A stretch of DNA of 64,000 nt, taken from an uncultured virus (IMG/VR IMGVR_UViG_3300044733_004038) (lineage: Duplodnaviria; Heunggongvirae; Uroviricota; Caudoviricetes). This document shows, one piece after another, positions 1-64,000 of the stretch. The translations under genes and the position numbers were made by a program. The notes under the pieces were generated by a model that worked only from the letters and a program-made list of their open reading frames with translations, made no database searches and was not told where the DNA came from. The stretch's first letter is position 1. Each line of letters begins with the position of its first letter. The stretch lies in the IMG/VR virus record IMGVR_UViG_3300044733_004038; one strand, 5' to 3'.

Positions 1-2
1 AA

Positions 3-1337
3 TTTTTCCGTGGAGCGCAAGGCTCTTACACAGACCATGTCTTTTCACGAAGCGTTGAGGACTACGATGAAGTAGTTAATGCCTTAAACAACTATGTAAT
101 CATAGATGTCCCAGACGGCGTGTCGCCAGACAGCGTGCGCTCAGCATTTAATATTGCTGGCGTTGTTGACCCACGCCCATCGGTAGAGCAAGATTTTCGC
201 GTTCTTATTGAAAATCGGCTTATGAGCGTGCTTGGTGGAAAAACAAATGCGTCAAGAAATGAAGCTAGACCAGAAGTCAGACAAGAGATTCTCTCTGAAG
301 TAAAAACTAAATACGGTATTGGAGTTGAAGACGTCTACGTTGGTGTTGGCGCCAATGGCCGTATCGAGATGCGAGTTTCTAAAGAAAAAGCAGCAGCTTT
401 GGCAAAAGAAGCTAAAATTGAAATTGCAGAGCATAATTTAACTGTGTCTGCTGGGTACCGCCCTGACCCAGAACTTGCGGCCAAAAAGATAGCAGACATT
501 ATCGTTGGGCCAAACAGAGCACTTATGTCGACGTTGGCAAGATGGACCGAAGGCGTCGGCGGCTCGGGTCAGTCTTCAGAAACTGACATGGCCACGGGCG
601 GTGCAGACTACGTATTCTTCTCGCCTAAAGACATGACTGTAACCTCAAGTATCGGCTACGGCGTCAGTGACGCCAGTGACGCTACAGTGACATTTGACGC
701 GGTTGATCTGTTCACGCGACTTGATTTCTATGCCAACTACGTCGATACTTATGGCGCTAGATCTGAAGAAAACGACAATCTTAAGAACGCTGCTCCTGGC
801 GGCTATGAGCTGATGTTCAAGGACAGAGTTAGCACTGATATGCTAAAAGACATCGTTGTTCACACAAGAGTAGTTCCATTTTTGATTGAAGAACTCAAGA
901 ACCGCGGAATAACTGAAATAAACGGAAGGTCTGTTGACGAAGTTGTGACAGTTGGCGGTCAAGGTGTAGTTATGGAAAAAGAAGGCGCAGTTAAGAAGTT
1001 CCAAACAAAACTAGATGAAAATCTTAAAACCAGGTTTGGAGAAGATTTTGGTGGCGCGAAAAAGTACAAAGACTGGCTAAATGAAGATCCATCAGGACGG
1101 GCAAAAGAATACGCTCCGCCAGTAGATGAAAACGCGGTCATTGTTGCAGTCAAAGACCTGAACAATGAAAAACAAGAAAGAGTCATCGTTCGTCTTACTA
1201 ACGGCGCGTATCTTTCGTACACCAGGTACACGGGAGCTATTGGCGCACCGTTTACCTATGAGTATCAAGAAATTGAAAACGATTTCCCAGGGTGGACGTA
1301 TCTTACTTCAGATGAACAAAGCAAAGGATCTAACTAA
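3..1337 (+). CDS. 5'-truncated large head-region protein, possible ADP-ribosyltransferase-like C-terminal domain
   Basis: Frame is open from nt 3 (FFRGAQGSY...), so the gene starts outside the window. Motif order H...LMS..R...DYVFFSP...YELMFKDRV..DML.DIVV recalls the DarT/ART fold. Confidence 0.45.
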   Translation, partial: FFRGAQGSYTDHVFSRSVEDYDEVVNALNNYVIIDVPDGVSPDSVRSAFNIAGVVDPRPSVEQDFRVLIENRLMSVLGGKTNASRNEARPEVRQEILSEVKTKYGIGVEDVYVGVGANGRIEMRVSKEKAAALAKEAKIEIAEHNLTVSAGYRPDPELAAKKIADIIVGPNRALMSTLARWTEGVGGSGQSSETDMATGGADYVFFSPKDMTVTSSIGYGVSDASDATVTFDAVDLFTRLDFYANYVDTYGARSEENDNLKNAAPGGYELMFKDRVSTDMLKDIVVHTRVVPFLIEELKNRGITEINGRSVDEVVTVGGQGVVMEKEGAVKKFQTKLDENLKTRFGEDFGGAKKYKDWLNEDPSGRAKEYAPPVDENAVIVAVKDLNNEKQERVIVRLTNGAYLSYTRYTGAIGAPFTYEYQEIENDFPGWTYLTSDEQSKGSN

Positions 1338-1340
1338 CTT

Positions 1341-1721
1341 ATGGCCAGAAAACTAAAAATAGCAGACTATAAGTCGTCAGAAACTATGTATCTTCTTGTG
1401 GAAGGTGTTGCAGTTTTAGATACGTCTATAGATGGCAAGCCTGCTGGATCGCGCCCTGTGTTCTCAGTGCGTCTTAGAGGAACTGCAGTTATGTGCCCTA
1501 TGTACTCTCGTACATCCGAGTACCCGTTACAATCTGATGAGGATCTTGATATAAACGAAAAAGAAGGAATAATAAAGTTTACATCGCGCGGTGCTCAGTA
1601 TACTATCCGCGCTTTTCAAGATTCTGACAGGTCTTGGTTTTTGTCAGGTTCTAAGAAGAAAACGGCGTCAGCTGAACAAATGGAAAAAATGTTTAAAGAA
1701 TCAATAGACGGCAGGTACTAA
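1341..1721 (+). CDS. hypothetical protein
   Basis: 126-aa ATG ORF tightly packed between its neighbours. Confidence 0.75.
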   Translation: MARKLKIADYKSSETMYLLVEGVAVLDTSIDGKPAGSRPVFSVRLRGTAVMCPMYSRTSEYPLQSDEDLDINEKEGIIKFTSRGAQYTIRAFQDSDRSWFLSGSKKKTASAEQMEKMFKESIDGRY

Positions 1722-2447
1722 ATGAACGTTGCTAAACAATGGCCAACAGAGATTAAAGAGAATGAGATTCTCTTCGCTGGTGTCGACGCTGAGAGCGCAA
1801 ATATCACCTACCTCGTGTTTTCAAGCCAAGAAAAAAAGAAAATGTACGTGCGTGCAGACGGTACTTGGCTGCCGATTATGATCGACGACTCCGACATCCT
1901 CAATGATCTTGAGGTATATCAAGTAACTTTAGAATTTATTCCAGTGTACGATAAAGCAGAGGCAGCTGGCACGACCTTAACTTCCGCAGACGCTGACGCC
2001 TACGCGACTAAGCGCCCAATGACGGCTGCTGCCGGCGACTGCCCGCCAGCAACTCAAGATATCTCGTTGAATCTTACTAACCGTCAGAACGCGATCGACA
2101 ACGTCGGCTACGGGCCACTTAACCCAGCCGAGCCGAACGAAGAATTTTGGCAGAAAAAAGCTGACCGCTGGAACGTCACCATCGAAGAGGCACAAACGTC
2201 AAGATGCGGCAACTGCGCCGTGTTTATCGTAACAACACAGATGAAAGAATGCATACAACAAGGTCTTGAGAGTGGGCAAAGTAACGTCGCCTACAACTAC
2301 AGCAACTGGGACGCGATCGACGAAGCTGCTGAACTTGGCTATTGCGAGGCTCTTGACTTCAAATGCGCCGCCTCTCGTACGTGCGATGCGTGGATTGCCG
2401 GTGGTCCAGTTGCTGATACTGTTAAAGAAGAAAGCGAATATCGATGA
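1722..2447 (+). CDS. hypothetical head-region protein with Cys-rich C-terminal domain
   Basis: CPPATQD...RCGNC...GYC..LDFKC...RTCDAW; ATGA overlap with the next gene. Confidence 0.75.
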   Translation: MNVAKQWPTEIKENEILFAGVDAESANITYLVFSSQEKKKMYVRADGTWLPIMIDDSDILNDLEVYQVTLEFIPVYDKAEAAGTTLTSADADAYATKRPMTAAAGDCPPATQDISLNLTNRQNAIDNVGYGPLNPAEPNEEFWQKKADRWNVTIEEAQTSRCGNCAVFIVTTQMKECIQQGLESGQSNVAYNYSNWDAIDEAAELGYCEALDFKCAASRTCDAWIAGGPVADTVKEESEYR

Positions 2448-5400
2448 CCACACTTCACGGCCAAAATGGCAACTACCTTTTGTTTAGCGACGATGACAGC
2501 AACGCAGTCATTATTGACCAAGACGCGAACTTAGTTGTTGAAGTCGGGTCATTTCAACTGCTTTCTTCAGCGATGGACTGGAGTGCTTCCACAGAAACCG
2601 CTTCAAACTCCGTGGTAGATCTAGCACACGGTTCTCTAGCAGATCTTCGCGTTGAGGTGCTCGTAGCCTCAAGCAGAATGTACACGATACCCAAGGCAGT
2701 TCAAGAAGAAGCCAAACGCGGCCTTAACTGGAGAAAAGAATACGATCGCGCAGGGACTCCAGTTGGAATGAATACTGCTCGCAGACTTGCTGCAGGCGGT
2801 CAAATTGGAATTAAAAAAGTTCGTCATATCGCAAAGTACTTTCCACGTCATGAAGTTGACAAAAAAGCCAAAGGCTACAAGCCAGGTCAAGACGGCTTTC
2901 CATCTAACGGAAGAATAGCGTGGGCTCTTTGGGGTGGAGACTCTGCATGGCGCTGGGCTCGTGCGATCGTAGAACGTGAAAATAAGAAAGCAATGCGTGC
3001 GGCTGGCAGCGATGACTTTGCGCTGTACAGTGCTGTAGCAGACTACGATGGAGATATCGACGCGTTTAAGCAAGCGTACGAACTTGGAGAAGGAAATGGC
3101 CCAGAGTTTGTAGGAAGAACTCGTATGGACGGCAGTGGCATCGATCGCTTGTACAGAGTTGACATCGACGGCACTGTGTCGGTGTGGGACGGCGGACGTT
3201 GGGACGATCTTGGAGAAATCGATGGTGACTTTTTAATTTATGACGCGGAGCTAGATGAAGAAAGTGATGACGTTGAAAAGCAACATATTCTTCTTGACGT
3301 AGACTCAGCGTTGATTATTTCTGCTCATCTGCAGCAGTCGCCTTACACTCCTGTCTCAGTTCGCAGTCTGAACTCAGAAGAAGCACAGATGGTTCTTCTT
3401 GCGGCTGATGAAATTGACTGGGAATTAGTAGACCGTGCAGTTGTCGCTGCTGGCGAAACTCCAAGTTCTACTGACATAACACCAGGGCAATACACTCCAG
3501 AAGAGCGCTCGCAAAAAGCTCGTTCACAAGTTCGTGACAGAACTGGAAGATTTGCTTCTGCAGGCTCAAGAGTAATTGTCGGTGGAGACGCAGTCAATGG
3601 TCGTGGGTACATTACAGGCATTGACGGCGCATCTAAAAACGTTGTAGTTAAACTTGACTCTGGTGAAAGCGTCACAGTTCCAGCTACTCAAACTGAAAAA
3701 GAAGGCGCAATAATTAAACAAGAAGCCGCCGAGGCTGATGGAATCGCGCCTTCGCCTATCGACACTTCCGGAATTCTTGCTCAACCACGAGCTCCAATCG
3801 ATCGTCCGAACGCAGTTATTCCCGGCGGACTGCCTGGACTAACATCTCGTGATCTTAAAACTATAATTGCAGATTTCCCTGCTTGGGTTAAAGAGCAGCG
3901 AGACAAGCAGCAACCGGCGAAGATAGAGACGCCACAGACTGGACCTCGTCCACGCGTCTACGAAAAGTCTGAGTATCTAAAAGAACTAGAAAAGCAGACA
4001 GGTGTCGAACTCTACACTGGCAGCGCGAAGAATCATCCGCTGCTTCAAGATTTCTTTAAGAAAAAGAAAAACAATCTTTGGTACCAACCGCTAATTTCTG
4101 CAGCCGAGGCTGAAAAAGAAGAAGTCAAAGTTACTCCTAACAAGCCTGGAAAACAACTAACGCCAGAAACCTCAGACGTAGATCCAATGTACGTTGCTAT
4201 CGTTTCACCAGATGATCCTCGCGCTGTGCTCGACCTTGTGGCCGTGATTCCTGCAAGCACGACGTCAACCTCGCCGATGACCTTTAAGCGAGTCAATGGC
4301 CAGTGGGTTGAAGACGCGCAGATTCTTGCAGATCTCAATTCGCCAACACCGCCTCCAGTAGTTCCGCTCGACACTGACGTGTACAAAGACGTGCTGCAGC
4401 AAGTAGACGGCGCGATGACTGCAGGCCTTGAGTTTGCGCAAGGTGGTCTGGACCGTAACCGTGGAAACGCAGAACGACTTCGCCGCTACTGGACTGTCGG
4501 CAAAGGCGCTCTAAAAATTCGCTGGGGAACTCCTGGCGACTGGACTCGTTGCTATCGTCAACTTGCTAAGTATATGGGTCCTCGTGCAAAAGGATACTGC
4601 GCATTGCGTCATAAGGAAGTAACCGGACTATGGACTGGTGACAAGCTTCACCGTCAACTGTACGGAAGAAAAAATCGTGGAGCACTTGCCGCAGACGATA
4701 TCGTCTCGAGCGAAGAATACGTCAACGCGGCGATTCTTTCAGCGCAGGCTGATGACGCTCGTTTACGTGTCTTGACAGCAGGTGGCGACATGCACAGTGG
4801 CGCAACGTTCTACATTCCTCTTGTAATTCCAGAAGAAAAAGAATCTGGCGACGGCAGAATGTTTGAAAAAGAAGCAATTTCTATGCGTGAGCTGCCTTTG
4901 CCTTTGCTGTGGCAGATAAAGACAGGCGCAGGGCACGATGGCTCAGTTGTTGTCGGTCGTATCGATCAAATGGAGCGAGTAGATGGCGGTATCGGCAACT
5001 GCCGCGGTGTCTTTGATTCAAGCCCATACGGACGTGAAGCAGAAAGAATGGTTAGTGAAGGATTCATTAGTGGAGTGTCTGCAGACCTTGACATGTTTGA
5101 AGCAAGCGAAGAAATTAACGATGAAGCAGGAGATTCTACCGATAAAAAGATCGGTGGAAGCAAGATTAAGATAACTAAGGCTAGAGTAATGGCAGTTACA
5201 ATGGTCCCTAAGCCTGCGTTTCAACAATGCAAGATCTACATAGAAGAAAATACTGACGAAAGTCAAAATCAGGAGGCAGAAGTGGTTTCAGACGGAATCT
5301 ACACGGATGATGCAAATGAACTAGACGCAGCGGCGCTTGTCGCCTGCGGCATGATCGCAAGTTCAATCCCAGTTGTCCCACCGGCGACGTGGTTCGCAGA

Positions 5401-6430
5401 TCCTAAGTTAAAAGAGGCAACTCCTTTGACAGTTACCGACGAAGGGCGCGTGTTTGGTCACATTGCCGCATGGCACGTAGACCACATCGGAATGTCATTT
5501 GGCACAAAGCCTCCTCGTTCACGCAGTAAGTACTCGTACTTCCACACAGGAGTAGTTCGCACAGATGACGGCAGTGATGCGCCAGTAGGGCAACTAACAC
5601 TAGCCGGCGGTCATGCCTCGCTTGAGGCCAGTGCCGCCGAAGCGGTACGTCACTACGACGACACTGCATCAGCAATTGCTGACGTACACGCTGGTGAAGA
5701 CGCTCATGGCATCTGGGTAGCAGGTTCTCTGCGTCCAGACGCTAGGCCAGAGCAGATCCGCGCGCTTCGTGCTTCTGCTCCATCTGGAGACTGGCGCCCA
5801 ATCAAGGGTCACCTTGAGCTCGTCGCTGTTTGTCAGGTGAACGTTCCTGGCTTCCCAATCGCCCGTGCACGTGTCGCTGGCGGTCAAGTTTACGCTCTTG
5901 TTGCTGCAGGCGCAGCTACTCTTGCAAGACTTAAGTCTGATCCAATAGCAGAACTTAACGCCCGCGTTGAGAGAATTGAGACGCTTGAAAAAGCAGAACT
6001 TCTTGCAAAAATTCAAGCTGCTTCGACAATCGTAAATCAAGTTCGAGCAGAGAAGAAAGCAGAATTGGCGGCTAAAGCTGAAGAACTGTCAGACAAAGTT
6101 AGGTCTTCATTTGAGTACGACACTCTTGGGTACATATCACGACAAGTTCGTGAAAAACTGGCTGGAGAAGGCAAAGCTCTTCCAGACGGATCGTTCCCTA
6201 TTCGTAGCGTTGAGGAGCTTAAGAACGCCATTCAAGCGTACGGTCGTGCTAAGCCAAGCAAGCGAGCAGCCGTTCGCCGTCACATCATCAAGAGCGCTCG
6301 TCGCCTCAAGAAGAGCGACGTAGTTCCAGAAAAATGGAAAGCAGCCAGCCTGACTGATGATGACGTTATCAACGACATTCAAGCCCGCGTCGCTTCACTC
6401 AAGGCTACTGACGAAGAAACGCAGAAGTAA
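2444..6430 (+). CDS. multidomain capsid maturation protease
   Basis: LPLPLLWQ..GAGHDGSVVVGRID and GVSADLD (His/Ser motifs of prohead proteases), plus RVFGHIAAW and SGDWR segments typical of actinophage proteases. Lies upstream of the capsid gene. Confidence 0.8.
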   Translation: MTTLHGQNGNYLLFSDDDSNAVIIDQDANLVVEVGSFQLLSSAMDWSASTETASNSVVDLAHGSLADLRVEVLVASSRMYTIPKAVQEEAKRGLNWRKEYDRAGTPVGMNTARRLAAGGQIGIKKVRHIAKYFPRHEVDKKAKGYKPGQDGFPSNGRIAWALWGGDSAWRWARAIVERENKKAMRAAGSDDFALYSAVADYDGDIDAFKQAYELGEGNGPEFVGRTRMDGSGIDRLYRVDIDGTVSVWDGGRWDDLGEIDGDFLIYDAELDEESDDVEKQHILLDVDSALIISAHLQQSPYTPVSVRSLNSEEAQMVLLAADEIDWELVDRAVVAAGETPSSTDITPGQYTPEERSQKARSQVRDRTGRFASAGSRVIVGGDAVNGRGYITGIDGASKNVVVKLDSGESVTVPATQTEKEGAIIKQEAAEADGIAPSPIDTSGILAQPRAPIDRPNAVIPGGLPGLTSRDLKTIIADFPAWVKEQRDKQQPAKIETPQTGPRPRVYEKSEYLKELEKQTGVELYTGSAKNHPLLQDFFKKKKNNLWYQPLISAAEAEKEEVKVTPNKPGKQLTPETSDVDPMYVAIVSPDDPRAVLDLVAVIPASTTSTSPMTFKRVNGQWVEDAQILADLNSPTPPPVVPLDTDVYKDVLQQVDGAMTAGLEFAQGGLDRNRGNAERLRRYWTVGKGALKIRWGTPGDWTRCYRQLAKYMGPRAKGYCALRHKEVTGLWTGDKLHRQLYGRKNRGALAADDIVSSEEYVNAAILSAQADDARLRVLTAGGDMHSGATFYIPLVIPEEKESGDGRMFEKEAISMRELPLPLLWQIKTGAGHDGSVVVGRIDQMERVDGGIGNCRGVFDSSPYGREAERMVSEGFISGVSADLDMFEASEEINDEAGDSTDKKIGGSKIKITKARVMAVTMVPKPAFQQCKIYIEENTDESQNQEAEVVSDGIYTDDANELDAAALVACGMIASSIPVVPPATWFADPKLKEATPLTVTDEGRVFGHIAAWHVDHIGMSFGTKPPRSRSKYSYFHTGVVRTDDGSDAPVGQLTLAGGHASLEASAAEAVRHYDDTASAIADVHAGEDAHGIWVAGSLRPDARPEQIRALRASAPSGDWRPIKGHLELVAVCQVNVPGFPIARARVAGGQVYALVAAGAATLARLKSDPIAELNARVERIETLEKAELLAKIQAASTIVNQVRAEKKAELAAKAEELSDKVRSSFEYDTLGYISRQVREKLAGEGKALPDGSFPIRSVEELKNAIQAYGRAKPSKRAAVRRHIIKSARRLKKSDVVPEKWKAASLTDDDVINDIQARVASLKATDEETQK

Positions 6431-6439
6431 TAGCCGCTA

Positions 6440-7252
6440 ATGATCGTACCTGAAGAGAGAGATCTAGCGGAAGCCCTTATTCAACTTGCTGAAAAGTATG
6501 GCAAGTTTAACGAAGATAAGACAGGCATTTGGGCAGGGTACACTCCTGCGGCTGAAAACGACGTGGCTGATATTGGAGTAACCTGCGCTAACTGCCTTCT
6601 GTACGAAGGCGGATCTTCATGCAAAATTATTTCATTAGAGGTTGAACCAATGGGCAAATGCAGGTTTGCAGTGATCCCAGACGGTGTTGTTACGGTAGAA
6701 ACGGCAGGTGTAGAAGCAGTTTTTGCAGATAACTCTAGTGATAAATACATTTCAGGCATTAACCAGCCTAGAGACGCGTCTGGGCAATTTCGTCAAGTTC
6801 TTGCACGTATTAAACTTGACGCTGGTAAGTCTGGTCTTGATAACGTTATTCAAAAAGTAGAGGAAGCCGAAAACTTTGACGATGCTGGAAACTATGGAAA
6901 AGCGGTTGAATCTGCTGATGATCTAATCGGCATTATTGATCGTCTTGACTCAGGGGCACTCAATGCTGAAGCCCTTGAAAACATTAGGTCTTCGTCTAAA
7001 CAGTTAGGGCTTGTTATAGCCAATCTTCCATTGCCATTTGGCAAGGACGCACAGAAAGTCAGATTTAGTGATCTACCTCCGGCTCTTCGAGATCTTATCG
7101 AAGACATGATGGCAAAGGTAGAAAAGAAGATTGGAAAAGACGACGCTAATGTTGCCACAAAAAGTCTACGATCGTATAAGTCCGGTGGAGACGTTTACTC
7201 TCAAGGAGAGGTATCCTCTGAGATGAGTAAACTCTTAAGGTTATTGACGTAG
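6440..7252 (+). CDS. hypothetical head-associated protein (CxxC..C..C N-terminal domain, QPRDxxGxF motif)
   Basis: TCANC..SSC..GKCRF and QPRDASGQF motifs; located between the protease and capsid genes. Confidence 0.7.
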   Translation: MIVPEERDLAEALIQLAEKYGKFNEDKTGIWAGYTPAAENDVADIGVTCANCLLYEGGSSCKIISLEVEPMGKCRFAVIPDGVVTVETAGVEAVFADNSSDKYISGINQPRDASGQFRQVLARIKLDAGKSGLDNVIQKVEEAENFDDAGNYGKAVESADDLIGIIDRLDSGALNAEALENIRSSSKQLGLVIANLPLPFGKDAQKVRFSDLPPALRDLIEDMMAKVEKKIGKDDANVATKSLRSYKSGGDVYSQGEVSSEMSKLLRLLT

Positions 7253-7369
7253 TAATATCTATCGTAGGTGAGTGCCTCTTCGCTTGTTGCGCTGAGTCCC
7301 CCGCCTTGGACAGAAAACCGAGATGGAAGCAATCCGAGCAACCATCATGACTGGCCCGGAGGAGGGACA

Positions 7370-9256
7370 GTGGACCAAATTAAACAAATGCTTGACACTA
7401 TCACTGAGCTGACCGACGATCAAATCGTCGATCTGCAAGGTGCTATCGTCAGCGAGTTTGAATCGGTCGAAAAAGAAGATCCAACTCCTCAGACAGTTGA
7501 AGCTATGACCACACTTGCCGACATGCTCGACACAGTGCGTGGTGAAGCTAAGCGTCGTGAAGCACAAGCACAAGAGCTTGCTGCACGCGCTGCTGAAGCC
7601 GCCATGCGTGTTAAGGGTGAAGCAGAAGGTGACATGGAAACCCCAGAAATCGAAGCAGAAGAAGCTCCTGAAGCTCCTAAAGCAGTCGAAGAAGAGGAAG
7701 AAATGAAACCAATGGAAGAAGCATCAATTACTGAGGAAGCACAGACTACACTTTCGATTGAGACAGCAGAAAATGCAGAAGCTCACGTAGCTGAAGCTGC
7801 AGTTGCTGAAGTGGTAGCAGAGGTGCCTGCGCAAGCAGAAGCCGCTGTTGTCGCAACAGAAGCTGTTGCAGAAGTAATCGTTGAAGCAGAAGCAGCAACA
7901 ACAACAACAATTCAAGAACCAGCTCAAGAAGAGCAGAAAGAGCAGGAGGCATCAATGAGCGCCGCCGCATCAAATGAGAGCGTGGAAGTAGAATTCCAAG
8001 CTCCAGCAGACCGCAGTCTGACAGCAACAACTGAGGAGTTCGCACCAGTAGCAATTACTGCCGGCGCAGATATCCCTGGTTACACTGCAGGCAGCGAAAT
8101 TAAGGACATGAAAGAAGTTGCTGAAGCAATGGCCAAGCGTTTGCATGGTCTTCGCCGAGTCAACGGTGGCGATGGAGAACAACACATCGTCGCTTCTTTC
8201 TCAACAGGCTACCCTGAGTCACGTCAACTGACGCAAGATGCTGAAGCCAACTGGGCAAAAGTGCAGGCCGTTAGCGGTCCAGAAGCACTCGTTGCATCGG
8301 GTGGTCATTCAACACCTTTCGCCATCAAGTATGACATCTTTGGCGTAGGCACAACAGAGCGTCCAGTACGCGATTCATTGCCGAAGTTCCAGGCTGACCG
8401 TGGCGGTATCCGCTTCATCACGCCTCCGGTGCTCTCGAGCTATGCAAACGCAGTTGGCACGTGGACTAACGCAACAGACACAAATCCTGGCACCGACACC
8501 AAGACCAGCCTGACAGTATCAGCAGCAACAGAAAACACAGTTGCCACTGACGCAGTCACTCTGCAATTGCAGTTCGGTAACCTCATGACACGTGCTTACC
8601 CAGAACTCATCGCTCGTCACAACGAGTTGGGTCTGATTCAGCACGCTCGCGAGGCAGAACAGTACTTGCTTGGCAAGATCAGCTCTGCATCAACAGCAGT
8701 CACAACATCGTCGCTCTTGGGCTTCGCACGTGACTTCTTGGTGCAACTTGGTCGCGCTTCGATGGGTTACCGTAGCCGTCATCGTATGGCGTCAGACGCA
8801 CCACTTCGCGTAATTGCTCCATCGTGGGTAAAAGACGCAATGGTCGCTGACCTCGCGATGAACATGCCTGGTGACAGCAATCTTGCAGCAGCCGGTGAAA
8901 TTGATGGTTGGATGGCGTCTCGTAATGTAAACATTACGTTCACACCTGACCAGAACGTAATTGGTGCACAAGGCGGATCAGCAGCACTTGTTGAATTCAC
9001 AGATTCATTCACATGGTACATCTTCGCAGAGGGTTCGTTCCTCTTCCTTGACGGTGGCACCTTGGACCTCGGCATCATCCGTGACTCCACACTCGTAGGA
9101 ACCAACGACTACAAGATGTTCGTTGAAACCTTCGAAGGAATCGCGTTTGTCGGAGTTGAGTCACTCGCAGTTACATCAACAATTGCAGTCAACGGTACAG
9201 CAGCAGCTCTCCGTGACACAACTGGTGGTGCAACAGCAGCAGCAATCGAGTTCTAA
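7370..9256 (+). CDS. major capsid protein (hexamer type) with N-terminal acidic scaffold-like region
   Basis: GTG start after a GGAGG RBS. Glu/Ala-rich N-terminus, then LVASGG, FQADRGGI, LDLGIIRDSTL..NDY.MF.ETFE, resembling cluster-B actinophage capsid proteins. Followed by a strong hairpin. Confidence 0.85.
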   Translation: MDQIKQMLDTITELTDDQIVDLQGAIVSEFESVEKEDPTPQTVEAMTTLADMLDTVRGEAKRREAQAQELAARAAEAAMRVKGEAEGDMETPEIEAEEAPEAPKAVEEEEEMKPMEEASITEEAQTTLSIETAENAEAHVAEAAVAEVVAEVPAQAEAAVVATEAVAEVIVEAEAATTTTIQEPAQEEQKEQEASMSAAASNESVEVEFQAPADRSLTATTEEFAPVAITAGADIPGYTAGSEIKDMKEVAEAMAKRLHGLRRVNGGDGEQHIVASFSTGYPESRQLTQDAEANWAKVQAVSGPEALVASGGHSTPFAIKYDIFGVGTTERPVRDSLPKFQADRGGIRFITPPVLSSYANAVGTWTNATDTNPGTDTKTSLTVSAATENTVATDAVTLQLQFGNLMTRAYPELIARHNELGLIQHAREAEQYLLGKISSASTAVTTSSLLGFARDFLVQLGRASMGYRSRHRMASDAPLRVIAPSWVKDAMVADLAMNMPGDSNLAAAGEIDGWMASRNVNITFTPDQNVIGAQGGSAALVEFTDSFTWYIFAEGSFLFLDGGTLDLGIIRDSTLVGTNDYKMFVETFEGIAFVGVESLAVTSTIAVNGTAAALRDTTGGATAAAIEF

Positions 9257-9275
9257 ATAAACTTGTAAGCTGATA

Positions 9276-9317
9276 TCGTTTGAGGGGGCGCTCAGAAATG
9301 AGCGTCCCCCTAGACGA
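9276..9317 (+). terminator. stem-loop after capsid gene
   Basis: TCGTTTGAGGGGGCGCTCA-GAAA-TGAGCGTCCCCCTAGACGA. Confidence 0.7.
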
Positions 9318-9358
9318 ATTAGAAGTAAAGCACGCGAAACTTACGTTAGGAAGAGAAA

Positions 9359-10234
9359 ATGGCATTTCCAAAAGATGGAGTTGTAGTCGCACCTGCAATT
9401 GAGCCAGCAGACTTTGGTCTATTTTCAGTAGCCAAGCCTGAAGCGACTGCCTTGGCCGATGAGGACCGGTGGATCCGCACCTTTGCCCAAGAATGGAACA
9501 CAAGCATCTACTCAGCGAAGAACTGGGACGACACTGACACAACTTCAGCGTCTATCGCGTCAAACGGTACGCCAATACGCCACACACAGATCAAGCCATT
9601 TTTTATTGAAGTAGAAGAACAGATCTCAACATTTGGTTACACAGCGCTTGATCGCTTTGAAAGAATTTCACGACAAATTGAAGGAATTACACAAAAGGCA
9701 ATTGAGCAAGAACTTTGGGACGGAGCAGTCCGTGAAGGAGCGTCACACGACAATCTCGCGCTATCCGCCGCCACAGCAACAGTCTTAAACAGTGGGACAG
9801 CACTTAACGTGGCTAGAGCACTTGCGCTTCTTGACTTTAAGATTGGATCAACATCTCCTTGTGGAGAACAGGGCGTTATTCACATGACACGCGACATCGC
9901 CTCGCTTTTAGCTAACAACGACGTGCTCTATCACACTGCTGATGGCCGTCTTGAGACAATATCTGGAACGCCAATAATCATTGGATCTGGATATTCGGGC
10001 ACTGGGCCGACTGGTGTCACTGGCGCAACCGCAACCGACGGAAACAAATGGATATATGGCACTGGATCAGTGCAGGTATACGTCGGAAACGTTGATGTTG
10101 TAAACGACAACAACGGCCAGGCGTATGATGTCAGCGGAAACCAAAATGACATGAAGCTCAAGGCAATTCGCCCAGCGGCGGTTTACTTTGATAGAACAAT
10201 TCATCTAGCAGTCAGAGTAGACCTGACAACCTAA
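9359..10234 (+). CDS. second capsid protein (pentamer-type/minor capsid)
   Basis: Directly after the capsid gene; IEQELWDG, GVIHM, GTPIIIGSGY, WIYGTGSV motifs resemble the pentamer protein of cluster-B-like actinophages. Confidence 0.65.
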   Translation: MAFPKDGVVVAPAIEPADFGLFSVAKPEATALADEDRWIRTFAQEWNTSIYSAKNWDDTDTTSASIASNGTPIRHTQIKPFFIEVEEQISTFGYTALDRFERISRQIEGITQKAIEQELWDGAVREGASHDNLALSAATATVLNSGTALNVARALALLDFKIGSTSPCGEQGVIHMTRDIASLLANNDVLYHTADGRLETISGTPIIIGSGYSGTGPTGVTGATATDGNKWIYGTGSVQVYVGNVDVVNDNNGQAYDVSGNQNDMKLKAIRPAAVYFDRTIHLAVRVDLTT

Positions 10235-10255
10235 TCACTAAGGAGAACAACAGCA

Positions 10256-11305
10256 ATGTCAACACAAGATTACGCAGCAAGCATTCAAGGTGTATCGGTC
10301 CGTGTAACACGTCTCGACGCAGCTGGCAACTTGCTTAACAACCCAGGAGACAGCTACACAACGAGCGCTTTTATGCGTTTGTCATTCACGCCTGAATACG
10401 AAGAAGGCGATGAAGTCGTAGAAAAGTCAGCAAACGGTACGATCTGTGTGTCGTACAAAGCGCCAGACACGCTCAAGCGCGTGACGCTTGAGCTCGCTAT
10501 CTGCGAGCCAGATCCTGAATTAACAAACTTAATGTCCGGCGGTCTTTTGCTTCGCAAAAACCTCGGCACATTCGCAGCGCCTAACCGCTCAAGCATTGGT
10601 TGGTCGTCACCGAACGTCGGCGATGATCCAGCCGGTAACGGTGTCGCTATCGAGTGCTGGTCGTTCGCCGTCAAGGACGGTAAGCGAGCAGCAACACTTC
10701 CGTACTTCCACTGGGTGTTCCCATACTGTCGCATGCGCCAGTCGGGTGACCGTGTGATTGAAAACGGAATGCTTGCAAGCACATTCGAAGGCTACAGCAT
10801 CGGCAACTCGTTGTTCGGCAATGGCCTTGACGATCGTTGGGAGTTCGCAACAGCAACAGAGCGTCCGTACTCGTACGCTCGTGATTCTTGGGCACCGACA
10901 GGTCGCAAGGGCTTCTACGAATGGCACGGTGACCTCACTTCGACAATCACAAACAGTGCACGTACTGGTTCAACAGCTACGCTCACAACGTCAGCAGCTC
11001 ACAGTCTCCGCGTAGGTGACGAAATCACAGTTGCGGGAACAAACGGCAACTCAGCTCTTCATGGTACATATACAATTGCCACAGTTCCTACAACAACAAC
11101 ACTCACCTATACTACGTCAACAAGCGGTACAATTACATCTGCAGCCGATACCGGCACAGTTGTATGCTTGGCAAATAGCTGGGATGTTACAGACTTTACG
11201 TCGCAGGGCTCAACAACGTCGTACAACGTGCCTGGTAACGTTGACTACAACGAAGATGACTCAATTGACTTCATCATCGCTTCAACGGAGGACCCAACGT
11301 CGTAG
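10256..11305 (+). CDS. major tail protein with inserted beta module
   Basis: VRVTRLDAAG, EYEEGDE..EK.ANG.IC, YFHWVFP motifs; AAGGAG RBS; gene position. Confidence 0.8.
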   Translation: MSTQDYAASIQGVSVRVTRLDAAGNLLNNPGDSYTTSAFMRLSFTPEYEEGDEVVEKSANGTICVSYKAPDTLKRVTLELAICEPDPELTNLMSGGLLLRKNLGTFAAPNRSSIGWSSPNVGDDPAGNGVAIECWSFAVKDGKRAATLPYFHWVFPYCRMRQSGDRVIENGMLASTFEGYSIGNSLFGNGLDDRWEFATATERPYSYARDSWAPTGRKGFYEWHGDLTSTITNSARTGSTATLTTSAAHSLRVGDEITVAGTNGNSALHGTYTIATVPTTTTLTYTTSTSGTITSAADTGTVVCLANSWDVTDFTSQGSTTSYNVPGNVDYNEDDSIDFIIASTEDPTS

Positions 11306-11315
11306 TCGCAATTGT

Positions 11316-11361
11316 AAAGGCGGCGCGCTCAGTATACAATTTATACAAGCGCGCCGCTTTT
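11316..11361 (+). terminator. intrinsic terminator-like hairpin
   Basis: AAAGGCGGCGCGCT...AGCGCGCCGCTTTT after the tail gene. Confidence 0.65.
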
Positions 11362-11395
11362 GCGCTTTTCATATAAGAGACGTGAGGAACAATAG

Positions 11396-12535
11396 ATGTC
11401 AAGCCTTTGGATACAGACAAGTGAACTGGGGGTATACTCTGACTCCGACTACGCGTACGACGCGGCAAAATCGGCTTCAAATATTCTTTGGGCGTTGTCT
11501 GGTCGCAAGTACACCGGGCTAACAACAGTAACAGAGCGCTACATCTGCGCTTCACGTACGTACAGATATGGCGCTGCCACTACAACCTATAGCGCAGAGC
11601 TAATTAGCGGCCAGGTCTACAACATTCCATCAGCGACATTTGACTATTTTGAAGACATGACTACTGACGGTCTGTCTCCAGCTGCAAGACTTCGTCTTCG
11701 TGGGCGTCCAGTGCATCTAGTGCAGCAAATGCGAAACAGGGACGGTCAAATTATTGATCCAAGCTTTTATTATCTTGTTGATCATTCAACAATACAGTCA
11801 GTGCGTGGAGCGCCATGGACACCGTGCGATGTTGAGGTTACCTACTCTTATGGAGTTGAGCCACCAGCTATGGGAAAACAAGCTGCACGAATTCTTGCAC
11901 TTGAGTTTATTAAACTTTGGTCTGGTGAGGACTGCGCACTGCCGCAACGAGTAACTTCAGTTAGTCGTCAAGGAGTGTCTTACACTATTCTTGACAGTCA
12001 AGACTTCCTTGACGACATGCGAACAGGCATCTACTCAATAGACTTGTTTCTTAAGTCAGTCAATCCAGATAAGGCTCGTTCTCGAGCACGAGTCTTTAGC
12101 CCTGATGTGGCACGTGCAAGACGCTATACGCCAAAATCGGGTAAGTACGCCGCGACAGACTTTGACATAAATGTCAATAGCTCTGCTGGCGGTGCTGCCT
12201 CCGCTACACTTCAGTGGCTCAACGCAGAGTTCTTGACGGACAACTCTGGCTGGGTGCCAGAGGTGACGATCTACAATACTTCTAACTCAAAGTCACTCGT
12301 GCTAAACACTAATGCTGTTACGTTTACAGAACTTGACACCGTAATGCGCATTGAAGTTTCTTATCAAGAAGCGCTTGGTGTTCTTGGAATGTACGACCCA
12401 GGGACTTTTGAACTGTACGCGAATCGGCCGAGCACGCTGGTTGCCGGGCAGACTGAGACCGTTTTCATTGGTGCCTTTAATCTTTCAATGAACCTAGGCG
12501 CTTCTGCAATTCCAGTGTATACAATAGGTTCTTAG
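11396..12535 (+). CDS. head-to-tail adaptor
   Basis: AS.ILWALSGR.Y, C.LPQRVTSVSRQGVS, TG...IDLFL..VNP motifs. Confidence 0.75.
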   Translation: MSSLWIQTSELGVYSDSDYAYDAAKSASNILWALSGRKYTGLTTVTERYICASRTYRYGAATTTYSAELISGQVYNIPSATFDYFEDMTTDGLSPAARLRLRGRPVHLVQQMRNRDGQIIDPSFYYLVDHSTIQSVRGAPWTPCDVEVTYSYGVEPPAMGKQAARILALEFIKLWSGEDCALPQRVTSVSRQGVSYTILDSQDFLDDMRTGIYSIDLFLKSVNPDKARSRARVFSPDVARARRYTPKSGKYAATDFDINVNSSAGGAASATLQWLNAEFLTDNSGWVPEVTIYNTSNSKSLVLNTNAVTFTELDTVMRIEVSYQEALGVLGMYDPGTFELYANRPSTLVAGQTETVFIGAFNLSMNLGASAIPVYTIGS

Positions 12536-12651
12536 GAAACTAGAGACATACTATGCGTAATTCCGTCTTATTAGGCACTCAGATCACTTCTAAGGCACCG
12601 GTAGCTCTAGTCGTTGTAAAACCACCACAAACGGGAGAGTGACTCTAGACC

Positions 12652-13155
12652 ATGCCAATTATCGACGTTACAAACGTATCAGAAGACGGGCTAAATCTTA
12701 AAGAACTACTTGAGGGAGTTCTAGCAAGAGTTGCTACGATCTTTGCGTCGTACAACGTGCCTCTTCCAAATAGGCAGTATTGGTCGATGGGCCAGCCTGC
12801 GATAGACTGCGAACAGTTGGTTGTTTCGTTCATTCAAATGTATCTAGGTCCTCCAGGAGATCAGGCGTCAACTCCTCAACGGTGCAACATGCCACGCACT
12901 GCGGTGATGACGATATCACTTGCAAGAGAAGTGCCAGTCGTCGGGCAAAACGGACGTCCGCCTGAGCCCAGCAAGATTCAACAAGCTGCTGAGATCTCGG
13001 CTGTAGATGCTTGGGTTCTCATGGAGTCAGTAAATCTTTTTGACATGTGGGAAGAAGGCGGATACGGCGTTGGTGTAATTGCAACAGTTGACGCTCCTTC
13101 ATCAGAAGGTGGATTTCAAGTTGTGAATATGCAAATTACTATGGCAGTGCCATAA
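12652..13155 (+). CDS. putative tail terminator/neck protein
   Basis: Position in the head-tail connector block; DCEQLVV motif. Confidence 0.55.
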   Translation: MPIIDVTNVSEDGLNLKELLEGVLARVATIFASYNVPLPNRQYWSMGQPAIDCEQLVVSFIQMYLGPPGDQASTPQRCNMPRTAVMTISLAREVPVVGQNGRPPEPSKIQQAAEISAVDAWVLMESVNLFDMWEEGGYGVGVIATVDAPSSEGGFQVVNMQITMAVP

Positions 13156-13550
13156 TGGCTTCTGTAAAAGCGCATATTGTATGGCGGCAGATTCCGCTTG
13201 ATGTAATGCTCAAGCAACCTCAAGGAGAAGTTGGCAGATGGCTGCGCAAGCGCGGAACTATGATTCAGTCTGCCGCTAAAGCGCAGGCTGGTATACAAAC
13301 AGGTGCACTTAAAGCTTCTATTAAGCTAATTCATGAAAGAACGGTGTTTGGCCAGATGCTAACGATTGGCTCGCCTCTGAGCTACGCTCTTGTTCATCAT
13401 GAAGGCAGCCGACCACATGTCATAACCCCTAAGAACGCGAAGATGCTTAGGTTTACCTCAAAAGGTAGAGTAGTGTACGCACGAACAGTACTTCACCCGG
13501 GAACACGTCCGAATAAATATCTAGCGGACAACTTATACATGATATTGTAG
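13155..13550 (+). CDS. HK97 gp10-like tail completion protein
   Basis: TG.LKASI...YAL.HHEG.RPH.I...HPGT.PN.YL. Confidence 0.7.
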   Translation: MASVKAHIVWRQIPLDVMLKQPQGEVGRWLRKRGTMIQSAAKAQAGIQTGALKASIKLIHERTVFGQMLTIGSPLSYALVHHEGSRPHVITPKNAKMLRFTSKGRVVYARTVLHPGTRPNKYLADNLYMIL

Positions 13551-13606
13551 AGATAGCGAAAGCAACTGCTTTCAACGACAACACAGACATAAACGGAGGA
13601 AGAAAA

Positions 13607-13957
13607 ATGACCAAGTTCAAGGACTTTGGCGCTGGTAGCAAGACAGAAGGAAAAGAGAACATATCCTTTAAGATTCACGAAGAAGAGTTCAATTGCCGTC
13701 AAGAAATGCAAGGCAAGGTTCTTCTAAACTTAATAGCAAAGTCTGGCGGAGAAAATCCAGCAGAATCTGCTCAAGTAATTGATGAGTTCTTCAAGACTGT
13801 TCTAATGCCAGAAAGCTACGCACGTTTCGACGCGTTGACTCAGGATCCAGACCGAATCGTCTCAATGGAGACACTCGGCGAGATCACCGGTTGGCTAGTG
13901 GAGGCGTACTCTGACCGCCCTACGCAGCGGCCAGAAGTCTCGCCACCTGGTGCGTAG
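13607..13957 (+). CDS. tail assembly chaperone (gpG-like)
   Basis: GGAGG RBS; upstream of the tape measure gene; ends in ...YSDRPTQ... Confidence 0.75.
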   Translation: MTKFKDFGAGSKTEGKENISFKIHEEEFNCRQEMQGKVLLNLIAKSGGENPAESAQVIDEFFKTVLMPESYARFDALTQDPDRIVSMETLGEITGWLVEAYSDRPTQRPEVSPPGA

Positions 13958-14343
13958 ATCTCTGGCCGTACATTAATGGCAAGGCGATTGTAAATCACAT
14001 TGAACTGCCAACCTTGCTCGTTGGAGACATGGTAGACGTTCTTCATTACTTTTTTGAAGAAGATCTTTATCATTCAACTAAAGAACAAGGAGAGTCAAGG
14101 GATAAAGTTCGATTCTCGATGTACAAAGAACTGTACGATATCGACTACAAGTACGCAGTATTCGAAGAAAAGAGCTACAGAACCTACAAGGACTTTGACG
14201 ACCCTGCCTCCGCTGACACGGAGCGAGCGTCTAAGGTTCAAGCTTTTGACGCGCCGATTAAGCCGTTTGTGCAACCAACTAAGGTTGATGCAGATTCAAG
14301 CATGCCCTTTGGGAGCATTATCGACGCTCCTTTGAGCCATTAA
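13915..14343 (+). CDS. -1 frame extension of tail assembly chaperone (gpT-like)
   Basis: The -1 frame opens at 13915 across CGCCCTAC and reads PYAAARSLATWCVDLWPYING...; no good start codon or RBS of its own. Confidence 0.65.
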   Translation, partial: PPYAAARSLATWCVDLWPYINGKAIVNHIELPTLLVGDMVDVLHYFFEEDLYHSTKEQGESRDKVRFSMYKELYDIDYKYAVFEEKSYRTYKDFDDPASADTERASKVQAFDAPIKPFVQPTKVDADSSMPFGSIIDAPLSH

Positions 14344-14375
14344 AATAGTAATAAATAATTGTCTGAAGGAGGTGA

Positions 14376-17300
14376 GTGACATTGGCTGTTGTAGGTGATG
14401 CGTATATCGTCGTTAGAGCTGTCACTACAGGCTTTCAAGGACAAGTCAATAGAGCGCTCAGTCAGGTCAATACCGCTCAGGCAGGGCAACGTGCAGGACA
14501 GCAATTTAGCACTGGGTTTACTAGACAACTAGGCGGATCTTCAAAAGCTTTTAGTAAGTTTAAGCGTGATGCTATTAACGCTAATGAAGCGTTTAGACGA
14601 CTAGTCACTACTAGCTATTTTGTTACACCAGCGATTACTGGAGTTATCGGCGCTATCGCCCAGCTGGCGGCTGGGCTTGGCGCTATGGCGTTTCAGATTG
14701 GCGCAGCGCTTCCGTCACTGATCGTTCTTCCTGGAATTCTTGCGGCGATCGGTCAGGCCGCGCTTACCGCGAAACTAGCATTTGGCGGAGTTGGCAAAGC
14801 TATAAGTGCGCTCGTCAAAGGATCAAAAGGCGGCGGCAAAAGTGCTGAAGACGCGCTAAAAAGAATCACTGATGCTGAAAAGCGTCTTGCACTAACTGTT
14901 GAGGATAATCAAGAGAGACTCGAGCGTTCTGCACGAAATCTTGTTGACGCAGAAAATGCTCTAACAAAGGCGCGCGACGAAGCGGCTGAAAGTCTTCAGC
15001 AGCTTAACTTTGACGCTGAAGACGCTGCGATCAATGAAAAGAAAGCTGCAATTGAGCTAGAAAAAGCTCGTGAAACACTAGCCCGTGTTCAAGATTTGCC
15101 ACCGAACAGCCGTGCGCGAAGAGAAGCTGAACTGGCGTTTGCTGAAGCAGATCTTAATTTGCGTCGAGCAAGAGACGCGAACGCTGATCTAACTAAGGAA
15201 ACAGAAAAACAAAACAAAGCTGGAGTTGAAGGCTCTGAGCAAGTTCTCGACGCGACTCGCGCGAGGAGCGACGCTGCAACCCAACTGCAGCGAGACGAAC
15301 GCGACGCTAACCGCGCGCTAGAAGACGCCAAAGAAGCGCTAAGAGAAGCTAAAAAAGAAGCTAAAGAAGGTGCTGGTGGAGTAAACGCCATTGCTGACGC
15401 GATGAAGGATCTGTCACCAGAAGCTCGAAAATTTGCTGAGTATATCGCTGGTCTAAAGCCAGTGTTGCTAGATCTAAGGGCTGCAGCTGGGAAAGAGCTA
15501 TTTGGTCCTCTAGAGTCTGCCATTCAAAATCTTGTAGATAAGTTGGTGCCAAGGCTTAAGCCGCTGCTTACAGAGATGGGTGCCTCAATCGGAGCAGTGG
15601 CTCTTAGCTTCTCGGAGATGCTCACTACTCCAGAAAATCTAGATCGAATAACTTCTATCTTTGGTAGAAACAGCGACGTCGTAAAAAGTCTTGGAAAAGC
15701 AGCTGAAAACTTAGCAGAAATATTCATTATTCTGCTGGATGCAGCAGGTCCATTGATCACTAGATTTGCTGACTGGCTCGCAGTCATCACCGGCAGTTGG
15801 AAAGAAACTGCAAAGGCCAAAGAAGCCACAGGAGAACTCGGCGAAACGTTCAGCTACGCGGGAGATGTCGCTGCAACGCTGGGTGATATACTTGGCAACA
15901 TCTTTGGCGCTCTTAGAAACATAGGAAAAGCCGCGGCTGGTCCTGGTAGTGCAGGTGAAGCTCTTCTAAATTCGTTTAAGAACGCTACTGAAAAATTCAA
16001 AGAATTTACAGGTGAAGCTGAAAAGAGCGGCGCACTTGGAGACTACTTTATGAAGGCAGTGCCTGGTGTTGAAGCAACCGGGCGTCTTATCGTAGAGGTC
16101 TTTAAACAAATCTTTGCTATAGGCAAGGGAGAAGGAACTGCTAAGTTCATCGACTCTTTGACGATAGCAGTACGAAACATCGGAACTGCGCTGTCAGCGT
16201 CTAGCGGAGCGCTACCGGCATTTGGAACTTTCCTCGAGAAGTTCACTCAGTTCTTAGGTCTCTTCGCTGAAAGCGGATCAATACAGGCGTTTTTTGGCGT
16301 TCTAATCGATGGTCTTGATCGTCTTATCGTAATCTTTTCAGATCCAAGAGTTCAAGACTTTACAATGAAGATTGCAGTATTTCTTGGAGTTCTTAAAGGT
16401 TTCACTCTAATTGGTAACATTGTCCAAACTACCGCTCTAATTTTTGGTGGATATTTTGTAAAGCTTGGGAAGATTGTAAGCCTACTACCAGGTGTAAGCA
16501 CTCTTACTAAAGCAATGGGTAGCGCATTCACAACAGCTGGCGGCGGACTTGCTGGATTTAAAGCTGCTTTACTTCCGCTGACGGCGGCCCTTACGCCTAC
16601 AGTCCTCATCATCGCTGCGCTCGTTGCAGTCTTTGTTCTCGCGTATCTAAAAAGCGAAAAGCTTCGAGACGCAATAGCTCGTATGGGGCAAGTTTTGATG
16701 GGCGAACTTAAGCAGGCATTTGACCAGATACTTAGCGCAATCCAAACGGTAATGCCAGGTGTTCAGTCATTTGGCGATGTGTTCAAAGATATTGGTGACT
16801 TCTTAGCCGCGTACTTTATTCCAATTCTTCAAATTGTTCTTGTTGGCGCGATTGAGCGAGTCGCTGACACCATTGTTGGATTTATTAAGATCGTCGCCGG
16901 CATCATCGACATCTTCAAGGCAGTCTGGAGCTTTATTAAAGGTATATTTGCCTTGCTTCGTGGAGACATAGACGGCGTTAAAAAACACTTTGGTGACGCG
17001 TTTATAGCGATGTTCAACGGCATAAAGAAAATTTTTGGTGGAGTTTTTGACCTTATCGTCTCGCCGTTTAAGCAAGCGTTTAACATGGTCGCGCGAATAT
17101 GGAACGCCACTGTTGGCGAGATGCAATTTAAAGTCCCAGATTGGGTTTATGGGATTGGTGGAAAAACATTTGGAATACCAAAGATCAAACTTTGGGGTCA
17201 GAACGACGCGTATGTTGCTCCAGATGTTGCAGCTGGCAATGTACGCAGAATGGCCTTAGGTGGAACAGTCTATCCTTCGTCTGGAGGCTCGCTTGTTCGT

Positions 17301-17510
17301 GTTGCCGAAGCAGGGCGGCCTGAAAGAATTGAGCCATTGAACGATGCTGGTCTCTCAAAGCGTGACATTGCGATGATAAAGTTAATGTCAGGCGGAAGTG
17401 CTGGCGGTCAGACGTTCAACATCTATCCAGCGCCGAAGATGGACGAAGCCGAACTTGCCGCGTTGGTTTCACGTCAACTGGCGTTTCAACTTAGAGCAGG
17501 TTCAATATGA
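14376..17510 (+). CDS. tape measure protein
   Basis: 1044 aa, Ala/Gly-rich helical with coiled coil; C-terminal MALGG..V.EAGRPE motif; GGAGG RBS. Confidence 0.9.
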   Translation: MTLAVVGDAYIVVRAVTTGFQGQVNRALSQVNTAQAGQRAGQQFSTGFTRQLGGSSKAFSKFKRDAINANEAFRRLVTTSYFVTPAITGVIGAIAQLAAGLGAMAFQIGAALPSLIVLPGILAAIGQAALTAKLAFGGVGKAISALVKGSKGGGKSAEDALKRITDAEKRLALTVEDNQERLERSARNLVDAENALTKARDEAAESLQQLNFDAEDAAINEKKAAIELEKARETLARVQDLPPNSRARREAELAFAEADLNLRRARDANADLTKETEKQNKAGVEGSEQVLDATRARSDAATQLQRDERDANRALEDAKEALREAKKEAKEGAGGVNAIADAMKDLSPEARKFAEYIAGLKPVLLDLRAAAGKELFGPLESAIQNLVDKLVPRLKPLLTEMGASIGAVALSFSEMLTTPENLDRITSIFGRNSDVVKSLGKAAENLAEIFIILLDAAGPLITRFADWLAVITGSWKETAKAKEATGELGETFSYAGDVAATLGDILGNIFGALRNIGKAAAGPGSAGEALLNSFKNATEKFKEFTGEAEKSGALGDYFMKAVPGVEATGRLIVEVFKQIFAIGKGEGTAKFIDSLTIAVRNIGTALSASSGALPAFGTFLEKFTQFLGLFAESGSIQAFFGVLIDGLDRLIVIFSDPRVQDFTMKIAVFLGVLKGFTLIGNIVQTTALIFGGYFVKLGKIVSLLPGVSTLTKAMGSAFTTAGGGLAGFKAALLPLTAALTPTVLIIAALVAVFVLAYLKSEKLRDAIARMGQVLMGELKQAFDQILSAIQTVMPGVQSFGDVFKDIGDFLAAYFIPILQIVLVGAIERVADTIVGFIKIVAGIIDIFKAVWSFIKGIFALLRGDIDGVKKHFGDAFIAMFNGIKKIFGGVFDLIVSPFKQAFNMVARIWNATVGEMQFKVPDWVYGIGGKTFGIPKIKLWGQNDAYVAPDVAAGNVRRMALGGTVYPSSGGSLVRVAEAGRPERIEPLNDAGLSKRDIAMIKLMSGGSAGGQTFNIYPAPKMDEAELAALVSRQLAFQLRAGSI

Positions 17511-19144
17511 GTCGAGTAAACTTAGTAACTAATCCGTCATTCGTAACCAACACGACTGGCTGGTCTGCAGCTGGCAGCGCGACAATTGCACGCATAACAT
17601 CAGATTACTACTTTGGTAGTTCATCTCTTGAAGTCACTAAGGCTGCAGCGTCAAATTCTGGTGTCGCGTTAGCAAGCCGTATCGCCGTTACTCAAAACCT
17701 AAGCTACGCCGTAGCAGCGTACGTAAAAATTCCTCAAGCGTACAACGACGGAAGCCTTCAGATTAAACTCGAGTGGTTTACCGCAACTACAGGTGGAACT
17801 TCTATCTCGTCTACTACAAGCACCTTAACTGCGGTGACTGCTGGGTCTTCGTGGGTCCGTCTTGCTAAGTTAGCGACTGCGCCAGCAACCGCAGCAGGTG
17901 TAATGATCAGCATCATTCAGCCAACTGCTGGAACTGCTGGAGACAGGTTCTTAGTTGACGCAGTTCTGTTTGAACAAGCATCAAGCATCAATTTATACAT
18001 CGACGAGCCGACACAGGCCACCGAAACAACAGTAGTCAATCGCTCGTTGACAGCGCTGCCACGCCCGTGGATCACGGGAATGAAACTCAACGCAGACGTT
18101 CAACTAAACGGCTTAATTCTTAGCACGATAGATGAAAACAATGTTGTTTGGGTTCTTACAGATCTAAAAGGCTGGTGGGAACACCCGGACCCAGAAGTTT
18201 CTGACATCGAGCGCGGTTGGGGAGACGGTTCATACGATGTTCGTGGGCGTTGGAAGGCTAGGCAAATTGAGCTCGACGGAGTGTTCTTGACTCCTGATCC
18301 TTCGCTAGTGCCAGCAGCTCGAGACAAGTTGATTAGAGCTACGAGCCTCGTATACAGCAACGCGTGGCTGTATGTCAATGAGAACCCAACTAAAGCTTCT
18401 CGAGTTCGCTTAAGCGGAAAACCAAATATTGAAACTACTAACGCTCGTGGACGCACTGAGTTTAGCATCGGGCTTCGTGCGGCGGACCCAATCAAGTATG
18501 AGTGGAACTGGGAGCAGGAGGACGGATATACAACGACGACTATTCCCGCATCAAATGCTTCAACCGTCGAGACAGGAACGCGTACGATCACGAACAATGG
18601 AAATACTAACGTAACTGTCGTCTTTGAGATAACAGGACCACTGACTGGTCCTGGTGAAATATACAACGCTGCTACAGATGAGCTTCTTACAATTGTTCAA
18701 CCGCTTCGTGCAGCAACTTCTCGCTCCGTAACTAACTCGTCTCTGACTGGCAACGTCGCAACTCTTACTACCAGCGCTGCGCACGGCTTCTTATCCGGCG
18801 ATATCGTGACCGTCAGCATCAGCGACGCTGTGTACGACGGCACGCACACTATCTTGACCGTTCCTACAACTACAACGTTTACCTATGCTAAGACGAACGC
18901 CAACGTTGGCTCTTCAGCAGAAAGTGGCACGGCTTCAATACCCGTTGATGTTCTTGAAATCGACACTTACAATCAAGAAGTCGCGTTTAACGGAAGCACC
19001 GATAGCACACGGTCAATGATTGATACTTTAGTCGATTGGATTGTTCTTGCACCAGGTCAAAATGAAATTACGTTTGAAGACGCTGGTGCAGCGAATGGCA
19101 CGGCCTCTATGGTAGTTTATTATCGATCAGGCTGGATAGGTTAA
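17507..19144 (+). CDS. distal tail (Dit-like) protein with N-terminal carbohydrate-binding-like domain
   Basis: NLVTNPSF..NTTGW N-terminus; ADPIKY, ITNNGN, L.PGQNEI motifs; follows the tape measure gene. Confidence 0.75.
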   Translation: MSRVNLVTNPSFVTNTTGWSAAGSATIARITSDYYFGSSSLEVTKAAASNSGVALASRIAVTQNLSYAVAAYVKIPQAYNDGSLQIKLEWFTATTGGTSISSTTSTLTAVTAGSSWVRLAKLATAPATAAGVMISIIQPTAGTAGDRFLVDAVLFEQASSINLYIDEPTQATETTVVNRSLTALPRPWITGMKLNADVQLNGLILSTIDENNVVWVLTDLKGWWEHPDPEVSDIERGWGDGSYDVRGRWKARQIELDGVFLTPDPSLVPAARDKLIRATSLVYSNAWLYVNENPTKASRVRLSGKPNIETTNARGRTEFSIGLRAADPIKYEWNWEQEDGYTTTTIPASNASTVETGTRTITNNGNTNVTVVFEITGPLTGPGEIYNAATDELLTIVQPLRAATSRSVTNSSLTGNVATLTTSAAHGFLSGDIVTVSISDAVYDGTHTILTVPTTTTFTYAKTNANVGSSAESGTASIPVDVLEIDTYNQEVAFNGSTDSTRSMIDTLVDWIVLAPGQNEITFEDAGAANGTASMVVYYRSGWIG

Positions 19145-19165
19145 TGACAATGCGATGGGCGACGT

Positions 19166-21151
19166 ATGGCAACTCCACTTTACGATGAGAACGTAGCGGT
19201 ATACCGATACTTCACCGCTGACATCTTAAGTAATTCGGTAATTGCTGAAATACCTCTTAAAAGCGTAAGCTACGAACGAGCCATCAAAGGCGCTGGAGAT
19301 TTTAGTGGCAAGATTCCAGTAATTGACGGCAACGCGGCGTTGAATCTTTACGAGAGCACGATGCCAGGCAAGACTGCAATATACGTCGTTAGAAACAATG
19401 TGTGCGTCTGGGGTGGAATCATCTGGAGTCGGTCGTACAACGCAAAACAGCGTGTGATGACAATAAATGGATCAGAGTGGACGAGTTACTTCTACCATCG
19501 CAATATTTGGAAAACGTACACCCATGACTTTGAAGTGACAGTTGTAGTTACGAGCGGAGTTGCGCAGGTAACTATTGAAAATGGAAACTACGAAGTCCCA
19601 GTTGGCTCAAGCATTCGGCTTATATTTTATGAAGTCGGCAACTTTGTGTACAATGGCTATTATGTTGTAGCAGCAAGTCCAGCGCCTACTGACACTGTTT
19701 TTTACGTATCAGCTCCGTCTATACCAAACGGAACGTACACTCTTACCACACTGTACGTGCGCAGCGATGCGTACGACTACATGCGACAGCTAATCGACAG
19801 CGCACTTGTTGATTTTACAAACATAGAGTTCCCTAATGATGAAATTGAACCTGCAACTGCGACCAGGTACACTGTCACAAACAAGCAATTGTCGTCCAAC
19901 GTAGTGACGTTAACCACGTCTACGGCGCATAATTTAATCATAGGCCAGACAGTTCAAGTAGAAAACGTCGACTCGACGTTAGACGGCACATACGAAGTAT
20001 CTTCAATACCTACGTCAACGTCGTTTACGTACGATCTTACTGGAACAAACATTGCTTCAACAGCAGTGTCTAACGTGACTCTATCTGTGACTAACAAAGC
20101 ATACACTGCCGGAATAGCCACTCTTACAACTTCTGCGTCGCACGGGCTAGCTGTCGGTAACGTCGTCACAGTAGCTGGAGTTGACAGCACTAGCGCGAAT
20201 GAAATTACTTTTAACGGCATGTATAGCGTTGCTTCAGTTCCGACCGCTACTACGTTTACATATAGTACGTACGCTCTTAACAAAATTGCGTCTGTAGCGG
20301 CAAGTGGAACTGCAACTATTGTTAGAGCAGCTGTGTCAAGTACTTATGGAGAATTTCCAGCAAATGCTGATATTGGGCTTGACTACTCAGATTTAGGGTA
20401 CGCCGACAAAAACCTAGAAAACGCGACGTACCGTGGGTATTTGCTTAAGTCAGTTGGTGAAGAACTAGACGAATATTCCGACTCAATTGACGGTTTTGAG
20501 TACCGTGTTGACTGCGACTACGACCCGACTACCGGATCTTTTACACGCACACTTGTGTTTATTCCAATCAACTTTCCAAATCCTCCTGCGCCAGGCGAGG
20601 TCTCGCCGATTAGCAGATTTGGCGCTGACCAACTTGTATTTGAGTTTCCAGGAAATATAAACGACATAGACGTCAAAGAGTCTTCAGAAAATGCAGCCAC
20701 AAGATTTTTTGTAGTCGGCAATATTCCGGATCTTGGTGATGATATTAGCCAGCCGTACGCTGCGGCATCAGCTACGGATCTTCTTGCAGCAGGCTGGCCG
20801 CTATTAGATCAAGAAGAAGAAAAACAAGACATAAGCGACGAGCAGATTTTGTACGATCATGCTGCGCGTTACTTAAACGAGTTTCGTCCGCCTGTTGCAG
20901 ATATAACTATATCTGTGAACGGCTCGCTTAACCCTGTCGTCGGAACGTACTTTCCAGGTGACTGGTGCTCGATCATCGCCAACGACGAGTTTATTCGTCA
21001 ACGCTTATCAAGTGACCTTGAGGTGCGCGACACTGTTCTTGTTAGAAAAATCGATTCAATCAAGGTAAGCGTGCCAGATACCCCTTCTTTTCCAGAGCAA
21101 GTTAGCCTAGAGCTTGTCACAGAGTGGGAGGTTGATCGTCGTGGCGAGTAA
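19166..21151 (+). CDS. minor tail/hub protein
   Basis: IAEIPL..VSY...GAG.FSG, VWGGIIW, DGFEY, AGWPLL motifs; follows the Dit-like gene. Confidence 0.75.
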   Translation: MATPLYDENVAVYRYFTADILSNSVIAEIPLKSVSYERAIKGAGDFSGKIPVIDGNAALNLYESTMPGKTAIYVVRNNVCVWGGIIWSRSYNAKQRVMTINGSEWTSYFYHRNIWKTYTHDFEVTVVVTSGVAQVTIENGNYEVPVGSSIRLIFYEVGNFVYNGYYVVAASPAPTDTVFYVSAPSIPNGTYTLTTLYVRSDAYDYMRQLIDSALVDFTNIEFPNDEIEPATATRYTVTNKQLSSNVVTLTTSTAHNLIIGQTVQVENVDSTLDGTYEVSSIPTSTSFTYDLTGTNIASTAVSNVTLSVTNKAYTAGIATLTTSASHGLAVGNVVTVAGVDSTSANEITFNGMYSVASVPTATTFTYSTYALNKIASVAASGTATIVRAAVSSTYGEFPANADIGLDYSDLGYADKNLENATYRGYLLKSVGEELDEYSDSIDGFEYRVDCDYDPTTGSFTRTLVFIPINFPNPPAPGEVSPISRFGADQLVFEFPGNINDIDVKESSENAATRFFVVGNIPDLGDDISQPYAAASATDLLAAGWPLLDQEEEKQDISDEQILYDHAARYLNEFRPPVADITISVNGSLNPVVGTYFPGDWCSIIANDEFIRQRLSSDLEVRDTVLVRKIDSIKVSVPDTPSFPEQVSLELVTEWEVDRRGE

Positions 21152-22427
21152 CCGTCGTAGAAGTCTTCGCAGACTTGGCAACTACGTTAGCCGGCTTGAT
21201 CGTCGAGTTCGCGGTATGGCGCGACGCCCGTCTGTTAGAAAAGTCGCTGACAGAAGCGTAGGAGAACCTAAACTAGAAGAAGGCGCTGTAACAGTTTCAA
21301 TTCTCAGCACTGAGGTTTCAGGATCAATTGAGGACGCACAGGACGCGGCCGACGCGGCGCAGACTACAGCCGACGGAAAAAATAAGGTATATCGTCAAAC
21401 AACAGCTCCATCGGGATCAAGTCACACTACCGGCGACCTGTGGTTTGATACTGATGATGACAATAGGTTTTATCGATGGACAGGCAGCGCGTGGGGTGGA
21501 TTTGAACTAGGAGACAACGCACTTGCTAGCATTAGCGCTAACAAGATAACAGCCGGAACAATTGATGCAAGTGTGATCACAGTGTCTAACCTTGACGCGG
21601 GCAACATTACCGTAGGTATACTTAACGGCATTGAAGTGATCGCCACTACCGGTCAGATTGGCGACTGGGTGTTCGACCCGGTGTACGGTGACGGCAGTCT
21701 TCGAACTGTTCCTACCAATCCTGGCGACCAAGCGATGATCTTAGACCCGTCAGGAAATGACGGGACCGGCGCAATATCTGCGGCAGGAGTTAATATTGGA
21801 AACGGCGAAGTAGTTGCGCAGAACATAGAAGTACGCGATCCCGCCGACAACGCCAGCACTGACTCAAAGGGCATATACTATTTTCGTCCGTTTATCGTTG
21901 AAGAAAGCCAGACCGGCACTCCGTACGCTATCTCATTTTACTTTGACCCGACTGACACGACTGGATCGGATGACGGCACCTTATTCGCTTATATGTACGG
22001 TGAGTCTGAGACGATAAAGTACTGCATCGCCGGCTGCGGATCTAGCACACCACCTGTGACACCACCTGTGACACCACCTGTGACACCACCTGTGACACCA
22101 CCTGTGACACCACCTGTGGTTCCACCGGATATTCCCGGCGAGTACAGATATTGCTCGGAACTACAAGTTTCACTTGGTGAAGATGGCTGTGTAACAACAG
22201 GTCAATGTATTGAACCAGGTTGGGGCGCGATATGCACACCTCCAGTCACACCTCCAGTCACACCTCCAGTCACACCTCCTGTTACTCCACCAGTTACACC
22301 TCCAGTCACACCTCCAGTCACACCTCCTGTTACTCCACCAGTTACACCTCCTTGTCCAGATTGTGGCGACATTGGTCCATGTTGTGGCGTTTGCGTTGGC
22401 GTGAAGGGTGTGTACTCGTGTCAGTAG
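21141..22427 (+). CDS. tail fibre-like minor tail protein with (TPPV)n repeats and Cys-rich tip
   Basis: GTG after GGGAGG; AQTTADGKN, GDLWFDTDD, ISANKITAGTIDA motifs; two TPPV tracts. Confidence 0.7.
   Translation: MASNRRRSLRRLGNYVSRLDRRVRGMARRPSVRKVADRSVGEPKLEEGAVTVSILSTEVSGSIEDAQDAADAAQTTADGKNKVYRQTTAPSGSSHTTGDLWFDTDDDNRFYRWTGSAWGGFELGDNALASISANKITAGTIDASVITVSNLDAGNITVGILNGIEVIATTGQIGDWVFDPVYGDGSLRTVPTNPGDQAMILDPSGNDGTGAISAAGVNIGNGEVVAQNIEVRDPADNASTDSKGIYYFRPFIVEESQTGTPYAISFYFDPTDTTGSDDGTLFAYMYGESETIKYCIAGCGSSTPPVTPPVTPPVTPPVTPPVTPPVVPPDIPGEYRYCSELQVSLGEDGCVTTGQCIEPGWGAICTPPVTPPVTPPVTPPVTPPVTPPVTPPVTPPVTPPVTPPCPDCGDIGPCCGVCVGVKGVYSCQ
22047..22118 (+). repeat. 6 perfect copies of ACACCACCTGTG (TPPV)
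   Basis: Read directly from the sequence. Confidence 0.95.
22236..22352 (+). repeat. ~10 copies of a 12-bp TPPV unit with synonymous variation
   Basis: ACACCTCCAGTC / ACACCTCCTGTT / ACTCCACCAGTT units. Confidence 0.9.
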
Positions 22428-22514
22428 AACCATCGATAATTGCCTTGGATGAGTGGTTGTTTAGTTATAATTGGGTAAGCCTTGAATTAGTTGAAGAAAA
22501 AAGGAGTGCTTACG

Positions 22515-22988
22515 ATGACAACAAATGATGCGTGGTCAGATATAGCCCCAATTGTCAGCGAAGAATTGGTTACAACACTATGGGATGATATGGTCAATTT
22601 ATTTGGCGAAATCGACCTCAACAACAAGGGTTATTCGCAGCGGATTAAAGAAGTAAGGTCGCCTAAGTGGGGCAATTCAGAAACCATCAAATCAGTTAGA
22701 TACACATTGTTCAGAGATGACAATGGCTATTTAATTTGTTTACACGCAGGCTACGTGGATGAAAATGGCGTACAGCGTCCGTGGTTTATTATTACTCACC
22801 CAAATTATCAACGTCAAGGATATGCGACAAGGTTGGCAGATTTTATTACAAGTCAACGAGAAGAAGAGATTGGACAAGGCTTCCCATATCAAGATGCTTG
22901 GACCAATATTGAAATGACTCCAGCAAGTGCAGGATTTGCAAATAAATACGCAAAATCTAAGTTGATAAGCGGTTCGGGCGGAGCATAA
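22515..22988 (+). CDS. GNAT-family acetyltransferase-like protein
   Basis: Acetyl-CoA motif A THPNYQRQGYATRL; AAGGAG RBS before ATG 22515. Confidence 0.6.
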   Translation: MTTNDAWSDIAPIVSEELVTTLWDDMVNLFGEIDLNNKGYSQRIKEVRSPKWGNSETIKSVRYTLFRDDNGYLICLHAGYVDENGVQRPWFIITHPNYQRQGYATRLADFITSQREEEIGQGFPYQDAWTNIEMTPASAGFANKYAKSKLISGSGGA

Positions 22989-22990
22989 AT

Positions 22991-23383
22991 ATGATTTTAA
23001 CCGAAACAGACATTACATTTAGCCCCGAAAGAGATGGCTATCCTGGCATTGCAATTGCATTTGTGATTGACAATGAAGTTGTGTATACAAAGTCTTTTCA
23101 GCCGTCTTTTGCCGAAAACTATTTGCTAAACTCGCCCAGCATCGTAGCGTCAGTTGACCAGCCTGGCGCTGTTGTAATTACTTCTTCTGCTGGTGCAGTT
23201 GAGGCTACTGTAAGTGAGATGCTTGCGGCAATACTACTGAGCAGTCCGTTAATCATTAAACTTACGCTTGAAAATGGAAAACACGTTGGTGCTGGCTGGC
23301 GCCACGACGAATACGGATTTTACGTAACCACAATTCGCAACGGAGAAACAGTTAGATACGCAGGAAGTGGACAATATGTCTGA
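22991..23383 (+). CDS. hypothetical protein
   Basis: 130-aa ORF packed in the cassette. Confidence 0.7.
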   Translation: MILTETDITFSPERDGYPGIAIAFVIDNEVVYTKSFQPSFAENYLLNSPSIVASVDQPGAVVITSSAGAVEATVSEMLAAILLSSPLIIKLTLENGKHVGAGWRHDEYGFYVTTIRNGETVRYAGSGQYV

Positions 23384-23612
23384 AAAAACTCCTTGGCAAC
23401 TGTTTAAAGAAAAAAATGGCGGAGTTACTCCACTAGATTTAATCAATCGAAACGCTCCCAGATCTAGCGAAGAGCTTGCAGCAGCACGATACACTACGTG
23501 TCAAGGCTGCGAGCGCTTTTTAAGCGTCACTAAGCAGTGTCTTGAGTGCGGTTGTTTTATGAATCTAAAAACACGACTACTAAACGCAAAGTGCCCGCTT
23601 GGCAAGTGGTGA
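23376..23612 (+). CDS. small Cys-rich protein
   Basis: RY.TC..C......QC.ECGC........CPLGKW. Confidence 0.7.
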   Translation: MSEKTPWQLFKEKNGGVTPLDLINRNAPRSSEELAAARYTTCQGCERFLSVTKQCLECGCFMNLKTRLLNAKCPLGKW

Positions 23613-23613
23613 T

Positions 23614-24969
23614 ATGCGAAATGGAAAAATTGAATTTGAGCTTCCAAATCCGCTAATCAGCGAACCTGTAGTAATTAAATCATTCTTCCCAGACGAAATG
23701 TTTTCTCGTGTTAAGAAAAGCGTAAACGACCTCAATCTCGGACCAGACGGCCCTAGCTACTACCATACGATGCTGGGACGATGGGAATCTCCAATCAGTT
23801 TTTCTAAGGACATTGAAGAATTTTCTTTGAAAAAAGCTAGAGAAGTATTCAATGATGACACCTTGCTTAAAGCGTATTTCTTTGTTGTCAGGTATCAGTC
23901 AATCAATGGCTGTATTCCGCACTTATGGGAGCACGTAGATCAAAATGGAACACAGACAACAGTTGATTTAACAATTGAAAATACCGCAAAGTGGAACCTA
24001 ATTGTAGAAGAAAAAGAATACGAGCAAAATGAAAATGAAGGAATAATCTTTGCAGGGCAGCAGCATACGCACGCGCGTCCTGCATATCCTTCTAGGCGCT
24101 CTGATGTGCACACTACTGTGGTGTTTATGCATTTTACTCGGCCTGATCATTGGATTCAAAAGAAAACTCGAGGAAATGACATAGGGCGGTATGGAAGTGA
24201 CGGCGACATTAGGTTTTTTAACAGAAACCGGTACATTCCAATGCCCGACGCACCGATCAATCAACCTGTCTGCTCGTGTCATGACTACTCTGGCGTTTTG
24301 TCACTTTACGACAAAATTCTTGGAGAGTACACAGACGACGAGCCAGAACTTGTTGACATGTCTGTTGAAGAAAAGACTGTGATTGCTCCAGGAATAGTGC
24401 AATACCAAATATCAAAACAGTCTGCTCAAACTCTTAAGGGTCTTGCGCAGAATTCGTGCTACAAGCTTTGGAAGCCTGCCCAGGTGCTTAGTGAGGAGCG
24501 AGATCCGACTGTTAACTACCAAGCTAGAACCTGCTACGTTAAGTTTATCAATAGTACCCAGCTGTCGTGTCATGTTCATGACCCAATACGTAGACTATAC
24601 GAAAGTCTTGAAGCTGGCATGGCTCCAATCATCAAAGACTTTAGAAAAATGTACAGCATACGAGAGCTGCAGTCGACAAACTGGCAGCTTACAAGATACG
24701 AGCGCGGTGGCTCTTTCCATAATCACGTTGATGACTGCTTAGAGTTTCCTAGAGTTGTCTCTGTCTCTGCTTTTCTAAATGACGGCTACACTGGTGGAGA
24801 TTTAGTGTTTACTCATAAAAACGTCAGGATTACTCGCGGCGCTGGCAAGATTGTCGTGTTTAGCTCGGGCTTTGAGAACATGCACTGTGTCGAGCCGGTA
24901 GCGAGCGGAATGCGATACGCCGCCGTAAAGTGGTACAACCACCTAGGCGGCACAAAAAACGGAACATAG
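23614..24969 (+). CDS. tandem two-domain 2OG-Fe(II) oxygenase (prolyl-4-hydroxylase-like)
   Basis: Two HxD...H sets: EHVD...HTHAR and NHVD...LNDGYTGG.L.F...HCVEPVASG.RY. Confidence 0.8.
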   Translation: MRNGKIEFELPNPLISEPVVIKSFFPDEMFSRVKKSVNDLNLGPDGPSYYHTMLGRWESPISFSKDIEEFSLKKAREVFNDDTLLKAYFFVVRYQSINGCIPHLWEHVDQNGTQTTVDLTIENTAKWNLIVEEKEYEQNENEGIIFAGQQHTHARPAYPSRRSDVHTTVVFMHFTRPDHWIQKKTRGNDIGRYGSDGDIRFFNRNRYIPMPDAPINQPVCSCHDYSGVLSLYDKILGEYTDDEPELVDMSVEEKTVIAPGIVQYQISKQSAQTLKGLAQNSCYKLWKPAQVLSEERDPTVNYQARTCYVKFINSTQLSCHVHDPIRRLYESLEAGMAPIIKDFRKMYSIRELQSTNWQLTRYERGGSFHNHVDDCLEFPRVVSVSAFLNDGYTGGDLVFTHKNVRITRGAGKIVVFSSGFENMHCVEPVASGMRYAAVKWYNHLGGTKNGT

Positions 24970-25075
24970 CAGCATCTGTAAGATATAGCAGTCAAACTGC
25001 TTGATAAGCGTCAACAGCAGCTAATCCATTTGATATTATTTACACAAGCACATAGTGATAAAGAAAAGACCTTAA

Positions 25076-25546
25076 ATGATTCAAGTAAAAGACGGCTCAA
25101 GAACACTTCAGTTTAGTGGTACGCTCTTAGGCAAATCTTCCTCGTGGAGAAGCGGTTCAACACGTTGGATTGAGTTCGCGCTTTACAAAACTGAGAACGG
25201 CTCTTATGTTCTTTCTCGAATTGGAGTATCCGTTGTGTACCACGGCGCTGCTTGTCATTTAGTCAAACGATACGGTTTACAGGAGCTAAAACCTGAGCAC
25301 GCTAAAGACGGAATGATACCCTGTGAAGACTGTCGTCCATCATTTGAAGCAGGCCTTATATTTCCAGAAAAAGACAGATACTGGGCTCAAGTTAGCGAAG
25401 ATCCTAACGCTGTTCTTGAAGCATTGTACAAATACGATAACGGCGGTGCTCGCTATTTAACAAACGTTGCTCAGCGTCTATTGGATGACGCAGCCTCTCT
25501 AGACAAAGGAATAGAAAAGATTTATAAGGTAGAAGTCATTCCTTAG
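25076..25546 (+). CDS. hypothetical protein
   Basis: 156-aa ORF with H...C...CxxC; first gene after an AT-rich gap. Confidence 0.75.
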   Translation: MIQVKDGSRTLQFSGTLLGKSSSWRSGSTRWIEFALYKTENGSYVLSRIGVSVVYHGAACHLVKRYGLQELKPEHAKDGMIPCEDCRPSFEAGLIFPEKDRYWAQVSEDPNAVLEALYKYDNGGARYLTNVAQRLLDDAASLDKGIEKIYKVEVIP

Positions 25547-25592
25547 ACACTTTATTTGATACTATCTAATGACACAAGACGAAAGATAAAAA

Positions 25593-26603
25593 ATGTTTAT
25601 AGTGATTGAAGGCGCTGACGGCTCTGGTAAGTCGTCACTTATTGCTGAAATTAAGTCGCAGATTCAGGCAAGATTCCCTGAGAGAAGCGTCACGGAATTT
25701 CATAAAGGTAAGCCAGAAGAAGAGACGCTCCGTTGGGTGCTAAATGAATACGCGATTTCAATTGAAAAGCAAGACTGGACGTCCCGTCTTGCGATTGCAG
25801 ACCGATGGCACTGGGGAGAAGTTACCTACGCACCTATCAAGCGCCCTCATACGTGCAACGACTCGTACGGGCTTCTCGGTCGATCTGGTTGGCGCTGGGT
25901 AGAGCTATTTCTTATGTCACGTGGAGTTGCACAATTTTGGCTGTATCAGCCACTAGAAGTGCTAATTGAAAGAATCAATTCTCGCGGCGATGATTTTGTC
26001 AACACAGATGAGCTGGCACAAGTTCTTGAATACTATTCGTTTGGAGCTGGCGCTACCGCGCGCCTTGCTGGTAAAATTCAACCGCATCCATATAATTTTA
26101 ATGACGTAGGTGAGATTGCTACGGAGATAATCAACAAGGCTGAACGCATCGCTGAGGCTTCAGCAAAACTTGCTGAGTACCCGGAATATATAGGAGCTCC
26201 AAACCCTACTGCGCTTATAGTAGGTGATCAGCGCAACGTAACTTTAAAGTATGGAAATGAGACTATTCTTCCTTTTATGCCAGTGAACAGTAACTCTGGT
26301 GACTTTTTACTTAGTAGCATTCCGCATACAGTTTGGAAACAATACGGCATAGTAAACGCGAACGAGTTCTACGGCTCACGTCTGTTCAGTTTATGGGAAG
26401 CCTTAGGCCGCCCGAGAATAGTAGCTCTAGGGCGCATGGCAGAAAAAGGACTGCTGCTGTCTGGAATTGAATCCAGAAACATGACAGTCATGCCGCATCC
26501 GCAGTATGTCAAAAGATTTCATCACTACGACAAAAAAGCGTATGGCGCTGCTATAGCAGCAGCGGCTGAAGGGAGAGCAGAAGAGTCATGGACACTACGG
26601 TAA
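25593..26603 (+). CDS. dNMP (thymidylate-like) kinase fused to a uracil-DNA-glycosylase-like domain
   Basis: IVIEGADGSGKS, ADRWH, RGDD (kinase); YIG...ALIVGD..PF....SG.FL...IVALG...PHPQY (UDG fold). Confidence 0.75.
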   Translation: MFIVIEGADGSGKSSLIAEIKSQIQARFPERSVTEFHKGKPEEETLRWVLNEYAISIEKQDWTSRLAIADRWHWGEVTYAPIKRPHTCNDSYGLLGRSGWRWVELFLMSRGVAQFWLYQPLEVLIERINSRGDDFVNTDELAQVLEYYSFGAGATARLAGKIQPHPYNFNDVGEIATEIINKAERIAEASAKLAEYPEYIGAPNPTALIVGDQRNVTLKYGNETILPFMPVNSNSGDFLLSSIPHTVWKQYGIVNANEFYGSRLFSLWEALGRPRIVALGRMAEKGLLLSGIESRNMTVMPHPQYVKRFHHYDKKAYGAAIAAAAEGRAEESWTLR

Positions 26604-27451
26604 TTCGTGTTGAAGACGGAGTGAACGGCTACGTCGATCTTGTTAACTGGGTTCTTAAGTATGGCAAAGAAGTTGCTCCGCGCGGGCAGCAAACTAAAGA
26701 AATTGAAGATGCCACTGTCTTCATTGATAACGTCTATAATACTCTGCCTGTTGGCGTCAGCCGCGGCGCGGTGCCTGGCATTGGCGCAGTCGAAGCTTGT
26801 CAGCTAATTGCTGGCGTAAGCTATCCAAAGACAGTCATAGCCGTCGGTCCGCAGTTCAAAAATTTTGCAGAAGACAACGGACTGTTTCACGGCGCGTACG
26901 GTCTACGCACGCACACACAGTACGCTAAGGCGCTAGACAGACTTAAAAACGATCCTAGTACGCGGCAAGCAGTTGTAACTATCTGGGACCCAGAATTAGA
27001 CTTGCAATCAAACAAACGCGACTACCCTTGCACTATTCTTCATCAGTTTAGAATTCGCAATAACAGACTTAACATGAGCGTCTACATGAGATCCAATGAC
27101 GTCTGGCTTGGCGCTGCATATGACTTTTTTCAGTTTACTAGAGTACAAATCGCCATGGCGTCTATACTTGGAATTGAGCCAGGGACGTACGGACATCATG
27201 TCGGCTCGTTGCATTTGTACGAGCAGCACTACGAAGTAGCTGAAGATCTACATCATGTAGAGCGAAGCTCTATTGAATCGATACCGCCAATAACTGGGTC
27301 TTCATGGACGCAAGTAGAGGCAAAAGCCCGTCATGCGCTTGACGCGGTGTTTGATGAGTACATCCGTCAACGGCTAACTCCAGATCAAAAGTGGTACACT
27401 GACGCGATGATTTCGGCTATAGAGAAGAACTTCAAAAAGGAGAGCAAGTGA
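26588..27451 (+). CDS. thymidylate synthase homolog, dCMP-modifying (hydroxymethylase-like) type
   Basis: GAYG, RQAV, PCT, MRSNDVWLGAAYD, SLHLY; Asp at the ThyA Asn177-equivalent position. Confidence 0.8.
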   Translation: MDTTVIRVEDGVNGYVDLVNWVLKYGKEVAPRGQQTKEIEDATVFIDNVYNTLPVGVSRGAVPGIGAVEACQLIAGVSYPKTVIAVGPQFKNFAEDNGLFHGAYGLRTHTQYAKALDRLKNDPSTRQAVVTIWDPELDLQSNKRDYPCTILHQFRIRNNRLNMSVYMRSNDVWLGAAYDFFQFTRVQIAMASILGIEPGTYGHHVGSLHLYEQHYEVAEDLHHVERSSIESIPPITGSSWTQVEAKARHALDAVFDEYIRQRLTPDQKWYTDAMISAIEKNFKKESK

Positions 27452-27627
27452 AAGAAGACGACGACTATCCAAGCCCACTTAGAAGCGTTGCTGTACAGAT
27501 GCATGAAGTGTTTTCAGAGTTTAGACGTGCAGGATTCAGTCGCAAAGAGGCGTTAGAACTTGTTGCAAAAATACTGACCGGCACAGTTGGCTCTATAATC
27601 GAAGAAAACAACAAGGAAGAAGAGTAA
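27448..27627 (+). CDS. small hypothetical protein (59 aa, not in ORF track)
   Basis: GTGA overlap, AAGGAG RBS; MKEDDDYPSPLRSVAVQMHEVFSEFRRAGFSRKEALELV...; stop abuts the next ATG. Confidence 0.7.
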   Translation: MKEDDDYPSPLRSVAVQMHEVFSEFRRAGFSRKEALELVAKILTGTVGSIIEENNKEEE

Positions 27628-28110
27628 ATGACGCTTAAAAGGTTGTCTTGGGACGATACATGGTTGTCCGTCGCTGACATCGTGTCTGCGCGATCTCGAT
27701 GCACGCGGGCGCAGATGGGCGCAGTGATCGTTTCTCATGATCAACACATTGTTGCCACTGGGTACAATGGACCAGCCGCTAGTTGGCCAGAGTCAGGCGA
27801 CTGCATCAACTGGTGCGATCGCGCTAAAGGTTTAAGCCCACTTGACAACTTATATGATGCTTGCCCTGCTGTTCACGCAGAGGCAAACGCGCTTCTGTAC
27901 GTTGATAGATCACGAAGCGAGAATGGAACTATCTACATAACAAGTGTGCCGTGCATGCAGTGCGCTAAGCTTATTTCAAACTCAGGAATACGCAGAGTAG
28001 TGTCTAGACTGCGCAAGGCTGACATGCATCGTAGACCATATGATGTCGTCGCGTTTATGGAAAAGTGCAGTTTAGTTGTCACGCTAGTCAAGGATAAAGA
28101 TGTCGACTGA
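27628..28110 (+). CDS. dCMP deaminase
   Basis: RSRC, TGYNG, HAEANA, PCMQC. Confidence 0.9.
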   Translation: MTLKRLSWDDTWLSVADIVSARSRCTRAQMGAVIVSHDQHIVATGYNGPAASWPESGDCINWCDRAKGLSPLDNLYDACPAVHAEANALLYVDRSRSENGTIYITSVPCMQCAKLISNSGIRRVVSRLRKADMHRRPYDVVAFMEKCSLVVTLVKDKDVD

Positions 28111-29923
28111 TAATCTTGCAAACGTGCAGCTTCATTTGGTTGATAGCTCACAAAAGGCAAGTGATTTCATACACTGGCTTAGCCAGCGTCGCCCATACGA
28201 CGCGCTGTCTGTAGACACAGAAACTGGCGAACTGCCTGGCAATCCTAGAGAGCACGCGTTCTCGCCATGGCATGGTCGACTGCGCTTAGTGCAGGTTGGT
28301 GATGGAGAACAAGGTTGGTCAATTCCATGGGGAGAATGGGCAGGTGTTTTCTATGAAGCAATGGATAAATTTGACGGACCGCTGATCTGTCACAACATTG
28401 CGTTTGAAGCTCGTTGGTTTGATGTTCAATCGCGTTGGAAGATGCCGTGGCACCGCGCACACGACACGATGATTATGGCGCACATCATCGATCCACTAGG
28501 CTCAGGAGCGCTTAAACGACTTGCAGCTTTGCACGTCGATGGCCGCGCTGTAACTCTACAAAACACACTTGATGAAGAACTTGCTAAGAACGGCTGGACT
28601 TGGGGAACAGTTCCAGTAGACTTCAAACCTTACTGGTCGTACGGCGCGCTAGACTGCGTGCTAACTACACGGCTGTGGGAAATGTTCTATAAGCAGTGTG
28701 GTCCAGATGGGCCGTACCACAAGCCTTATGAACTTGAAATGCAGACTCGTCGCATCGTCACTCGTATGGAGCTGAATGGCGCACGAGTAGATCTTGAGTA
28801 CTCAAAAAAGAAATACGAAGAACTTACGACGTACACCGAGTCAGTAAAAACCTGGGCCAAGCAGACGTACGGTGGCGCGTCAATCACTAGCAATCAACAA
28901 CTAGTTCGCTTGTTCGAGAGTATCGGAGCAGAGATCACAGAGTTTACGCCAACAGGGCAGAAATCGTGCACTAAAGACCAATTGAAGATTCTTAAAATCA
29001 ACGGCAACGATGAAGTCAAGCAACTTGCTGACATAGTTCTAAAACAGCGCAAGGCCGACAAACTTGCCAATACCTATTTTTCTAACTTTTTAAGCGAAAA
29101 TGTCAATGGGTTTGTTCACCCGTCTGTGAAGACTCTAGGTGCTAGAACTTCACGCATGTCAATACAAAACCCGGCGCTGCAGACACTGCCAAAAGGCGAC
29201 GATGTAGTGCGCAGGGCGTTTCTTCCAAAAGATGAAAATCACGTAATTGTTACATCAGACTTAGACCAAGTCGAATTTAGAATGTTCGCAAGTCTTTCAA
29301 ATGACAACAATTTGATTGATCTGTTTAACCGCGCTGACTCAATCGGGTCTGACCCCTTTACTGAGATTGGTCGTGAAATATATGCAGACCCGACAATGGA
29401 ACGCTCAGACAAGCGTCGTGGACTGATAAAAGGCACGGTCTACGGAAGACTCTATGGCGCTGGAGTTGCAAAACAGGCGATTACAGCAGGCGTTGCAGAA
29501 CCGCAAATGCGCGCTGTATCTGACGCTTTTGACCTGCGTTTTCCTGGAATGTCGTACTTTCAAAAGCAAGTTGAAGACGCCGGAATGCGTCGGCTCCGCG
29601 ACGAAGGTCAAGGTTATGTCTACACATGGACAGGCCGTCGACTGCCGTGCGACGAAGATCGTGTATACACTCTTGTCAATTACCTTATTCAAGGTGGAGC
29701 TGCTGAAGTGTTCAAATCAAATCTTGTGAAACTCGACCAAGCAGACTTGACAGAACTGTTGATCGTTCCAGTGCACGACGAAATCGTGCTAAACGCGCCG
29801 CGAAAAGACGCTGAAGAAATAAAAAGAATTGTAAAGCAGTGCATGACAACTTCAGACGGCTGGGCAGTTCCGCTAACTGCAGGTATTGATGGTCCACTTG
29901 AAACATGGGGAGAAAAGTACTAA
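28100..29923 (+). CDS. polA: family A DNA polymerase with 3'-5' exonuclease
   Basis: DTET, HN..F, YGALD (exonuclease); DLDQVEFR, KGTVYGRLYG, VHDE (polymerase motifs A/B/C). Confidence 0.95.
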   Translation: MSTDNLANVQLHLVDSSQKASDFIHWLSQRRPYDALSVDTETGELPGNPREHAFSPWHGRLRLVQVGDGEQGWSIPWGEWAGVFYEAMDKFDGPLICHNIAFEARWFDVQSRWKMPWHRAHDTMIMAHIIDPLGSGALKRLAALHVDGRAVTLQNTLDEELAKNGWTWGTVPVDFKPYWSYGALDCVLTTRLWEMFYKQCGPDGPYHKPYELEMQTRRIVTRMELNGARVDLEYSKKKYEELTTYTESVKTWAKQTYGGASITSNQQLVRLFESIGAEITEFTPTGQKSCTKDQLKILKINGNDEVKQLADIVLKQRKADKLANTYFSNFLSENVNGFVHPSVKTLGARTSRMSIQNPALQTLPKGDDVVRRAFLPKDENHVIVTSDLDQVEFRMFASLSNDNNLIDLFNRADSIGSDPFTEIGREIYADPTMERSDKRRGLIKGTVYGRLYGAGVAKQAITAGVAEPQMRAVSDAFDLRFPGMSYFQKQVEDAGMRRLRDEGQGYVYTWTGRRLPCDEDRVYTLVNYLIQGGAAEVFKSNLVKLDQADLTELLIVPVHDEIVLNAPRKDAEEIKRIVKQCMTTSDGWAVPLTAGIDGPLETWGEKY

Positions 29924-30393
29924 TGGGCGACAGAATTATTCTTTCAGTAGATCCGGGTAAAGCAAGCGGTATCTGCACTTTCTCAATTACGCCAGGCGGA
30001 GAGCCTGTGCTTGAGAAGTCTGGTGAGTACCAAATGAAAGAGTACCACTTGCCTATCTACGAAACGCTTAAATATGCTAAAGCAACAGACTCTAAAGTAG
30101 AGATCGTATGCGAGAGGTTTATTATAAATGCGCAGACAGTAAGGAACTCGCAAGCTCCGTATAGTTTGGAGCAGATTGGTATTTTGAAGTACATTATGCT
30201 TGACAACGGAATTGACCCTGATGAATTGATTTTTCAATCTCCATCAGACGCGAAGAAGATGTTCTCTAACGACGCTCTTAAAAAGCTAGAGTACTGGCAT
30301 AGAGGTGGAGAAGGTCACGCTCTTGACGCAATAAGACACGGGCTTCTTCGCTTAGTAAAGACTGGTTGGAAACCAATGAAATTGCTTAGATAG
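29923..30393 (+). CDS. RuvC-like Holliday junction resolvase
   Basis: ILSVDPG..SG, IVCERF, HALDAIRH. Confidence 0.7.
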   Translation: MGDRIILSVDPGKASGICTFSITPGGEPVLEKSGEYQMKEYHLPIYETLKYAKATDSKVEIVCERFIINAQTVRNSQAPYSLEQIGILKYIMLDNGIDPDELIFQSPSDAKKMFSNDALKKLEYWHRGGEGHALDAIRHGLLRLVKTGWKPMKLLR

Positions 30394-30446
30394 CCATATA
30401 CTAAGAAAATATCTGCAAACTTGCAGTAAAGTGTCTTAGTATATGG
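30394..30446. promoter_or_regulatory. nested inverted repeat upstream of helicase
   Basis: CCATATACTAAGA...TCTTAGTATATGG (13-bp perfect arms) enclosing CTGCAA-AC-TTGCAG. Confidence 0.6.
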
Positions 30447-30483
30447 TAATATAGACATACGAAATGACGGAAGGATTGTGTAG

Positions 30484-32274
30484 GTGACAGTACAAGCAGA
30501 ACTCGATAGCACGGGTAGATACATAATTATTAACGCTGAATGGCGTTACAAAGAGCTGTGCAAGAGTATCCCAGGCGCTACGTGGTCGTCTAGCGAGCAA
30601 ACGTGGAAAACACCTGTCGGCTGGGCAACGTGTCTAGCGTTGCGATCAACTTTTAAGTCAGAACTTGTCATTGGCCAGCGGTTAACTGACTGGGCGACAA
30701 ATGAGCTATTGACACGCGTTGCGCCTGCTAACGCTCTTCGTTCTGTTGAAGCAATTGACGGTGAAGACACGCTGTTTCCTCACCAACGCGCTGGTGTTCA
30801 GTTTCTTGCTACGGCACACAGGGCACTTCTTGCTGATGAGCCTGGTCTTGGGAAAACAGCACAAGCAATAACGGCGCTTAAAGAACTTCGCAGCCGCGGT
30901 GAAAAAGTGTTCCCCGCGCTTGTTGTTTGCCCAAACACGCTTAAAAAGAACTGGGAAAGAGAATTCGCCAGATGGTGGCCAGATGTAAAAGTGCAGGTAG
31001 TCAAAGGTTCAGCAATGCAACGACGGAAACAGTTTGAGGAAGATGTTGACGTATTTGTCATTAACTGGGAATCTCTTCGAGGTCACTCACGGCTGGCTTC
31101 TTATGGCTCGGTATCGTTAGCACGCTGCCGTGACTGCGGCGGCCATGATGAAAAGGTCACAGAAAACCGCTGTGAAGTTCATATTCGTGAACTTAATAAA
31201 ATTGACTTTAACTCAGTCATTGCCGACGAAATTCACCGCTCCAAAGAGCCTAAATCAAAACAGACGCGTGCACTTTGGGCGGCAACAGGCAGCGCAAAAT
31301 TTAGATTTGCTCTTACAGGTACACCTATCGCCAATAACGTTTTAGATCTTTGGCCGATTCTTCATTGGCTATCGCCTGAAGAATGGCCAAGCAAGACTCG
31401 CTGGGTTGATCGCATGATTAACACCATGTTGAATGCGTTTGGCGGAATGATGGTTCTTGGCGTAAAACCTCATATGGAAGAAGAATTTTACGCGGCGATA
31501 AATCCAAGAATGCGTCGAATGCTCAAAGCTAAGGTGTTGCAGTGGCTTCCGCCAGTAGTCACAGAGCGTCGTGATGTTGAGATGTCTACTAAGCAAAAGA
31601 AAGCGTATCAGCAAATGCGTGATCTTATGATTGCTGAACTTGAAGGTGGAGACGCTCTTACAGCGCCAAGTCCGCTAACTCAGACTATACGTCTTCTGCA
31701 GTTTGCCAGCTCGTACGCGCAGTTAGATATTGACGAAGACACTGGTGAAATAAAAGCGCTTCTTGCAGAGCCATCGTGCAAGGTAGACGCGCTTATGGAC
31801 GACATATCAAATGGAGACTTTGGTGATGATTCTGTCGCTGTATGCGCAGTATCTCGCCAACTTATTGAACTACTAAGTGCTCAGATGACTGCTAAAAAGA
31901 TACCTCACGGGTTAATTACAGGCGCGCAAAATGAGGACGAACGCCAGCAAGCCGTTGATGACTTCCAGTCTGGAAAAATTAAATGGATATTGTTCACTGC
32001 TCAGGCTGGAGGCGTTGGCATCACTCTTACCGCGGCTAGACGACTTGTCATGCTTCAACGTCCATGGTCACTTATTGATCATAAACAAGCAATGGACAGA
32101 GTACACCGCATTGGTAGTGAAATTCATGACAGCATCGTCATTATGGACTACGTAACAGAGGACACCATTGAAGAGCGTGTAATTCAAGTGCTAGATACAA
32201 AAGCAGACAACTTCGAACAAATCGTTCGAGATAAGGCGCAACTTCTAGATATGTTGCGATCGGAGAAAGCGTAA
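30484..32274 (+). CDS. SNF2-family helicase
   Basis: LADEPGLGKT, DEIH, LTGTP, GVGITL, QAMDRVHRIG. Confidence 0.92.
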   Translation: MTVQAELDSTGRYIIINAEWRYKELCKSIPGATWSSSEQTWKTPVGWATCLALRSTFKSELVIGQRLTDWATNELLTRVAPANALRSVEAIDGEDTLFPHQRAGVQFLATAHRALLADEPGLGKTAQAITALKELRSRGEKVFPALVVCPNTLKKNWEREFARWWPDVKVQVVKGSAMQRRKQFEEDVDVFVINWESLRGHSRLASYGSVSLARCRDCGGHDEKVTENRCEVHIRELNKIDFNSVIADEIHRSKEPKSKQTRALWAATGSAKFRFALTGTPIANNVLDLWPILHWLSPEEWPSKTRWVDRMINTMLNAFGGMMVLGVKPHMEEEFYAAINPRMRRMLKAKVLQWLPPVVTERRDVEMSTKQKKAYQQMRDLMIAELEGGDALTAPSPLTQTIRLLQFASSYAQLDIDEDTGEIKALLAEPSCKVDALMDDISNGDFGDDSVAVCAVSRQLIELLSAQMTAKKIPHGLITGAQNEDERQQAVDDFQSGKIKWILFTAQAGGVGITLTAARRLVMLQRPWSLIDHKQAMDRVHRIGSEIHDSIVIMDYVTEDTIEERVIQVLDTKADNFEQIVRDKAQLLDMLRSEKA

Positions 32275-33224
32275 TGACAGATACAGTCACACAAGTAAAC
32301 ATGCCGTACAAGCTCTCTAACAGCGAGCTGCAGACATACAAAGACTGCAGACGCAAGTGGTGGTTGGCGTATTACCGACGTCTTCAACCAAAGACTCAAA
32401 ACATGACCGGCGCGCTGGCGCTTGGTTCTAGAATTCACAACGCGCTTGACGCGTACTACGGCCAAGGTATTCCGCTGCTTGAGGCGCACTCGATGTTCGT
32501 AGACCGTGACAAGCAGGCTCTTATCGACAGTTACCGTGACACTGTAGACCTTGACAGTGAAGCCGAACTTGGGCGCATCATGCTTGAAGGATATCTTCAA
32601 TGGGTAGAAGAGAACGGTATTGATGCCGAGCTTGAAATGATCTCAACTGAAGAAATAATCAGCATGCCTTTGTTTGACGGTGCAGTCGAACTTCAAGGTA
32701 AACTTGACATGCGTGTTCGTCGTCGCGGTGACGGTGTGCGTATGTTCCGTGACTTTAAGACAGTCGGCGGATCATTCACAGACTTCACCTCAATGGCTCA
32801 CATGAATGAGCAGATCCTTACTTATATGATGCTGGAGACAGCGCAAAATAAGGAAGGAGAACGAAGTGAAGGTGGCATCTTTACAATGCTAAAAAAGGTC
32901 AAGCGTTCAGCAAACGCAAGGCCACCGTTCTACGAACAAATGGAAGTTCGCCATAATGTGTTCGCATTGCGATCATTTTGGGCAAGAATTCATGGAACAA
33001 TCAAAGACTTGATGGAGACAAAAAAGTCGCTTGATGAAGGCCACGATCATCACTTCGTTGCATACCCACGGCCTAGTCGTGACTGCAAATGGAAGTGTCA
33101 GTTCTTTAGTGTTTGTCCGCTTATCGACGACGGAAGCGCCGCCGAGAACGCAATCACTGAGATGTACGAGGTCGCCGACCCGTATGAATACTACAAATCA
33201 AGAGACATAAAAGGAAGTGAGTGA
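32274..33224 (+). CDS. PD-(D/E)XK (RecB/Cas4-like) exonuclease
   Basis: S.SEL..Y..C.R.W, G..IH, GKLD, DFKT, C.WKCQF..VC. Confidence 0.85.
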   Translation: MTDTVTQVNMPYKLSNSELQTYKDCRRKWWLAYYRRLQPKTQNMTGALALGSRIHNALDAYYGQGIPLLEAHSMFVDRDKQALIDSYRDTVDLDSEAELGRIMLEGYLQWVEENGIDAELEMISTEEIISMPLFDGAVELQGKLDMRVRRRGDGVRMFRDFKTVGGSFTDFTSMAHMNEQILTYMMLETAQNKEGERSEGGIFTMLKKVKRSANARPPFYEQMEVRHNVFALRSFWARIHGTIKDLMETKKSLDEGHDHHFVAYPRPSRDCKWKCQFFSVCPLIDDGSAAENAITEMYEVADPYEYYKSRDIKGSE

Positions 33225-33979
33225 CAATGGGTGAAGTACAACGCTCCTTGACCATGATGGTCTATGGAGAGTCTAAGGTAGGTAAATCAACATTTGCGGT
33301 GACAGCACCGTATCCTCGTCTCATGCTTGACGTTGAAGGCGGACATAGATTCTTGCCAATCAATGTTAAGTACTGGGATCCGCTACGGGAAGAACCACCA
33401 GTAGCAGACGGAACTTGGGATACATGCGTTGTAAACGTGACAGAGTATGACACAGTGCTTAAGGCGTATCAGTGGCTGCAGCTGGGTAAGCACCAGTTTA
33501 AGTCACTGATTATTGACTCCGTGTCTGAACTACAAGTTAAGTGCATGGATAACATTGCCGGTACAAATCAAATGCAGATGCAGCAATGGGGCGAACTTCT
33601 TCGTCACATGGGAGCGCTATTGCGTGACCTTCGTGACTTGACGATGCACCCGACTGCTCCGCTCGAGGCTGTAGTCCTCACCGCAATGGCACGTCAAAGC
33701 CAGGACGGTCGTTATCGTCCGTACTTGCAAGGTCAACTTGCAATTCAGGCGCCGTATTTCTACGACATCTTAGGAGCGATTACTGTTGAAGAATTCTCAA
33801 CAGGCGACCCTACGCAGCCTCCATACAAGGCGCGTCGTATGTACGTTGAGCGAACTAACCAGTTTGAAGCTGGAGAACGCGTTCAAGGTAGACTCGGCAA
33901 AATTGTCGAGCAGGAAAACCTCGGTATTGAGCGAATGCTTGATATTGTGTTTGGTGAAAAACCAAAAGCAAAAAAATAA
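33221..33979 (+). CDS. AAA ATPase (Sak4-like recombination protein)
   Basis: YGESKVGKST, LDVEGG, IIDSVSELQ; between the exonuclease and SSB genes. Confidence 0.8.
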   Translation: MTMGEVQRSLTMMVYGESKVGKSTFAVTAPYPRLMLDVEGGHRFLPINVKYWDPLREEPPVADGTWDTCVVNVTEYDTVLKAYQWLQLGKHQFKSLIIDSVSELQVKCMDNIAGTNQMQMQQWGELLRHMGALLRDLRDLTMHPTAPLEAVVLTAMARQSQDGRYRPYLQGQLAIQAPYFYDILGAITVEEFSTGDPTQPPYKARRMYVERTNQFEAGERVQGRLGKIVEQENLGIERMLDIVFGEKPKAKK

Positions 33980-34009
33980 ACCACGAGACAGAAAGATAGG
34001 TAACAGACA

Positions 34010-34555
34010 ATGAATACCCTAAACTGGGGAGACCTCGTCAAAGAGGCAGCAGACACCGGAAATTACGACCCGCTTCCGGACGGTGACTACGATCTTCAGA
34101 TCGTGGAAGCTGTAGCAAAAGTAACACAAACAGGAAAGACGATGTTCGCCGTAAAGGCGCAAGTCCAGACTGGAGCGCACGCAAAGCGCCTTGTTTGGGA
34201 CAACCTCGTTGTTTCAACCGATAACCCGACAGCACTTGGAATCTTCTTTCGCAAGATGAATTCTCTTGGTCTTAACCGGGAGTACTTTGCTCAGAGTCCT
34301 ACAAACGCTCAGATTGAACAGATCCTCAAAGGTCGATCGTTCCGCGCGCAGATTGGATCACGAACATGGCAAGGTCAGAAAAAGAACGAAATTAAGGCGT
34401 ACTACGCTGTTCAGGCTGCTGCAACCGCAGCAGCTGCTGCACCAGCACCAGCGCCTGCTCCAGCACCAGCACCAGCACCAGCTCCGGCGCCAGCCGCAGC
34501 GCCTGCTGCTGCGGCCGCAGCTGCTCCGGCGCCAGCGCCAACCGCACCGTTCTAA
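34010..34555 (+). CDS. single-stranded DNA-binding protein (DUF669-like) with (AP)n tail
   Basis: DPLPDGDY, GKTMF, KNEIK motifs; Ala/Pro tail ending in PF. Confidence 0.75.
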   Translation: MNTLNWGDLVKEAADTGNYDPLPDGDYDLQIVEAVAKVTQTGKTMFAVKAQVQTGAHAKRLVWDNLVVSTDNPTALGIFFRKMNSLGLNREYFAQSPTNAQIEQILKGRSFRAQIGSRTWQGQKKNEIKAYYAVQAAATAAAAAPAPAPAPAPAPAPAPAPAAAPAAAAAAAPAPAPTAPF

Positions 34556-34572
34556 GTTTACTTGGAACGCCC

Positions 34573-34610
34573 GTAAGACGTCGCTCTGCTTCGGTGGAGC
34601 GGCGTCTTAC
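34573..34610 (+). terminator. long hairpin with cUUCGg tetraloop
   Basis: GTAAGACGTCGCTCTGC-TTCG-GTGGAGCGGCGTCTTAC after the SSB gene; no U tract. Confidence 0.7.
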
Positions 34611-34631
34611 ACTAATCTACTTAAGGAACTT

Positions 34632-34730
34632 ATGACAATTATTGGAAAACGCAACAATCCGTGTGCTTGTAAGTCACCAGCTCCTGTCGACCCGTTCTGC
34701 GGTGACAGAGGCGTAGAAGACGACGACTAG
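34632..34730 (+). CDS. 32-aa Cys-containing micropeptide
   Basis: AAGGA RBS; MTIIGKRNNPCACKSPAPVDPFCGDRGVEDDD; fills the intergenic gap. Confidence 0.45.
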   Translation: MTIIGKRNNPCACKSPAPVDPFCGDRGVEDDD

Positions 34731-34747
34731 AAGAAAAGGAATCACAT

Positions 34748-35953
34748 ATGAAAATCCTAATGTCAGGTTTTACCGCGCTACAGATCAACACAGAACGACG
34801 AACAATTCAAAAAATTGACGTCCCTGGCTCAATAGTTAAAGCACTACGAGAATCTGGCCACGAAGTTGACTGGCGTAAAATTACACCAGGAGAAGATCTT
34901 TCTATTTATGACGTCGTGTGGGTCAATCTTGCTCCTTTAAACTCGTTAAATGGCCGTCAAGGCGCTATGGGCTCGTTGTACGCGCTTGGTTCTGGTCGCC
35001 CATGCGTTGGATTTTTTGATGACTGGCAGTTCAGCGCGGTGTTTAACGGTGCCAGAGCTTTGGGTCGTCACCCAGAAATGATTTACAAATATCTTCTTAC
35101 TGGAGAACGCGGTGATGAAAGCGCAACCTATTTCAGCAGAGCTGACGCTGAAGCCGCATATGCACGCGCAATTGCTCTTAATCCAAACGCAGTAGGCAAG
35201 ATCTACATCGACAGGTACTACTCGCTTGACACTGATGATGCTGTAAAACCTTATGAAAATATGATCGTCGAGTCTGCAAAAAACTTCTTAGAAAAGCGAT
35301 GGGCAGCAGGCATGGTGCCAGCGTGCCCAATGTATGGATTTGGAAACAGAACGTTAGTTCGTAAGCGCATGCCTAGCGTTATGGGACCAATCGAGGCCCT
35401 TGATCCGAGCTCAACGATATATGACACCCTTGAAGCAGTCACACCTGCTGACGCGGCTACAAAAAAGCGTTCGTGGGTTCTTGGCGCGTTGATGCCTCAC
35501 GACACATGGTTGGAAAGAAAGAGCCCTGCGTGGCCAGTTGAAATCGTAGGCAGTAGAAAACTTATTCGCAAATACGGCGGTCAGCGCTTTCAGACTGAAG
35601 CTGATGTTCTCGGCTTCTACAATGATCACTGGGGAATCTTGTCGCCGCCATACCCGCACGCTGGGTCAGGCTGGTGGCGTAGCCGATTCATGTACGCCGC
35701 TCGCGTCGGTTCAATTCTTGTGACTGATAAAGGAGAAGGCGACCCACTTGGCGCTCCATATAAACTAACTATCCGCCAGGTTGAGGCTATGAACGACGCC
35801 GAACTCAAAGAAGCAGCCGACGCACAGTCGGCGGCGCTTCGTCCGCACATGCCAACGTACCAATCGTTCGTCGAGCACTGCAACAGAATTGTTACACGAG
35901 CAGCTACTGAAGATAGAGGACTTAAACTCAACCCAGACGGCACAGTCGCATGA
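34748..35953 (+). CDS. GT-B glycosyltransferase, T4 beta-glucosyltransferase-like (1)
   Basis: MKIL...L...GHEVD...YDVVWVN..LNSLNG...VGFFDD parallels the T4 BGT N-domain as recalled; C-terminal WWRSRF..A. Confidence 0.6.
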   Translation: MKILMSGFTALQINTERRTIQKIDVPGSIVKALRESGHEVDWRKITPGEDLSIYDVVWVNLAPLNSLNGRQGAMGSLYALGSGRPCVGFFDDWQFSAVFNGARALGRHPEMIYKYLLTGERGDESATYFSRADAEAAYARAIALNPNAVGKIYIDRYYSLDTDDAVKPYENMIVESAKNFLEKRWAAGMVPACPMYGFGNRTLVRKRMPSVMGPIEALDPSSTIYDTLEAVTPADAATKKRSWVLGALMPHDTWLERKSPAWPVEIVGSRKLIRKYGGQRFQTEADVLGFYNDHWGILSPPYPHAGSGWWRSRFMYAARVGSILVTDKGEGDPLGAPYKLTIRQVEAMNDAELKEAADAQSAALRPHMPTYQSFVEHCNRIVTRAATEDRGLKLNPDGTVA

Positions 35954-36975
35954 AAAAAGTACTAGTTACGGGAATGACGTCATCGCAGTCGTCTATTCGC
36001 GCTAATCTTAGAACCCTGCAGTTTTCAGGAGTTCTTGTCGATATCCTTGAGAAAGCAGGCTACGACGTCACCCATGAACCGCCTTCTGTTGAATGGGACG
36101 CTGCGTTTTTAGACGAGTATGACGCTGTAGTTGCTGGTGTATCTCCAATCACAAGCGTGTCAGCTAACTACGCGTATGGCGGCCTCAGCGTAATAGACGC
36201 GCTTAAAGACAGTGATAAGTTGATTATGTTCATCGACGCTCCGGCTCCGCATCAGATTTTTTCTAGTCTGCGCGCAATTAGCACAGCTCCAGAGAATATT
36301 GTCAAACAGTTCTACTCATCACGTAAAGAGTACTTCGAAGCAGCGCGTCCTGGAGTTAAAAATAAGCTTCTTTCAGCTGTTGACTATTTGTTGAACGACA
36401 ACTGGAAGACATGTTTGTACCCAGAGCTGCCGTGGAACAACCACTACAAAGTGTGTGCTCAAGTAGGAGATAACGCCGCAAAAGCGCTAAAGCCAGTCAA
36501 TGTTGATTCTTACCTTGTGTCTGACACACCATCAACCACGGCTGTAGAAAAAGCTATCGTAAAAAAGCACGTTTGGGTGGCAAGTGACGTAACTTCAAGT
36601 TGGACTAAACGAGTTGCAGCGACGTCAAAGTTTCCGTTTACCGCGGCGAAAGACGGATACAAATCAACCGACGCGTCACTTAAAACAAAACTTGAAGGTT
36701 CTTCTGGCGCCGCAATTTCTCCTCATGGGCGAGACGGGTCTTGGTGGAGTCCGATGTTTGCCTACGCAATGAACACGATTACTCCTGTTGTTACCGACTG
36801 GCGAGACAGTGGCGCCATCGGTGATGCATGGAATTATATTGCTTCAGCCGTTGAAGATCTTGATCCTTTTGATAGAATTGACCTGTCATTCAGCCAAAAA
36901 GAACAATATGCTGATAAAATTCCAGATAGATCTACAGTTTTACAAACGCTAGAAACACATTTACAACTACAGTAA
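35950..36975 (+). CDS. GT-B glycosyltransferase-like paralog (2)
   Basis: Colinear with the previous gene (KVLVTG, GYDV, YDAVV, MFID, GSWWS); ATGA overlap. Confidence 0.55.
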   Translation: MKKVLVTGMTSSQSSIRANLRTLQFSGVLVDILEKAGYDVTHEPPSVEWDAAFLDEYDAVVAGVSPITSVSANYAYGGLSVIDALKDSDKLIMFIDAPAPHQIFSSLRAISTAPENIVKQFYSSRKEYFEAARPGVKNKLLSAVDYLLNDNWKTCLYPELPWNNHYKVCAQVGDNAAKALKPVNVDSYLVSDTPSTTAVEKAIVKKHVWVASDVTSSWTKRVAATSKFPFTAAKDGYKSTDASLKTKLEGSSGAAISPHGRDGSWWSPMFAYAMNTITPVVTDWRDSGAIGDAWNYIASAVEDLDPFDRIDLSFSQKEQYADKIPDRSTVLQTLETHLQLQ

Positions 36976-36981
36976 GGACAT

Positions 36982-37449
36982 ATGGGACTATTATTCAACG
37001 ACTGGCTGGCAAAGACTAAGCAGCTACAGCAAGAGTCATATGGTGTGTCTTATGAGAAGTTTGAAGGCAGTCAGCCGCAGGAATTAAACAATATCATTGA
37101 GTACTTGCGCTGGAACATGCTCGCGATAGACGATGAGCTCGCCGAGGTGCGCAAAGAGATCTCGTGGAAGCCGTGGCAACACGATGATCCGTACGTTAAT
37201 CGCGAGGCAGTGATTAAAGAGTGTGTTGACATTTTGCATTTTGTTGCGAACATAATATGCGCAGTCGGTGGAACTGACCAGCAACTGGACTCGTACTACG
37301 TCAACAAGATGGAAGTCAACAGACAGCGTCAAATCAAAGGATACAAAGTCAAAAGTGACGGCGTCAAGTGTAGTAAATGCACTCGTGCTTTAGATGATTT
37401 TGACGTAAGCACGTGCCCTGAACAAGAATGTCCTGGAAAGGTTAAGTAA
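36982..37449 (+). CDS. all-alpha NTP pyrophosphatase (dimeric dUTPase/dCTPase, MazG-like) with C-terminal Cys cluster
   Basis: DELAE..E..WKPW...KECVDILHF. Confidence 0.85.
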   Translation: MGLLFNDWLAKTKQLQQESYGVSYEKFEGSQPQELNNIIEYLRWNMLAIDDELAEVRKEISWKPWQHDDPYVNREAVIKECVDILHFVANIICAVGGTDQQLDSYYVNKMEVNRQRQIKGYKVKSDGVKCSKCTRALDDFDVSTCPEQECPGKVK

Positions 37450-37868
37450 TGCCAAGCGTAGATTATCAATGGGTTCGTGAGCAACTACAGGCTCACAAGA
37501 TAAGGGTAGGAGTTGGCAACACAGTACTTGAGCTGCTTGCCGCTTGGGAAAAAGGCAAGCACAGTTCAAAGCAAAACCAAGAAGTTATTGAGCTGTTCAC
37601 TAAGTTTGCGCAAAACATTCCGCTTACAGAAGATGCGCCTGATGAAACCTGGGTGCCCGCGCAGCCTGGAAACATCGTAGTTGGTGATGTTATTCGTGTG
37701 AAGATAGACGCGTTTACAGATGAAACTGGTCGCATTCACAATGGACGCAGAGGGAAGGTAGTTGCAGTACGCTATGGAGACGTGATTTTTAAGTCTACAG
37801 ACGGTAAGACACCGCTTCTTGATGGAGTTCACTATTCTCCGTACGCGCTGGAAAAAAGGATCAAATAA
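37449..37868 (+). CDS. hypothetical protein (SH3/KOW-like C-terminus)
   Basis: VGDVIRV....NGRRGKVVAV; translationally coupled ORF. Confidence 0.7.
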   Translation: MPSVDYQWVREQLQAHKIRVGVGNTVLELLAAWEKGKHSSKQNQEVIELFTKFAQNIPLTEDAPDETWVPAQPGNIVVGDVIRVKIDAFTDETGRIHNGRRGKVVAVRYGDVIFKSTDGKTPLLDGVHYSPYALEKRIK

Positions 37869-38065
37869 TGCGCCAATTCATAGAGTACAAAGTCTACGGC
37901 AAAACAATTGCCGAAATTGCAGAAAACGCAGAGAAAGAATGGCGTGATCTTACAGATAATTCAACCGCGGTGCTTCCTCGCGACACTGAGATTCATATAG
38001 TGTCTCACAGCGCCGACGAGTACGTTGGTAACGTACAAATTAGAGCACGGACTGAAGACAAATGA
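37868..38065 (+). CDS. hypothetical protein
   Basis: TAATG and ATGA coupling on both sides. Confidence 0.7.
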   Translation: MRQFIEYKVYGKTIAEIAENAEKEWRDLTDNSTAVLPRDTEIHIVSHSADEYVGNVQIRARTEDK

Positions 38066-38355
38066 AAAAGAACAGCACCGCAAGAGAAAGAATGCTTGCT
38101 GAAGCCTGTGACATTATCTCTGGAGCAAGAGCTAAACAGTACGGAGGACCAGAAGACAACTTTGAACGAATTGCAAAGCTGTGGTCAGTGATTTTTGGAA
38201 TTGAAGTGACAAAAGAAGATGTCGCAATGGCTATGGTAGCTGTAAAGGTTGCTCGCTACGCTTCTAAGTCTGGATTTCAGCCAGACACATGGGTAGATAT
38301 AGCTGGGTACGCCGCGTGTGGTTATGAAGTCGGCGAAATCGACGCTAGTTTGTAG
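38062..38355 (+). CDS. DUF6378-like phage protein
   Basis: R..QYG.PEDNF.RIA.LW...VA..M..VK.AR...D.WVDIAGYA. Confidence 0.8.
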   Translation: MKKNSTARERMLAEACDIISGARAKQYGGPEDNFERIAKLWSVIFGIEVTKEDVAMAMVAVKVARYASKSGFQPDTWVDIAGYAACGYEVGEIDASL

Positions 38356-38412
38356 TAAGTTTCTGCGTCGAGCAGTATAAGATTAAACAACTGATTGGAT
38401 AACGGACAAACT

Positions 38413-39660
38413 ATGGAAAAACCAACATTTATTGACTGCAACGGTCTTGCTGGGTTCATGAGCTACGGCTTTACTCAGGCTGGAATGGAAATGACGTTGC
38501 GCACTGGAACTTTAGACTTTGGCAACAAAGTCGCAGAGGTAAACCGCAAGTTTCTTGGTGACAAGTGGGATTCTTTCTTCTCAAGTAAAGAAGACGAATG
38601 GCCAGTAAAAGATGCAGATGTTGTCATGGGTTGTCCGCCGTGCTCTGGTTGGTCTGTATGGTCGGGTCCTGCAAACCGTGGTCCAGACTCAGCAGCGCAC
38701 GAGCATACACGCGCGTTTATGCGCTACGCGGCAAAAGTTGCTCCTGAAATAATTGTATTTGAGTGCGTGCAACAAGCTTTCACTCAAGGGCGAGACGTCA
38801 TGGTTCAATACAGAGACATGGTCGAACAACTAAGCGGTAAACGCTACGACCTCTATCACGTTAAGCACAACAACTTGCACGTAGGCGGATTCTCGTACCG
38901 GCCGCGATACTTTTGGGTTGCAACACGAGGTGGAATGCCTTTTAGTGTTGAAGAGCCGATTGTAGGACGTCTACCACGGCTTATGGAAGTTATTGGAGAT
39001 CTCGCAAAGATGCCTCTGCAGTGGGAAGCACAGAAGTACACTGCGCCAGCTTCACCAATTATTGCGCATCTTAGATCTGAGACTGGCATGGTAAACGGGC
39101 ACATTGGCAAGACAAATATTCATGCTCAGCGAGTTAAAGATGTGTTTGACATCGTAGGCAACGATGGTTGGAAAAACAGTGAAGATCTTGGAACAAATCT
39201 TAAAAAAGCTTATGAAGCAAATGGCAATAAGTTTCCAAAGACTTGGGAAAATCTTGGTGCAAATATTCTTGCTAACGACTTTAACTTAGGATTTTCTCAA
39301 CCGTATCGTTGGAGAAAAGATCTTTGGGCGAACGTGCTAACTGGCTCAGCACTAGATCATGTTGTTCACCCTACAGAGCCTCGTCTAATTACTCATCGAG
39401 AAGCAGCGCGTATTCAAGGCCTGCCTGACGACTGGGAGTTTGAGTCAGTGAAAGACTACAGCTACTTGCAATCAACGTGGGGTAAGGCAGTCGCAGCTCA
39501 AGCAGCAAACTGGGTAGGTAAAGGAGTTGTCGCCTCTCTTGGCGGACAGTCTTTGACAAGAAGCGGAACTCTAATTGGAGACCGCGAGTATTTTGTAGAC
39601 ACAGACAAAGGATTTTCTCGTCAAAAAGTCAAGAAACAATGGTACCCAGAAGCTGGATAA
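38413..39660 (+). CDS. C5-cytosine DNA methyltransferase-fold protein with atypical motifs
   Basis: Motif IV GCPPCSG, VI FECV, VIII RPR, IX RLITHREAARIQG.PD, X GKAV; motif I reads DCNGLAG. Confidence 0.8.
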   Translation: MEKPTFIDCNGLAGFMSYGFTQAGMEMTLRTGTLDFGNKVAEVNRKFLGDKWDSFFSSKEDEWPVKDADVVMGCPPCSGWSVWSGPANRGPDSAAHEHTRAFMRYAAKVAPEIIVFECVQQAFTQGRDVMVQYRDMVEQLSGKRYDLYHVKHNNLHVGGFSYRPRYFWVATRGGMPFSVEEPIVGRLPRLMEVIGDLAKMPLQWEAQKYTAPASPIIAHLRSETGMVNGHIGKTNIHAQRVKDVFDIVGNDGWKNSEDLGTNLKKAYEANGNKFPKTWENLGANILANDFNLGFSQPYRWRKDLWANVLTGSALDHVVHPTEPRLITHREAARIQGLPDDWEFESVKDYSYLQSTWGKAVAAQAANWVGKGVVASLGGQSLTRSGTLIGDREYFVDTDKGFSRQKVKKQWYPEAG

Positions 39661-39727
39661 CTGGAGACTTAAGTTTAGTTTTCTAGCGTTTGTTGATATA
39701 ATTTAATTAACGACGCAAGGACAACTT

Positions 39728-40237
39728 ATGCAATCATTTCTTACTATTCCAGATTCATTTACAGCAACTGCTGCAACACTTGACAATAAGCGTCTGCACA
39801 AACAGACGCTTGAGGCATGGCAGTGTTTATTGACAAACACTAAACTAGACCCTGAAGGCAATCATCGTGACCCCAAAGGCTGGTACAACCACCCTGTCGC
39901 TCGCATGTGGCGTGGGTACGAAACGTTGCTTGTTTCTTACATTTCTGCAACGTACTTTGAATGGCGTAGTCGTGGCTTCAAGTCTACGCTGCTTGACAAG
40001 ACTTACCGCACGTACGATCGCGCAGTAGAACTTAATCGAGTGTCTACAGATCTACTTGTGCCTACTTGGATGACAGACCGCGAGTACTACGAGCGTCTAT
40101 GCTCCACGCATAGAACTGCGCTGCTGTGCAAGAACTACGATTGGTATAATCAATTTAATTGGGATGAAGATTCTGGCGCTAAACCGCAAACATACGTTTA
40201 CCTATGGCCGCATCAAGATGGTTTTGTAGCTGCCTAA
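39728..40237 (+). CDS. pyrimidine-dimer DNA glycosylase / MSMEG_6728-like protein
   Basis: MQ.FL...LD.KRL.KQ..EA.Q...HP..RMW.GYE...HR..L..K. Confidence 0.8.
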   Translation: MQSFLTIPDSFTATAATLDNKRLHKQTLEAWQCLLTNTKLDPEGNHRDPKGWYNHPVARMWRGYETLLVSYISATYFEWRSRGFKSTLLDKTYRTYDRAVELNRVSTDLLVPTWMTDREYYERLCSTHRTALLCKNYDWYNQFNWDEDSGAKPQTYVYLWPHQDGFVAA

Positions 40238-40335
40238 GACTAGCCACTCAGTTCACTCAGTTTAACCGCAGACATATTTTGCGGTATAGTTTCAATCACT
40301 TTTCTTAGATGACATGAGATACAATATGAATACGT

Positions 40336-40674
40336 ATGAAAGACTCGCGTGTTGGAGAATGCCTATGGTGGGAGTGGACTGGCTATTCTTATTCTCCTTT
40401 AACTAGCTCGAGTCTAGTATTTTTCACTGAAGGTCATGTTGACCTAGAGCACGATGTTGTTCGCCGCGCGCTTGCTTCATCACTTCAACGAGATGGCTCT
40501 GCAGTATCTCTTGGAGACGGGTACAGACTTGCTGAGGCTGCTTCTGTTATTCAAGGGTACGCCGGAGAAGTAGATGGTGAAATCGACTATTCAGTGTGTG
40601 ACGAACTGGGAGAAACTCCTGACGGAAACTACGTGGACGATATCATTGAAGTTACTTGGGTTGAGTTCTCTTGA
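40336..40674 (+). CDS. hypothetical protein
   Basis: 112-aa acidic ORF overlapping the WhiB start. Confidence 0.7.
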   Translation: MKDSRVGECLWWEWTGYSYSPLTSSSLVFFTEGHVDLEHDVVRRALASSLQRDGSAVSLGDGYRLAEAASVIQGYAGEVDGEIDYSVCDELGETPDGNYVDDIIEVTWVEFS

Positions 40675-41204
40675 AGCACAGGTTAAGCCAAACTGACTGG
40701 CAAGACAGCGCGAAGTGCGCAGAGCCTGAGCATAAACATCTCAGCAAATTCTTCTTCTCTAACGAGCCACGAGAAAAATACGATGCCAAGAACCTGTGTT
40801 ACGGATGTGAAGCACGCAGTGACTGTTTAAAGTACGCTCTTGAAAACAAACAGATATGGGGAATTTGGGGCGGAAAAGATGAAGGCGAACTTAGACGTGC
40901 GCTTTCTGTGAACCAAGAAGGTAAAGAAGCTCGTAGACAGCGGTTTCCTAACTGTCCGTATTGCGCAGCGAGGCCCGACAAACTAGAAGTTGTTGTTGCA
41001 GAGTCCCCAGAAGGAGGCAGATGGACAACAATGAAACTTGTGCGGTGCTCAACTTGCGAATTCACATGGCGCAGCAGAACGAGTGCCAATGCGGTGATCG
41101 CTTATCATGCAGAACGCGCCGCACGTGCTAAGAAAAAGAAAGTAGAACGCGAAAAAACTAAGACTAAGAAAAGTAAAAAGTCTACTTTAAAGCCCAGCAT
41201 CTAG
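40671..41204 (+). CDS. whiB: WhiB-family transcription factor with extra zinc ribbon and Lys-rich tail
   Basis: W...A.C...FF...AK.LC..C..R.DCL.YAL....GIWGG; then CPYC...CSTC. Confidence 0.9.
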   Translation: MKHRLSQTDWQDSAKCAEPEHKHLSKFFFSNEPREKYDAKNLCYGCEARSDCLKYALENKQIWGIWGGKDEGELRRALSVNQEGKEARRQRFPNCPYCAARPDKLEVVVAESPEGGRWTTMKLVRCSTCEFTWRSRTSANAVIAYHAERAARAKKKKVEREKTKTKKSKKSTLKPSI

Positions 41205-41697
41205 TATCAGTATCAACTACGTCAACCTTAAAATCTGAAAAAATTGCAAGTTGTTTTTCAAGGTCTGTCTTAGTGACGTTTTTGTAGTATTCCCAGCTGC
41301 GAATTGGATTTTCATCAATAGCCGAGTGTGGCGGTCGTCCTTCACCGGCCATAGTCGCGATAAACATTCCACCTGGAACAAGTAGTGAGTGCGCATTTTT
41401 AACGATCTTTGGCCAGACAGCAGTATGTTCAAATACCTCAGCGCAAACTACTACATCGTACTGAACATCGCTTTTATAGACGCTGGCATCAGCGACAAGA
41501 TCAACGCCCGGACCTTCTTGCACGTCGATTCCAAAGAATAATCCACCGTCCGAGATCGTGTTTGCAAACAGCGGCCTAACACTTCCATTTATATCCAAGC
41601 TGCCAATTTCAAGCACGCGCGCCGATGTGCTCTTTGAGACTAGCGTCTTTCGCAGGTCCAAGCACCGTGCTACCCAGTTCATTACATTGCCATGCAT
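41182..41697 (-). CDS. class I SAM-dependent methyltransferase
   Basis: VLEIGS.DINGS, GVDLVADA, YDVVVC.EVFEH, LVPGG. Confidence 0.85.
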   Translation of the reverse strand: MHGNVMNWVARCLDLRKTLVSKSTSARVLEIGSLDINGSVRPLFANTISDGGLFFGIDVQEGPGVDLVADASVYKSDVQYDVVVCAEVFEHTAVWPKIVKNAHSLLVPGGMFIATMAGEGRPPHSAIDENPIRSWEYYKNVTKTDLEKQLAIFSDFKVDVVDTDTRCWALK

Positions 41698-41698
41698 G

Positions 41699-43438
41699 TC
41701 AGTCCTCAATGTTCCATTTAATGTAAAATTTCAACTTATCGTTTTGAACAGTTTGAACAAAGTTGTCTGGCGGATCATTTTCAATCGTACTTGAGCTGTT
41801 GCCGCTACAGCGAGCTACACTTGTAATAACCGCGCGACGTTTTTGAGTCCTAAGAACCCAGTTCAACACGTCATTGTCGCCGTACCACCACTTCATTGAC
41901 TCATCGAAGCGCCATGTCTTAGTAAGATCTTTTGACAGCGCCATGCAGAATCCAGCAAGTCCGCCGGTGCCGTCATAGCGACCGTTGCACACGGTGTTCA
42001 CATCTTGAACGATGTCTGTAAACTTACGATAGTCATATCCCGCACAGGCAATTCCAATTGACTTGTCGTACTCAAGTAGGGACGCCAGTGCTCCAGCGCA
42101 GTGATCTCCAAGAATTACATCGTCATTTATGAATACTGCTCCTGTGCCTTTTTCGATCGCGACATCGATGCCAAGATTCCACATGACGTGAATACCGGCG
42201 CCGAGCTTTACCTGTTTTAGCACGACGTTTTTCTTGTCGGCAAGCAACTTTTCATACGTTGCAAAGGCGTCAGGTCCGTCAGCAACAACCACGATTGTCT
42301 CTACCTGACCGTCTTTTTGAAGACGATCGATGACATCTAGAGCTCCGTCTACGTTTGATTTAGTTGGAATAACCGCGGTGATCTTTTCATAGTAATGATC
42401 GCGCAGCATCAGAGACATGTTCCCCTGCATGCGCTCGTTGTTAGGCTCGATGCGAAGCGCGTCATGGCAGTAGTCGATCGCCTGTTTCTTTTGGCCTAGG
42501 TACGAAGACGCGATCGCGGCAAAATCGTGCGGAGCCGCGCCCCACGAGTATGCATCGCAAAGATACAGCAGCGGCTTTTCTTTTATCGCGAGTGCACGTT
42601 GCGCCGCGGCCAAACTGTTCGCCCACTGTTTCTTGCCATAGTAATGACTCGCAAGCTCTACCCACGGCTCGCGAAAATCCGGCGCCTCTGCGCACGCGCG
42701 TAGAAGCCAGGTCTCAGCCTCCGACGTTTCTACCTTCGCAAGATAGCGCATCGACGCCGCGCGCTCGGGACGCCACTGCGCCGTTGGAAGAGCGAGGTGT
42801 CGCTTGAACTCTGTCAATGCTTGATCGCTTTGACCGTGAAAAAACAACTCACGAGCGTAGTAATACGCGTTGCGATCGTCGTTTGGAAGTTCATCAACTG
42901 CTTTCTTAAGAAGAGGAAGGTACTGTCCGCGCGACTTTGAATGATCAGCAAAATGATGAATCTGCATTCCAATCCAACTCTGCACCTCTCCATCAGTTGG
43001 ACTCAACACCTCATGCACTGGGTGTCGCCAACGATATCCTTTTCTTGCGTGAGCCTTGTCCGCGCCATAAACTAAGCCTTCGGTGCCGTCTGGATTCCAG
43101 TTCCACACGTACTTGTATCTTGGGCGAGTCACTCCCGGCGGTGTCTTTTCAAAGTGTTCTCTCCAGCCGGCGACTAACACCTCGTCCATGTCAAGAGCGA
43201 TGCAGTAGTCGATGTCAGCTGGAATCATGGCCAATGACGCATTTCTTGCATCGTCAAATCGCCAAGGCCTAACACAGATTGACACTACGTTGATTCCCAG
43301 TTCGCGAGCCGTTTCTACTGTGTCGTCGGTAGATCCAGTGTCAGCGATCAACAGGTAGTCCGCATCCTTTGCCGATTCATACCAAGGCTTTACAAATTTT
43401 TGCTCGTTTAGCGCTATTGTGTATACAGCGATCTTCAT
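41699..43438 (-). CDS. GT2 glycosyltransferase - TPR - second GT2 domain fusion
   Basis: DTGSTD, FDDARN, LDMDE, VHE; TPR-like helices; second domain with VIPTK, WN.G, FINDD, WWYGDND. Confidence 0.88.
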   Translation of the reverse strand: MKIAVYTIALNEQKFVKPWYESAKDADYLLIADTGSTDDTVETARELGINVVSICVRPWRFDDARNASLAMIPADIDYCIALDMDEVLVAGWREHFEKTPPGVTRPRYKYVWNWNPDGTEGLVYGADKAHARKGYRWRHPVHEVLSPTDGEVQSWIGMQIHHFADHSKSRGQYLPLLKKAVDELPNDDRNAYYYARELFFHGQSDQALTEFKRHLALPTAQWRPERAASMRYLAKVETSEAETWLLRACAEAPDFREPWVELASHYYGKKQWANSLAAAQRALAIKEKPLLYLCDAYSWGAAPHDFAAIASSYLGQKKQAIDYCHDALRIEPNNERMQGNMSLMLRDHYYEKITAVIPTKSNVDGALDVIDRLQKDGQVETIVVVADGPDAFATYEKLLADKKNVVLKQVKLGAGIHVMWNLGIDVAIEKGTGAVFINDDVILGDHCAGALASLLEYDKSIGIACAGYDYRKFTDIVQDVNTVCNGRYDGTGGLAGFCMALSKDLTKTWRFDESMKWWYGDNDVLNWVLRTQKRRAVITSVARCSGNSSSTIENDPPDNFVQTVQNDKLKFYIKWNIED

Positions 43439-43561
43439 ACGTTTTCTCCCACGCGTCTTATCGTCTATATTATACTCTCAAGTAGCTTTTCGCTGCTTTT
43501 ACGGAAAACTAAAGGATTGCTGGTAGCGGTATCAGTCACCTAGTTAAATTGCGACCCACAT

Positions 43562-43927
43562 CTACGACTCAACAATTTCTATCCACACTTGGTTTGGTTC
43601 AAACCATCTATAGTTGCCATCAGGCTTCGGTGTTGGTGGTTGCCAATCGTAGTTGGCATCTAGAGTCCACGAACCGTATGGTTGTGGTAAGACGAACACA
43701 TCAGCATCAGGCAGATAAATAAAGCCAATGCCTGCGTATCGTTTGCGAATGTTGCCGTTGTATGAAGTTCGTTTACAGGTCAGACCTGCGTTCCATTCTA
43801 GGCTTTCATAAAACTGTTCCCACGCCTCCGAAGAACCGCCAACACCGTTTTGTGTAACTGTTTCATCAACGCCTGTCAAAACTTTGACCACAACATTGTT
43901 GCTATCTAAATATGCGTAATGTGCCAT
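43562..43927 (-). CDS. small partner protein P1 of glycine-rich gene
   Basis: MAHYAYLD..KRTSYN..YAGIG family; TAATG coupling. Confidence 0.8.
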   Translation of the reverse strand: MAHYAYLDSNNVVVKVLTGVDETVTQNGVGGSSEAWEQFYESLEWNAGLTCKRTSYNGNIRKRYAGIGFIYLPDADVFVLPQPYGSWTLDANYDWQPPTPKPDGNYRWFEPNQVWIEIVES

Positions 43928-44820
43928 TATGCCCAACTCACATATCCCGTGCCAGCCGTAATTGTTGCCCGTTTGTATCCACCGCTTGCTGCGCTTTCCG
44001 TGCCAGTTAAACCTGTTCCGAAAGTAATCGTTCTTGAATCTGAATAGCGAAGTATCACTACACCACTACCGCCTGCACCAGAGTCACCTGTTGTATCTAT
44101 TTTTGCACCACCCGCACCAACCGAAACAACAACATTGGTTGAAGGCGAAATATCAAGTGGGGTTTCTAAACTACCGCCACCGCCTGTTGCTGTAACTGTT
44201 GAACGAAACCCACCAGCACCACCGCCACCGTGACCAGCAGTTCCTGATACGAGTGAAGCACCACCACCACTACCTGTATTGACTGTGCCAGCACCTGCAT
44301 TCGTGCCACCCGAAGCAGCAGCACCGCCACCGCCCGAACCACCTGCTCCGCTTGCGCCACCACCACCGCCACCAGCACGAGTAACAGATGTTCCAGTAAT
44401 GTCGTTTGCTACACCAGCACCACCAGCACCGTTTGCACCGACACCACCAACCGCACCAGCACCGCCACCACCACCACCGCCGTTAGTTCCAGTAGTATTT
44501 ACGCCACCTGCAAAACCTTGACCACTTTCACCAGTTCCGCCAACACCAGTTGTGCCACCACCAGCACCACCACCAGAACCGCCTGCTAAACCGTTTCCAT
44601 TTTGATATTTACCGCCACCACCACCGCCACGAGAAACAATGGTTGAGAATATGCTTGCATTTCCGTTATTTCCAGTAAAATAACCATCAAGAGGAATATC
44701 AAATGCTCCGCCTGAACCGCCACCGCCGATAACAAGATAATCAACAGTTATGCCACCAACAGCACTTACGATTGTCGGTGTGTTGCTAGCCGAAACATAA
44801 CCCATCAACCTTGCAGCCAT
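43927..44820 (-). CDS. glycine-rich adhesin-like protein G1
   Basis: DYLV.GGGG...GGSGVVILRY; polyglycine tracts. Confidence 0.8.
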   Translation of the reverse strand: MAARLMGYVSASNTPTIVSAVGGITVDYLVIGGGGSGGAFDIPLDGYFTGNNGNASIFSTIVSRGGGGGGKYQNGNGLAGGSGGGAGGGTTGVGGTGESGQGFAGGVNTTGTNGGGGGGGAGAVGGVGANGAGGAGVANDITGTSVTRAGGGGGGASGAGGSGGGGAAASGGTNAGAGTVNTGSGGGASLVSGTAGHGGGGAGGFRSTVTATGGGGSLETPLDISPSTNVVVSVGAGGAKIDTTGDSGAGGSGVVILRYSDSRTITFGTGLTGTESAASGGYKRATITAGTGYVSWA

Positions 44821-44823
44821 AAA

Positions 44824-45048
44824 CTAAACCTCACTCTCGATAACAGGACTTGGTGGTGCAACAAAATCTTGTGTCGCCTCATCATATGTCCAGCCGATAC
44901 CAGCATAAGTTTTGCCTGCTGTATCAAAAAAAGTTTCAACCCAAGTGCCCTGATAGCGGTCAGGGTTCGCTTCCAAAAACTCTTGTGTAACACAATGAAC
45001 ATCGATAACAACATTGTCATCGTTAAGTTGAGCAAAAAAAGTTTTCAT
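44824..45048 (-). CDS. partner protein P2
   Basis: FAQL..NVV..GTWVET..YAGIG. Confidence 0.8.
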   Translation of the reverse strand: MKTFFAQLNDDNVVIDVHCVTQEFLEANPDRYQGTWVETFFDTAGKTYAGIGWTYDEATQDFVAPPSPVIESEV

Positions 45049-45920
45049 ACTTTAAACCTGACATAAACAACCCCAGCCGCACCTGCGCCACCTGTGCTAC
45101 CTGAACTATTTGCACACGACCCACCACCAGCACCATAATTTACGCCTGCGTTGCCGTTGCCTGTAGTTTTACCTGCAACGCCACCATTTCCAGCCGTGCC
45201 ACCAGTTGTTTTACCGCCACCGCCACCGCCTGCACCCGCATAATATGTTGCACCAGTTATAAACGGTGAAATGTCAATACCGTTTCCGCCTGTGCCCCCA
45301 TTAGTTGCGCCGCCATTGCCGCCAACGCCACCTGCACCACCGCCACCGCCACCCGTAAATTCTGCTGTGCTTCCGCCGTTGCCGCCGTTGTTGCCGTTTG
45401 CTAATTCCAAACTAACTGCACCTGTAGCACCTGCTGAACCGCCTGCTCCTGAACCGCCTGCACTATCTTTTTGGCCTGCTTGTGCAACTGCACCTGTTGA
45501 ACCGCCACCAGCACAAGCAATTACACTTCCAACAGAACTACCTAACCCTGTTGTTGCGCTATTTGCGCCACCAGCACCAGCACCACCAGCACCAACATCA
45601 ACGGCATAAGTAGCGGCAGTCAAATAAATTGTGGTTGCAGAATTTATGCCAACTACAGCACCGCCACCCGCACCGCCGCCGCCATATAAACTCGAACCAG
45701 CGTGACCGCCACCGCCACCACCGACAAGCAAAACGTCAAACAAACCTGCTGTAGTAACAACAAGATTGCTGTCGCTCGTAAAAGTTAGAAGCGTACAGTT
45801 CTGTGAAGAAACAGTTATAGAACTTGAAGTGCCACCAGTCGCCACACCATAACCTGTAGTAGCAACAATAGTGCTTGTGCTTCCAGCACTCACATATCCG
45901 AGTTCACGCCTGTTCGGCAT
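45045..45920 (-). CDS. glycine-rich protein G2
   Basis: MPNRRELGYVS leader; ends VRFKV. Confidence 0.8.
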   Translation of the reverse strand: MPNRRELGYVSAGSTSTIVATTGYGVATGGTSSSITVSSQNCTLLTFTSDSNLVVTTAGLFDVLLVGGGGGGHAGSSLYGGGGAGGGAVVGINSATTIYLTAATYAVDVGAGGAGAGGANSATTGLGSSVGSVIACAGGGSTGAVAQAGQKDSAGGSGAGGSAGATGAVSLELANGNNGGNGGSTAEFTGGGGGGAGGVGGNGGATNGGTGGNGIDISPFITGATYYAGAGGGGGGKTTGGTAGNGGVAGKTTGNGNAGVNYGAGGGSCANSSGSTGGAGAAGVVYVRFKV

Positions 45921-45922
45921 AG

Positions 45923-46201
45923 TTAAACCTCACTCTCGATAACAGGTGCGATGAACTCGTCAGCAACAGCGTCATAGGTGTAACCGATACCTGCGTATCT
46001 GCCACGAATGTTCCCGTTGTATGAGGTGCGTTTGCAGGTTAAACCTAGATGTATTGCTTGCGATTCATAAAACTTTTCCCACGCTTCTGTTGAACCGCCA
46101 ACAACTTTGCCGTCAGTATCAACTTGTGTTTGTGTTTCGTCAATGCCAACAATTACTTTGACAACGACATTGTTTCCATCAAGAAATGCGTAATGAGCCA
46201 T
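45923..46201 (-). CDS. partner protein P3
   Basis: MAHYAFLD..KRTSYN..YAGIG. Confidence 0.8.
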   Translation of the reverse strand: MAHYAFLDGNNVVVKVIVGIDETQTQVDTDGKVVGGSTEAWEKFYESQAIHLGLTCKRTSYNGNIRGRYAGIGYTYDAVADEFIAPVIESEV

Positions 46202-47133
46202 TATTGATACCAACTAACATTTCCAGAACCAGTATAAATGGTTGCTCGCTTATATCCGCCCGATGCAGCCGATTCTGCGCCTGCTACACCAGCACCAAAA
46301 AGAATACTATAAGCGTCTGAGTAGCGAAGAATAACTACACCGCTTCCACCTTGACCACCGTTACCGTCAATAGCGCCGCCAGAACAGCCGCCACCGCCAC
46401 CACCAAGATTTGCAGCACCACGACCAGCATCACCATATTTGCTTGTGCTACCGCCACCACCAGTTCCGCCCATACCGTTGCTAGACCAGTTTCCTCCGCC
46501 TCCTCCACCGCCTCCTCCGTATGTTACGGAGGTTCCAGTAATGCTTGAAGCCGTACCGTTTCCACCATTACCAGACGAACCAGTACTTACGCTATTAGTG
46601 CCGACAGCACTTGTGCCACCGCCACCACCAGCAGAGTTTATTGAACTATTTGTTCCACCTGCGTAACCTTCGTTACTTGTTCCAGTACCACCAGATTTTA
46701 AAGTTGCGCTAAAAGCACCACCACCTCCACCACCACAACCACCGTTTAAACCTGCTCCATCTGGACTTCCACCTCCGCCACCGCCAGATACTGAAACCGT
46801 GCTAAATGAACTTGCTGAACCAGATGTTCCACTTGCACGAGTAACACCACCAGCGCCACCTGCCCCAACGGCTACTGCATAATTTGTGTAAGTAGAAAGC
46901 GATAATGCTGAAGGCAGAGAACCACCGCCACCAGTTGCGGTTACTGTGCAACGCATACCACCAGCACCGCCACCACCAGCGCAAAAGCCTGTAGCAAGTT
47001 CACCGCCACCTCCACCTCCGCCACCAAGAACTAAGTAATCAACGGTTAAAGAAGTTGGGACACCAGTAACATTCGCCAAAATTACTGTCGGTGTGTTTGA
47101 AGCCGAAACATAACCCATCAACCTTGCAGCCAT
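46201..47133 (-). CDS. glycine-rich protein G3
   Basis: MAARLMGYVS leader; ends GNVSWYQ. Confidence 0.8.
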   Translation of the reverse strand: MAARLMGYVSASNTPTVILANVTGVPTSLTVDYLVLGGGGGGGGELATGFCAGGGGAGGMRCTVTATGGGGSLPSALSLSTYTNYAVAVGAGGAGGVTRASGTSGSASSFSTVSVSGGGGGGSPDGAGLNGGCGGGGGGAFSATLKSGGTGTSNEGYAGGTNSSINSAGGGGGTSAVGTNSVSTGSSGNGGNGTASSITGTSVTYGGGGGGGGGNWSSNGMGGTGGGGSTSKYGDAGRGAANLGGGGGGCSGGAIDGNGGQGGSGVVILRYSDAYSILFGAGVAGAESAASGGYKRATIYTGSGNVSWYQ

Positions 47134-47136
47134 AAA

Positions 47137-47451
47137 CTAAACCTCAACCCATTCAAGTTCTGATTCGTTCCAAGAATACATTTTGTCGTCTGTTGGCATA
47201 GGTGTTGGTGGATTCCAAACTTTATTTGCCCAAGTCCAAGACGGATACGGTTGTTGCGGTCTAAAATCTTGTGCATCAGGTAAATACTCGTAACCAACAC
47301 CGGCGTATTGTTTACCTGCCGTATCAAAAAATGTTTCAACCCAAGTGCCTGTGTATCGTTCAGGGTTCGCTTCAAGAAAATCTCGTTGCACCACAGCGAC
47401 ATGGGTTACAACATTGTTTTCATCAATTTGTGCAAAGTATTGTGCTGACAT
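47137..47451 (-). CDS. partner protein P4
   Basis: YFAQ..GTWVET..QPYPSW. Confidence 0.8.
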   Translation of the reverse strand: MSAQYFAQIDENNVVTHVAVVQRDFLEANPERYTGTWVETFFDTAGKQYAGVGYEYLPDAQDFRPQQPYPSWTWANKVWNPPTPMPTDDKMYSWNESELEWVEV

Positions 47452-47473
47452 TATTTACTCCTGTTTGCTTTAT

Positions 47474-49174
47474 TTAGATTTTGAACCTGACAAAAACTGC
47501 GCCAGCAGCACCGTTGCCCGATTGTAATGCGCTAACTGTTCCGCCACCTGCTGCACCGTAATTTGAGCCGTTGTTTCCTGCGCCAGTTGTTTTACCTGCA
47601 ACACCGCCGTTACCTGCTGCCCCACCAACACTTGCACCGCCACCGCCTCCACCTGCACCCGCATAATAGGTTGCGCCAGTAATAAAACCGCTTATGTCTA
47701 TGCCGTTACCGCCAGTTCCACCAGTCCCAGAAGTTGAACCACCGCCAGTTCCACCAGCACCGCCACCACCTCCAGCACCATTACTTGTAGTTGCGCCACC
47801 ACCATTGTTCCCAACATTACTGTCGCAAGAAACTGAACCTGTGCCACTTAAGGCAGCGTCAATAACACCACCACCAGATGCACCCGTTGGATATGCGTTT
47901 AACTGACCGTCATAACAACCACCACCGCCACCGCCAGCAACAGAAATCTGTGAACCGATAGATGACTTTAAACCGATGCCACCCGTTGCGGTTGCGGTTG
48001 TTCCAGCACCGCCAGCACCAACATCAAGCGTGTAAGTTGCAGCAGGCAAATAGATTGTGGTCGTGCTGGTAATACCTAAAACACCGCCACCACCTCCACC
48101 GCCGCCAGGCACAGAATCCGTGTAACTGCCACCACCTGCACCGCCGCCGCCGATTAAACAGACATCAAACAATCCACCAGTAGAAACAACAAGATTGCTG
48201 TCGCTCGTAAACGACAACAGCGTGTAACTCTGATTACCAACAGTAATCGTTGAACTACTGCCGCCCGAAGCAACACCATAACCACTCAAAGTTGCTACAG
48301 CACTCGTCTTGCTACGAATATAAACAATGCCTGAACCGCCTGTGCCGCCCGTTGCACCGCCACCGCCTCCACCACCTGAACCCGTGTTTGCTGCTGCCGA
48401 TGAACCTACCGCAGTTACTCCGCCTGCACCACCAACTGAACTACCACCAGCACCAGCCGAACCGCTACGAGTGCCACCGCCGCCACCGCCACCCTTAAAT
48501 AATGCGCTTCCACCAATAAATGCACTGACATCATAACCAGCACCGCCGTTTCCGCCGTTTCCACCGCTTGCGTTTGCACCAACGGCTGTTACGCCACCGC
48601 CACCGCCAGCGCCAGAGCCATTACTTTGCACGCCGTTACCGCCTGCAAAACCATTTACACCTGCATTAGTTGCAGCACCTCCGACAATTTCTGGAGCCGA
48701 ACCTGTGCCACTACCACCACCGCCACACGCACCGCTTTTGTTTGTGACAGCCCCATAATTAACGCCAGTTCCGCCACCGCCAATACCAAAACTGCGACCA
48801 GTTGAGTTAATGTTTGAACCTAAACCTTCCGTATTACTTGCGCCACCAGCACCAACATCAACTGCGTAAGTTCCAGCAGTTAAATAAATTGTGCTTTCAA
48901 TAACGCCACCTGCGCCACCACCGCCACCGCTATCTGTGCCAATACGACCACTAGAACCGCCAGCACCGCCACCAAACATAAGGACATCAAATAAACCATC
49001 AGAGGTTACAACAAAGTTGCCGTCAGAAGTAAAAGTATAAAGATTATAGTTAGAACCACCAGCAGTAATACTTGACGATGTGCCGCCCGAACCTACACCG
49101 TAAGCGCCTACTTGCCCAACAATAGTCGGGGTATTACCGCTACTTACATATCCGAGTTCACGCCGATTCGGCAT
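47474..49174 (-). CDS. glycine-rich protein G4 (two tandem domains)
   Basis: Two copies of the YGV..GG.SS.IT...FTSD.N.VV...GLFDV domain. Confidence 0.82.
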   Translation of the reverse strand: MPNRRELGYVSSGNTPTIVGQVGAYGVGSGGTSSSITAGGSNYNLYTFTSDGNFVVTSDGLFDVLMFGGGAGGSSGRIGTDSGGGGGAGGVIESTIYLTAGTYAVDVGAGGASNTEGLGSNINSTGRSFGIGGGGTGVNYGAVTNKSGACGGGGSGTGSAPEIVGGAATNAGVNGFAGGNGVQSNGSGAGGGGGVTAVGANASGGNGGNGGAGYDVSAFIGGSALFKGGGGGGGTRSGSAGAGGSSVGGAGGVTAVGSSAAANTGSGGGGGGGATGGTGGSGIVYIRSKTSAVATLSGYGVASGGSSSTITVGNQSYTLLSFTSDSNLVVSTGGLFDVCLIGGGGAGGGSYTDSVPGGGGGGGGVLGITSTTTIYLPAATYTLDVGAGGAGTTATATGGIGLKSSIGSQISVAGGGGGGCYDGQLNAYPTGASGGGVIDAALSGTGSVSCDSNVGNNGGGATTSNGAGGGGGAGGTGGGSTSGTGGTGGNGIDISGFITGATYYAGAGGGGGGASVGGAAGNGGVAGKTTGAGNNGSNYGAAGGGTVSALQSGNGAAGAVFVRFKI

Positions 49175-49176
49175 AG

Positions 49177-49428
49177 TTAAGCTCCTTCAATAACTGGACT
49201 TGGTGGCGCAACAAACTCTGTGCCATTCCAAGTATCACCGATGCCAGCATATTTGCCACGAGAAGCACCTTCAATCGGATTGTTGTTGTAAGAAGTCTGA
49301 ACCCACACACCGTCAAAACCGATAGATGCGATGAACGCTTGACCGTCTGCTTCGGTTGGTGCATCATTGTTGCTGACAACGATTACTTGTTGCACTAAAC
49401 CGTTTTCTATTTTTGCAAAATGTGCCAT
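49177..49428 (-). CDS. partner protein P5
   Basis: MAHFAK..WVQTSYN..YAGIG. Confidence 0.8.
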   Translation of the reverse strand: MAHFAKIENGLVQQVIVVSNNDAPTEADGQAFIASIGFDGVWVQTSYNNNPIEGASRGKYAGIGDTWNGTEFVAPPSPVIEGA

Positions 49429-49430
49429 AA

Positions 49431-50315
49431 CTAAACCTTGAACCTTACATAAACAATACCGCTACCGCCTGCACCGCCATTTGAACCGTTGACTGTGCTG
49501 CCGCCACCACTACCGCTATTTGCTGAAGCAGAATTACCTGTGCCTGATGTTTTGCCAGCGTTTGAATTTGCCGATGAGTTACCACCAGCACCGCCAGAAC
49601 TAGTGCCACCGCCGCCACCGCCAGTTGATTTGTAAGTTGCACTGCCTGAAATAAATGCACTGACATCACCGCCATTACCACCAGTACCGCCAGTAGTGGT
49701 ACCTGAGGTGCCACCTGCGGCTGAATAACCGCCACCGCCACCGCCAGCCCTTAAGTCTCCATCACGAGAACCAATGCCGCCATCATTACCTAAATTTGCA
49801 AAATTAGCAATACCACCAGCACCACCACGACCACCACCACCACCACCAGAACCACCTGGACCAGCGGCGTTGTCGTTAGAGTGTCCAAAACCACCACCAG
49901 AAGCAACAAGTTTTGTGCCGACTGCGGTGAAACTTCCTGCTGTTCCAAAATTTTGACCCACACCACCAGCACCACCAGCACCGATTGTAATTGTTTGATT
50001 TGCGTCTAGATAAAGTGTTGATGTTGTAAAAAGACCTACAAGTTGTCCAGCACCGCCACCGCCACCAGCAACACCACCACCACTACCACCAGCACCACCG
50101 CCACCGCCAGCAACTAAAACGTCAAACAAACCTGCGGTAGTAACCGTCAAAGTTCCTGTGCTTGTAAAAGTTAGAAGCGTGTATGCCTGTGCTGACACAG
50201 TAATACTTGACGAAGTTCCGCCTGTCGCAACACCGTAACCCGTTTGAGTGCCGTTTACATAGACGGCACTTGTTGTTGGCTCTGCGCTGACATATCCAAA
50301 TGTCCTGCGACCCAT
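49431..50315 (-). CDS. glycine-rich protein G5
   Basis: MGRRTFGYVS leader; ends VRFKV. Confidence 0.8.
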   Translation of the reverse strand: MGRRTFGYVSAEPTTSAVYVNGTQTGYGVATGGTSSSITVSAQAYTLLTFTSTGTLTVTTAGLFDVLVAGGGGGAGGSGGGVAGGGGGAGQLVGLFTTSTLYLDANQTITIGAGGAGGVGQNFGTAGSFTAVGTKLVASGGGFGHSNDNAAGPGGSGGGGGGRGGAGGIANFANLGNDGGIGSRDGDLRAGGGGGGYSAAGGTSGTTTGGTGGNGGDVSAFISGSATYKSTGGGGGGTSSGGAGGNSSANSNAGKTSGTGNSASANSGSGGGSTVNGSNGGAGGSGIVYVRFKV

Positions 50316-50318
50316 AGG

Positions 50319-50690
50319 TTACGCCGTAATTCTGTTGACGAATCCGTGAATCGTGATGACGTTTGCAGTAGCGGCGAATGCACGAACAACCTTTGCTGAA
50401 GCGTTGCCCTGCAACAACAGTCCTGGAATGATAGTTACAAGTCCAGCCTCTGGCTGTACTGTGACCTCAATGTTGCCATCAGGCGCATCAGCCTGACCCC
50501 ACTCAATCGTCAATTTAACCGACGAAGCAGAGGTATTCACGGCGTACAACCAGATCTCATCGATCGTCGTTGCAGTAGCCGATGCTGTGTGAATTGCCGT
50601 ACCAGCTGTGGCAGTAGCAGCAACTTTTATCGCTAACCCTGTGCCCGTAGTGCCGGCTGGCTGTAGACATAATTTGCTTAGTGTTGCCAT
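50319..50690 (-). CDS. small beta-rich adaptor-like protein X1
   Basis: MAT..K..; DEIWLYAVN; GFVNRI; paralog of 57138 and 58788. Confidence 0.75.
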   Translation of the reverse strand: MATLSKLCLQPAGTTGTGLAIKVAATATAGTAIHTASATATTIDEIWLYAVNTSASSVKLTIEWGQADAPDGNIEVTVQPEAGLVTIIPGLLLQGNASAKVVRAFAATANVITIHGFVNRITA

Positions 50691-50708
50691 TATCTATCTC
50701 CTATTTTG

Positions 50709-51101
50709 TTAAGACCATATTTGCGTTGCGATGAAAACTTGATCATCGAACGCGTCGAAGCCAGTTCCTGATGATGCTGCAGTAACTCTACCTTGTGCGT
50801 CAACAGTGATGTTGGTCGTCGTGTATGAGCCTGGCGTAACTGCTGTGTTAGCAAGCTTGTCTGCTGTAACCGCGTCGTCAGCAATCTTTGCAGTTGTAAC
50901 GTTTAAATCAAGAATCTTAACAGTTGTGACAGCGTCGCTTGCTAATTTAACCGCCGTGACTGACCCATCGTCTGGCACGCCCGGAGACAGGGCGGATACG
51001 CCCATAAGCGTCCATGCGGTGCCGTTGTAAAACCAAGTCTTGCCACTAGACGTGAAAAGATCATTTGTTAACGGTGAGTTTGGAAAATCAATTGCTGCCA
51101 C
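50709..51101 (-). CDS. short stalk/fibre protein Y1
   Basis: IDFPNSP..TW N-terminus; VT..K[LI]A repeats; DDQ..Q C-terminus. Confidence 0.72.
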   Translation of the reverse strand: MAAIDFPNSPLTNDLFTSSGKTWFYNGTAWTLMGVSALSPGVPDDGSVTAVKLASDAVTTVKILDLNVTTAKIADDAVTADKLANTAVTPGSYTTTNITVDAQGRVTAASSGTGFDAFDDQVFIATQIWS

Positions 51102-51214
51102 TGTATCATCCTATCTTTCGATACGCACTATACCCTATGTATATTAACACGAGTATACAGCGGTGATTACGCGACCTAGTTGCTTTTTGTTGAAAATTAC
51201 AACAAATCTAGCGG

Positions 51215-53170
51215 TTATTGCGGTAGTCTACTGCGTAAATACGCGCACTCTAGAGCAAGGGCTTCTTCGTACCGAATTCCGTATCTATTTCCGGCAGCCT
51301 GGTGTTCTTGCACCATGCCAATTCCGTCCTCAAAGCGCTCTTCCTGCTCTTCCCATTCGTCGTAGCACAGGATGCCGTAGGCAAACGGATCAACGCCTTC
51401 AGCCTCAAATGCTTCTTTAACTCGTTGCGCCACCAACCCAACATGCCACCTCGCGCCGTCTCCTTTTTTCTGAACAGCGTCTTTAAACTTGAACTGTTGA
51501 TACTCGACGTTACTCCAAGCGCGCAGAACTGCCTCGTTGATGTCGCCGATCTGCTCTTTCTCTCTTTCATCCGATGTGCTAATTGTTGCAGTGTCGGCGT
51601 AAACTACCGTCCACCTACGAGCCGCTCCACCAAGTGAGTATGTTGAATCAGTGCGAGGTCGTAAGACCTGAGTATCTGTGTTTGTTGCAAAAAAAGTTAC
51701 AGTCGCGCTTCCATCAGTTTCAGAACCGCCGGTGACTTGTATTCTTGCATCATAGTCATTGACCGATTCGTTGTTGCCAGAGGTATGAATATCCATGTAC
51801 CAGGTTGCTGCAGTGTTTTGCTTTCCAAGTTCCAGTGTGCCATCAGCACGCAAAAGAGCGGAGCGCTCATTGGAAATATAAGAATCAAAAACATTTGTTC
51901 CACCTGTGTAGTATAAACCAGTATCGGCATTATCAACTCGTAGTCCTACAAAACCAGAACCACGAGCAACAAAGAAACTTTGGACTTTGTACGTTCCAAG
52001 ATTTACGGCATCAAAACCCCATGCATAGTGTGAACCACCAGTTGCAGCGGTTGATGCTTCTTTGTTGTCTACAAGTCCAAGTTCAAAACCAGTCATTGCT
52101 GAAGCATGTGAATTCGCGTCCATCAAAACATTTGCGTTATGCGCCCATACTTTTGTGAACGGATTTACATAGGCAGTTGCTGTTCCCGATGGAGTTGAGG
52201 CAGATTGTGCTGTACCGTTGGCGAGATACCAACCTTCAACCGTGATGCTTGAACCATTTGCTGCCCAATCAGTGATAAATCCGCTGTACTTTGTTGGGCT
52301 GTGAGCAGTATCAATAATCATGCCTTTGCGCAAAAGTCTTCTATTCGCCTCGCTGATTGTTGAAGCAGGGACAACAGTTGTTGCTGTATAGGTTGCGCCA
52401 GCTAAAGTCAGCGTTGGAGGTGGAGCTAAAACATCGGCAAAGAAAGAAACTGCGTCTCTGTCAGTGTAGATAGAGATATCCGCCTCGTTGGTTACACCCA
52501 AAACTTCGGCGGCGCTATTAAAGTCCGAGCCACTTGGATAAAGTCTTACCGCAAAACCAGTCGCGCTATCTTCGTTGCCGTAAGGCGCCGACATGATTCT
52601 TTGGCCCTCACGAAGAAGGTCACCGTTAAGATTTTCTGGATTAAGGATTTTTGCGCCACGGTCTGCAACCCAAACAACTTCTCGACCGCCAGTATCTATT
52701 CGACTAGAAAGCACATAGTTGCCATCTGGAATTGTTACAAATACACAATTTGCTCTCAGGATTCCATTGTCAGTGTAGGTGACAGCGCCAGTTCGTGCTT
52801 GTGCCGCGGCATCAAAAGCGGCAGTGTCATCTGTAACGCCATCGCCAACTGCGCCATAATCTGACACAGAAACTGGCAGAGAGGTCTTATTGACTTTTGC
52901 ATTGATTTGAGTTTGAATTGCCGAGGTGACACTGTTCACGTAGCCGAGCTCGGTTGATGACACGTCACCGATAGTCGTTGTGCTTGGTAATACAACGTTG
53001 CCAGTAAAAGTAGGCGAGCTTAGCGGTGCGTAAGAAGCAAGTGAGCCTGCTTCTACATTTGCAGCTGAAGGATTTACCTCCCAGGCAGAACCATTCCAAG
53101 TCCACGTGCGGGAGCCGGCAGTGTATACTTGGTTGAGAGATGGAGAATTTGGAAAATCAATTGCTGGCAT
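51215..53170 (-). CDS. tailspike/tail fibre with C-terminal intramolecular chaperone (peptidase S74)
   Basis: DYGAVGDGVTDDTAAF; TSDEREK...H.GLVAQ...YGIRYEE. Confidence 0.85.
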   Translation of the reverse strand: MPAIDFPNSPSLNQVYTAGSRTWTWNGSAWEVNPSAANVEAGSLASYAPLSSPTFTGNVVLPSTTTIGDVSSTELGYVNSVTSAIQTQINAKVNKTSLPVSVSDYGAVGDGVTDDTAAFDAAAQARTGAVTYTDNGILRANCVFVTIPDGNYVLSSRIDTGGREVVWVADRGAKILNPENLNGDLLREGQRIMSAPYGNEDSATGFAVRLYPSGSDFNSAAEVLGVTNEADISIYTDRDAVSFFADVLAPPPTLTLAGATYTATTVVPASTISEANRRLLRKGMIIDTAHSPTKYSGFITDWAANGSSITVEGWYLANGTAQSASTPSGTATAYVNPFTKVWAHNANVLMDANSHASAMTGFELGLVDNKEASTAATGGSHYAWGFDAVNLGTYKVQSFFVARGSGFVGLRVDNADTGLYYTGGTNVFDSYISNERSALLRADGTLELGKQNTAATWYMDIHTSGNNESVNDYDARIQVTGGSETDGSATVTFFATNTDTQVLRPRTDSTYSLGGAARRWTVVYADTATISTSDEREKEQIGDINEAVLRAWSNVEYQQFKFKDAVQKKGDGARWHVGLVAQRVKEAFEAEGVDPFAYGILCYDEWEEQEERFEDGIGMVQEHQAAGNRYGIRYEEALALECAYLRSRLPQ

Positions 53171-53269
53171 ATCGTGCTCTTTCTGCCGCTACTGCGACAC
53201 TACAGTGTATTTTACTACGCTTTAGCCGGTGCAATAATTTTGTTGCTGGTAGCGGTATAAGCCACCTAG

Positions 53270-53605
53270 TTAATGTGTGACCCACTCTTGTTCTTCTTCG
53301 TTCCACTCATACGGGTTTTCTGTTGAAGCATCTGATGGCATTGGTGTCGGTGGTTGCCAATCGTGGTTGCTGTCAAGAGTCCACGAAGGGAACGGTTGTG
53401 GTGCTACGAACACATCAGCGTCAGGCAGATATTTGAACCCAACGCCACAGAATTGTTTGCGAATCCTGTTATTAAAACTTGTCTGAACCCAAGTGCCACC
53501 GAATAAATCGTTGCACCACTCAACACCGTTTGATTCATATTCGTTAGCGACCACGATTACTCGTAGCACATTATTGTTGTTATCTAATTCTGCGAAGTGT
53601 GCCAT
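53270..53605 (-). CDS. partner protein P6
   Basis: MAHFAELD..WVQTSFN..QPFPSW. Confidence 0.8.
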   Translation of the reverse strand: MAHFAELDNNNNVLRVIVVANEYESNGVEWCNDLFGGTWVQTSFNNRIRKQFCGVGFKYLPDADVFVAPQPFPSWTLDSNHDWQPPTPMPSDASTENPYEWNEEEQEWVTH

Positions 53606-54495
53606 CAGAAAGTCCACGCAATCGTGCCAGTTGCAAGAAACGTAAATATTTTGTATCCGCCCGTGGTTGTTTGTGTGCCAACTGTCAATGTGGTTGGGTC
53701 TGCGAATGTGTCAAGAGTTCGCATAATAACGATTCCTGAACCGCCAGCACCACCTGCACCTGCGCCTTGACCGTCATTACGACCACCGCCACCGCCACCC
53801 GTGTTTGCTGTGCCAGCCTGCGGAAGTGTGCTTGCATTTCCACCGTTACCGCCACCACCATTTCCGCCAGAAGCAACAGCCCCAGAAGGAGAATTACCAC
53901 CACCACCGCCACCGTAGTAAACACTTGAACCTGATATCACATTCACTACGCCAACACCACCTGCATTAGTGCCCGACCCAAATGTATTTCCACCAGTATT
54001 ACTTGCACCGCCACCGCCACCGCCGAAACCGCCAGTCGTAGAACCACCCGCACGACCTTGATTGGCTGTGCCTGCTGAGCCATTCGTATTCAAATTATAA
54101 CCACCACCACCACTCCCACCAGTAGCAGACGCATTAGTGCCACCACCACGACCACCACCAGTTGAAGTAATAGTTGTCAAAGCCGTGCCAGCAACAGAAC
54201 TATCTGTGCCAGATGTGTTTGACGCACCACCAGCACCAACCGTCGCTGTGTAAACAGTTCCGCTAACTGGTGTGAACGCTGTTTCTAAAGTCGTAGCATC
54301 ACCGCTTACCGCAACAGTGCTTCTTACGCCACCAGCACCACCACCGCCACCGTTAAAAGTTGCGTTGTTGCAGTTTCCCCCACCACCACCGCCAGCGACA
54401 ACAAGATAATCAACAACAACAGGGACAGCACTTACAGTTTGCACAACTACAGGGTAAGCCGAAACATATCCAAGCGGTCTGCGTGAATTAGTCAT
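53605..54495 (-). CDS. glycine-rich protein G6
   Basis: MTNSRRPLGYVS leader. Confidence 0.8.
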   Translation of the reverse strand: MTNSRRPLGYVSAYPVVVQTVSAVPVVVDYLVVAGGGGGGNCNNATFNGGGGGAGGVRSTVAVSGDATTLETAFTPVSGTVYTATVGAGGASNTSGTDSSVAGTALTTITSTGGGRGGGTNASATGGSGGGGYNLNTNGSAGTANQGRAGGSTTGGFGGGGGGASNTGGNTFGSGTNAGGVGVVNVISGSSVYYGGGGGGNSPSGAVASGGNGGGGNGGNASTLPQAGTANTGGGGGGRNDGQGAGAGGAGGSGIVIMRTLDTFADPTTLTVGTQTTTGGYKIFTFLATGTIAWTF

Positions 54496-54498
54496 CGT

Positions 54499-54747
54499 CT
54501 AGCCCAGTAACGCTTGTGGGCGAGTCGGAAAAACAATCAACTTAGGGTCAGCGTTTTGTGATGGCAAGTCTCGTAGTTCTTCACGGTATTCTTGCCACGC
54601 TGTTTTGTCGGCTGTGCAATCTGCTATCTGTGTCCAGTCCGATGCTTGTAGTTCACGGTTACGCCAGTTTCTAAACCGTTCAAAATACCATTCGTTAGGT
54701 ATTTCGTTTGCGTTTTCGTGTGGTGCAACAAAATCTAGGTAGTTCAT
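54499..54747 (-). CDS. tail fibre assembly chaperone-like protein
   Basis: RN..L..SDWTQ..D...W..YR..LRDLP. Confidence 0.75.
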   Translation of the reverse strand: MNYLDFVAPHENANEIPNEWYFERFRNWRNRELQASDWTQIADCTADKTAWQEYREELRDLPSQNADPKLIVFPTRPQALLG

Positions 54748-55193
54748 TATGCAGCCTCATAAACAAAATTAAAGTTAATGATATCGGTTGTTGCAAATGT
54801 AAACGGTTGAGTAGCACCGACATTGGCGTGAAACAAAAAATTTCCCGTTACTTGTGGCAACTTAAATAGAACTGTTGTAGTTGAATCTAAATATCCTGCG
54901 CCAAGATATTGGTCGGTTGTGCTTGTATCAACATAACTTATGTTGTTTGTGTAAAAATTGTTTCCTAATTTTGCTGTAACTGGCAAACTTATTTTAGGAC
55001 CGCTTCCCATAGTTGTTGTGCTTCCGAAAGTTAATTGACCGTAAACATGAACCAAAAAACCAATCTGTGCATAACGAAAATTGTTTGTGCCATTACCAAG
55101 AGTTATGTTTGTGTAAGAAGGCGTGTAGGCAACATAAGCAGTTACATTGTTGCTCGGAACTGCTTGAACAATTTGGCTAGAAGTATAAGCCAT
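54747..55193 (-). CDS. beta-rich fibre-tip-like protein Z1
   Basis: MAYTSSQIVQAVP leader; YTPS..N.TLGNG..Y.QIG..V...SLPV. Confidence 0.72.
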   Translation of the reverse strand: MAYTSSQIVQAVPSNNVTAYVAYTPSYTNITLGNGTNNFRYAQIGFLVHVYGQLTFGSTTTMGSGPKISLPVTAKLGNNFYTNNISYVDTSTTDQYLGAGYLDSTTTVLFKLPQVTGNFLFHANVGATQPFTFATTDIINFNFVYEAA

Positions 55194-55195
55194 AG

Positions 55196-55471
55196 TTAAA
55201 CCTCACTCTCGATAACAGGTGCGATGAACTCGTCAAGGTCAGCGTCATAGGTGTATCCGATACCTGCGTATCTGCCACGAATGTTCCCGTTGTATGAAGT
55301 GCGTTTGCACAACAAACCTTGATGCTGTGGTTGGTTTTGATAGAACTGTTCCCACGCTTCTGAAGAACCGCCGACTTCAACATCACCGTCTAGTTGTGTA
55401 ACTGTTTCATCAACGCCGACAATAACTTTGACAACTTTGTTTCCGTATCCAATAAATGCGTAATGTGCCAT
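55196..55471 (-). CDS. partner protein P7
   Basis: MAHYAF..KRTSYN..YAGIG. Confidence 0.8.
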   Translation of the reverse strand: MAHYAFIGYGNKVVKVIVGVDETVTQLDGDVEVGGSSEAWEQFYQNQPQHQGLLCKRTSYNGNIRGRYAGIGYTYDADLDEFIAPVIESEV

Positions 55472-56352
55472 TACAAAGCCCAACTCACATTACCCGAGCC
55501 AGCAGTAATCGTAGCCCGTTTGTAGCCACCCGAAGCAGCCGACTCTGTGCCTGTTAAACCTGCGCCGATAGTGATTGTATAAGTATCTGCGTAACGCAAA
55601 ATGACTACGCCACTACCACCGTTGCCACCGTTATAGCCAACAAAAGTATTATTGCCACCGCCACCGCCGCCACCGCCAGTATTGGCTGTGCCTGCTGAAC
55701 CATTTGCACTTCTTCCACCATTACCGCCACCGTTTGAACCTGTGCCTTCATTGCTTTGATTTTGTGAGTTACCACCGCCACCGCCACCAGCGTAAGTAAC
55801 ACTTGTGCCAGTAATGCTTACAGCCTGACCTGCACCGCCATTTGCGTTTGTTGCTGCTGCACCCGCACCACCACCACCACCAGTAAGACCTGATGGGTGA
55901 GTGCCACCATTCGCACCATTATTTCCTTGAACAGGGCTGGCAGTTCTTGTGCCAGCATTAGCACCTGTGCCACCGCCAGCAGATGAACCACCATTACCGC
56001 CAGCCGTTTGTGGTCCACCACCAGTTCCGCCACCAGTTGAAGTTATGGAATCAAAAATACTACTTCCACCTTGTGTTCCATTATTGCTTGTGCTGCCAGT
56101 ACCTCCACTGCCTACCTGTATTGAATAATTTGTATTTAACGCACACAACAATGCGGTTTCAAGCGAACCACCACCACCTGTTGCTGTAACTGAACTGCGT
56201 AAACCGCCAGCACCAGCACCAGACCCTTGATTGTTACCGCCACCGCCACCGCCTGCGACAACAAGAAAATCAACGGTAATTGGATTAGTAATATTTGCTA
56301 CGACTACAGGGTAAGCCGAAACATATCCAAGCGGTCTGCGTGAATTAGTCAT
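55471..56352 (-). CDS. glycine-rich protein G7
   Basis: MTNSRRPLGYVS leader; ends GNVSWAL. Confidence 0.8.
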   Translation of the reverse strand: MTNSRRPLGYVSAYPVVVANITNPITVDFLVVAGGGGGGNNQGSGAGAGGLRSSVTATGGGGSLETALLCALNTNYSIQVGSGGTGSTSNNGTQGGSSIFDSITSTGGGTGGGPQTAGGNGGSSAGGGTGANAGTRTASPVQGNNGANGGTHPSGLTGGGGGAGAAATNANGGAGQAVSITGTSVTYAGGGGGGNSQNQSNEGTGSNGGGNGGRSANGSAGTANTGGGGGGGGNNTFVGYNGGNGGSGVVILRYADTYTITIGAGLTGTESAASGGYKRATITAGSGNVSWAL

Positions 56353-56355
56353 CGT

Positions 56356-56550
56356 CTAGCCCAGTAACGCTTGTGCTTCGTCTGCTGTCAAACCAAGTTT
56401 ATCCAACACCGCTTGACGGGCAGCCTGCTTCAATGCGAGAGCATCAGCCTTTGCTTGCGCTTGCGCTGCGTCTGCTGCAACTTGTGCTGGGTCTGCTGGT
56501 TCTAAAAATACTGGGCAAACGCTGTTGTCTGGTGTTATGTCAGTTTTCAT
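56356..56550 (-). CDS. small helical partner protein
   Basis: ...L.KLGLTADEA.ALLG; ATGA coupling. Confidence 0.7.
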   Translation of the reverse strand: MKTDITPDNSVCPVFLEPADPAQVAADAAQAQAKADALALKQAARQAVLDKLGLTADEAQALLG

Positions 56551-57134
56551 TTTGTGTACCCATAAACGCTCAATGTTCCTGTTACTGCTGCGCTAATTAA
56601 AAATTGTATGCCGTCATAACTTGTGCTTGCTTTGTTGTAGTGCGCTTCGGTGTATGGAATTGCGTTTGTGCCATTCGTAGAGGTTTGTAAAGCGATACCT
56701 AAAATTGTTGTTGGTTCTGCAACGAACGGCTTAATGACATCGGCTGTGAACGACATTTGGTCGGTAGCACCTGCTCTGTAATCAAATGATGTTGCTGCCG
56801 CTATATTTTGTGCATAAACCGTGCCTGCAACTGCGTAAATTTGATTACTGAAATAATCGCTTGCTGAACTTACCGAACCGCCAACACTCAAACGACCTGT
56901 CAAATTGTATTGACTACCAGACGCATTCCAAATAAATTTGTAGTTAGTGTATGTTGAACTAAAAACGCCGTTTAACAAAATGCTTGTCGTAACTGATGTC
57001 ATTGTTACTTGACCGTTTGCCGATGCTGTAGCCGTGCCACCGCCAACCGTAATTGAAGTAGGGACAATCGCTACGAACGCAGAGTTGATACCTGTTGGAA
57101 CTGCTTGAACAATTTGGCTAGAAGTATAAGCCAT
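56547..57134 (-). CDS. beta-rich fibre-tip-like protein Z2
   Basis: MAYTSSQIVQAVP leader; VFSSTY.NYK...YDGI...TG...VYGY. Confidence 0.75.
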   Translation of the reverse strand: MAYTSSQIVQAVPTGINSAFVAIVPTSITVGGGTATASANGQVTMTSVTTSILLNGVFSSTYTNYKFIWNASGSQYNLTGRLSVGGSVSSASDYFSNQIYAVAGTVYAQNIAAATSFDYRAGATDQMSFTADVIKPFVAEPTTILGIALQTSTNGTNAIPYTEAHYNKASTSYDGIQFLISAAVTGTLSVYGYTK

Positions 57135-57137
57135 AGA

Positions 57138-57500
57138 CTAAACCGTAATCTGATTCACATACCCGTGAAGACAAATAACATTCGCCGTACCAGCAAAAGC
57201 CTTAACAACCAACGGAGTCGCATTACCCTTCAACAACAAACCAGGAATTACTGAAACCAAACCAGCCTCAGGCAACACAGTTACCTCAATGTTGCCATCA
57301 GGTGCAGTTGCTTCGCCCCACTCAATCGTCAACTTAACTGACGATGCTGAACTGTTCACCGCATAAATCCAAACCTCATCAAGAGTAGTAGTCGTAGTCG
57401 AACCAGTATGAATTGTTGTACCAGCAGTAGCAGTAGCAGCAACCTTAATTGCTTTGCCGTCTGTGCTACCTGAAAGAATCTTTTTAGTGAATGTTGCCAT
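57138..57500 (-). CDS. adaptor-like protein X2
   Basis: MATFTK..LSGSTDG; DEVWIYAVN. Confidence 0.75.
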   Translation of the reverse strand: MATFTKKILSGSTDGKAIKVAATATAGTTIHTGSTTTTTLDEVWIYAVNSSASSVKLTIEWGEATAPDGNIEVTVLPEAGLVSVIPGLLLKGNATPLVVKAFAGTANVICLHGYVNQITV

Positions 57501-57592
57501 GTGCTGCCTCTAATCTATAGTGCTATTGCTATAATATACTACGCTACACGACCCAACCCTGATCAGCCACCTAGTTAAATTGCGACCCACAT

Positions 57593-57970
57593 CTACGGCT
57601 CGTCAATTTCTATCCACACTTGGTTTGGTTCAAACCACGCATAGTTGCCTTCAGGTCTTGGGGTTGGCGGTTGCCAATTGTGGTTCTCATCTAAAGTCCA
57701 TGAAGGATATGGTTGTGGTGTTATGAACACATCGTTGATGAAGTCGTATGTGTCACCAATGCCTGCGTAACGTTTACGAAAGTTTGAGTTGTAAGAAGTT
57801 CGCTTGCAGGTAAGCCCCAAATTCCACGATTGATTTTCGTAGTATTGTTCCCACGCTTCAGTAGAACCACCGACTTCGATATCGCCGTCTAGTTGCGTAA
57901 CTGTTTCATCAACGCCCGTAAGTACCTTGACAACAACATTATTTTCGTTAAGAAATGCGTAATGCGCCAT
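57593..57970 (-). CDS. partner protein P8
   Basis: MAHYAFL..; close paralog of P1. Confidence 0.8.
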   Translation of the reverse strand: MAHYAFLNENNVVVKVLTGVDETVTQLDGDIEVGGSTEAWEQYYENQSWNLGLTCKRTSYNSNFRKRYAGIGDTYDFINDVFITPQPYPSWTLDENHNWQPPTPRPEGNYAWFEPNQVWIEIDEP

Positions 57971-58785
57971 TATGCCCAACTCACATTCCCGCTACCAGCG
58001 GTAATTGAAACTATTGTATTTGCGCCGCTGGTTGTTGATGATGATGTCAAACCCGCACCAACAGTGATTGTGCCTGACGCTGTTGGATATCGCAAAATAA
58101 CTATCCCACTACCACCGTTGGTTCCAGTACCACCACCACCGCCACCTGTGTTTGCTGAACCACCAGTGCTAGACGACCCACCACCACCAGTTCCACCAGG
58201 AGCATTATTGTCTCCTGCACCACCACCACCACGAGTAACTGCCGAACCAGTTATAGAACTAGATAAACCATCTCCACCGTGACCGTCACCGTCTGTGTTA
58301 CCTGCTTCGCCAGCACCGCCACCACCCGAAAATGTCCCAGAGCCACCCACAAATCCCTGAACAGGCGTTGCCCGTGCTGCTGCTGCACCAGTATATGCAC
58401 CACCAGATGAACCACCGCTTAAACTTGGGCAACCAGCACCGCCAGTACCGCCGCCGCCCGTAGAAATTACTGTAGAAAAAACACTATCGGTTCCGCTACG
58501 ACTTGTAGTACCATTAAGTACGCCACCAGCACCAACAGAAACAATATAATTTGTATTTTTAAAAACCGACAATGGTGTTTCTGCAGCACCACCACCACCT
58601 GTAGTTTCTCCGCTTGTGCTATTGCGATAACCACCAGCACCACCACCGCCACCATAAGAAACTGCGCCCGAACCGCCACCAGCAATAACTAAGTATTCTA
58701 CGGTAAGACTTGGGGTAGTAGCAGCCTGACCCCAATTGCCTAGAGTCGGTTGTTGAGTTAGTGTTCTAGGAGAATATCTAGACAT
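57970..58785 (-). CDS. glycine-rich protein G8
   Basis: EYLVIAGGG; ends GNVSWA. Confidence 0.8.
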   Translation of the reverse strand: MSRYSPRTLTQQPTLGNWGQAATTPSLTVEYLVIAGGGSGAVSYGGGGGAGGYRNSTSGETTGGGGAAETPLSVFKNTNYIVSVGAGGVLNGTTSRSGTDSVFSTVISTGGGGTGGAGCPSLSGGSSGGAYTGAAAARATPVQGFVGGSGTFSGGGGAGEAGNTDGDGHGGDGLSSSITGSAVTRGGGGAGDNNAPGGTGGGGSSSTGGSANTGGGGGGTGTNGGSGIVILRYPTASGTITVGAGLTSSSTTSGANTIVSITAGSGNVSWA

Positions 58786-58787
58786 TA

Positions 58788-59135
58788 TTAAGCAATTCTA
58801 TTTACAAAACCAAAGATTTCTATTTTATTAGCCGTACCAGCAAACGCTGTCACGTTGACAGAACCAGTCAAGATTAGACCGGCACAAACAAGAACAAGAC
58901 CCGAAGGTGTCGCTGCAATCGACTGCTGAATCAAATCCGAAGTCACAGTTGCACCACCAAGTTCAACAGTTAAAGTAACCGCCGAAGAATGAATATTTGC
59001 CGCGTACAACCACAACTCGTCCAACGCGGTTGCGTGAGCAGCATGAATTGTTGTGCCAAGAGTTGCTGTTGCAGCAACGGCAATACCTCGACCGTTCGTG
59101 CTACCTGAAAGTTTTACCTTTGTAAATGTTGCCAT
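58788..59135 (-). CDS. adaptor-like protein X3
   Basis: MATFTK..LSGSTNG; DELWLYA. Confidence 0.75.
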   Translation of the reverse strand: MATFTKVKLSGSTNGRGIAVAATATLGTTIHAAHATALDELWLYAANIHSSAVTLTVELGGATVTSDLIQQSIAATPSGLVLVCAGLILTGSVNVTAFAGTANKIEIFGFVNRIA

Positions 59136-59209
59136 GTGCTGCCTCTAATCTATAGTGCTATTGCCATAATATACTACGCTACGCTACACGACCCTGATAA
59201 GCCACCTAG

Positions 59210-59575
59210 TTAAATTGCGACCCACTCTTGTTCTTCTTCACTCCACGAATACATTCCTTCGCCTGCTGGGTAAGCAACAGGTGCTTCCCAAACGCAAGTG
59301 TCTTCATCAAGAATCCACGATGGATATGGTTGTGGGGCGTAGAAAGCGTCTAGTGTCGCGTCATACTTATAGCCAATGCCCGCATAGTTTTTACGATATG
59401 GGGTGCCACCATTGTTGTGCTGACCACCATAAGTGTTGTACGAGGTGCGCTTGCAAGGCTGACCTCGGAACTCCCCATACCATTGTTCCCAATCGATACC
59501 GTCTTCACCTTCGTTTTTACCGACGATGACTTCTGTAACGATATTTTCGTTATCTAGAAATGCGTAATGTGCCAT
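59210..59575 (-). CDS. partner protein P9
   Basis: MAHYAFLD..KRTSYN..QPYPSW; AAGGA RBS. Confidence 0.8.
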   Translation of the reverse strand: MAHYAFLDNENIVTEVIVGKNEGEDGIDWEQWYGEFRGQPCKRTSYNTYGGQHNNGGTPYRKNYAGIGYKYDATLDAFYAPQPYPSWILDEDTCVWEAPVAYPAGEGMYSWSEEEQEWVAI

Positions 59576-59649
59576 GTTTATATTTATCCTTGCTAAGTTT
59601 ACATTACTTATTGCTATTATTCAAATTAGTATTTATTATACGTAATAAA

Positions 59650-60129
59650 TTATTCTTTTTCTATTTGAGGGAAAATGCCATACGACAGTGTAATTCTAGG
59701 GTCAATCCCAATAGCCATATGCTTAGTACCTTTTGGTATTATCAATAAATCAGAAGGTTCTAGAATATATTCTTCTGTGTTATTTATTTTATATAGAACT
59801 TTTCCATGCAATCCTAAAAGTAAAACATCGGTTATGTCATCATGCACTGGACTTTTAATTCCGGAAACTAATGAAGAAAAAATACATAAATTAGATTCCG
59901 TATTATGCATATTGAATTCATTTTCTAATTTACTATAAATATCTATAAAATCATTATCTAAATGAACATCTTTTATTTGAAAAATACTTTCAAATATAAA
60001 ATCGTTTAAATAGTTGCTTGAAATTCTAGACAAAAAATGGTTTCTGTTTAATAATCCAGACAAATTATTAAAATCATATTCACCAAAAGATAAATACTTT
60101 TTTATATATTGTGTTTTAATTAAACTCAT
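59650..60129 (-). CDS. JmjC/cupin-like 2OG oxygenase, AT-rich
   Basis: H.D..DV.L....G....LEP.DLL.IPKG..H. Confidence 0.7.
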   Translation of the reverse strand: MSLIKTQYIKKYLSFGEYDFNNLSGLLNRNHFLSRISSNYLNDFIFESIFQIKDVHLDNDFIDIYSKLENEFNMHNTESNLCIFSSLVSGIKSPVHDDITDVLLLGLHGKVLYKINNTEEYILEPSDLLIIPKGTKHMAIGIDPRITLSYGIFPQIEKE

Positions 60130-61037
60130 GCTGTCACTGTTCCCGTACCTGCGGTAAATCTATAGATTTTATAACCACCTGTATCTGTCAAAGTATATGT
60201 CAAACCAGCACTGACAGTTAAATTAGGGGATGTATTCAAATACCTGACTATTACAACACCAGACCCCCCAGCCGAACCAGCCTCGCTACCACCAAGAGAA
60301 CCACCACCGCCACCACCGCCAAGATTTACTGTCCCAGCCGTAGAGGCTCCATTTGTACCTTGCCCCGTTCCGCCACCTCCGCTGCCACCAGAACCACCAG
60401 AAACCGCTCCGCCATCGTATGTATTTCCTCCACCTCCACCACCGCCTGCATATGTAACAGCAGAGCCGCTATATGAATTGGATGTACCACCGCCTCCATT
60501 TCTTCCGCTACCGCCAGAAGACGCGCCACCGCCGCCGCCGCCAGTCCATTCCTGCGTAGCACCACCTGTGCCATTTGCCCCGTTGGTTCCTTCAGCTGGT
60601 GAGAAACCGCCTTGGTTGCCAGTACCGCCGCCCTGTGGGCTATATCCACCACCACCGCCACCCGAACCGCCGTCTTGACCTCTTTGTGCTTGACCGCCAC
60701 CGTAACCGCCGCCAGTTGAGGTTATTGTGCTAAATACAGAATTTGAACCTTTAGTGTTAATACCTCCACCTGCGCCAACTGTCACTGTAGTGTTTGCACC
60801 AGCAATTAAACTTACAGCCCCTGCTGCTGTGCGAAATCCACCAGCACCACCACCACCACCATCTCGGTTTCCACCTCCACCGCCGCCTGCAACAACAAGA
60901 TAGTCAACACTAATAGGCTGACCAGACCAACTGCCTGCACCTCGTTTTCTTTGAACATCACCAAGAGTCCAGATACCAGACGCAGCAGAAGCACTTACCG
61001 TTTTTTCTGCTCCAATAATTCCACCATTAGCGCGCAT
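60126..61037 (-). CDS. glycine-rich protein G9
   Basis: MRANGGIIG..ASGIW leader. Confidence 0.8.
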   Translation of the reverse strand: MRANGGIIGAEKTVSASAASGIWTLGDVQRKRGAGSWSGQPISVDYLVVAGGGGGGNRDGGGGGAGGFRTAAGAVSLIAGANTTVTVGAGGGINTKGSNSVFSTITSTGGGYGGGQAQRGQDGGSGGGGGGYSPQGGGTGNQGGFSPAEGTNGANGTGGATQEWTGGGGGGASSGGSGRNGGGGTSNSYSGSAVTYAGGGGGGGNTYDGGAVSGGSGGSGGGGTGQGTNGASTAGTVNLGGGGGGGSLGGSEAGSAGGSGVVIVRYLNTSPNLTVSAGLTYTLTDTGGYKIYRFTAGTGTVTA

Positions 61038-61239
61038 TATGCCCAACTCACATTTCCTGAACCAGCGGTAATTGAAACTATTGTATTTGCGCCGCTAGTT
61101 GTTGATGATGATGTCACACCAGCACCAACGCGGTTGCGTGAGCAGCATGAATTGTTGTGCCAAGAGTTGCTGTTGCAGCAACGGCAATACCTCGACCGTT
61201 CGTGCTACCTGAAAGAATCGTCTTAGTAAATGTTGCCAT
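61037..61239 (-). pseudogene. collapsed adaptor + glycine-rich gene remnant
   Basis: 5' end of an X3-like gene joined out of frame to the 3' end of a G8-like gene at CCAAC. Confidence 0.85.
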
Positions 61240-61254
61240 GTGCTGCCTTCAGTC

Positions 61255-61626
61255 TTAGCCGAAAACTTGACTACTTAAGATGTTTTGATCGTCGTCTGCG
61301 CTAAAGCTAGTGCCAGAAGACGCTGATGTCAAGCGACCTTGTGCATCTACTGTGATGTTCGCTGTTGTATATGAGCCGGCTGCCACCGCTGTGTTTGCAA
61401 GCTTTGCGGCCGTTACATTTGCATCAAGAATCTTGGCAGTTGTGACAGCGTCGCTTGCGAGCTTATCGGCGGTAACCGCGCCGTTCTGCAGCTCAGTAGT
61501 TGAGATCGTCGCAACTCCAAGAGTAGCGGCCTGTAGTGACCAGATACTTCCGTCCCATGTCCACGTGCGAGTACCTTCTGTTACCGTGTCGCCCGGGGTT
61601 GGGGTTGATGGAAAATTTAGTGCCAT
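61255..61626 (-). CDS. short stalk/fibre protein Y2
   Basis: LNFPSTP..TWTW; VT..K repeats; ends DDDQNILSSQVFG. Confidence 0.75.
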   Translation of the reverse strand: MALNFPSTPTPGDTVTEGTRTWTWDGSIWSLQAATLGVATISTTELQNGAVTADKLASDAVTTAKILDANVTAAKLANTAVAAGSYTTANITVDAQGRLTSASSGTSFSADDDQNILSSQVFG

Positions 61627-61678
61627 GTTAGTATCCTATCTAGTCTAGGCTTGTGTGACGCTGAAAACAAAATTGCCA

Positions 61679-62035
61679 TTAATCTTCGATCCAAGATTGT
61701 GACGGCTCATCCCAGTAGTAAAATTTATTGTCATCAGGATACGGAACAGGTGAGACCCATTCAGTAGTTTCTTCATCAAGAGACCATGACGGAAAAGGTT
61801 TTGGAGCAATGTATGCATCTAGTGATGAATTATACGTATAGCCGATTCCAGCGTAGCGAGCACGAATATTGTTGTTGTATGATGTTTGCTTCCATGTCCC
61901 GCCAAGATGATTACGGCAGAATTCAGCACCTACAGCTTCTGATTCATTACCATTTTCATCTTTACAATCATTATCGTGCACGACAATAACTCGTAATACG
62001 ATATTATCTTCTCCTAGTTCTGCAAAATGTGCCAT
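61679..62035 (-). CDS. partner protein P10
   Basis: MAHFAEL..WKQTSYN..YAGIG. Confidence 0.8.
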   Translation of the reverse strand: MAHFAELGEDNIVLRVIVVHDNDCKDENGNESEAVGAEFCRNHLGGTWKQTSYNNNIRARYAGIGYTYNSSLDAYIAPKPFPSWSLDEETTEWVSPVPYPDDNKFYYWDEPSQSWIED

Positions 62036-62101
62036 TATTTATTTTCCTATGTGTTAGTTATGTCTTGCGCGATACAAAAAGTTTATTAACTTATCTATTA
62101 C

Positions 62102-63070
62102 TTAGAATGTTATACTCCCCGTAGCCGTAAAAGTATATACTCTGTATCCTGTTGGATTTGTTACGGTTGGAGATCCTGTTGTTGCTGTTGCTAATGGCAA
62201 ACTATCTGGATAGCGAATAATTACTACACCGCTACCACCGTTACCACCGAATGTGCCTGTGTTATAACCTGGGTCAGTGTTTGTCTTACCGCCACCTCCA
62301 CCGCCAAGATTTGCTGTGCCTGCCGTACCCGATGAAGGAACTCCAGCACCGCCTGCTCCACCACCACCTGAACCACCAGAGCCTGGAGTGTTTTGTGAGT
62401 CACCAGGTCTAAATCCTCCACCACCGCCACCGCCACGAGTTACCGAAGTGCCTGTAATGCTTGATGCTGAACCTGCACCACCATTACCGCAAACATTACC
62501 GCTAACATTGCCACCAATAGCGCCAGCGCCACCTCCACCACCACAACCACGACCTCCACTGGACCCGCCATTAAAGCCTTGAACAGGTGAAGCCGTGCGA
62601 GTTCCGCCACCAAATGAACCCTCACCTACACCGCCGCCACCTGAACCACCAGCGCGACCAGCAGAAGCGTTACCAGCACCACCACCGCCACCAGTGGCAG
62701 TAATTGATGCCAGAACAGAGTCGTTACCATCGCCACCAGCGCCTGGGTTATTAACTGATGTTCCTCCAGCGCCAACTGTGACTGTATGCGCAGTGCCTTT
62801 TGCAAGTGTTAATTGCGTTTCTAAAGTGCCACCGCCACCGGTTGCTGTAACTGTGCTACGCAAACCGCCAGCACCACCGCCACCGCCGCCATAAGTATTG
62901 TTGCTACCAGCGCCTCCGCCAGCAAGAACTAGATAATCAATTGTTATGTCTGTACTAGGCCAATTGCTTGCGCCTTTTTCTCTCTGCGCATCGCGAACAG
63001 CCCAAATACCAGACGCAGCGCCAGCGCTTATTGTCTTTTTTGCGCCAATGATTCCGCCGTTAGAGCCCAT
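62102..63070 (-). CDS. glycine-rich protein G10
   Basis: MGSNGGIIG..ASGIW leader. Confidence 0.8.
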   Translation of the reverse strand: MGSNGGIIGAKKTISAGAASGIWAVRDAQREKGASNWPSTDITIDYLVLAGGGAGSNNTYGGGGGGAGGLRSTVTATGGGGTLETQLTLAKGTAHTVTVGAGGTSVNNPGAGGDGNDSVLASITATGGGGGAGNASAGRAGGSGGGGVGEGSFGGGTRTASPVQGFNGGSSGGRGCGGGGGAGAIGGNVSGNVCGNGGAGSASSITGTSVTRGGGGGGGFRPGDSQNTPGSGGSGGGGAGGAGVPSSGTAGTANLGGGGGGKTNTDPGYNTGTFGGNGGSGVVIIRYPDSLPLATATTGSPTVTNPTGYRVYTFTATGSITF

Positions 63071-63124
63071 TTACGTCCAACTTACGTTTTCGCTGCCAGC
63101 AAATGAAGATAGAAACTGTGCCAT
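63071..63124 (-). pseudogene. 17-codon mini-ORF, probable collapsed glycine-rich gene
   Basis: MAQFLSSFAGSENVSWT*; its end matches the AGSGNVSW C-terminus of G3/G7/G8. Confidence 0.65.
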
Positions 63125-63477
63125 CAGCTAATCTCCTCGTAAGAGCACACCGCCTCAAGGTCAGAGTTTGCTGACGCTGTGAGTCGCAAAGTGTCTCCTT
63201 CTTCAAGGTAGATTGACTTAGAAATAATATCTAAAGTTGCATCTGCTGGAACCGAAACTGTTTTAGCAACATGATAAGCAGTAGAAGAACGGAATATGTC
63301 TACGTTCACATCTGCCGCACTTGTCCCGTCAACATTTGATACATAGAGAGCATTTACTTTAAAAACTTTTCCTGACGAACCACTGTTTGTAACGATTGCT
63401 GTTGCAGAAGTCGTTACAGCAAGAACTGCTGTTTTGCCTGTGATTGTTGCTACGTTTACTATGTTTGGTGCTGCCAT
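63124..63477 (-). CDS. adaptor-like protein X4 (second family)
   Basis: MAAPNIVNV.TITGKT...IYLEEGD...SYEEIS. Confidence 0.75.
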   Translation of the reverse strand: MAAPNIVNVATITGKTAVLAVTTSATAIVTNSGSSGKVFKVNALYVSNVDGTSAADVNVDIFRSSTAYHVAKTVSVPADATLDIISKSIYLEEGDTLRLTASANSDLEAVCSYEEIS

Positions 63478-63486
63478 GATTTATCC

Positions 63487-63999
63487 TTAACCTCCAAAGA
63501 CAATCGCCATAGCAATTGCTTTTCCTGTTGATGCTTTTGTATCTATTTGTGTTTGAATTGCGCTTGTAACTCCGTTTAAGTATCCAATTTCTGTGTTAGA
63601 TACGTTCTCGACTACAGTCTGATAAACGGTAGGTGTAGTCCATTCTAATCCAGTTGTCGTGCCGGTGTTAACAGTAAGAACTTGTCCGTTTGTGCCAGTT
63701 CCAAGATTGTCAACCGTGTTATTCGCAGTTCCAACTAAAAGATCACCCTTTGCGTCGATCGTGCTGAGCAGCTCGTTGAACGGTGCCGCGCCAATTTCTA
63801 CCCAGGCGCCATCGTAGTAAACGAATGTTCCACCGATGTCTGAGTCGAACCACACCTGACCTGCAATAGGAGATGTTGGAGCGGTGCTTGAGATTGTAGC
63901 AAAGTTACCAGAGGCGCCGATCTCAATCCACTGACTGTCGTAGTAGATAAAAGTCTGCGCTGTGTCTGAGTCAAACCACAGCTGACCTGAGTCCGGTGC
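63487..63999 (-). CDS. 5'-truncated fibre/stalk protein Y3
   Basis: Frame open to the window edge; repeated GQ.WFDSD..TF.YYD..W.EIGA; ends GKAIAMAIVFGG. Confidence 0.75.
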   Translation of the reverse strand, partial: APDSGQLWFDSDTAQTFIYYDSQWIEIGASGNFATISSTAPTSPIAGQVWFDSDIGGTFVYYDGAWVEIGAAPFNELLSTIDAKGDLLVGTANNTVDNLGTGTNGQVLTVNTGTTTGLEWTTPTVYQTVVENVSNTEIGYLNGVTSAIQTQIDTKASTGKAIAMAIVFGG

Positions 64000-64000
64000 G

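Follow-up and report, generated by a model that had tools for sequence, protein, structure and literature searches.

A predicted T4-like route to glycosylated 5-hydroxymethylcytosine in a lake siphovirus, accompanied by a C5-methyltransferase-fold enzyme with a rebuilt cofactor pocket

Which base is made by a phage that keeps a thymidylate synthase homolog beside two glycosyltransferases and a C5-methyltransferase-fold gene? The window analysed, a 64,000-nucleotide stretch of IMG/VR record IMGVR_UViG_3300044733_004038, belongs to the complete 131.6-kb genome of a lake siphovirus whose host is probably one of the Actinobacteria. An earlier note on the sequence had placed a dNMP kinase, a dCMP deaminase, PolA, two glycosyltransferases, an all-alpha dNTPase, a DUF6378 protein and the C5-methyltransferase-fold gene around the synthase, and all of these were confirmed, the glycosyltransferases as candidates (Table 1). 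Its proposal of a C5-modified, glycosylated cytosine is supported and can be provisionally narrowed to 5-hydroxymethylcytosine (hmC) by the synthase residues D143/D169/D177, homology to T4 gp56, a modelled GT-B fold and the sugar enzymes of relatives. We consider it probable that the phage replaces DNA cytosine with sugar-bearing hmC by a T4-like route, the locus being predicted from its genes as a variant of the T4 system. Gene content, residues, the modelled folds of GT1 and the methyltransferase, co-occurrence and CC/GG avoidance are what the analysis shows; each chemical step and a role in defence are inferred from them.

Table 1. Genes of the predicted modification locus (positions in the window)
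Feature	Position	Strand	Basis
dNMP kinase, TMK-like P-loop (aa ~1–185), with C-terminal UDG-superfamily-like domain (aa 186–336; a lead only)	25593..26603	+	PHROG 761 thymidylate kinase E 9e-17
Candidate dCMP hydroxymethylase, ThyA fold	26588..27451	+	PF00303 E 1e-23; Cys146, D143, D169, D177 (ThyA numbering)
dCMP deaminase	27628..28110	+	PF00383 E 1e-18; PHROG 174 E 5e-37
Family A DNA polymerase (PolA)	28100..29923	+	PF00476 E 7e-53
Replication/recombination genes: RuvC-like, SNF2 helicase, PD-(D/E)XK exonuclease, Sak4-like, SSB	29905..34555	+	Family searches
GT1, GT-B-fold DNA glycosyltransferase candidate	34748..35953	+	Structure model and fold searches
GT2, GT1 paralog, second glycosyltransferase candidate	35950..36975	+	20% to GT1, E 9e-6
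All-alpha dNTP pyrophosphatase, T4 gp56 (dCTPase/dUTPase) homolog	36982..37449	+	PF08761 E 2.5e-11
Two conserved small hypothetical genes (139 aa; about 65 aa at 37868–38065)	37449..38065	+	Order kept in most near loci
DUF6378 protein	38062..38355	+	PF19905 E 8e-28
C5-cytosine-methyltransferase-fold enzyme	38413..39660	+	PF00145 E 3e-19; model pLDDT 88.8
Pyrimidine-dimer-glycosylase-family gene	39728..40237	+	PF03013 E 2e-11

In the proposed pathway, the ThyA-fold enzyme would convert dCMP to 5-hydroxymethyl-dCMP, which would be phosphorylated by the phage kinase and, in the last step, by a host kinase. The gp56-like dNTPase would destroy dCTP, so that PolA, incorporating hm-dCTP, would put hmC into new DNA, and the deaminase would divert surplus dCMP, as dUMP, into the host's production of dTMP. 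Once the DNA is replicated, GT1 would move a sugar from an NDP-sugar onto the hydroxymethyl group, GT2 would add a second sugar or act in another sequence context, and the C5-methyltransferase-fold enzyme would attack C6 of a flipped cytosine ring, as C5-methyltransferases do. Replacement of cytosine may be full or partial, and the sugar, whatever its identity, would presumably shield the DNA from restriction or CRISPR.

The synthase, whose best PDB match is CMP 5-hydroxymethylase (5jnh/5b6d, E 6e-19), has the ThyA fold and the catalytic Cys146 as judged by PF00303 and alignments. Positions 143, 169 and 177, given as diagnostic for these synthases in the part of PMC13326640 drawn on here, were compared with the enzymes of T4, RB69, Xp12 and SPO1. 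The alignment bore out the Asp previously noticed at ThyA Asn177, and the suggested comparison with gp42 returned an identical Asp/Asp/Asp signature. The pattern is N/D/D in Xp12 and E/N/D in RB69 gp48, and SPO1 gp29 has no Asp at 177, with Ala at the ungapped position and Asn next to it. Because the three residues are those of T4 gp42, unlike those of RB69, Xp12 and SPO1, hydroxymethyl-dCMP is the likely product, such residue rules resting on few characterised enzymes. An acidic residue at 143 with retained Asp169 marks dCMP hydroxymethylases of the gp42/MilA type; both are present here, Asp143 being as in gp42 and MilA. The signature was found in 30/30 synthases read from genomes with the atypical methyltransferase and in 11/11 inside distant loci, and exactly one ThyA-fold gene was present in all 16 near-complete records carrying that methyltransferase. 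The studied synthase is likewise the sole ThyA-family gene, no second ThyA, ThyX or DHFR being found in the complete genome. Overall similarity weighs against the hydroxymethyl-dCMP reading, as it is higher to SPO1 gp29 (30.5%, 117 bits) than to T4 gp42 (27.6%, 56 bits).

Comparison with gp56, also suggested earlier, established homology of the dNTPase (29% over 108 aa, pairwise E 2e-7; profile E 5.5e-12), and on this homology it is a putative gp56-family dCTPase. The gene occurs in 50/55 distant loci, in 40 of them less than 700 bp from the methyltransferase. For the C-terminal domain of the kinase, the ten best family-bearing ESM Atlas matches all fell in PF03167 (UDG) or its clan, the highest at 0.91; 18–36% of the members of the top three clusters carry PF03167. 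PolA is 84% identical to that of DSL-LC01, 55–58% to those of large Microbacterium phages and 38–41% to those of Gordonia phages; Pumpernickel, Zooman and Racecar carry the same replication operon without modification genes.

The GT1 model has a GT-B fold with T4 beta-glucosyltransferase (BGT) as its top Foldseek match. The expectation of a BGT-like enzyme held for the fold. In sequence, GT1 and BGT gave nothing significant (hhalign probability 4.7%), and a profile search of the PDB with GT1 gave no match. PimA scored level with BGT in the structural search, and the structural identity of the two paralogs to BGT is only 10–11%. Since PimA ties structurally with BGT and a significant sequence link is lacking, it is from context that DNA is proposed as the acceptor of GT1. 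In the ESM Atlas, GT1 matched at 0.96 a cluster with PF09198 on 40%. The strand-Asp and C-terminal WW motifs are common to GT1 and GT2, the fold model being that of GT1 alone. Further glycosyltransferase genes, probably for protein glycosylation, lie in the phage and weigh against the glycosyl-hmC reading.

Among the near loci extending as far as SSB, 45/46 have two GT1/GT2-family genes; the lone exception has an APH kinase, a HAD phosphatase and an NTP transferase in the glycosyltransferase slot, types that PMC13326640, in the part available, lists for arabinose supply in RB69/DLP3. Sugar-nucleotide enzymes are also housed in this slot in relatives, and a UDP-galactopyranose mutase adjoins GT1 in DSL-LC01 and in an Aeromonas T4-like phage. 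BLAST of L021 against the RB69 sugar genes was marginal (best E 0.002). No sugar-nucleotide gene was found in the cassette of the studied phage, which makes an NDP-hexose supplied by the host the likeliest donor for GT1.

The least ordinary part of the locus is the cofactor pocket of the C5-methyltransferase-fold gene; the earlier note was right about the fold and overlooked that the pocket is rebuilt. Foldseek placed the model with DNMT1/HaeIII-type enzymes, and the register was set against M.HaeIII (N10 and L12 in motif I, G32 in motif II, PPC77, E117, R163/R165 and K358 in motif X). Among 123 representatives the cytosine-activating motifs IV (PC), VI (Glu) and VIII (RxR) are kept (C in 119, E in 122, R in 121 and 123). 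The SAM motif I FxGxG is lost: its Phe position holds Gln in 62, His in 16 and Asn in 9 (N10 in the studied phage), and the first Gly is replaced by Phe or Leu (L12). Lys occupies motif X at the HhaI Asn304 position in 118/123. The enzyme scores 35.9 bits against the TIGR00675 cut-off of 100.65, below the canonical C5-methyltransferase threshold. Motif II Glu is retained in 81/123 distant homologs, so an adenosine cofactor may still be used; it is absent from the clade of the studied phage. Because the 30 synthases read from methyltransferase-carrying genomes are all Asp/Asp/Asp, SAM-independent chemistry on C or hmC is probably performed, and whether SAM is dispensed with altogether we regard as evenly balanced. 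Its two likeliest tasks are hydroxymethylation of leftover C in DNA and the joining of a nucleophile to hmC by way of an exocyclic methylene, each given the same weight, well short of even. In vitro, C5-methyltransferases catalyse the addition of formaldehyde to C and the coupling of thiols to hmC, according to the portion of PMC7176277 used here. The Lys-type family comprises at least 172 clusters when grouped at 50% identity. Only tentatively do we suggest that it forms a new enzyme class that modifies DNA by methyltransferase cysteine chemistry without SAM, as a natural form of these side reactions, and yields an undescribed base in a wide group of actinophages, the scarcity of CC in their genomes being a record of what the modification costs.

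DUF6378 is conserved immediately upstream of this gene in the near clade, and the pyrimidine-dimer-glycosylase-family gene is its usual downstream neighbour, with conserved position and at most a possible link to the pathway. The two small hypothetical genes matched no family above cut-off. Among 136 ORFs scanned, no Pfam match was found to a TET/JBP-type dioxygenase, as in the C5-methyltransferase, TET and glycosyltransferase route (Burke/Pyle). A PF13640 2OG-Fe(II) oxygenase lies at 23599–24969 and was not seen beside the methyltransferase in relatives.

At codon junctions in the window, CC and GG occur at 0.62 and 0.59 of expected (z −6.1, −8.4). In all six phages with the cassette, synonymous sites are depleted of CC/GG (C|C 0.42–0.74 of expected), compared with 0.85–0.93 in the three cassette-free relatives sharing the replication operon, a contrast that is new here and comes from few, phylogenetically non-independent genomes. 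CC/GG avoidance is neither unique nor universal: L5 has 0.85/0.81, Trina 0.78/0.93, RB69 1.04/0.60 and Xp12 0.97/0.99, and certain loci with the atypical methyltransferase reach only 0.90–0.97. Other junctions are also biased (AT 0.70, AC 0.77, TT 0.77). Four-base palindromes are mildly under-represented (mean 0.905, GGCC 0.67), a shortage that would be unexpected under full restriction immunity and weighs against the preferred reading.

Other bases were weighed against glycosylated hmC. The synthase could be an Xp12-type dCMP methylase, or methyl-dCMP could pass to dTMP through the adjacent deaminase, in which case the DNA would hold ordinary bases or 5mC and the glycosyltransferases would act elsewhere; kinase, synthase and deaminase are indeed adjacent, no other thymidylate synthase is encoded, and Xp12 also has a dCMP deaminase next to its synthase. 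A methylating synthase needs DHFR to recycle folate, and the 5mC phage Xp12, the single reference for this type, retains DHFR next to its synthase and has the non-acidic Asn at 143; with Asp143, no DHFR, and a glycosyltransferase pair and sugar enzymes travelling with the cassette, we find this very unlikely. Comparably improbable is that the deaminase turns hm-dCMP into hm-dUMP, so that glycosylated hmU replaces part of T. The overall resemblance to gp29 fits this, as do two kinds of domain familiar from hmU systems, 5-hmdU-kinase and amino-acid:DNA-transferase, that some distant carriers encode; against it, every synthase read has the Asp177 that the gp29-type dUMP hydroxymethylase lacks, the footprint is stronger at CC/GG (0.56) than at TT (0.77) or AA (1.17), and the constant partner has a cytosine-specific methyltransferase fold. 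Glycosylated 5-hydroxycytosine, as in RB69, DLP3 and RL38J1, would suit the mutase or kinase/HAD/NTP-transferase sets of relatives, and is the most improbable base of all: D169N, the hallmark of 5-hydroxy-dCMP synthases, is absent from the phage synthase and from the 30 relatives, and all nine additional D169N enzymes reported in the part of PMC13326640 drawn on gave 5hodC.

With hmC as the preferred base, two further readings concern the methyltransferase-fold enzyme. It might be a self/non-self weapon that, without SAM, deaminates or traps unmodified host C, the UDG-like kinase domain aiding breakdown while hmC DNA is spared, the part that DenA/DenB play in T4. Cofactor-free C5-methyltransferases promote C-to-U change, and the close pairing with the putative dCTPase and the UDG-like domain would fit; against this, in Gordonia phages and Kurnik the kinase is shorter and matches only the N-terminal domain, and we consider the reading quite unlikely. 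That it is instead CmoX-like, a carboxymethyltransferase using Cx-SAM, or else an ordinary SAM methylase working on residual C, deserves more weight and is still rather unlikely. As in the CmoX/CmoA/CmoY carboxymethylcytosine system of Synechococcus phage S-B43, the C5-methyltransferase fold carries a basic residue for HhaI Asn304, comparable with engineered M.MpeI N374K and CmoX Arg350 (PMC12783734, in part), and most distant homologs keep motif II Glu. CmoX, defined in the same portion by SPPC and Arg at that position, retains the Phe and Glu contacts; here Lys stands for Arg and CPPC for SPPC, the adenine-stacking Phe and first Gly are replaced, the clade has lost the Glu, and the enzyme is always paired with a dCMP-type synthase. 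No CmoA match was found among the class I methyltransferase neighbours and fusions scanned (FkbM- or UbiG-like) or the 136 ORFs.

The T4 glucosyl-hmC system (gp42, gp1, gp56, cd, alpha/beta-glucosyltransferase) thus shares with the locus the synthase signature, a gp56 homolog, a dCMP deaminase, a dNMP kinase and a GT-B enzyme nearest BGT by Foldseek. Unlike T4, the studied phage is a siphovirus with PolA and probably an actinobacterial host, has a TMK-like kinase with a UDG-like domain, lacks its own ThyA/DHFR beyond the hydroxymethylase candidate, belongs to a group with a constant additional C5-methyltransferase-fold enzyme, and strongly avoids CC/GG, whereas a small T4 sample gave no clear avoidance. 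The arabinosyl/galactosyl-5-hydroxycytosine systems of RB69/DLP3/RL38J1 also combine synthase, kinase, several GT-B enzymes and sugar-nucleotide genes (PMC13326640, in part), types found in the variable slot of relatives; unlike them, the phage retains Asp169 and its cassette is without a sugar-nucleotide gene.

The same gene order, with synthase signature, deaminase, MazG-like/dNTPase, glycosyltransferases and atypical methyltransferase, recurs in DSL-LC01 ('Nanparkviridae', Actinomycetia), Gordonia phages Forza, Sixama, GodonK, Phendrix and GMA2, and Micrococcus phage Kurnik, among which the sugar slot varies. Their annotations go no further than thymidylate synthase, methyltransferase or hypothetical, and the unannotated dCMP deaminase ORF of Forza was detected by BLAST. 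In the part available of PMC10611076, the DSL-LC01 mutase is treated as a host-wall gene and the methyltransferase as an ordinary methylase.

To our knowledge, most examples of pre-replicative glycosyl-hmC come from T4-like myoviruses that infect Gram-negative bacteria. If the reading is right, actinophages, both cultured ones and those abundant in freshwater, would add a further host phylum and another polymerase family to its range. New DNA glycans may be expected from the exchangeable sugar slot, the rebuilt methylase would stand for a large enzyme family, still uncharacterised, with ties to this pathway, and CC/GG avoidance, if a true footprint, would offer a sequence-only marker for such phages. 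Cultured carriers include Gordonia phages Forza, GodonK and GMA2 and Micrococcus phage Kurnik.

Every gene that the earlier note had named in this cassette was recovered, all on the + strand, in two modules flanking the replication operon. The kinase, synthase and deaminase genes precede PolA; two glycosyltransferase candidates (GT1 and GT2), a dNTPase, two small genes, DUF6378 and a gene with a C5-cytosine-methyltransferase fold (the odd MTase) follow SSB. The same PolA-RuvC-helicase-exonuclease-Sak4-SSB operon, with neither module and with ThyX nearby, occurs in two Microbacterium phages, Pumpernickel and Zooman, and in Arthrobacter phage Racecar, going by the 8-10 kb that surround PolA and by the absence of all three phages from the MTase and GT2 matches. 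Because the operon occurs without the modules in these three relatives, the modules were taken as a discrete add-on. The genome record containing the window (131,575 bases, direct terminal repeats) is rated 100% complete, and the same DNA was matched in lake-water metagenomes, possibly its source. Based on a Dit-like tail gene, three WhiB genes and the cultured or named phages nearest to it (DSL-LC01, large Microbacterium phages and Gordonia phages), the phage would be a siphovirus of Actinobacteria.

For the synthase, the best solved relative was CMP 5-hydroxymethylase (5jnh, 5b6d; E 6e-19). Residue rules in ThyA numbering, derived from few enzymes, link Asp177 to dCMP, an acidic residue 143 to a non-methyl product and Asn169 to 5-hydroxylation (PMC13326640). 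Residues 143/169/177 were D/D/D (Asp at all three) in the window and in T4 gp42, N/D/D in Xp12 and E/N/D in RB69 gp48; SPO1 gp29 is without Asp at 177. Overall the window synthase is nearer SPO1 gp29 than gp42, which counts against a T4-type reading. It is the only ThyA-family gene of the genome, and searches of the complete genome for ThyX and DHFR returned neither (controls for ThyA-family, ThyX and DHFR genes were positive in 10, 5 and 10 of 14 genomes, respectively). Folate is not oxidised by a hydroxymethylase; in Xp12, DHFR adjoins the methylase. The dNTPase is a homolog of T4 gp56 (29% over 108 aa, E 2e-7; profile E 5.5e-12). The deaminase is ordinary, and the kinase is TMK-like, with a second domain that ESM Atlas grouped with UDG-family clusters (0.91, a lead only); this C-terminal domain is present in the DSL-LC01 kinase (52% over 322 aa), and the Gordonia and Kurnik kinases gave no alignment to it.

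The 5-modified, glycosylated cytosine proposed earlier was supported, with hydroxymethylcytosine (hmC) as the predicted base. The feature is real; the pathway logic is that of T4, and we think it likely that the cassette encodes a variant of the T4 system. Metagenome mining has already yielded large numbers of contigs that pair ThyS with GT-B genes (10.1101/2023.12.21.572611). Among the papers listed by literature searches, none dealt with the DNA of these actinophages or with the odd-MTase family; the DSL-LC01 paper, in the portion available, treats the corresponding genes as ordinary (PMC10611076). PMC8056088 goes no further than stating that an unknown base may occur in some Aeromonas T4-like phages. 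In T4-like Aeromonas phages, a GT1 homolog adjoins UDP-galactopyranose mutase next to motA (L008:8897-11077 in Aeromonas phage 60AhydR15PP); these phages are without the odd MTase.

CC/GG was the most depleted dinucleotide of the window genome (0.73), and synonymous box shares were 12% for GCC, 12% for ACC, 2% for CCC and 4% for TCC, compared with 24% for GTC, 34% for GGC and 32% for CGC. A codon-shuffle test on orthologous replication genes gave ratios at C-C and G-G codon junctions of 0.62 (z -6.1) and 0.59 (z -8.4) for the window, 0.42-0.74 and 0.59-0.79 across cassette phages (6/6), and 0.85-0.93 and 0.98-1.00 in the cassette-free relatives (n=3). The PolAs of Pumpernickel and Zooman are nearer the window's than are those of Gordonia phages, yet their avoidance is weak. 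Corresponding values were 0.92/0.97 for Samisti12, 0.87/0.92 for Sycamore, 0.78/0.93 for Trina, 0.85/0.81 for L5, 0.97/0.99 for Xp12, 1.04/0.60 for RB69, 0.87/0.76 for T4 (595 codons only), 0.69/0.76 for Aeromonas and 0.52/0.58 for the Manatee Spring phage, which has a D/D/D synthase, GT1 and a distant MTase homolog. Over 43 window ORFs, replication and structural, the ratios were 0.56/0.56. Avoidance was stronger with genes in the GT slot, the variable place of GT1 and GT2 (median 0.73 vs 0.84). It affected the two strands alike, the pattern predicted if neighbouring modified cytosines carry a cost at the level of DNA. Such avoidance may be a footprint of modification and is not proof, as L5 overlaps somewhat, other junctions are biased and contrasts are few; the avoidance might also stem from UV damage at CC steps.

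The predicted model of the odd MTase (pLDDT 88.8) has a C5-MTase fold and matched DNMT1 and HaeIII. A profile search with E values no higher than 1e-30 gave 172 clusters of its family, and residues were counted in the 123 sequences of at least 360 aa among 150 clusters listed. Within these 123, the catalytic Cys was found in 119, the motif VI Glu in 122 (as E-S-V, not ENV), the motif VIII Arg in 121 and 123 and a motif X Lys in 118; the motif I Phe was replaced by Gln, His or Asn and the next Gly by Phe or Leu. All 120 close homologs listed had PPC and the motif X Lys. Variants of the family are fused to a 5-hmdU-kinase helical domain or to FkbM methyltransferases, or are intein-interrupted with a LAGLIDADG domain (P0245, P0211, P0148, P0169, P0170, P0269).

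Genomic partners were sought in 38 records behind odd-MTase loci, picked by length (31 distant, 7 near). A ThyA-fold gene was present in 32, one apiece, and in 16/16 records at least 90% complete; the six without it were 21-64% complete. All 30 synthases returned as loci from such records were D/D/D, as were 11/11 inside distant loci (four near-identical). The dNTPase accompanied the MTase in 50 of 55 distant loci, lying within 700 bp in 40. As the odd MTase stays constant while decoration genes vary, it appears tied to the hmC core and not to one sugar. In distant carriers L124, L135, L142, L147, L126, L115, L127 and L131 it is paired with genes resembling amino-acid:DNA-transferase and 5-hmdU-kinase, and some of these carriers add inositol-1-phosphate synthase and a HAD phosphatase; the L124 and L135 synthases (L190, L191) are D/D/D, a hint that phosphorylation and group transfer there may act on hmC, not hmU.

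Ordinary methylation would have little purpose if C5 is already filled across most of the genome. In vitro, C5-MTases can couple C to formaldehyde and hmC to thiols (PMC7176277). We give an even chance to SAM-independent chemistry on the C/hmC axis; this could be mop-up hydroxymethylation of stray C or coupling to hmC, each doubtful taken singly. Alkylation with carboxy-SAM or plain SAM is unlikely: the motif X site holds Arg in CmoX and Lys in engineered M.MpeI, both for carboxy-SAM, whereas CmoX, unlike the odd MTase, retains the adenine-binding Phe and the SPPC motif (PMC12783734). CmoA had no match among the class I MTase neighbours and fusions scanned. We rate attack on host C-DNA as very improbable, and some other activity as improbable. 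That the odd MTase is a new enzyme class is put forward tentatively.

Features of the window discussed in the text
Feature	Position	Strand	Remarks
Tail-region protein	21114-22427		two PPVT-repeat runs between Cys-rich segments
Two-domain 2OG-Fe(II) oxygenase	23599-24969		PF13640; directly upstream of module
Kinase C-terminal domain	26151-26603	+	uracil-DNA glycosylase superfamily-like (Atlas 0.91)
GT1	34748-35953	+	DNA glycosyltransferase candidate
GT2	35950-36975	+	paralog of GT1
Odd MTase	38413-39660	+	C5-MTase fold
Pyrimidine-dimer-glycosylase-family gene	39728-40237		3' of odd MTase in most near loci
GT2-family glycosyltransferase with TPR repeats and class I methyltransferase	41182-43438	-	ahead of tail-tip array

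The oxygenase gave no TET/JBP match. The glycosyltransferase/methyltransferase pair ahead of the tail-tip array probably serves virion-protein glycosylation. The rest of the genome holds NTP-transferase, mannose-6-phosphate-isomerase-like cupin, Fpg/Nei glycosylase, class II ribonucleotide reductase, radical SAM/SPASM and GT61 genes (L001:6690-7322, 8068-8406, 10907-11704, 11960-14008, 14069-15929), and the first two of these might help to provide sugar nucleotides.

Follow-up and report, generated by a model that had tools for sequence, protein, structure and literature searches.

Ten Glycine-Rich Genes Paired with Ten Small Partner Genes in an Uncultured Lake-Water Phage

The window analysed here is a whole stretch of 64,000 nucleotides from an uncultured virus (IMG/VR IMGVR_UViG_3300044733_004038). 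Between positions 43562 and 63070 of its minus strand are 10 glycine-rich genes (G1 to G10), which together encode 11 domains, and as many small partner genes (P1 to P10). All array genes, and all other features described below, are on the minus strand, and the array continues past the end of the window. This array, with all of its G genes intact, had been described in an initial annotation and is confirmed. Nine of the 10 G genes are directly followed by a P gene, and at least nine such adjacencies were never seen in 200,000 random orders of 33 genes. The exception is G9, which is followed first by a 159-aa JmjC/cupin-like oxygenase gene (59650..60129) with an ATGA overlap and then, 74 nt on, by P9. 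The strict one-to-one order claimed earlier therefore holds for nine pairs and is broken in the ninth along the array. Overlaps of stop and start codons are frequent at the G-P junctions, as claimed: TAATG is found four times, TGATG once, and ATGA once, and the remaining gaps are 2, 22, and 66 nt.

The 10 G ORFs encode 271 to 566 aa with 29-35% glycine. All of them match phrog_2295, and nine pass the gathering cut-off (24.3 bits) of PF21722 (Gly_rich_2), at 35.2-83.5 bits. G1 (43927..44820; 297 aa, ending in ..TGYVSWA) has no Pfam match, but matches phrog_2295 all the same (E = 3e-21). It falls below the Pfam cut-off because a block of ~44 residues, N-terminal in other G proteins, sits near the C-terminus of this intact ORF. 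The ..VSW ending is shared by G3 (46201..47133; 310 aa, ..SGNVSWYQ; PF21722 E = 1.7e-19), G7 (55471..56352; 293 aa, ..SGNVSWAL; E = 5e-19), and G8 (57970..58785; 271 aa, ..SGNVSWA; E = 1.7e-8). The end is VRFKV in G2 (45045..45920; 291 aa; E = 4e-17) and G5 (49431..50315; 294 aa; E = 3e-17), and VRFKI in G4 (47474..49174; 566 aa). G4 has two tandem brush domains, with PF21722 in two stretches, and G5 has a small N-terminal beta-domain. G6 (53605..54495; 296 aa; E = 3e-23) ends in ..TGTIAWTF, G9 (60126..61037; 303 aa from the ATG at 61037, with an alternative opening at TTG 61046; E = 1.1e-10) in ..TGTVTA, and G10 (62102..63070; 322 aa; E = 5.6e-15) in ..TGSITF.

The alignment of the G proteins has 65 columns with at least 80% conservation, of which 54 are glycine. 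Between the conserved glycine motifs are variable segments rich in indels, where the gaps are clustered. The N-terminal leaders are 25-60 residues long, and a leader with ..GYVSA.. is common to seven G proteins, while G8 has a leader of its own. Leaders of the same class are 73% identical between G6 and G7, 76% between G1 and G3, and 58% between G9 and G10 (class D; MGSNGGIIGA.. in G10), but the C-terminal tails nevertheless differ.

The 10 P genes encode 74-125 aa counted from ATG. All match phrog_7759, and phrog_14370 scores better for P2 and P4. phrog_7759 has more than 7,900 database relatives, from viruses only and without annotation. None of the 10 P proteins matches a Pfam family, tail-fibre assembly families included, or an NCBIfam family, and a search for a sequence link to any solved protein, Pam3 gp25 included, detected no similarity. 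The CKRTSYN type includes P1 (43562..43927; 121 aa, long form), which is the final gene of the array, P3 (45923..46201; 92 aa, short form), P7 (55196..55471; 91 aa, short form), and P8 (57593..57970; 125 aa from ATG, long form), each with a TAATG overlap. The FLEANP type includes P2 (44824..45048; 74 aa, short form; ATGA overlap; phrog_14370 E = 3e-18) and P4 (47137..47451; 104 aa, long form; phrog_14370/phrog_7759). The MAHFAEL type includes P6 (53270..53605; 111 aa, long form; TGATG overlap) and P10 (61679..62035; 118 aa, long form, MAHFAEL/WKQTSYN; phrog_7759 E = 4e-45). P5 (49177..49428; 83 aa, short form) is a subtype of its own. P9 (59210..59575; 121 aa) is a long form (phrog_7759 E = 3e-36).

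Several other genes are found within the block. Three genes encode ~120-aa proteins of phrog_30535: L1 (50319..50690) directly upstream of G5, L2 (57138-57500) upstream of M2, and L3 (58788-59135) directly upstream of G8. X117 (63124..63477; 117 aa), directly upstream of G10, is highly conserved; it has 587 relatives in viral contigs, the best 80 of which are 77-92% identical. Both the L-then-G and the X117-then-G orders are found again in other contigs, and L and X117 are candidate connectors. Short genes resembling N-terminal fibre anchors, with matches to tail-fibre PHROGs, are tfN1 (61255..61626) and tfN2 (50709-51101); the similar tfN0 (63487-63999) is truncated by the window end. Their N-termini are similar to that of a 651-aa tail fibre/spike (51215..53170; PF13884 Peptidase_S74 E = 2.7e-15, PF12708), which carries a C-terminal intramolecular chaperone. 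M1 (148 aa) and an 82-aa PF16778 tail-assembly chaperone (E = 1.8e-16; tail-fibre-assembly PHROGs) at 54499..55193 constitute a second type of tip/chaperone pair, and this chaperone is distinct from P. M2 (56547-57134) with a 64-aa gene (56356-56550) resembles the M1 pair. The S74-chaperone fibre, the PF16778 chaperone, and the tail-fibre PHROG matches are all inside the G-P block. The presence of WhiB in the phage points to an actinobacterium as the probable host.

The fold of G was taken from the AF2 model of G7 (pLDDT 89, pTM 0.87), and the other nine G proteins were placed through the alignment. The model is a beta-sandwich with a lattice of extended glycine-rich strands, and it is superposable on solved heads. 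Among 48,161 chains, the top match is the Bxb1 tail tip (9d93_Q; Z 13.1-13.2, rmsd 3.1, 157-161 aa, 30-32% identity) and the second is Pam3 gp24 (7ypx_A; Z 12.8, rmsd 2.5, 165 aa, 30% identity). These two are far ahead of the next row, the ALK GRD at Z 5.0. A second fold comparison gave the identical ranking, and Foldseek had the same top two. The weaker matches are polyproline-II/polyglycine-II bundles (ALK/LTK GRD, Z ~5; springtail antifreeze protein, Z 4.1; Obg, Z 3.6). The ranking thus makes Pam3 gp24 and the Bxb1 brush the nearest solved relatives. Together, the family PF21722 and the fold matches to solved virion tail proteins make G a predicted receptor-binding head of the polyglycine "brush" type. 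The polyglycine-type receptor-binding domain proposed initially agrees with this.

The parallel to S16 gp38, drawn at the same time, holds only indirectly. gp38 is absent from the rows returned for G7 by Foldseek and by both comparisons with the 48,161 chains. It is linked to G through Pam3 gp24, for which the Pam3 paper reports a resemblance to gp38 at rmsd 2.7 Å over 52 C-alpha, the middle domain of gp38 being a beta-helix and not TNF-like (PMC9608196). Like G, the gp38 of S16/T2, on the gp37 long tail fibre, is a separately encoded tip in which glycine-rich motifs alternate with variable segments. S16/T2-type gp38 is not known to have a dedicated P-like partner encoded downstream.

Bxb1 is a siphovirus of an actinobacterium, and the chain matched by G7 (PDB 9D93, chain Q) is a virion component. 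This chain probably corresponds to gp33, judged from their common length of 267 residues. GenBank labels gp30, gp31, and gp33 of Bxb1 as "tail wing base", "wing arm", and "tail wing brush", respectively. In Bxb1, small "arm" and "base" genes precede the gene for the brush, a small protein of its own, and G is likewise encoded after L or tfN. Bxb1 has a single brush gene, whereas the window has ten G genes. The 94-aa gene downstream of the Bxb1 brush is not P-like (hhalign probability 0.15), and L shows no BLASTP similarity to Bxb1 gp31.

The gp24 protein of Pam3 is a fibre of the virion, and its glycine-rich domain is the proposed receptor binder. The next gene encodes gp25, a chaperone whose N-terminal, client-binding beta-sandwich engages gp24 in a 3:3 complex (PMC9608196). 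The beta-sandwich and glycine-rich head of gp24 (PDB 7YPX/7YFW) match G, the two share conserved glycine motifs and distal ends that vary, and in both systems the helper gene or its candidate is directly downstream. The AF2 model of P10 (pLDDT 93.6) has an N-terminal domain and a C-terminal third of beta-hairpins; this C-terminal module is wanting in the four short forms. The best match of the N-domain among the 48,161 chains is the N-domain of gp25 (7ypx_a residues 3-57), at a modest Z of 5.1 (rmsd 2.0, 53 aa, 9% identity). The next row is at Z 3.0, the TFA of Mu (5yvq_B) matches weakly at Z 2.3, and Foldseek places the gp25 match 11th (E = 2.3). There are also differences from Pam3. G does not have the N-terminal helical docking and trimerising domain of gp24, and has its leader instead. 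The helical C-terminal domain through which gp25 and Mu-type TFAs trimerise is missing from P, which has the hairpin module or nothing in its place. As with P, the gene for the TFAs of Mu, lambda, and P2 is small and comes immediately after that of the fibre, and these TFAs have an N-terminal client-binding domain, a role that is putative for the N-domain of P; their conserved C-terminal TFA domain is not present in P. Pam3 has one fibre/helper pair, and the window has ten.

On balance, it is more likely than not that the array represents ten cassettes of a fibre tip and its cognate chaperone, which would make up the receptor-binding repertoire of this uncultured siphovirus from lake water. 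The fibre-tip/helper part is of a known kind, and the set of ten is unusually large. P looks like a helper because its N-domain resembles that of gp25, gp25 was not detected in virions, and P is fused to enzymes elsewhere. As observations against the cassette reading, the match between P and gp25 is modest, and P has neither the helical trimerisation domain nor a Pfam family.

The type of P is related to the C-terminus of G, as was claimed for this array. The four G proteins ending in ..VSW (G1, G3, G7, and G8) are all paired with the CKRTSYN type, G2 and G4 with the FLEANP type, and G6 and G10 with the MAHFAEL type. G5 breaks the pattern; it also ends in VRFKV, yet P5 is of a different type. 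By Mantel correlation, identity in the P N-domain goes with identity in the G C-tail (r 0.67, p 0.012) and in the G core (r 0.40, p 0.021); no such relation is seen for the N-leader (r -0.04). Linkage alone could yield co-variation of P with the adjoining 3' part of G, as neighbouring segments duplicate together.

Adjacency and the subtype rule recur outside the window. In 74 G-selected viral loci with 88 G genes, P is within 60 nt downstream for 64 of the 88 and within 1.5 kb for 9 more; 10 of the 83 evaluable G genes have no P, and for 5 the contig end is reached. Among 138 distinct adjacent G-P pairs, G ending in VSW is with CKRTSYN P in 29 cases versus 1 with WxQTSYN, and G ending in xGS(I/V)xx is with WxQTSYN P in 36 versus 4. 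In related contigs, certain G genes are directly followed by another G without P. These cases and the 10 of 83 indicate that P is not obligatory for the G fold. In five longer database proteins, a single chain contains both PF21722 and P, so that P is able to move together with G. In two of these G-P "fusions", Q immediately precedes the Met of P, and a merger of two genes by the gene caller may explain them.

In another reading, P would remain on the mature virion and form part of the receptor-binding surface or shield it, with up to ten different G-P heterocomplexes on display. This two-component adhesin, as initially proposed, is unproven and appears unlikely. The equal count of 10 and 10, the translational coupling, the correspondence of types in and beyond the window, and the five single-chain proteins all fit it, and the Pam3 paper notes that mature phages of Ur-lambda and Mu contain their chaperones (PMC9608196). 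However, gp25, the closest solved analogue of the P N-domain, covers the distal loops and, according to that paper, was not detected in virions (PMC9608196). Four of the 10 P proteins are without the C-terminal module, certain G genes are without P, and P is also joined to cytoplasmic-type enzymes.

In other phages, P follows genes for 2OG-Fe(II) oxygenases or forms one protein with a methyl- or glycosyltransferase. In the P-selected loci, the order G, X, P, where X is an intervening gene, is observed at 26 of 85 P genes. Of the 44 X genes, 24 were tested; 18 are 2OG-Fe(II) oxygenases above the Pfam cut-off, and 3 are HNH or EndoVII. The oxygenase in the X slot of the window is a JmjC protein (PF08007 JmjC_2, E = 3.3e-5, 23.9 bits against a cut-off of 22 bits; phrog_4992), of a family unrelated to these. 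Among 61 longer relatives of P, 13 carry enzyme domains by Pfam: PF01596/PF13578 in 10, other methyltransferase families in 2, and GT25 in 1. P is the N-terminal part in the five enzyme fusions read (P0241, P0262, P0264, and P0291 among them). Directly downstream of the array, on the same strand, a GT2-TPR glycosyltransferase (579 aa) and a methyltransferase (175 aa) are encoded at 41182..43438 (PF00535, TPR, methyltransferase families; phrog_13126), as candidate tailoring enzymes.

P could be mainly a portable G-recognition module that brings an oxygenase, methyltransferase, or glycosyltransferase to the head. The tips would then acquire hydroxyl, methyl, or sugar groups ahead of assembly, with each of the ten P proteins licensing its own G for the shared enzymes encoded at 59650-60129 and 41182-43438. 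The fusions to methyltransferases and GT25 and the position after 2OG oxygenases are fitted by such an adaptor at least as well as by a chaperone. We regard P as an adaptor of this kind as rather doubtful. A single oxygenase inside the array would have to serve ten pairs, the chemistry and its sites on G are putative, fibre regions often carry oxygenase and homing-endonuclease genes as morons, and the enzyme fusions could merely reuse a stable domain.

There are signs of turnover in the array. An eleventh G has left a deletion scar at 61047..61236, in which 38 L-type codons, 93% identical in DNA to the 5' end of L3, run out of frame into the ~29 final codons of a G8-like gene. Its terminal TAATG is the present start of G9. 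This scar and junction swap at TAATG, the internal rearrangement of G1, and the few classes of N-leader, shuffled independently of C-tail and P, would suit a reservoir: the ten G proteins would compete for few shared mounting sites, so that each virion has a subset of tips and the population hedges its bets, or they would be a recombination store. It is quite improbable that the array is such a reservoir and not for display. All 10 ORFs are intact, and the copies, at 60-87% DNA identity to each other, are therefore considered old and maintained. Different G genes are preceded by different candidate connectors, and pieces of contig identical to the window turn up in runs from lakes in 2020, 2023, and 2024.

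If the array is ten tip/chaperone cassettes, each G would be a monomer-sized brush head, in which a small beta-sandwich bears the lattice of glycine-rich extended strands. As in Pam3 gp24 and the Bxb1 brush, the conserved GGG motifs would make the stem, and the variable segments in between the distal, ligand-contacting tips. Each P would be made together with its G, both genes being on one strand and, for the most part, overlapping at stop and start codons. The N-terminal alpha/beta domain of P would grip the beta-sandwich, or C-terminal side, of the nascent G, like the N-domain of gp25, and would prevent misfolding of the repetitive glycine strands until the head is mounted; it would then be absent from the virion. 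The optional hairpin module of the long forms may oligomerise P. The heads would be mounted through the exchangeable leaders, with tfN, L, and X117, encoded upstream, as candidate mounting parts, and several head types may be present on one particle.

There is a small chance that P is both a folding helper and a handle, which aims 2OG/JmjC oxygenases, methyltransferases, and glycosyltransferases at the brush heads, with the ten pairs serving one particle. If this were true, aquatic phages would tailor their receptor-binding tips post-translationally, in a way reminiscent of the hydroxylation and glycosylation of collagen, and one particle would carry a multi-tipped, chemically decorated apparatus for host recognition.

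Every gene in 41182-63999 lies on the minus strand, and the array reads from high to low coordinates. It comprises glycine-rich genes (G1 to G10), small partner genes (P1 to P10), candidate connector or anchor genes (L1 to L3, X117, tfN0 to tfN2), and a second kind of tip gene (M1 and M2). From the 5' end, tfN0, cut by the window end, is followed by X117, G10, and P10. Then come tfN1, a scar, G9, a JmjC gene, and P9; L3, G8, and P8; L2, M2, a 64-aa gene, G7, and P7; M1, a PF16778 chaperone gene, G6, and P6; and a 651-aa fibre gene. The last group is tfN2, L1, G5, P5, G4, P4, G3, P3, G2, P2, G1, and P1, after which a GT2-TPR glycosyltransferase gene and then a methyltransferase gene end the array. 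G001, the record nearest to the window, extends over the left part of the array only.

P lies directly 3' of G in nine of the ten pairs. The junctions are TAATG (four), TGATG (one), and ATGA (one), with gaps of 2, 22, and 66 nt for the rest. An ATGA overlap joins G9 to the JmjC/cupin gene, and P9 starts 74 nt after that gene. Shuffling the gene order at random 200,000 times never produced nine or more G-to-P adjacencies. The G-P array is thus real and well above chance, and the strictly 1:1 pairing proposed in the initial annotation stands except for G9/P9, which is split by the JmjC gene. At 61047-61236, 38 codons from an L gene adjoin, out of frame, the final ~29 codons of a G8-like gene, and this scar runs into TAATG and the start of G9. 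An eleventh cassette was lost here, and G9 now occupies the place where a P gene would begin.

A repeated intergenic motif (..AACTAGGTGGCT.AT..) is found after the stop codons of P8, P9, P6, and P1; the intergenic stretches concerned are 57501-57592, 59136-59209, 53171-53269, 43439-43561, and 51102-51214. Possibly it acts as a promoter or terminator cassette specific to the phage and delimits separate transcription units. The sigma-70 promoter scan found 33 promoter-like sites where 23.5 +/- 4.9 were expected, and it yielded no transcript map, and the terminator scan gave a number at expectation. The 20 nt preceding L2 are identical to those preceding L3. A second kind of tip/helper pair, M1 (148 aa) with the PF16778 tail-assembly chaperone, is located inside the array at 54499-55193 (minus strand). 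M2 (195 aa) and the 64-aa gene are at 56356-57134 (minus strand), and the C-terminal end of the latter (..AQALLG) resembles that of the PF16778 chaperone. Viral contigs contain 587 confirmed relatives of X117 (63124-63477, minus strand; 117 aa), and the 80 best are 77-92% identical, a remarkable conservation for a gene within a fibre region that evolves fast. In every X117 locus read, a G gene with the MxxNG.IIG leader comes immediately after it.

All ten G ORFs are intact, with a glycine content of 29-35%, and G4 has two domains. All ten match phrog_2295, and nine pass the cut-off of Pfam PF21722. G, P, L, M, tfN, X117, JmjC, and the PF16778 protein are all without an NCBIfam family. In the alignment of 11 G domains, 65 columns are at least 80% conserved, 54 of them glycine, and variable, indel-rich segments lie between. 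A small beta-unit is at the C-terminus of G1, G3, and G6 to G10 (..GGYK..TITAG.GNVSWA and variants) and at the N-terminus of G2, G4a, G4b, and G5, which end just past the last core strand (..VRFKV). This switched position looks like circular permutation. In G1 (43927-44820, minus strand), a ~44-residue block (..GGAGGFRSTVTATGGGGSLE..VGAGG) has left the N-terminal part of the domain and lies in its C-terminal part, with the frame open, and because of this displacement G1 has no Pfam match. The rearrangement hints that the glycine lattice tolerates altered strand order. A few leader classes are seen: ..GYVSA.. in G1 to G7, MxxNGGIIGA.. in G9 and G10, and one particular to G8. The leader classes are shuffled independently of the rest of G: leaders are 73% identical between G6 and G7, 76% between G1 and G3, and 58% between G9 and G10, with different C-tails. 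A hub with counted sockets was considered and rejected, as reading the window's large tail proteins revealed no repeat set that corresponds to the seven ..GYVSA.. leaders; tfN0, truncated as it is, is the sole candidate for such a hub.

The G profile had no match among PDB sequences. Among 50,697 phage records, neither the array by nucleotide search nor G7 by tblastn had a match; the low-complexity G query was probably filtered out by BLAST. The AlphaFold2 model of G7, built from a 26-row alignment, has pLDDT 89.0 and pTM 0.87, and shows little regular helix or sheet apart from a beta-sandwich. Against 48,161 PDB representatives, the best matches were the tail tip of mycobacteriophage Bxb1 (9d93_Qa; Z 13.1, rmsd 3.1 A, 157 aa aligned, 32% identity) and the fibre gp24 of cyanophage Pam3 (7ypx_A; Z 12.8, rmsd 2.5 A, 165 aa aligned, 30% identity). 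These two stand alone, followed by ALK GRD (Z 5.0), the springtail polyproline-II antifreeze protein (Z 4.1), and Obg (Z 3.6), and the top order was the same in a second fold comparison and in Foldseek. The fold matches suggest a polyglycine-II character of G. S16 gp38 was also considered as the nearest fold, and it is absent from every match list returned. Pam3 gp24 is reported to consist of a helical docking domain, a TNF-like domain, and a glycine-rich domain, whose motifs are conserved and whose variable distal tip is the proposed receptor-binding part, and gp24 is noted to resemble S16 gp38 and ALK (PMC9608196). In GenBank, Bxb1 gp33 is annotated as "tail wing brush" and comes after genes labelled "wing base" and "wing arm". 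Such mycobacteriophage tail parts have been termed polyglycine-rich or brush domains (PMC13252515, PMC13243795). Bxb1 gp34 as an analogue of P and gp31 as an analogue of L were rejected, as no similarity was found.

All ten P proteins match phrog_7759, with phrog_14370 the better match for P2 and P4, and none of the ten is assigned to a Pfam or NCBIfam family. P homologues are present in Synechococcus, Pelagibacter, and Methylophilales phages. The long forms (P1, P4, P6, P8, P9, and P10) carry a C-terminal module (..PQPYPSW.LD..W..P.P....W.E..). The short forms (P2, P3, P5, and P7) are without it and end in ..AP(PSP)VIES/GEV, their last codons providing the GAGG ribosome-binding site for the next gene. 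The P10 model (pLDDT 93.6), compared with the same 48,161 chains, best matched the N-terminal client-binding domain of gp25, the chaperone of the Pam3 fibre (7ypx_a residues 3-57; Z 5.1, rmsd 2.0 A, 53 aa). The match ranked second has Z 3.0, and Mu TFA has Z 2.3. The gp25 score is modest, and Foldseek places this chain only 11th. That the helper of a top G-matching fibre heads an unbiased search with a predicted P structure is, however, hard to dismiss. P was not filed in the TFA family because it has no helical TFA domain. Searches of PDB sequences with the P profile and the C-terminal 44 aa of P10 returned nothing meaningful, and BFVD and ESM Atlas returned uncharacterised viral proteins only. 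Foldon-like C-terminal hairpins were dropped as a candidate, their sole support being a Foldseek row for a fibritin-foldon fusion (E 0.36). In related contigs (L218, 14444-16443; L210, 11279-11878), a small, divergent P-like gene comes after G, and next are two ~180-200-aa genes whose C-terminal ends resemble oxygenases. These P-like genes escape the P profile; thus, the P family is wider than phrog_7759.

For identity among P N-domains within the window, Mantel tests give r 0.67 (p 0.012, 21 pairs) with the G C-tail, r 0.40 (p 0.021) with the G core, and no correlation with the G leader (r -0.04, p 0.55). This co-variation could be explained by linkage alone. Adjacent pairs from all fetched loci (138 distinct pairs, not phylogenetically independent) also bear on the subtype rule. 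VSW-ended G has CKRTSYN-type P in 29 pairs, WxQTSYN-type P in one, and others in 15. For G ending in xGS(I/V)xx, the counts are 36 WxQTSYN, four CKRTSYN, and seven others, and short-ended G has eight WxQTSYN and two others. The proposal that the partner subtype tracks the G C-terminus is therefore seen outside the window as well, but it does not cover G5, which ends like G2 and G4 and has a different partner. In 74 G-selected viral loci, P is within 60 nt downstream of 64 of 88 G genes and within 61-1500 nt of nine; it is absent for ten, and five are at a contig end. The 79 X117-anchored loci contain 0 to 6 G and 0 to 3 P each, the P profile missing divergent P-like genes there, and some G genes (ending ..SGSLVIA) are directly followed by another G. 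P is thus usual, not obligatory. Complex prediction for G7 (residues 20-293) with P7, both as alignments and run without control pairs, scored 0.12 and 0.05, where the mark is 0.32, and counts neither way on binding.

P is also associated with tailoring enzymes. Among 85 P genes in 83 P-selected loci, G is directly upstream of 34, and 26 show the order G, X, P, where X is an intervening gene. A non-G gene precedes X in 11, X is at the contig edge in seven, and seven have no upstream ORF. Of 44 X genes, 24 were tested, and 18 are 2OG-Fe(II) oxygenases above the Pfam cut-off (17 PF13759 and one PF13640); the other six are one HNH, two endonuclease VII, one weak F5/8-C, one kinase-like, and one DUF6445. 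The JmjC gene of the window occupies the same slot and is unrelated to these oxygenases by phmmer. Among 61 longer database relatives of P, ten have PF01596/PF13578 methyltransferase domains, two have other methyltransferase families, one more is named SAM methyltransferase, one has GT25, and five have PF21722. P is N-terminal in the enzyme fusions read. Two G-P "fusions" have Q immediately before the Met of P and may be merged gene calls. In the window, a glycosyltransferase and a methyltransferase close the array. Elsewhere in the window, outside the array, a 456-aa protein (23599-24969, plus strand) with a C-terminal 2OG-Fe(II) oxygenase domain (PF13640) is another candidate modifying enzyme. 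The literature search turned up no paper on a cassette of G, oxygenase, and P, none on the P family, and none bringing these elements together.

The plus strand encodes head and siphovirus tail proteins (major head, major tail, a 1044-aa tape measure, and Dit with a CBM), a replication module, and WhiB, which points to an actinobacterial host. In 24 lake-water metagenome runs from 2020-2024, 83-98% of the words sampled from 53270-63070 were present, and contig pieces with zero differences from the window were found in runs of 2020, 2023, and 2024. The array is therefore stable in nature. None of the listed sequencing runs with array words was RNA. More than 1,000 contig "joints" were rejected as cassette rearrangements; their sides are only 20-31 nt at 90% likeness within glycine-codon repeats, and they are taken as cross-matches. 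Three further features are on the plus strand. A 437-aa tail-region protein (21114-22427) has a fibre-like N-part, two long PPVT repeat runs, and a cysteine-rich C-terminus. A single 1328-aa ORF (2444-6430) matches both portal and head-maturation-protease PHROGs with no Pfam family, and could represent a portal-region protein that is fused or very large. A ~70-aa domain (phrog_9998) is shared by the major tail protein, Dit, and the next minor tail protein (10256-11305, 17507-19144, and 19166-21151).

Glycine-rich brush heads are host-recognition parts, as seen in the solved virions of Pam3 and Bxb1. The preferred reading of the array is ten cassettes of a kind already known, each probably a brush-type receptor-binding head with a dedicated downstream helper. 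Pam3 gp24/gp25 is likewise a head with a downstream helper, whereas the cassettes of the window are multiplied and diversified unusually far. The helper family P is new to annotation. A repertoire of two-component adhesins on one virion, as initially proposed, is possible but unproven, and the tie between P and tailoring enzymes is the more novel lead. The window is a compact natural experiment, with ten diverged head/helper pairs in one genome and a readable rule, holding too in unrelated contigs, that ties helper type to head type. A working annotation is now on offer for the very large orphan family phrog_7759, and its link to tailoring enzymes opens the question of phages chemically modifying their receptor-binding tips. 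Cassette counts may show the number of receptors addressable by a phage, which bears on host-range prediction from metagenomes.
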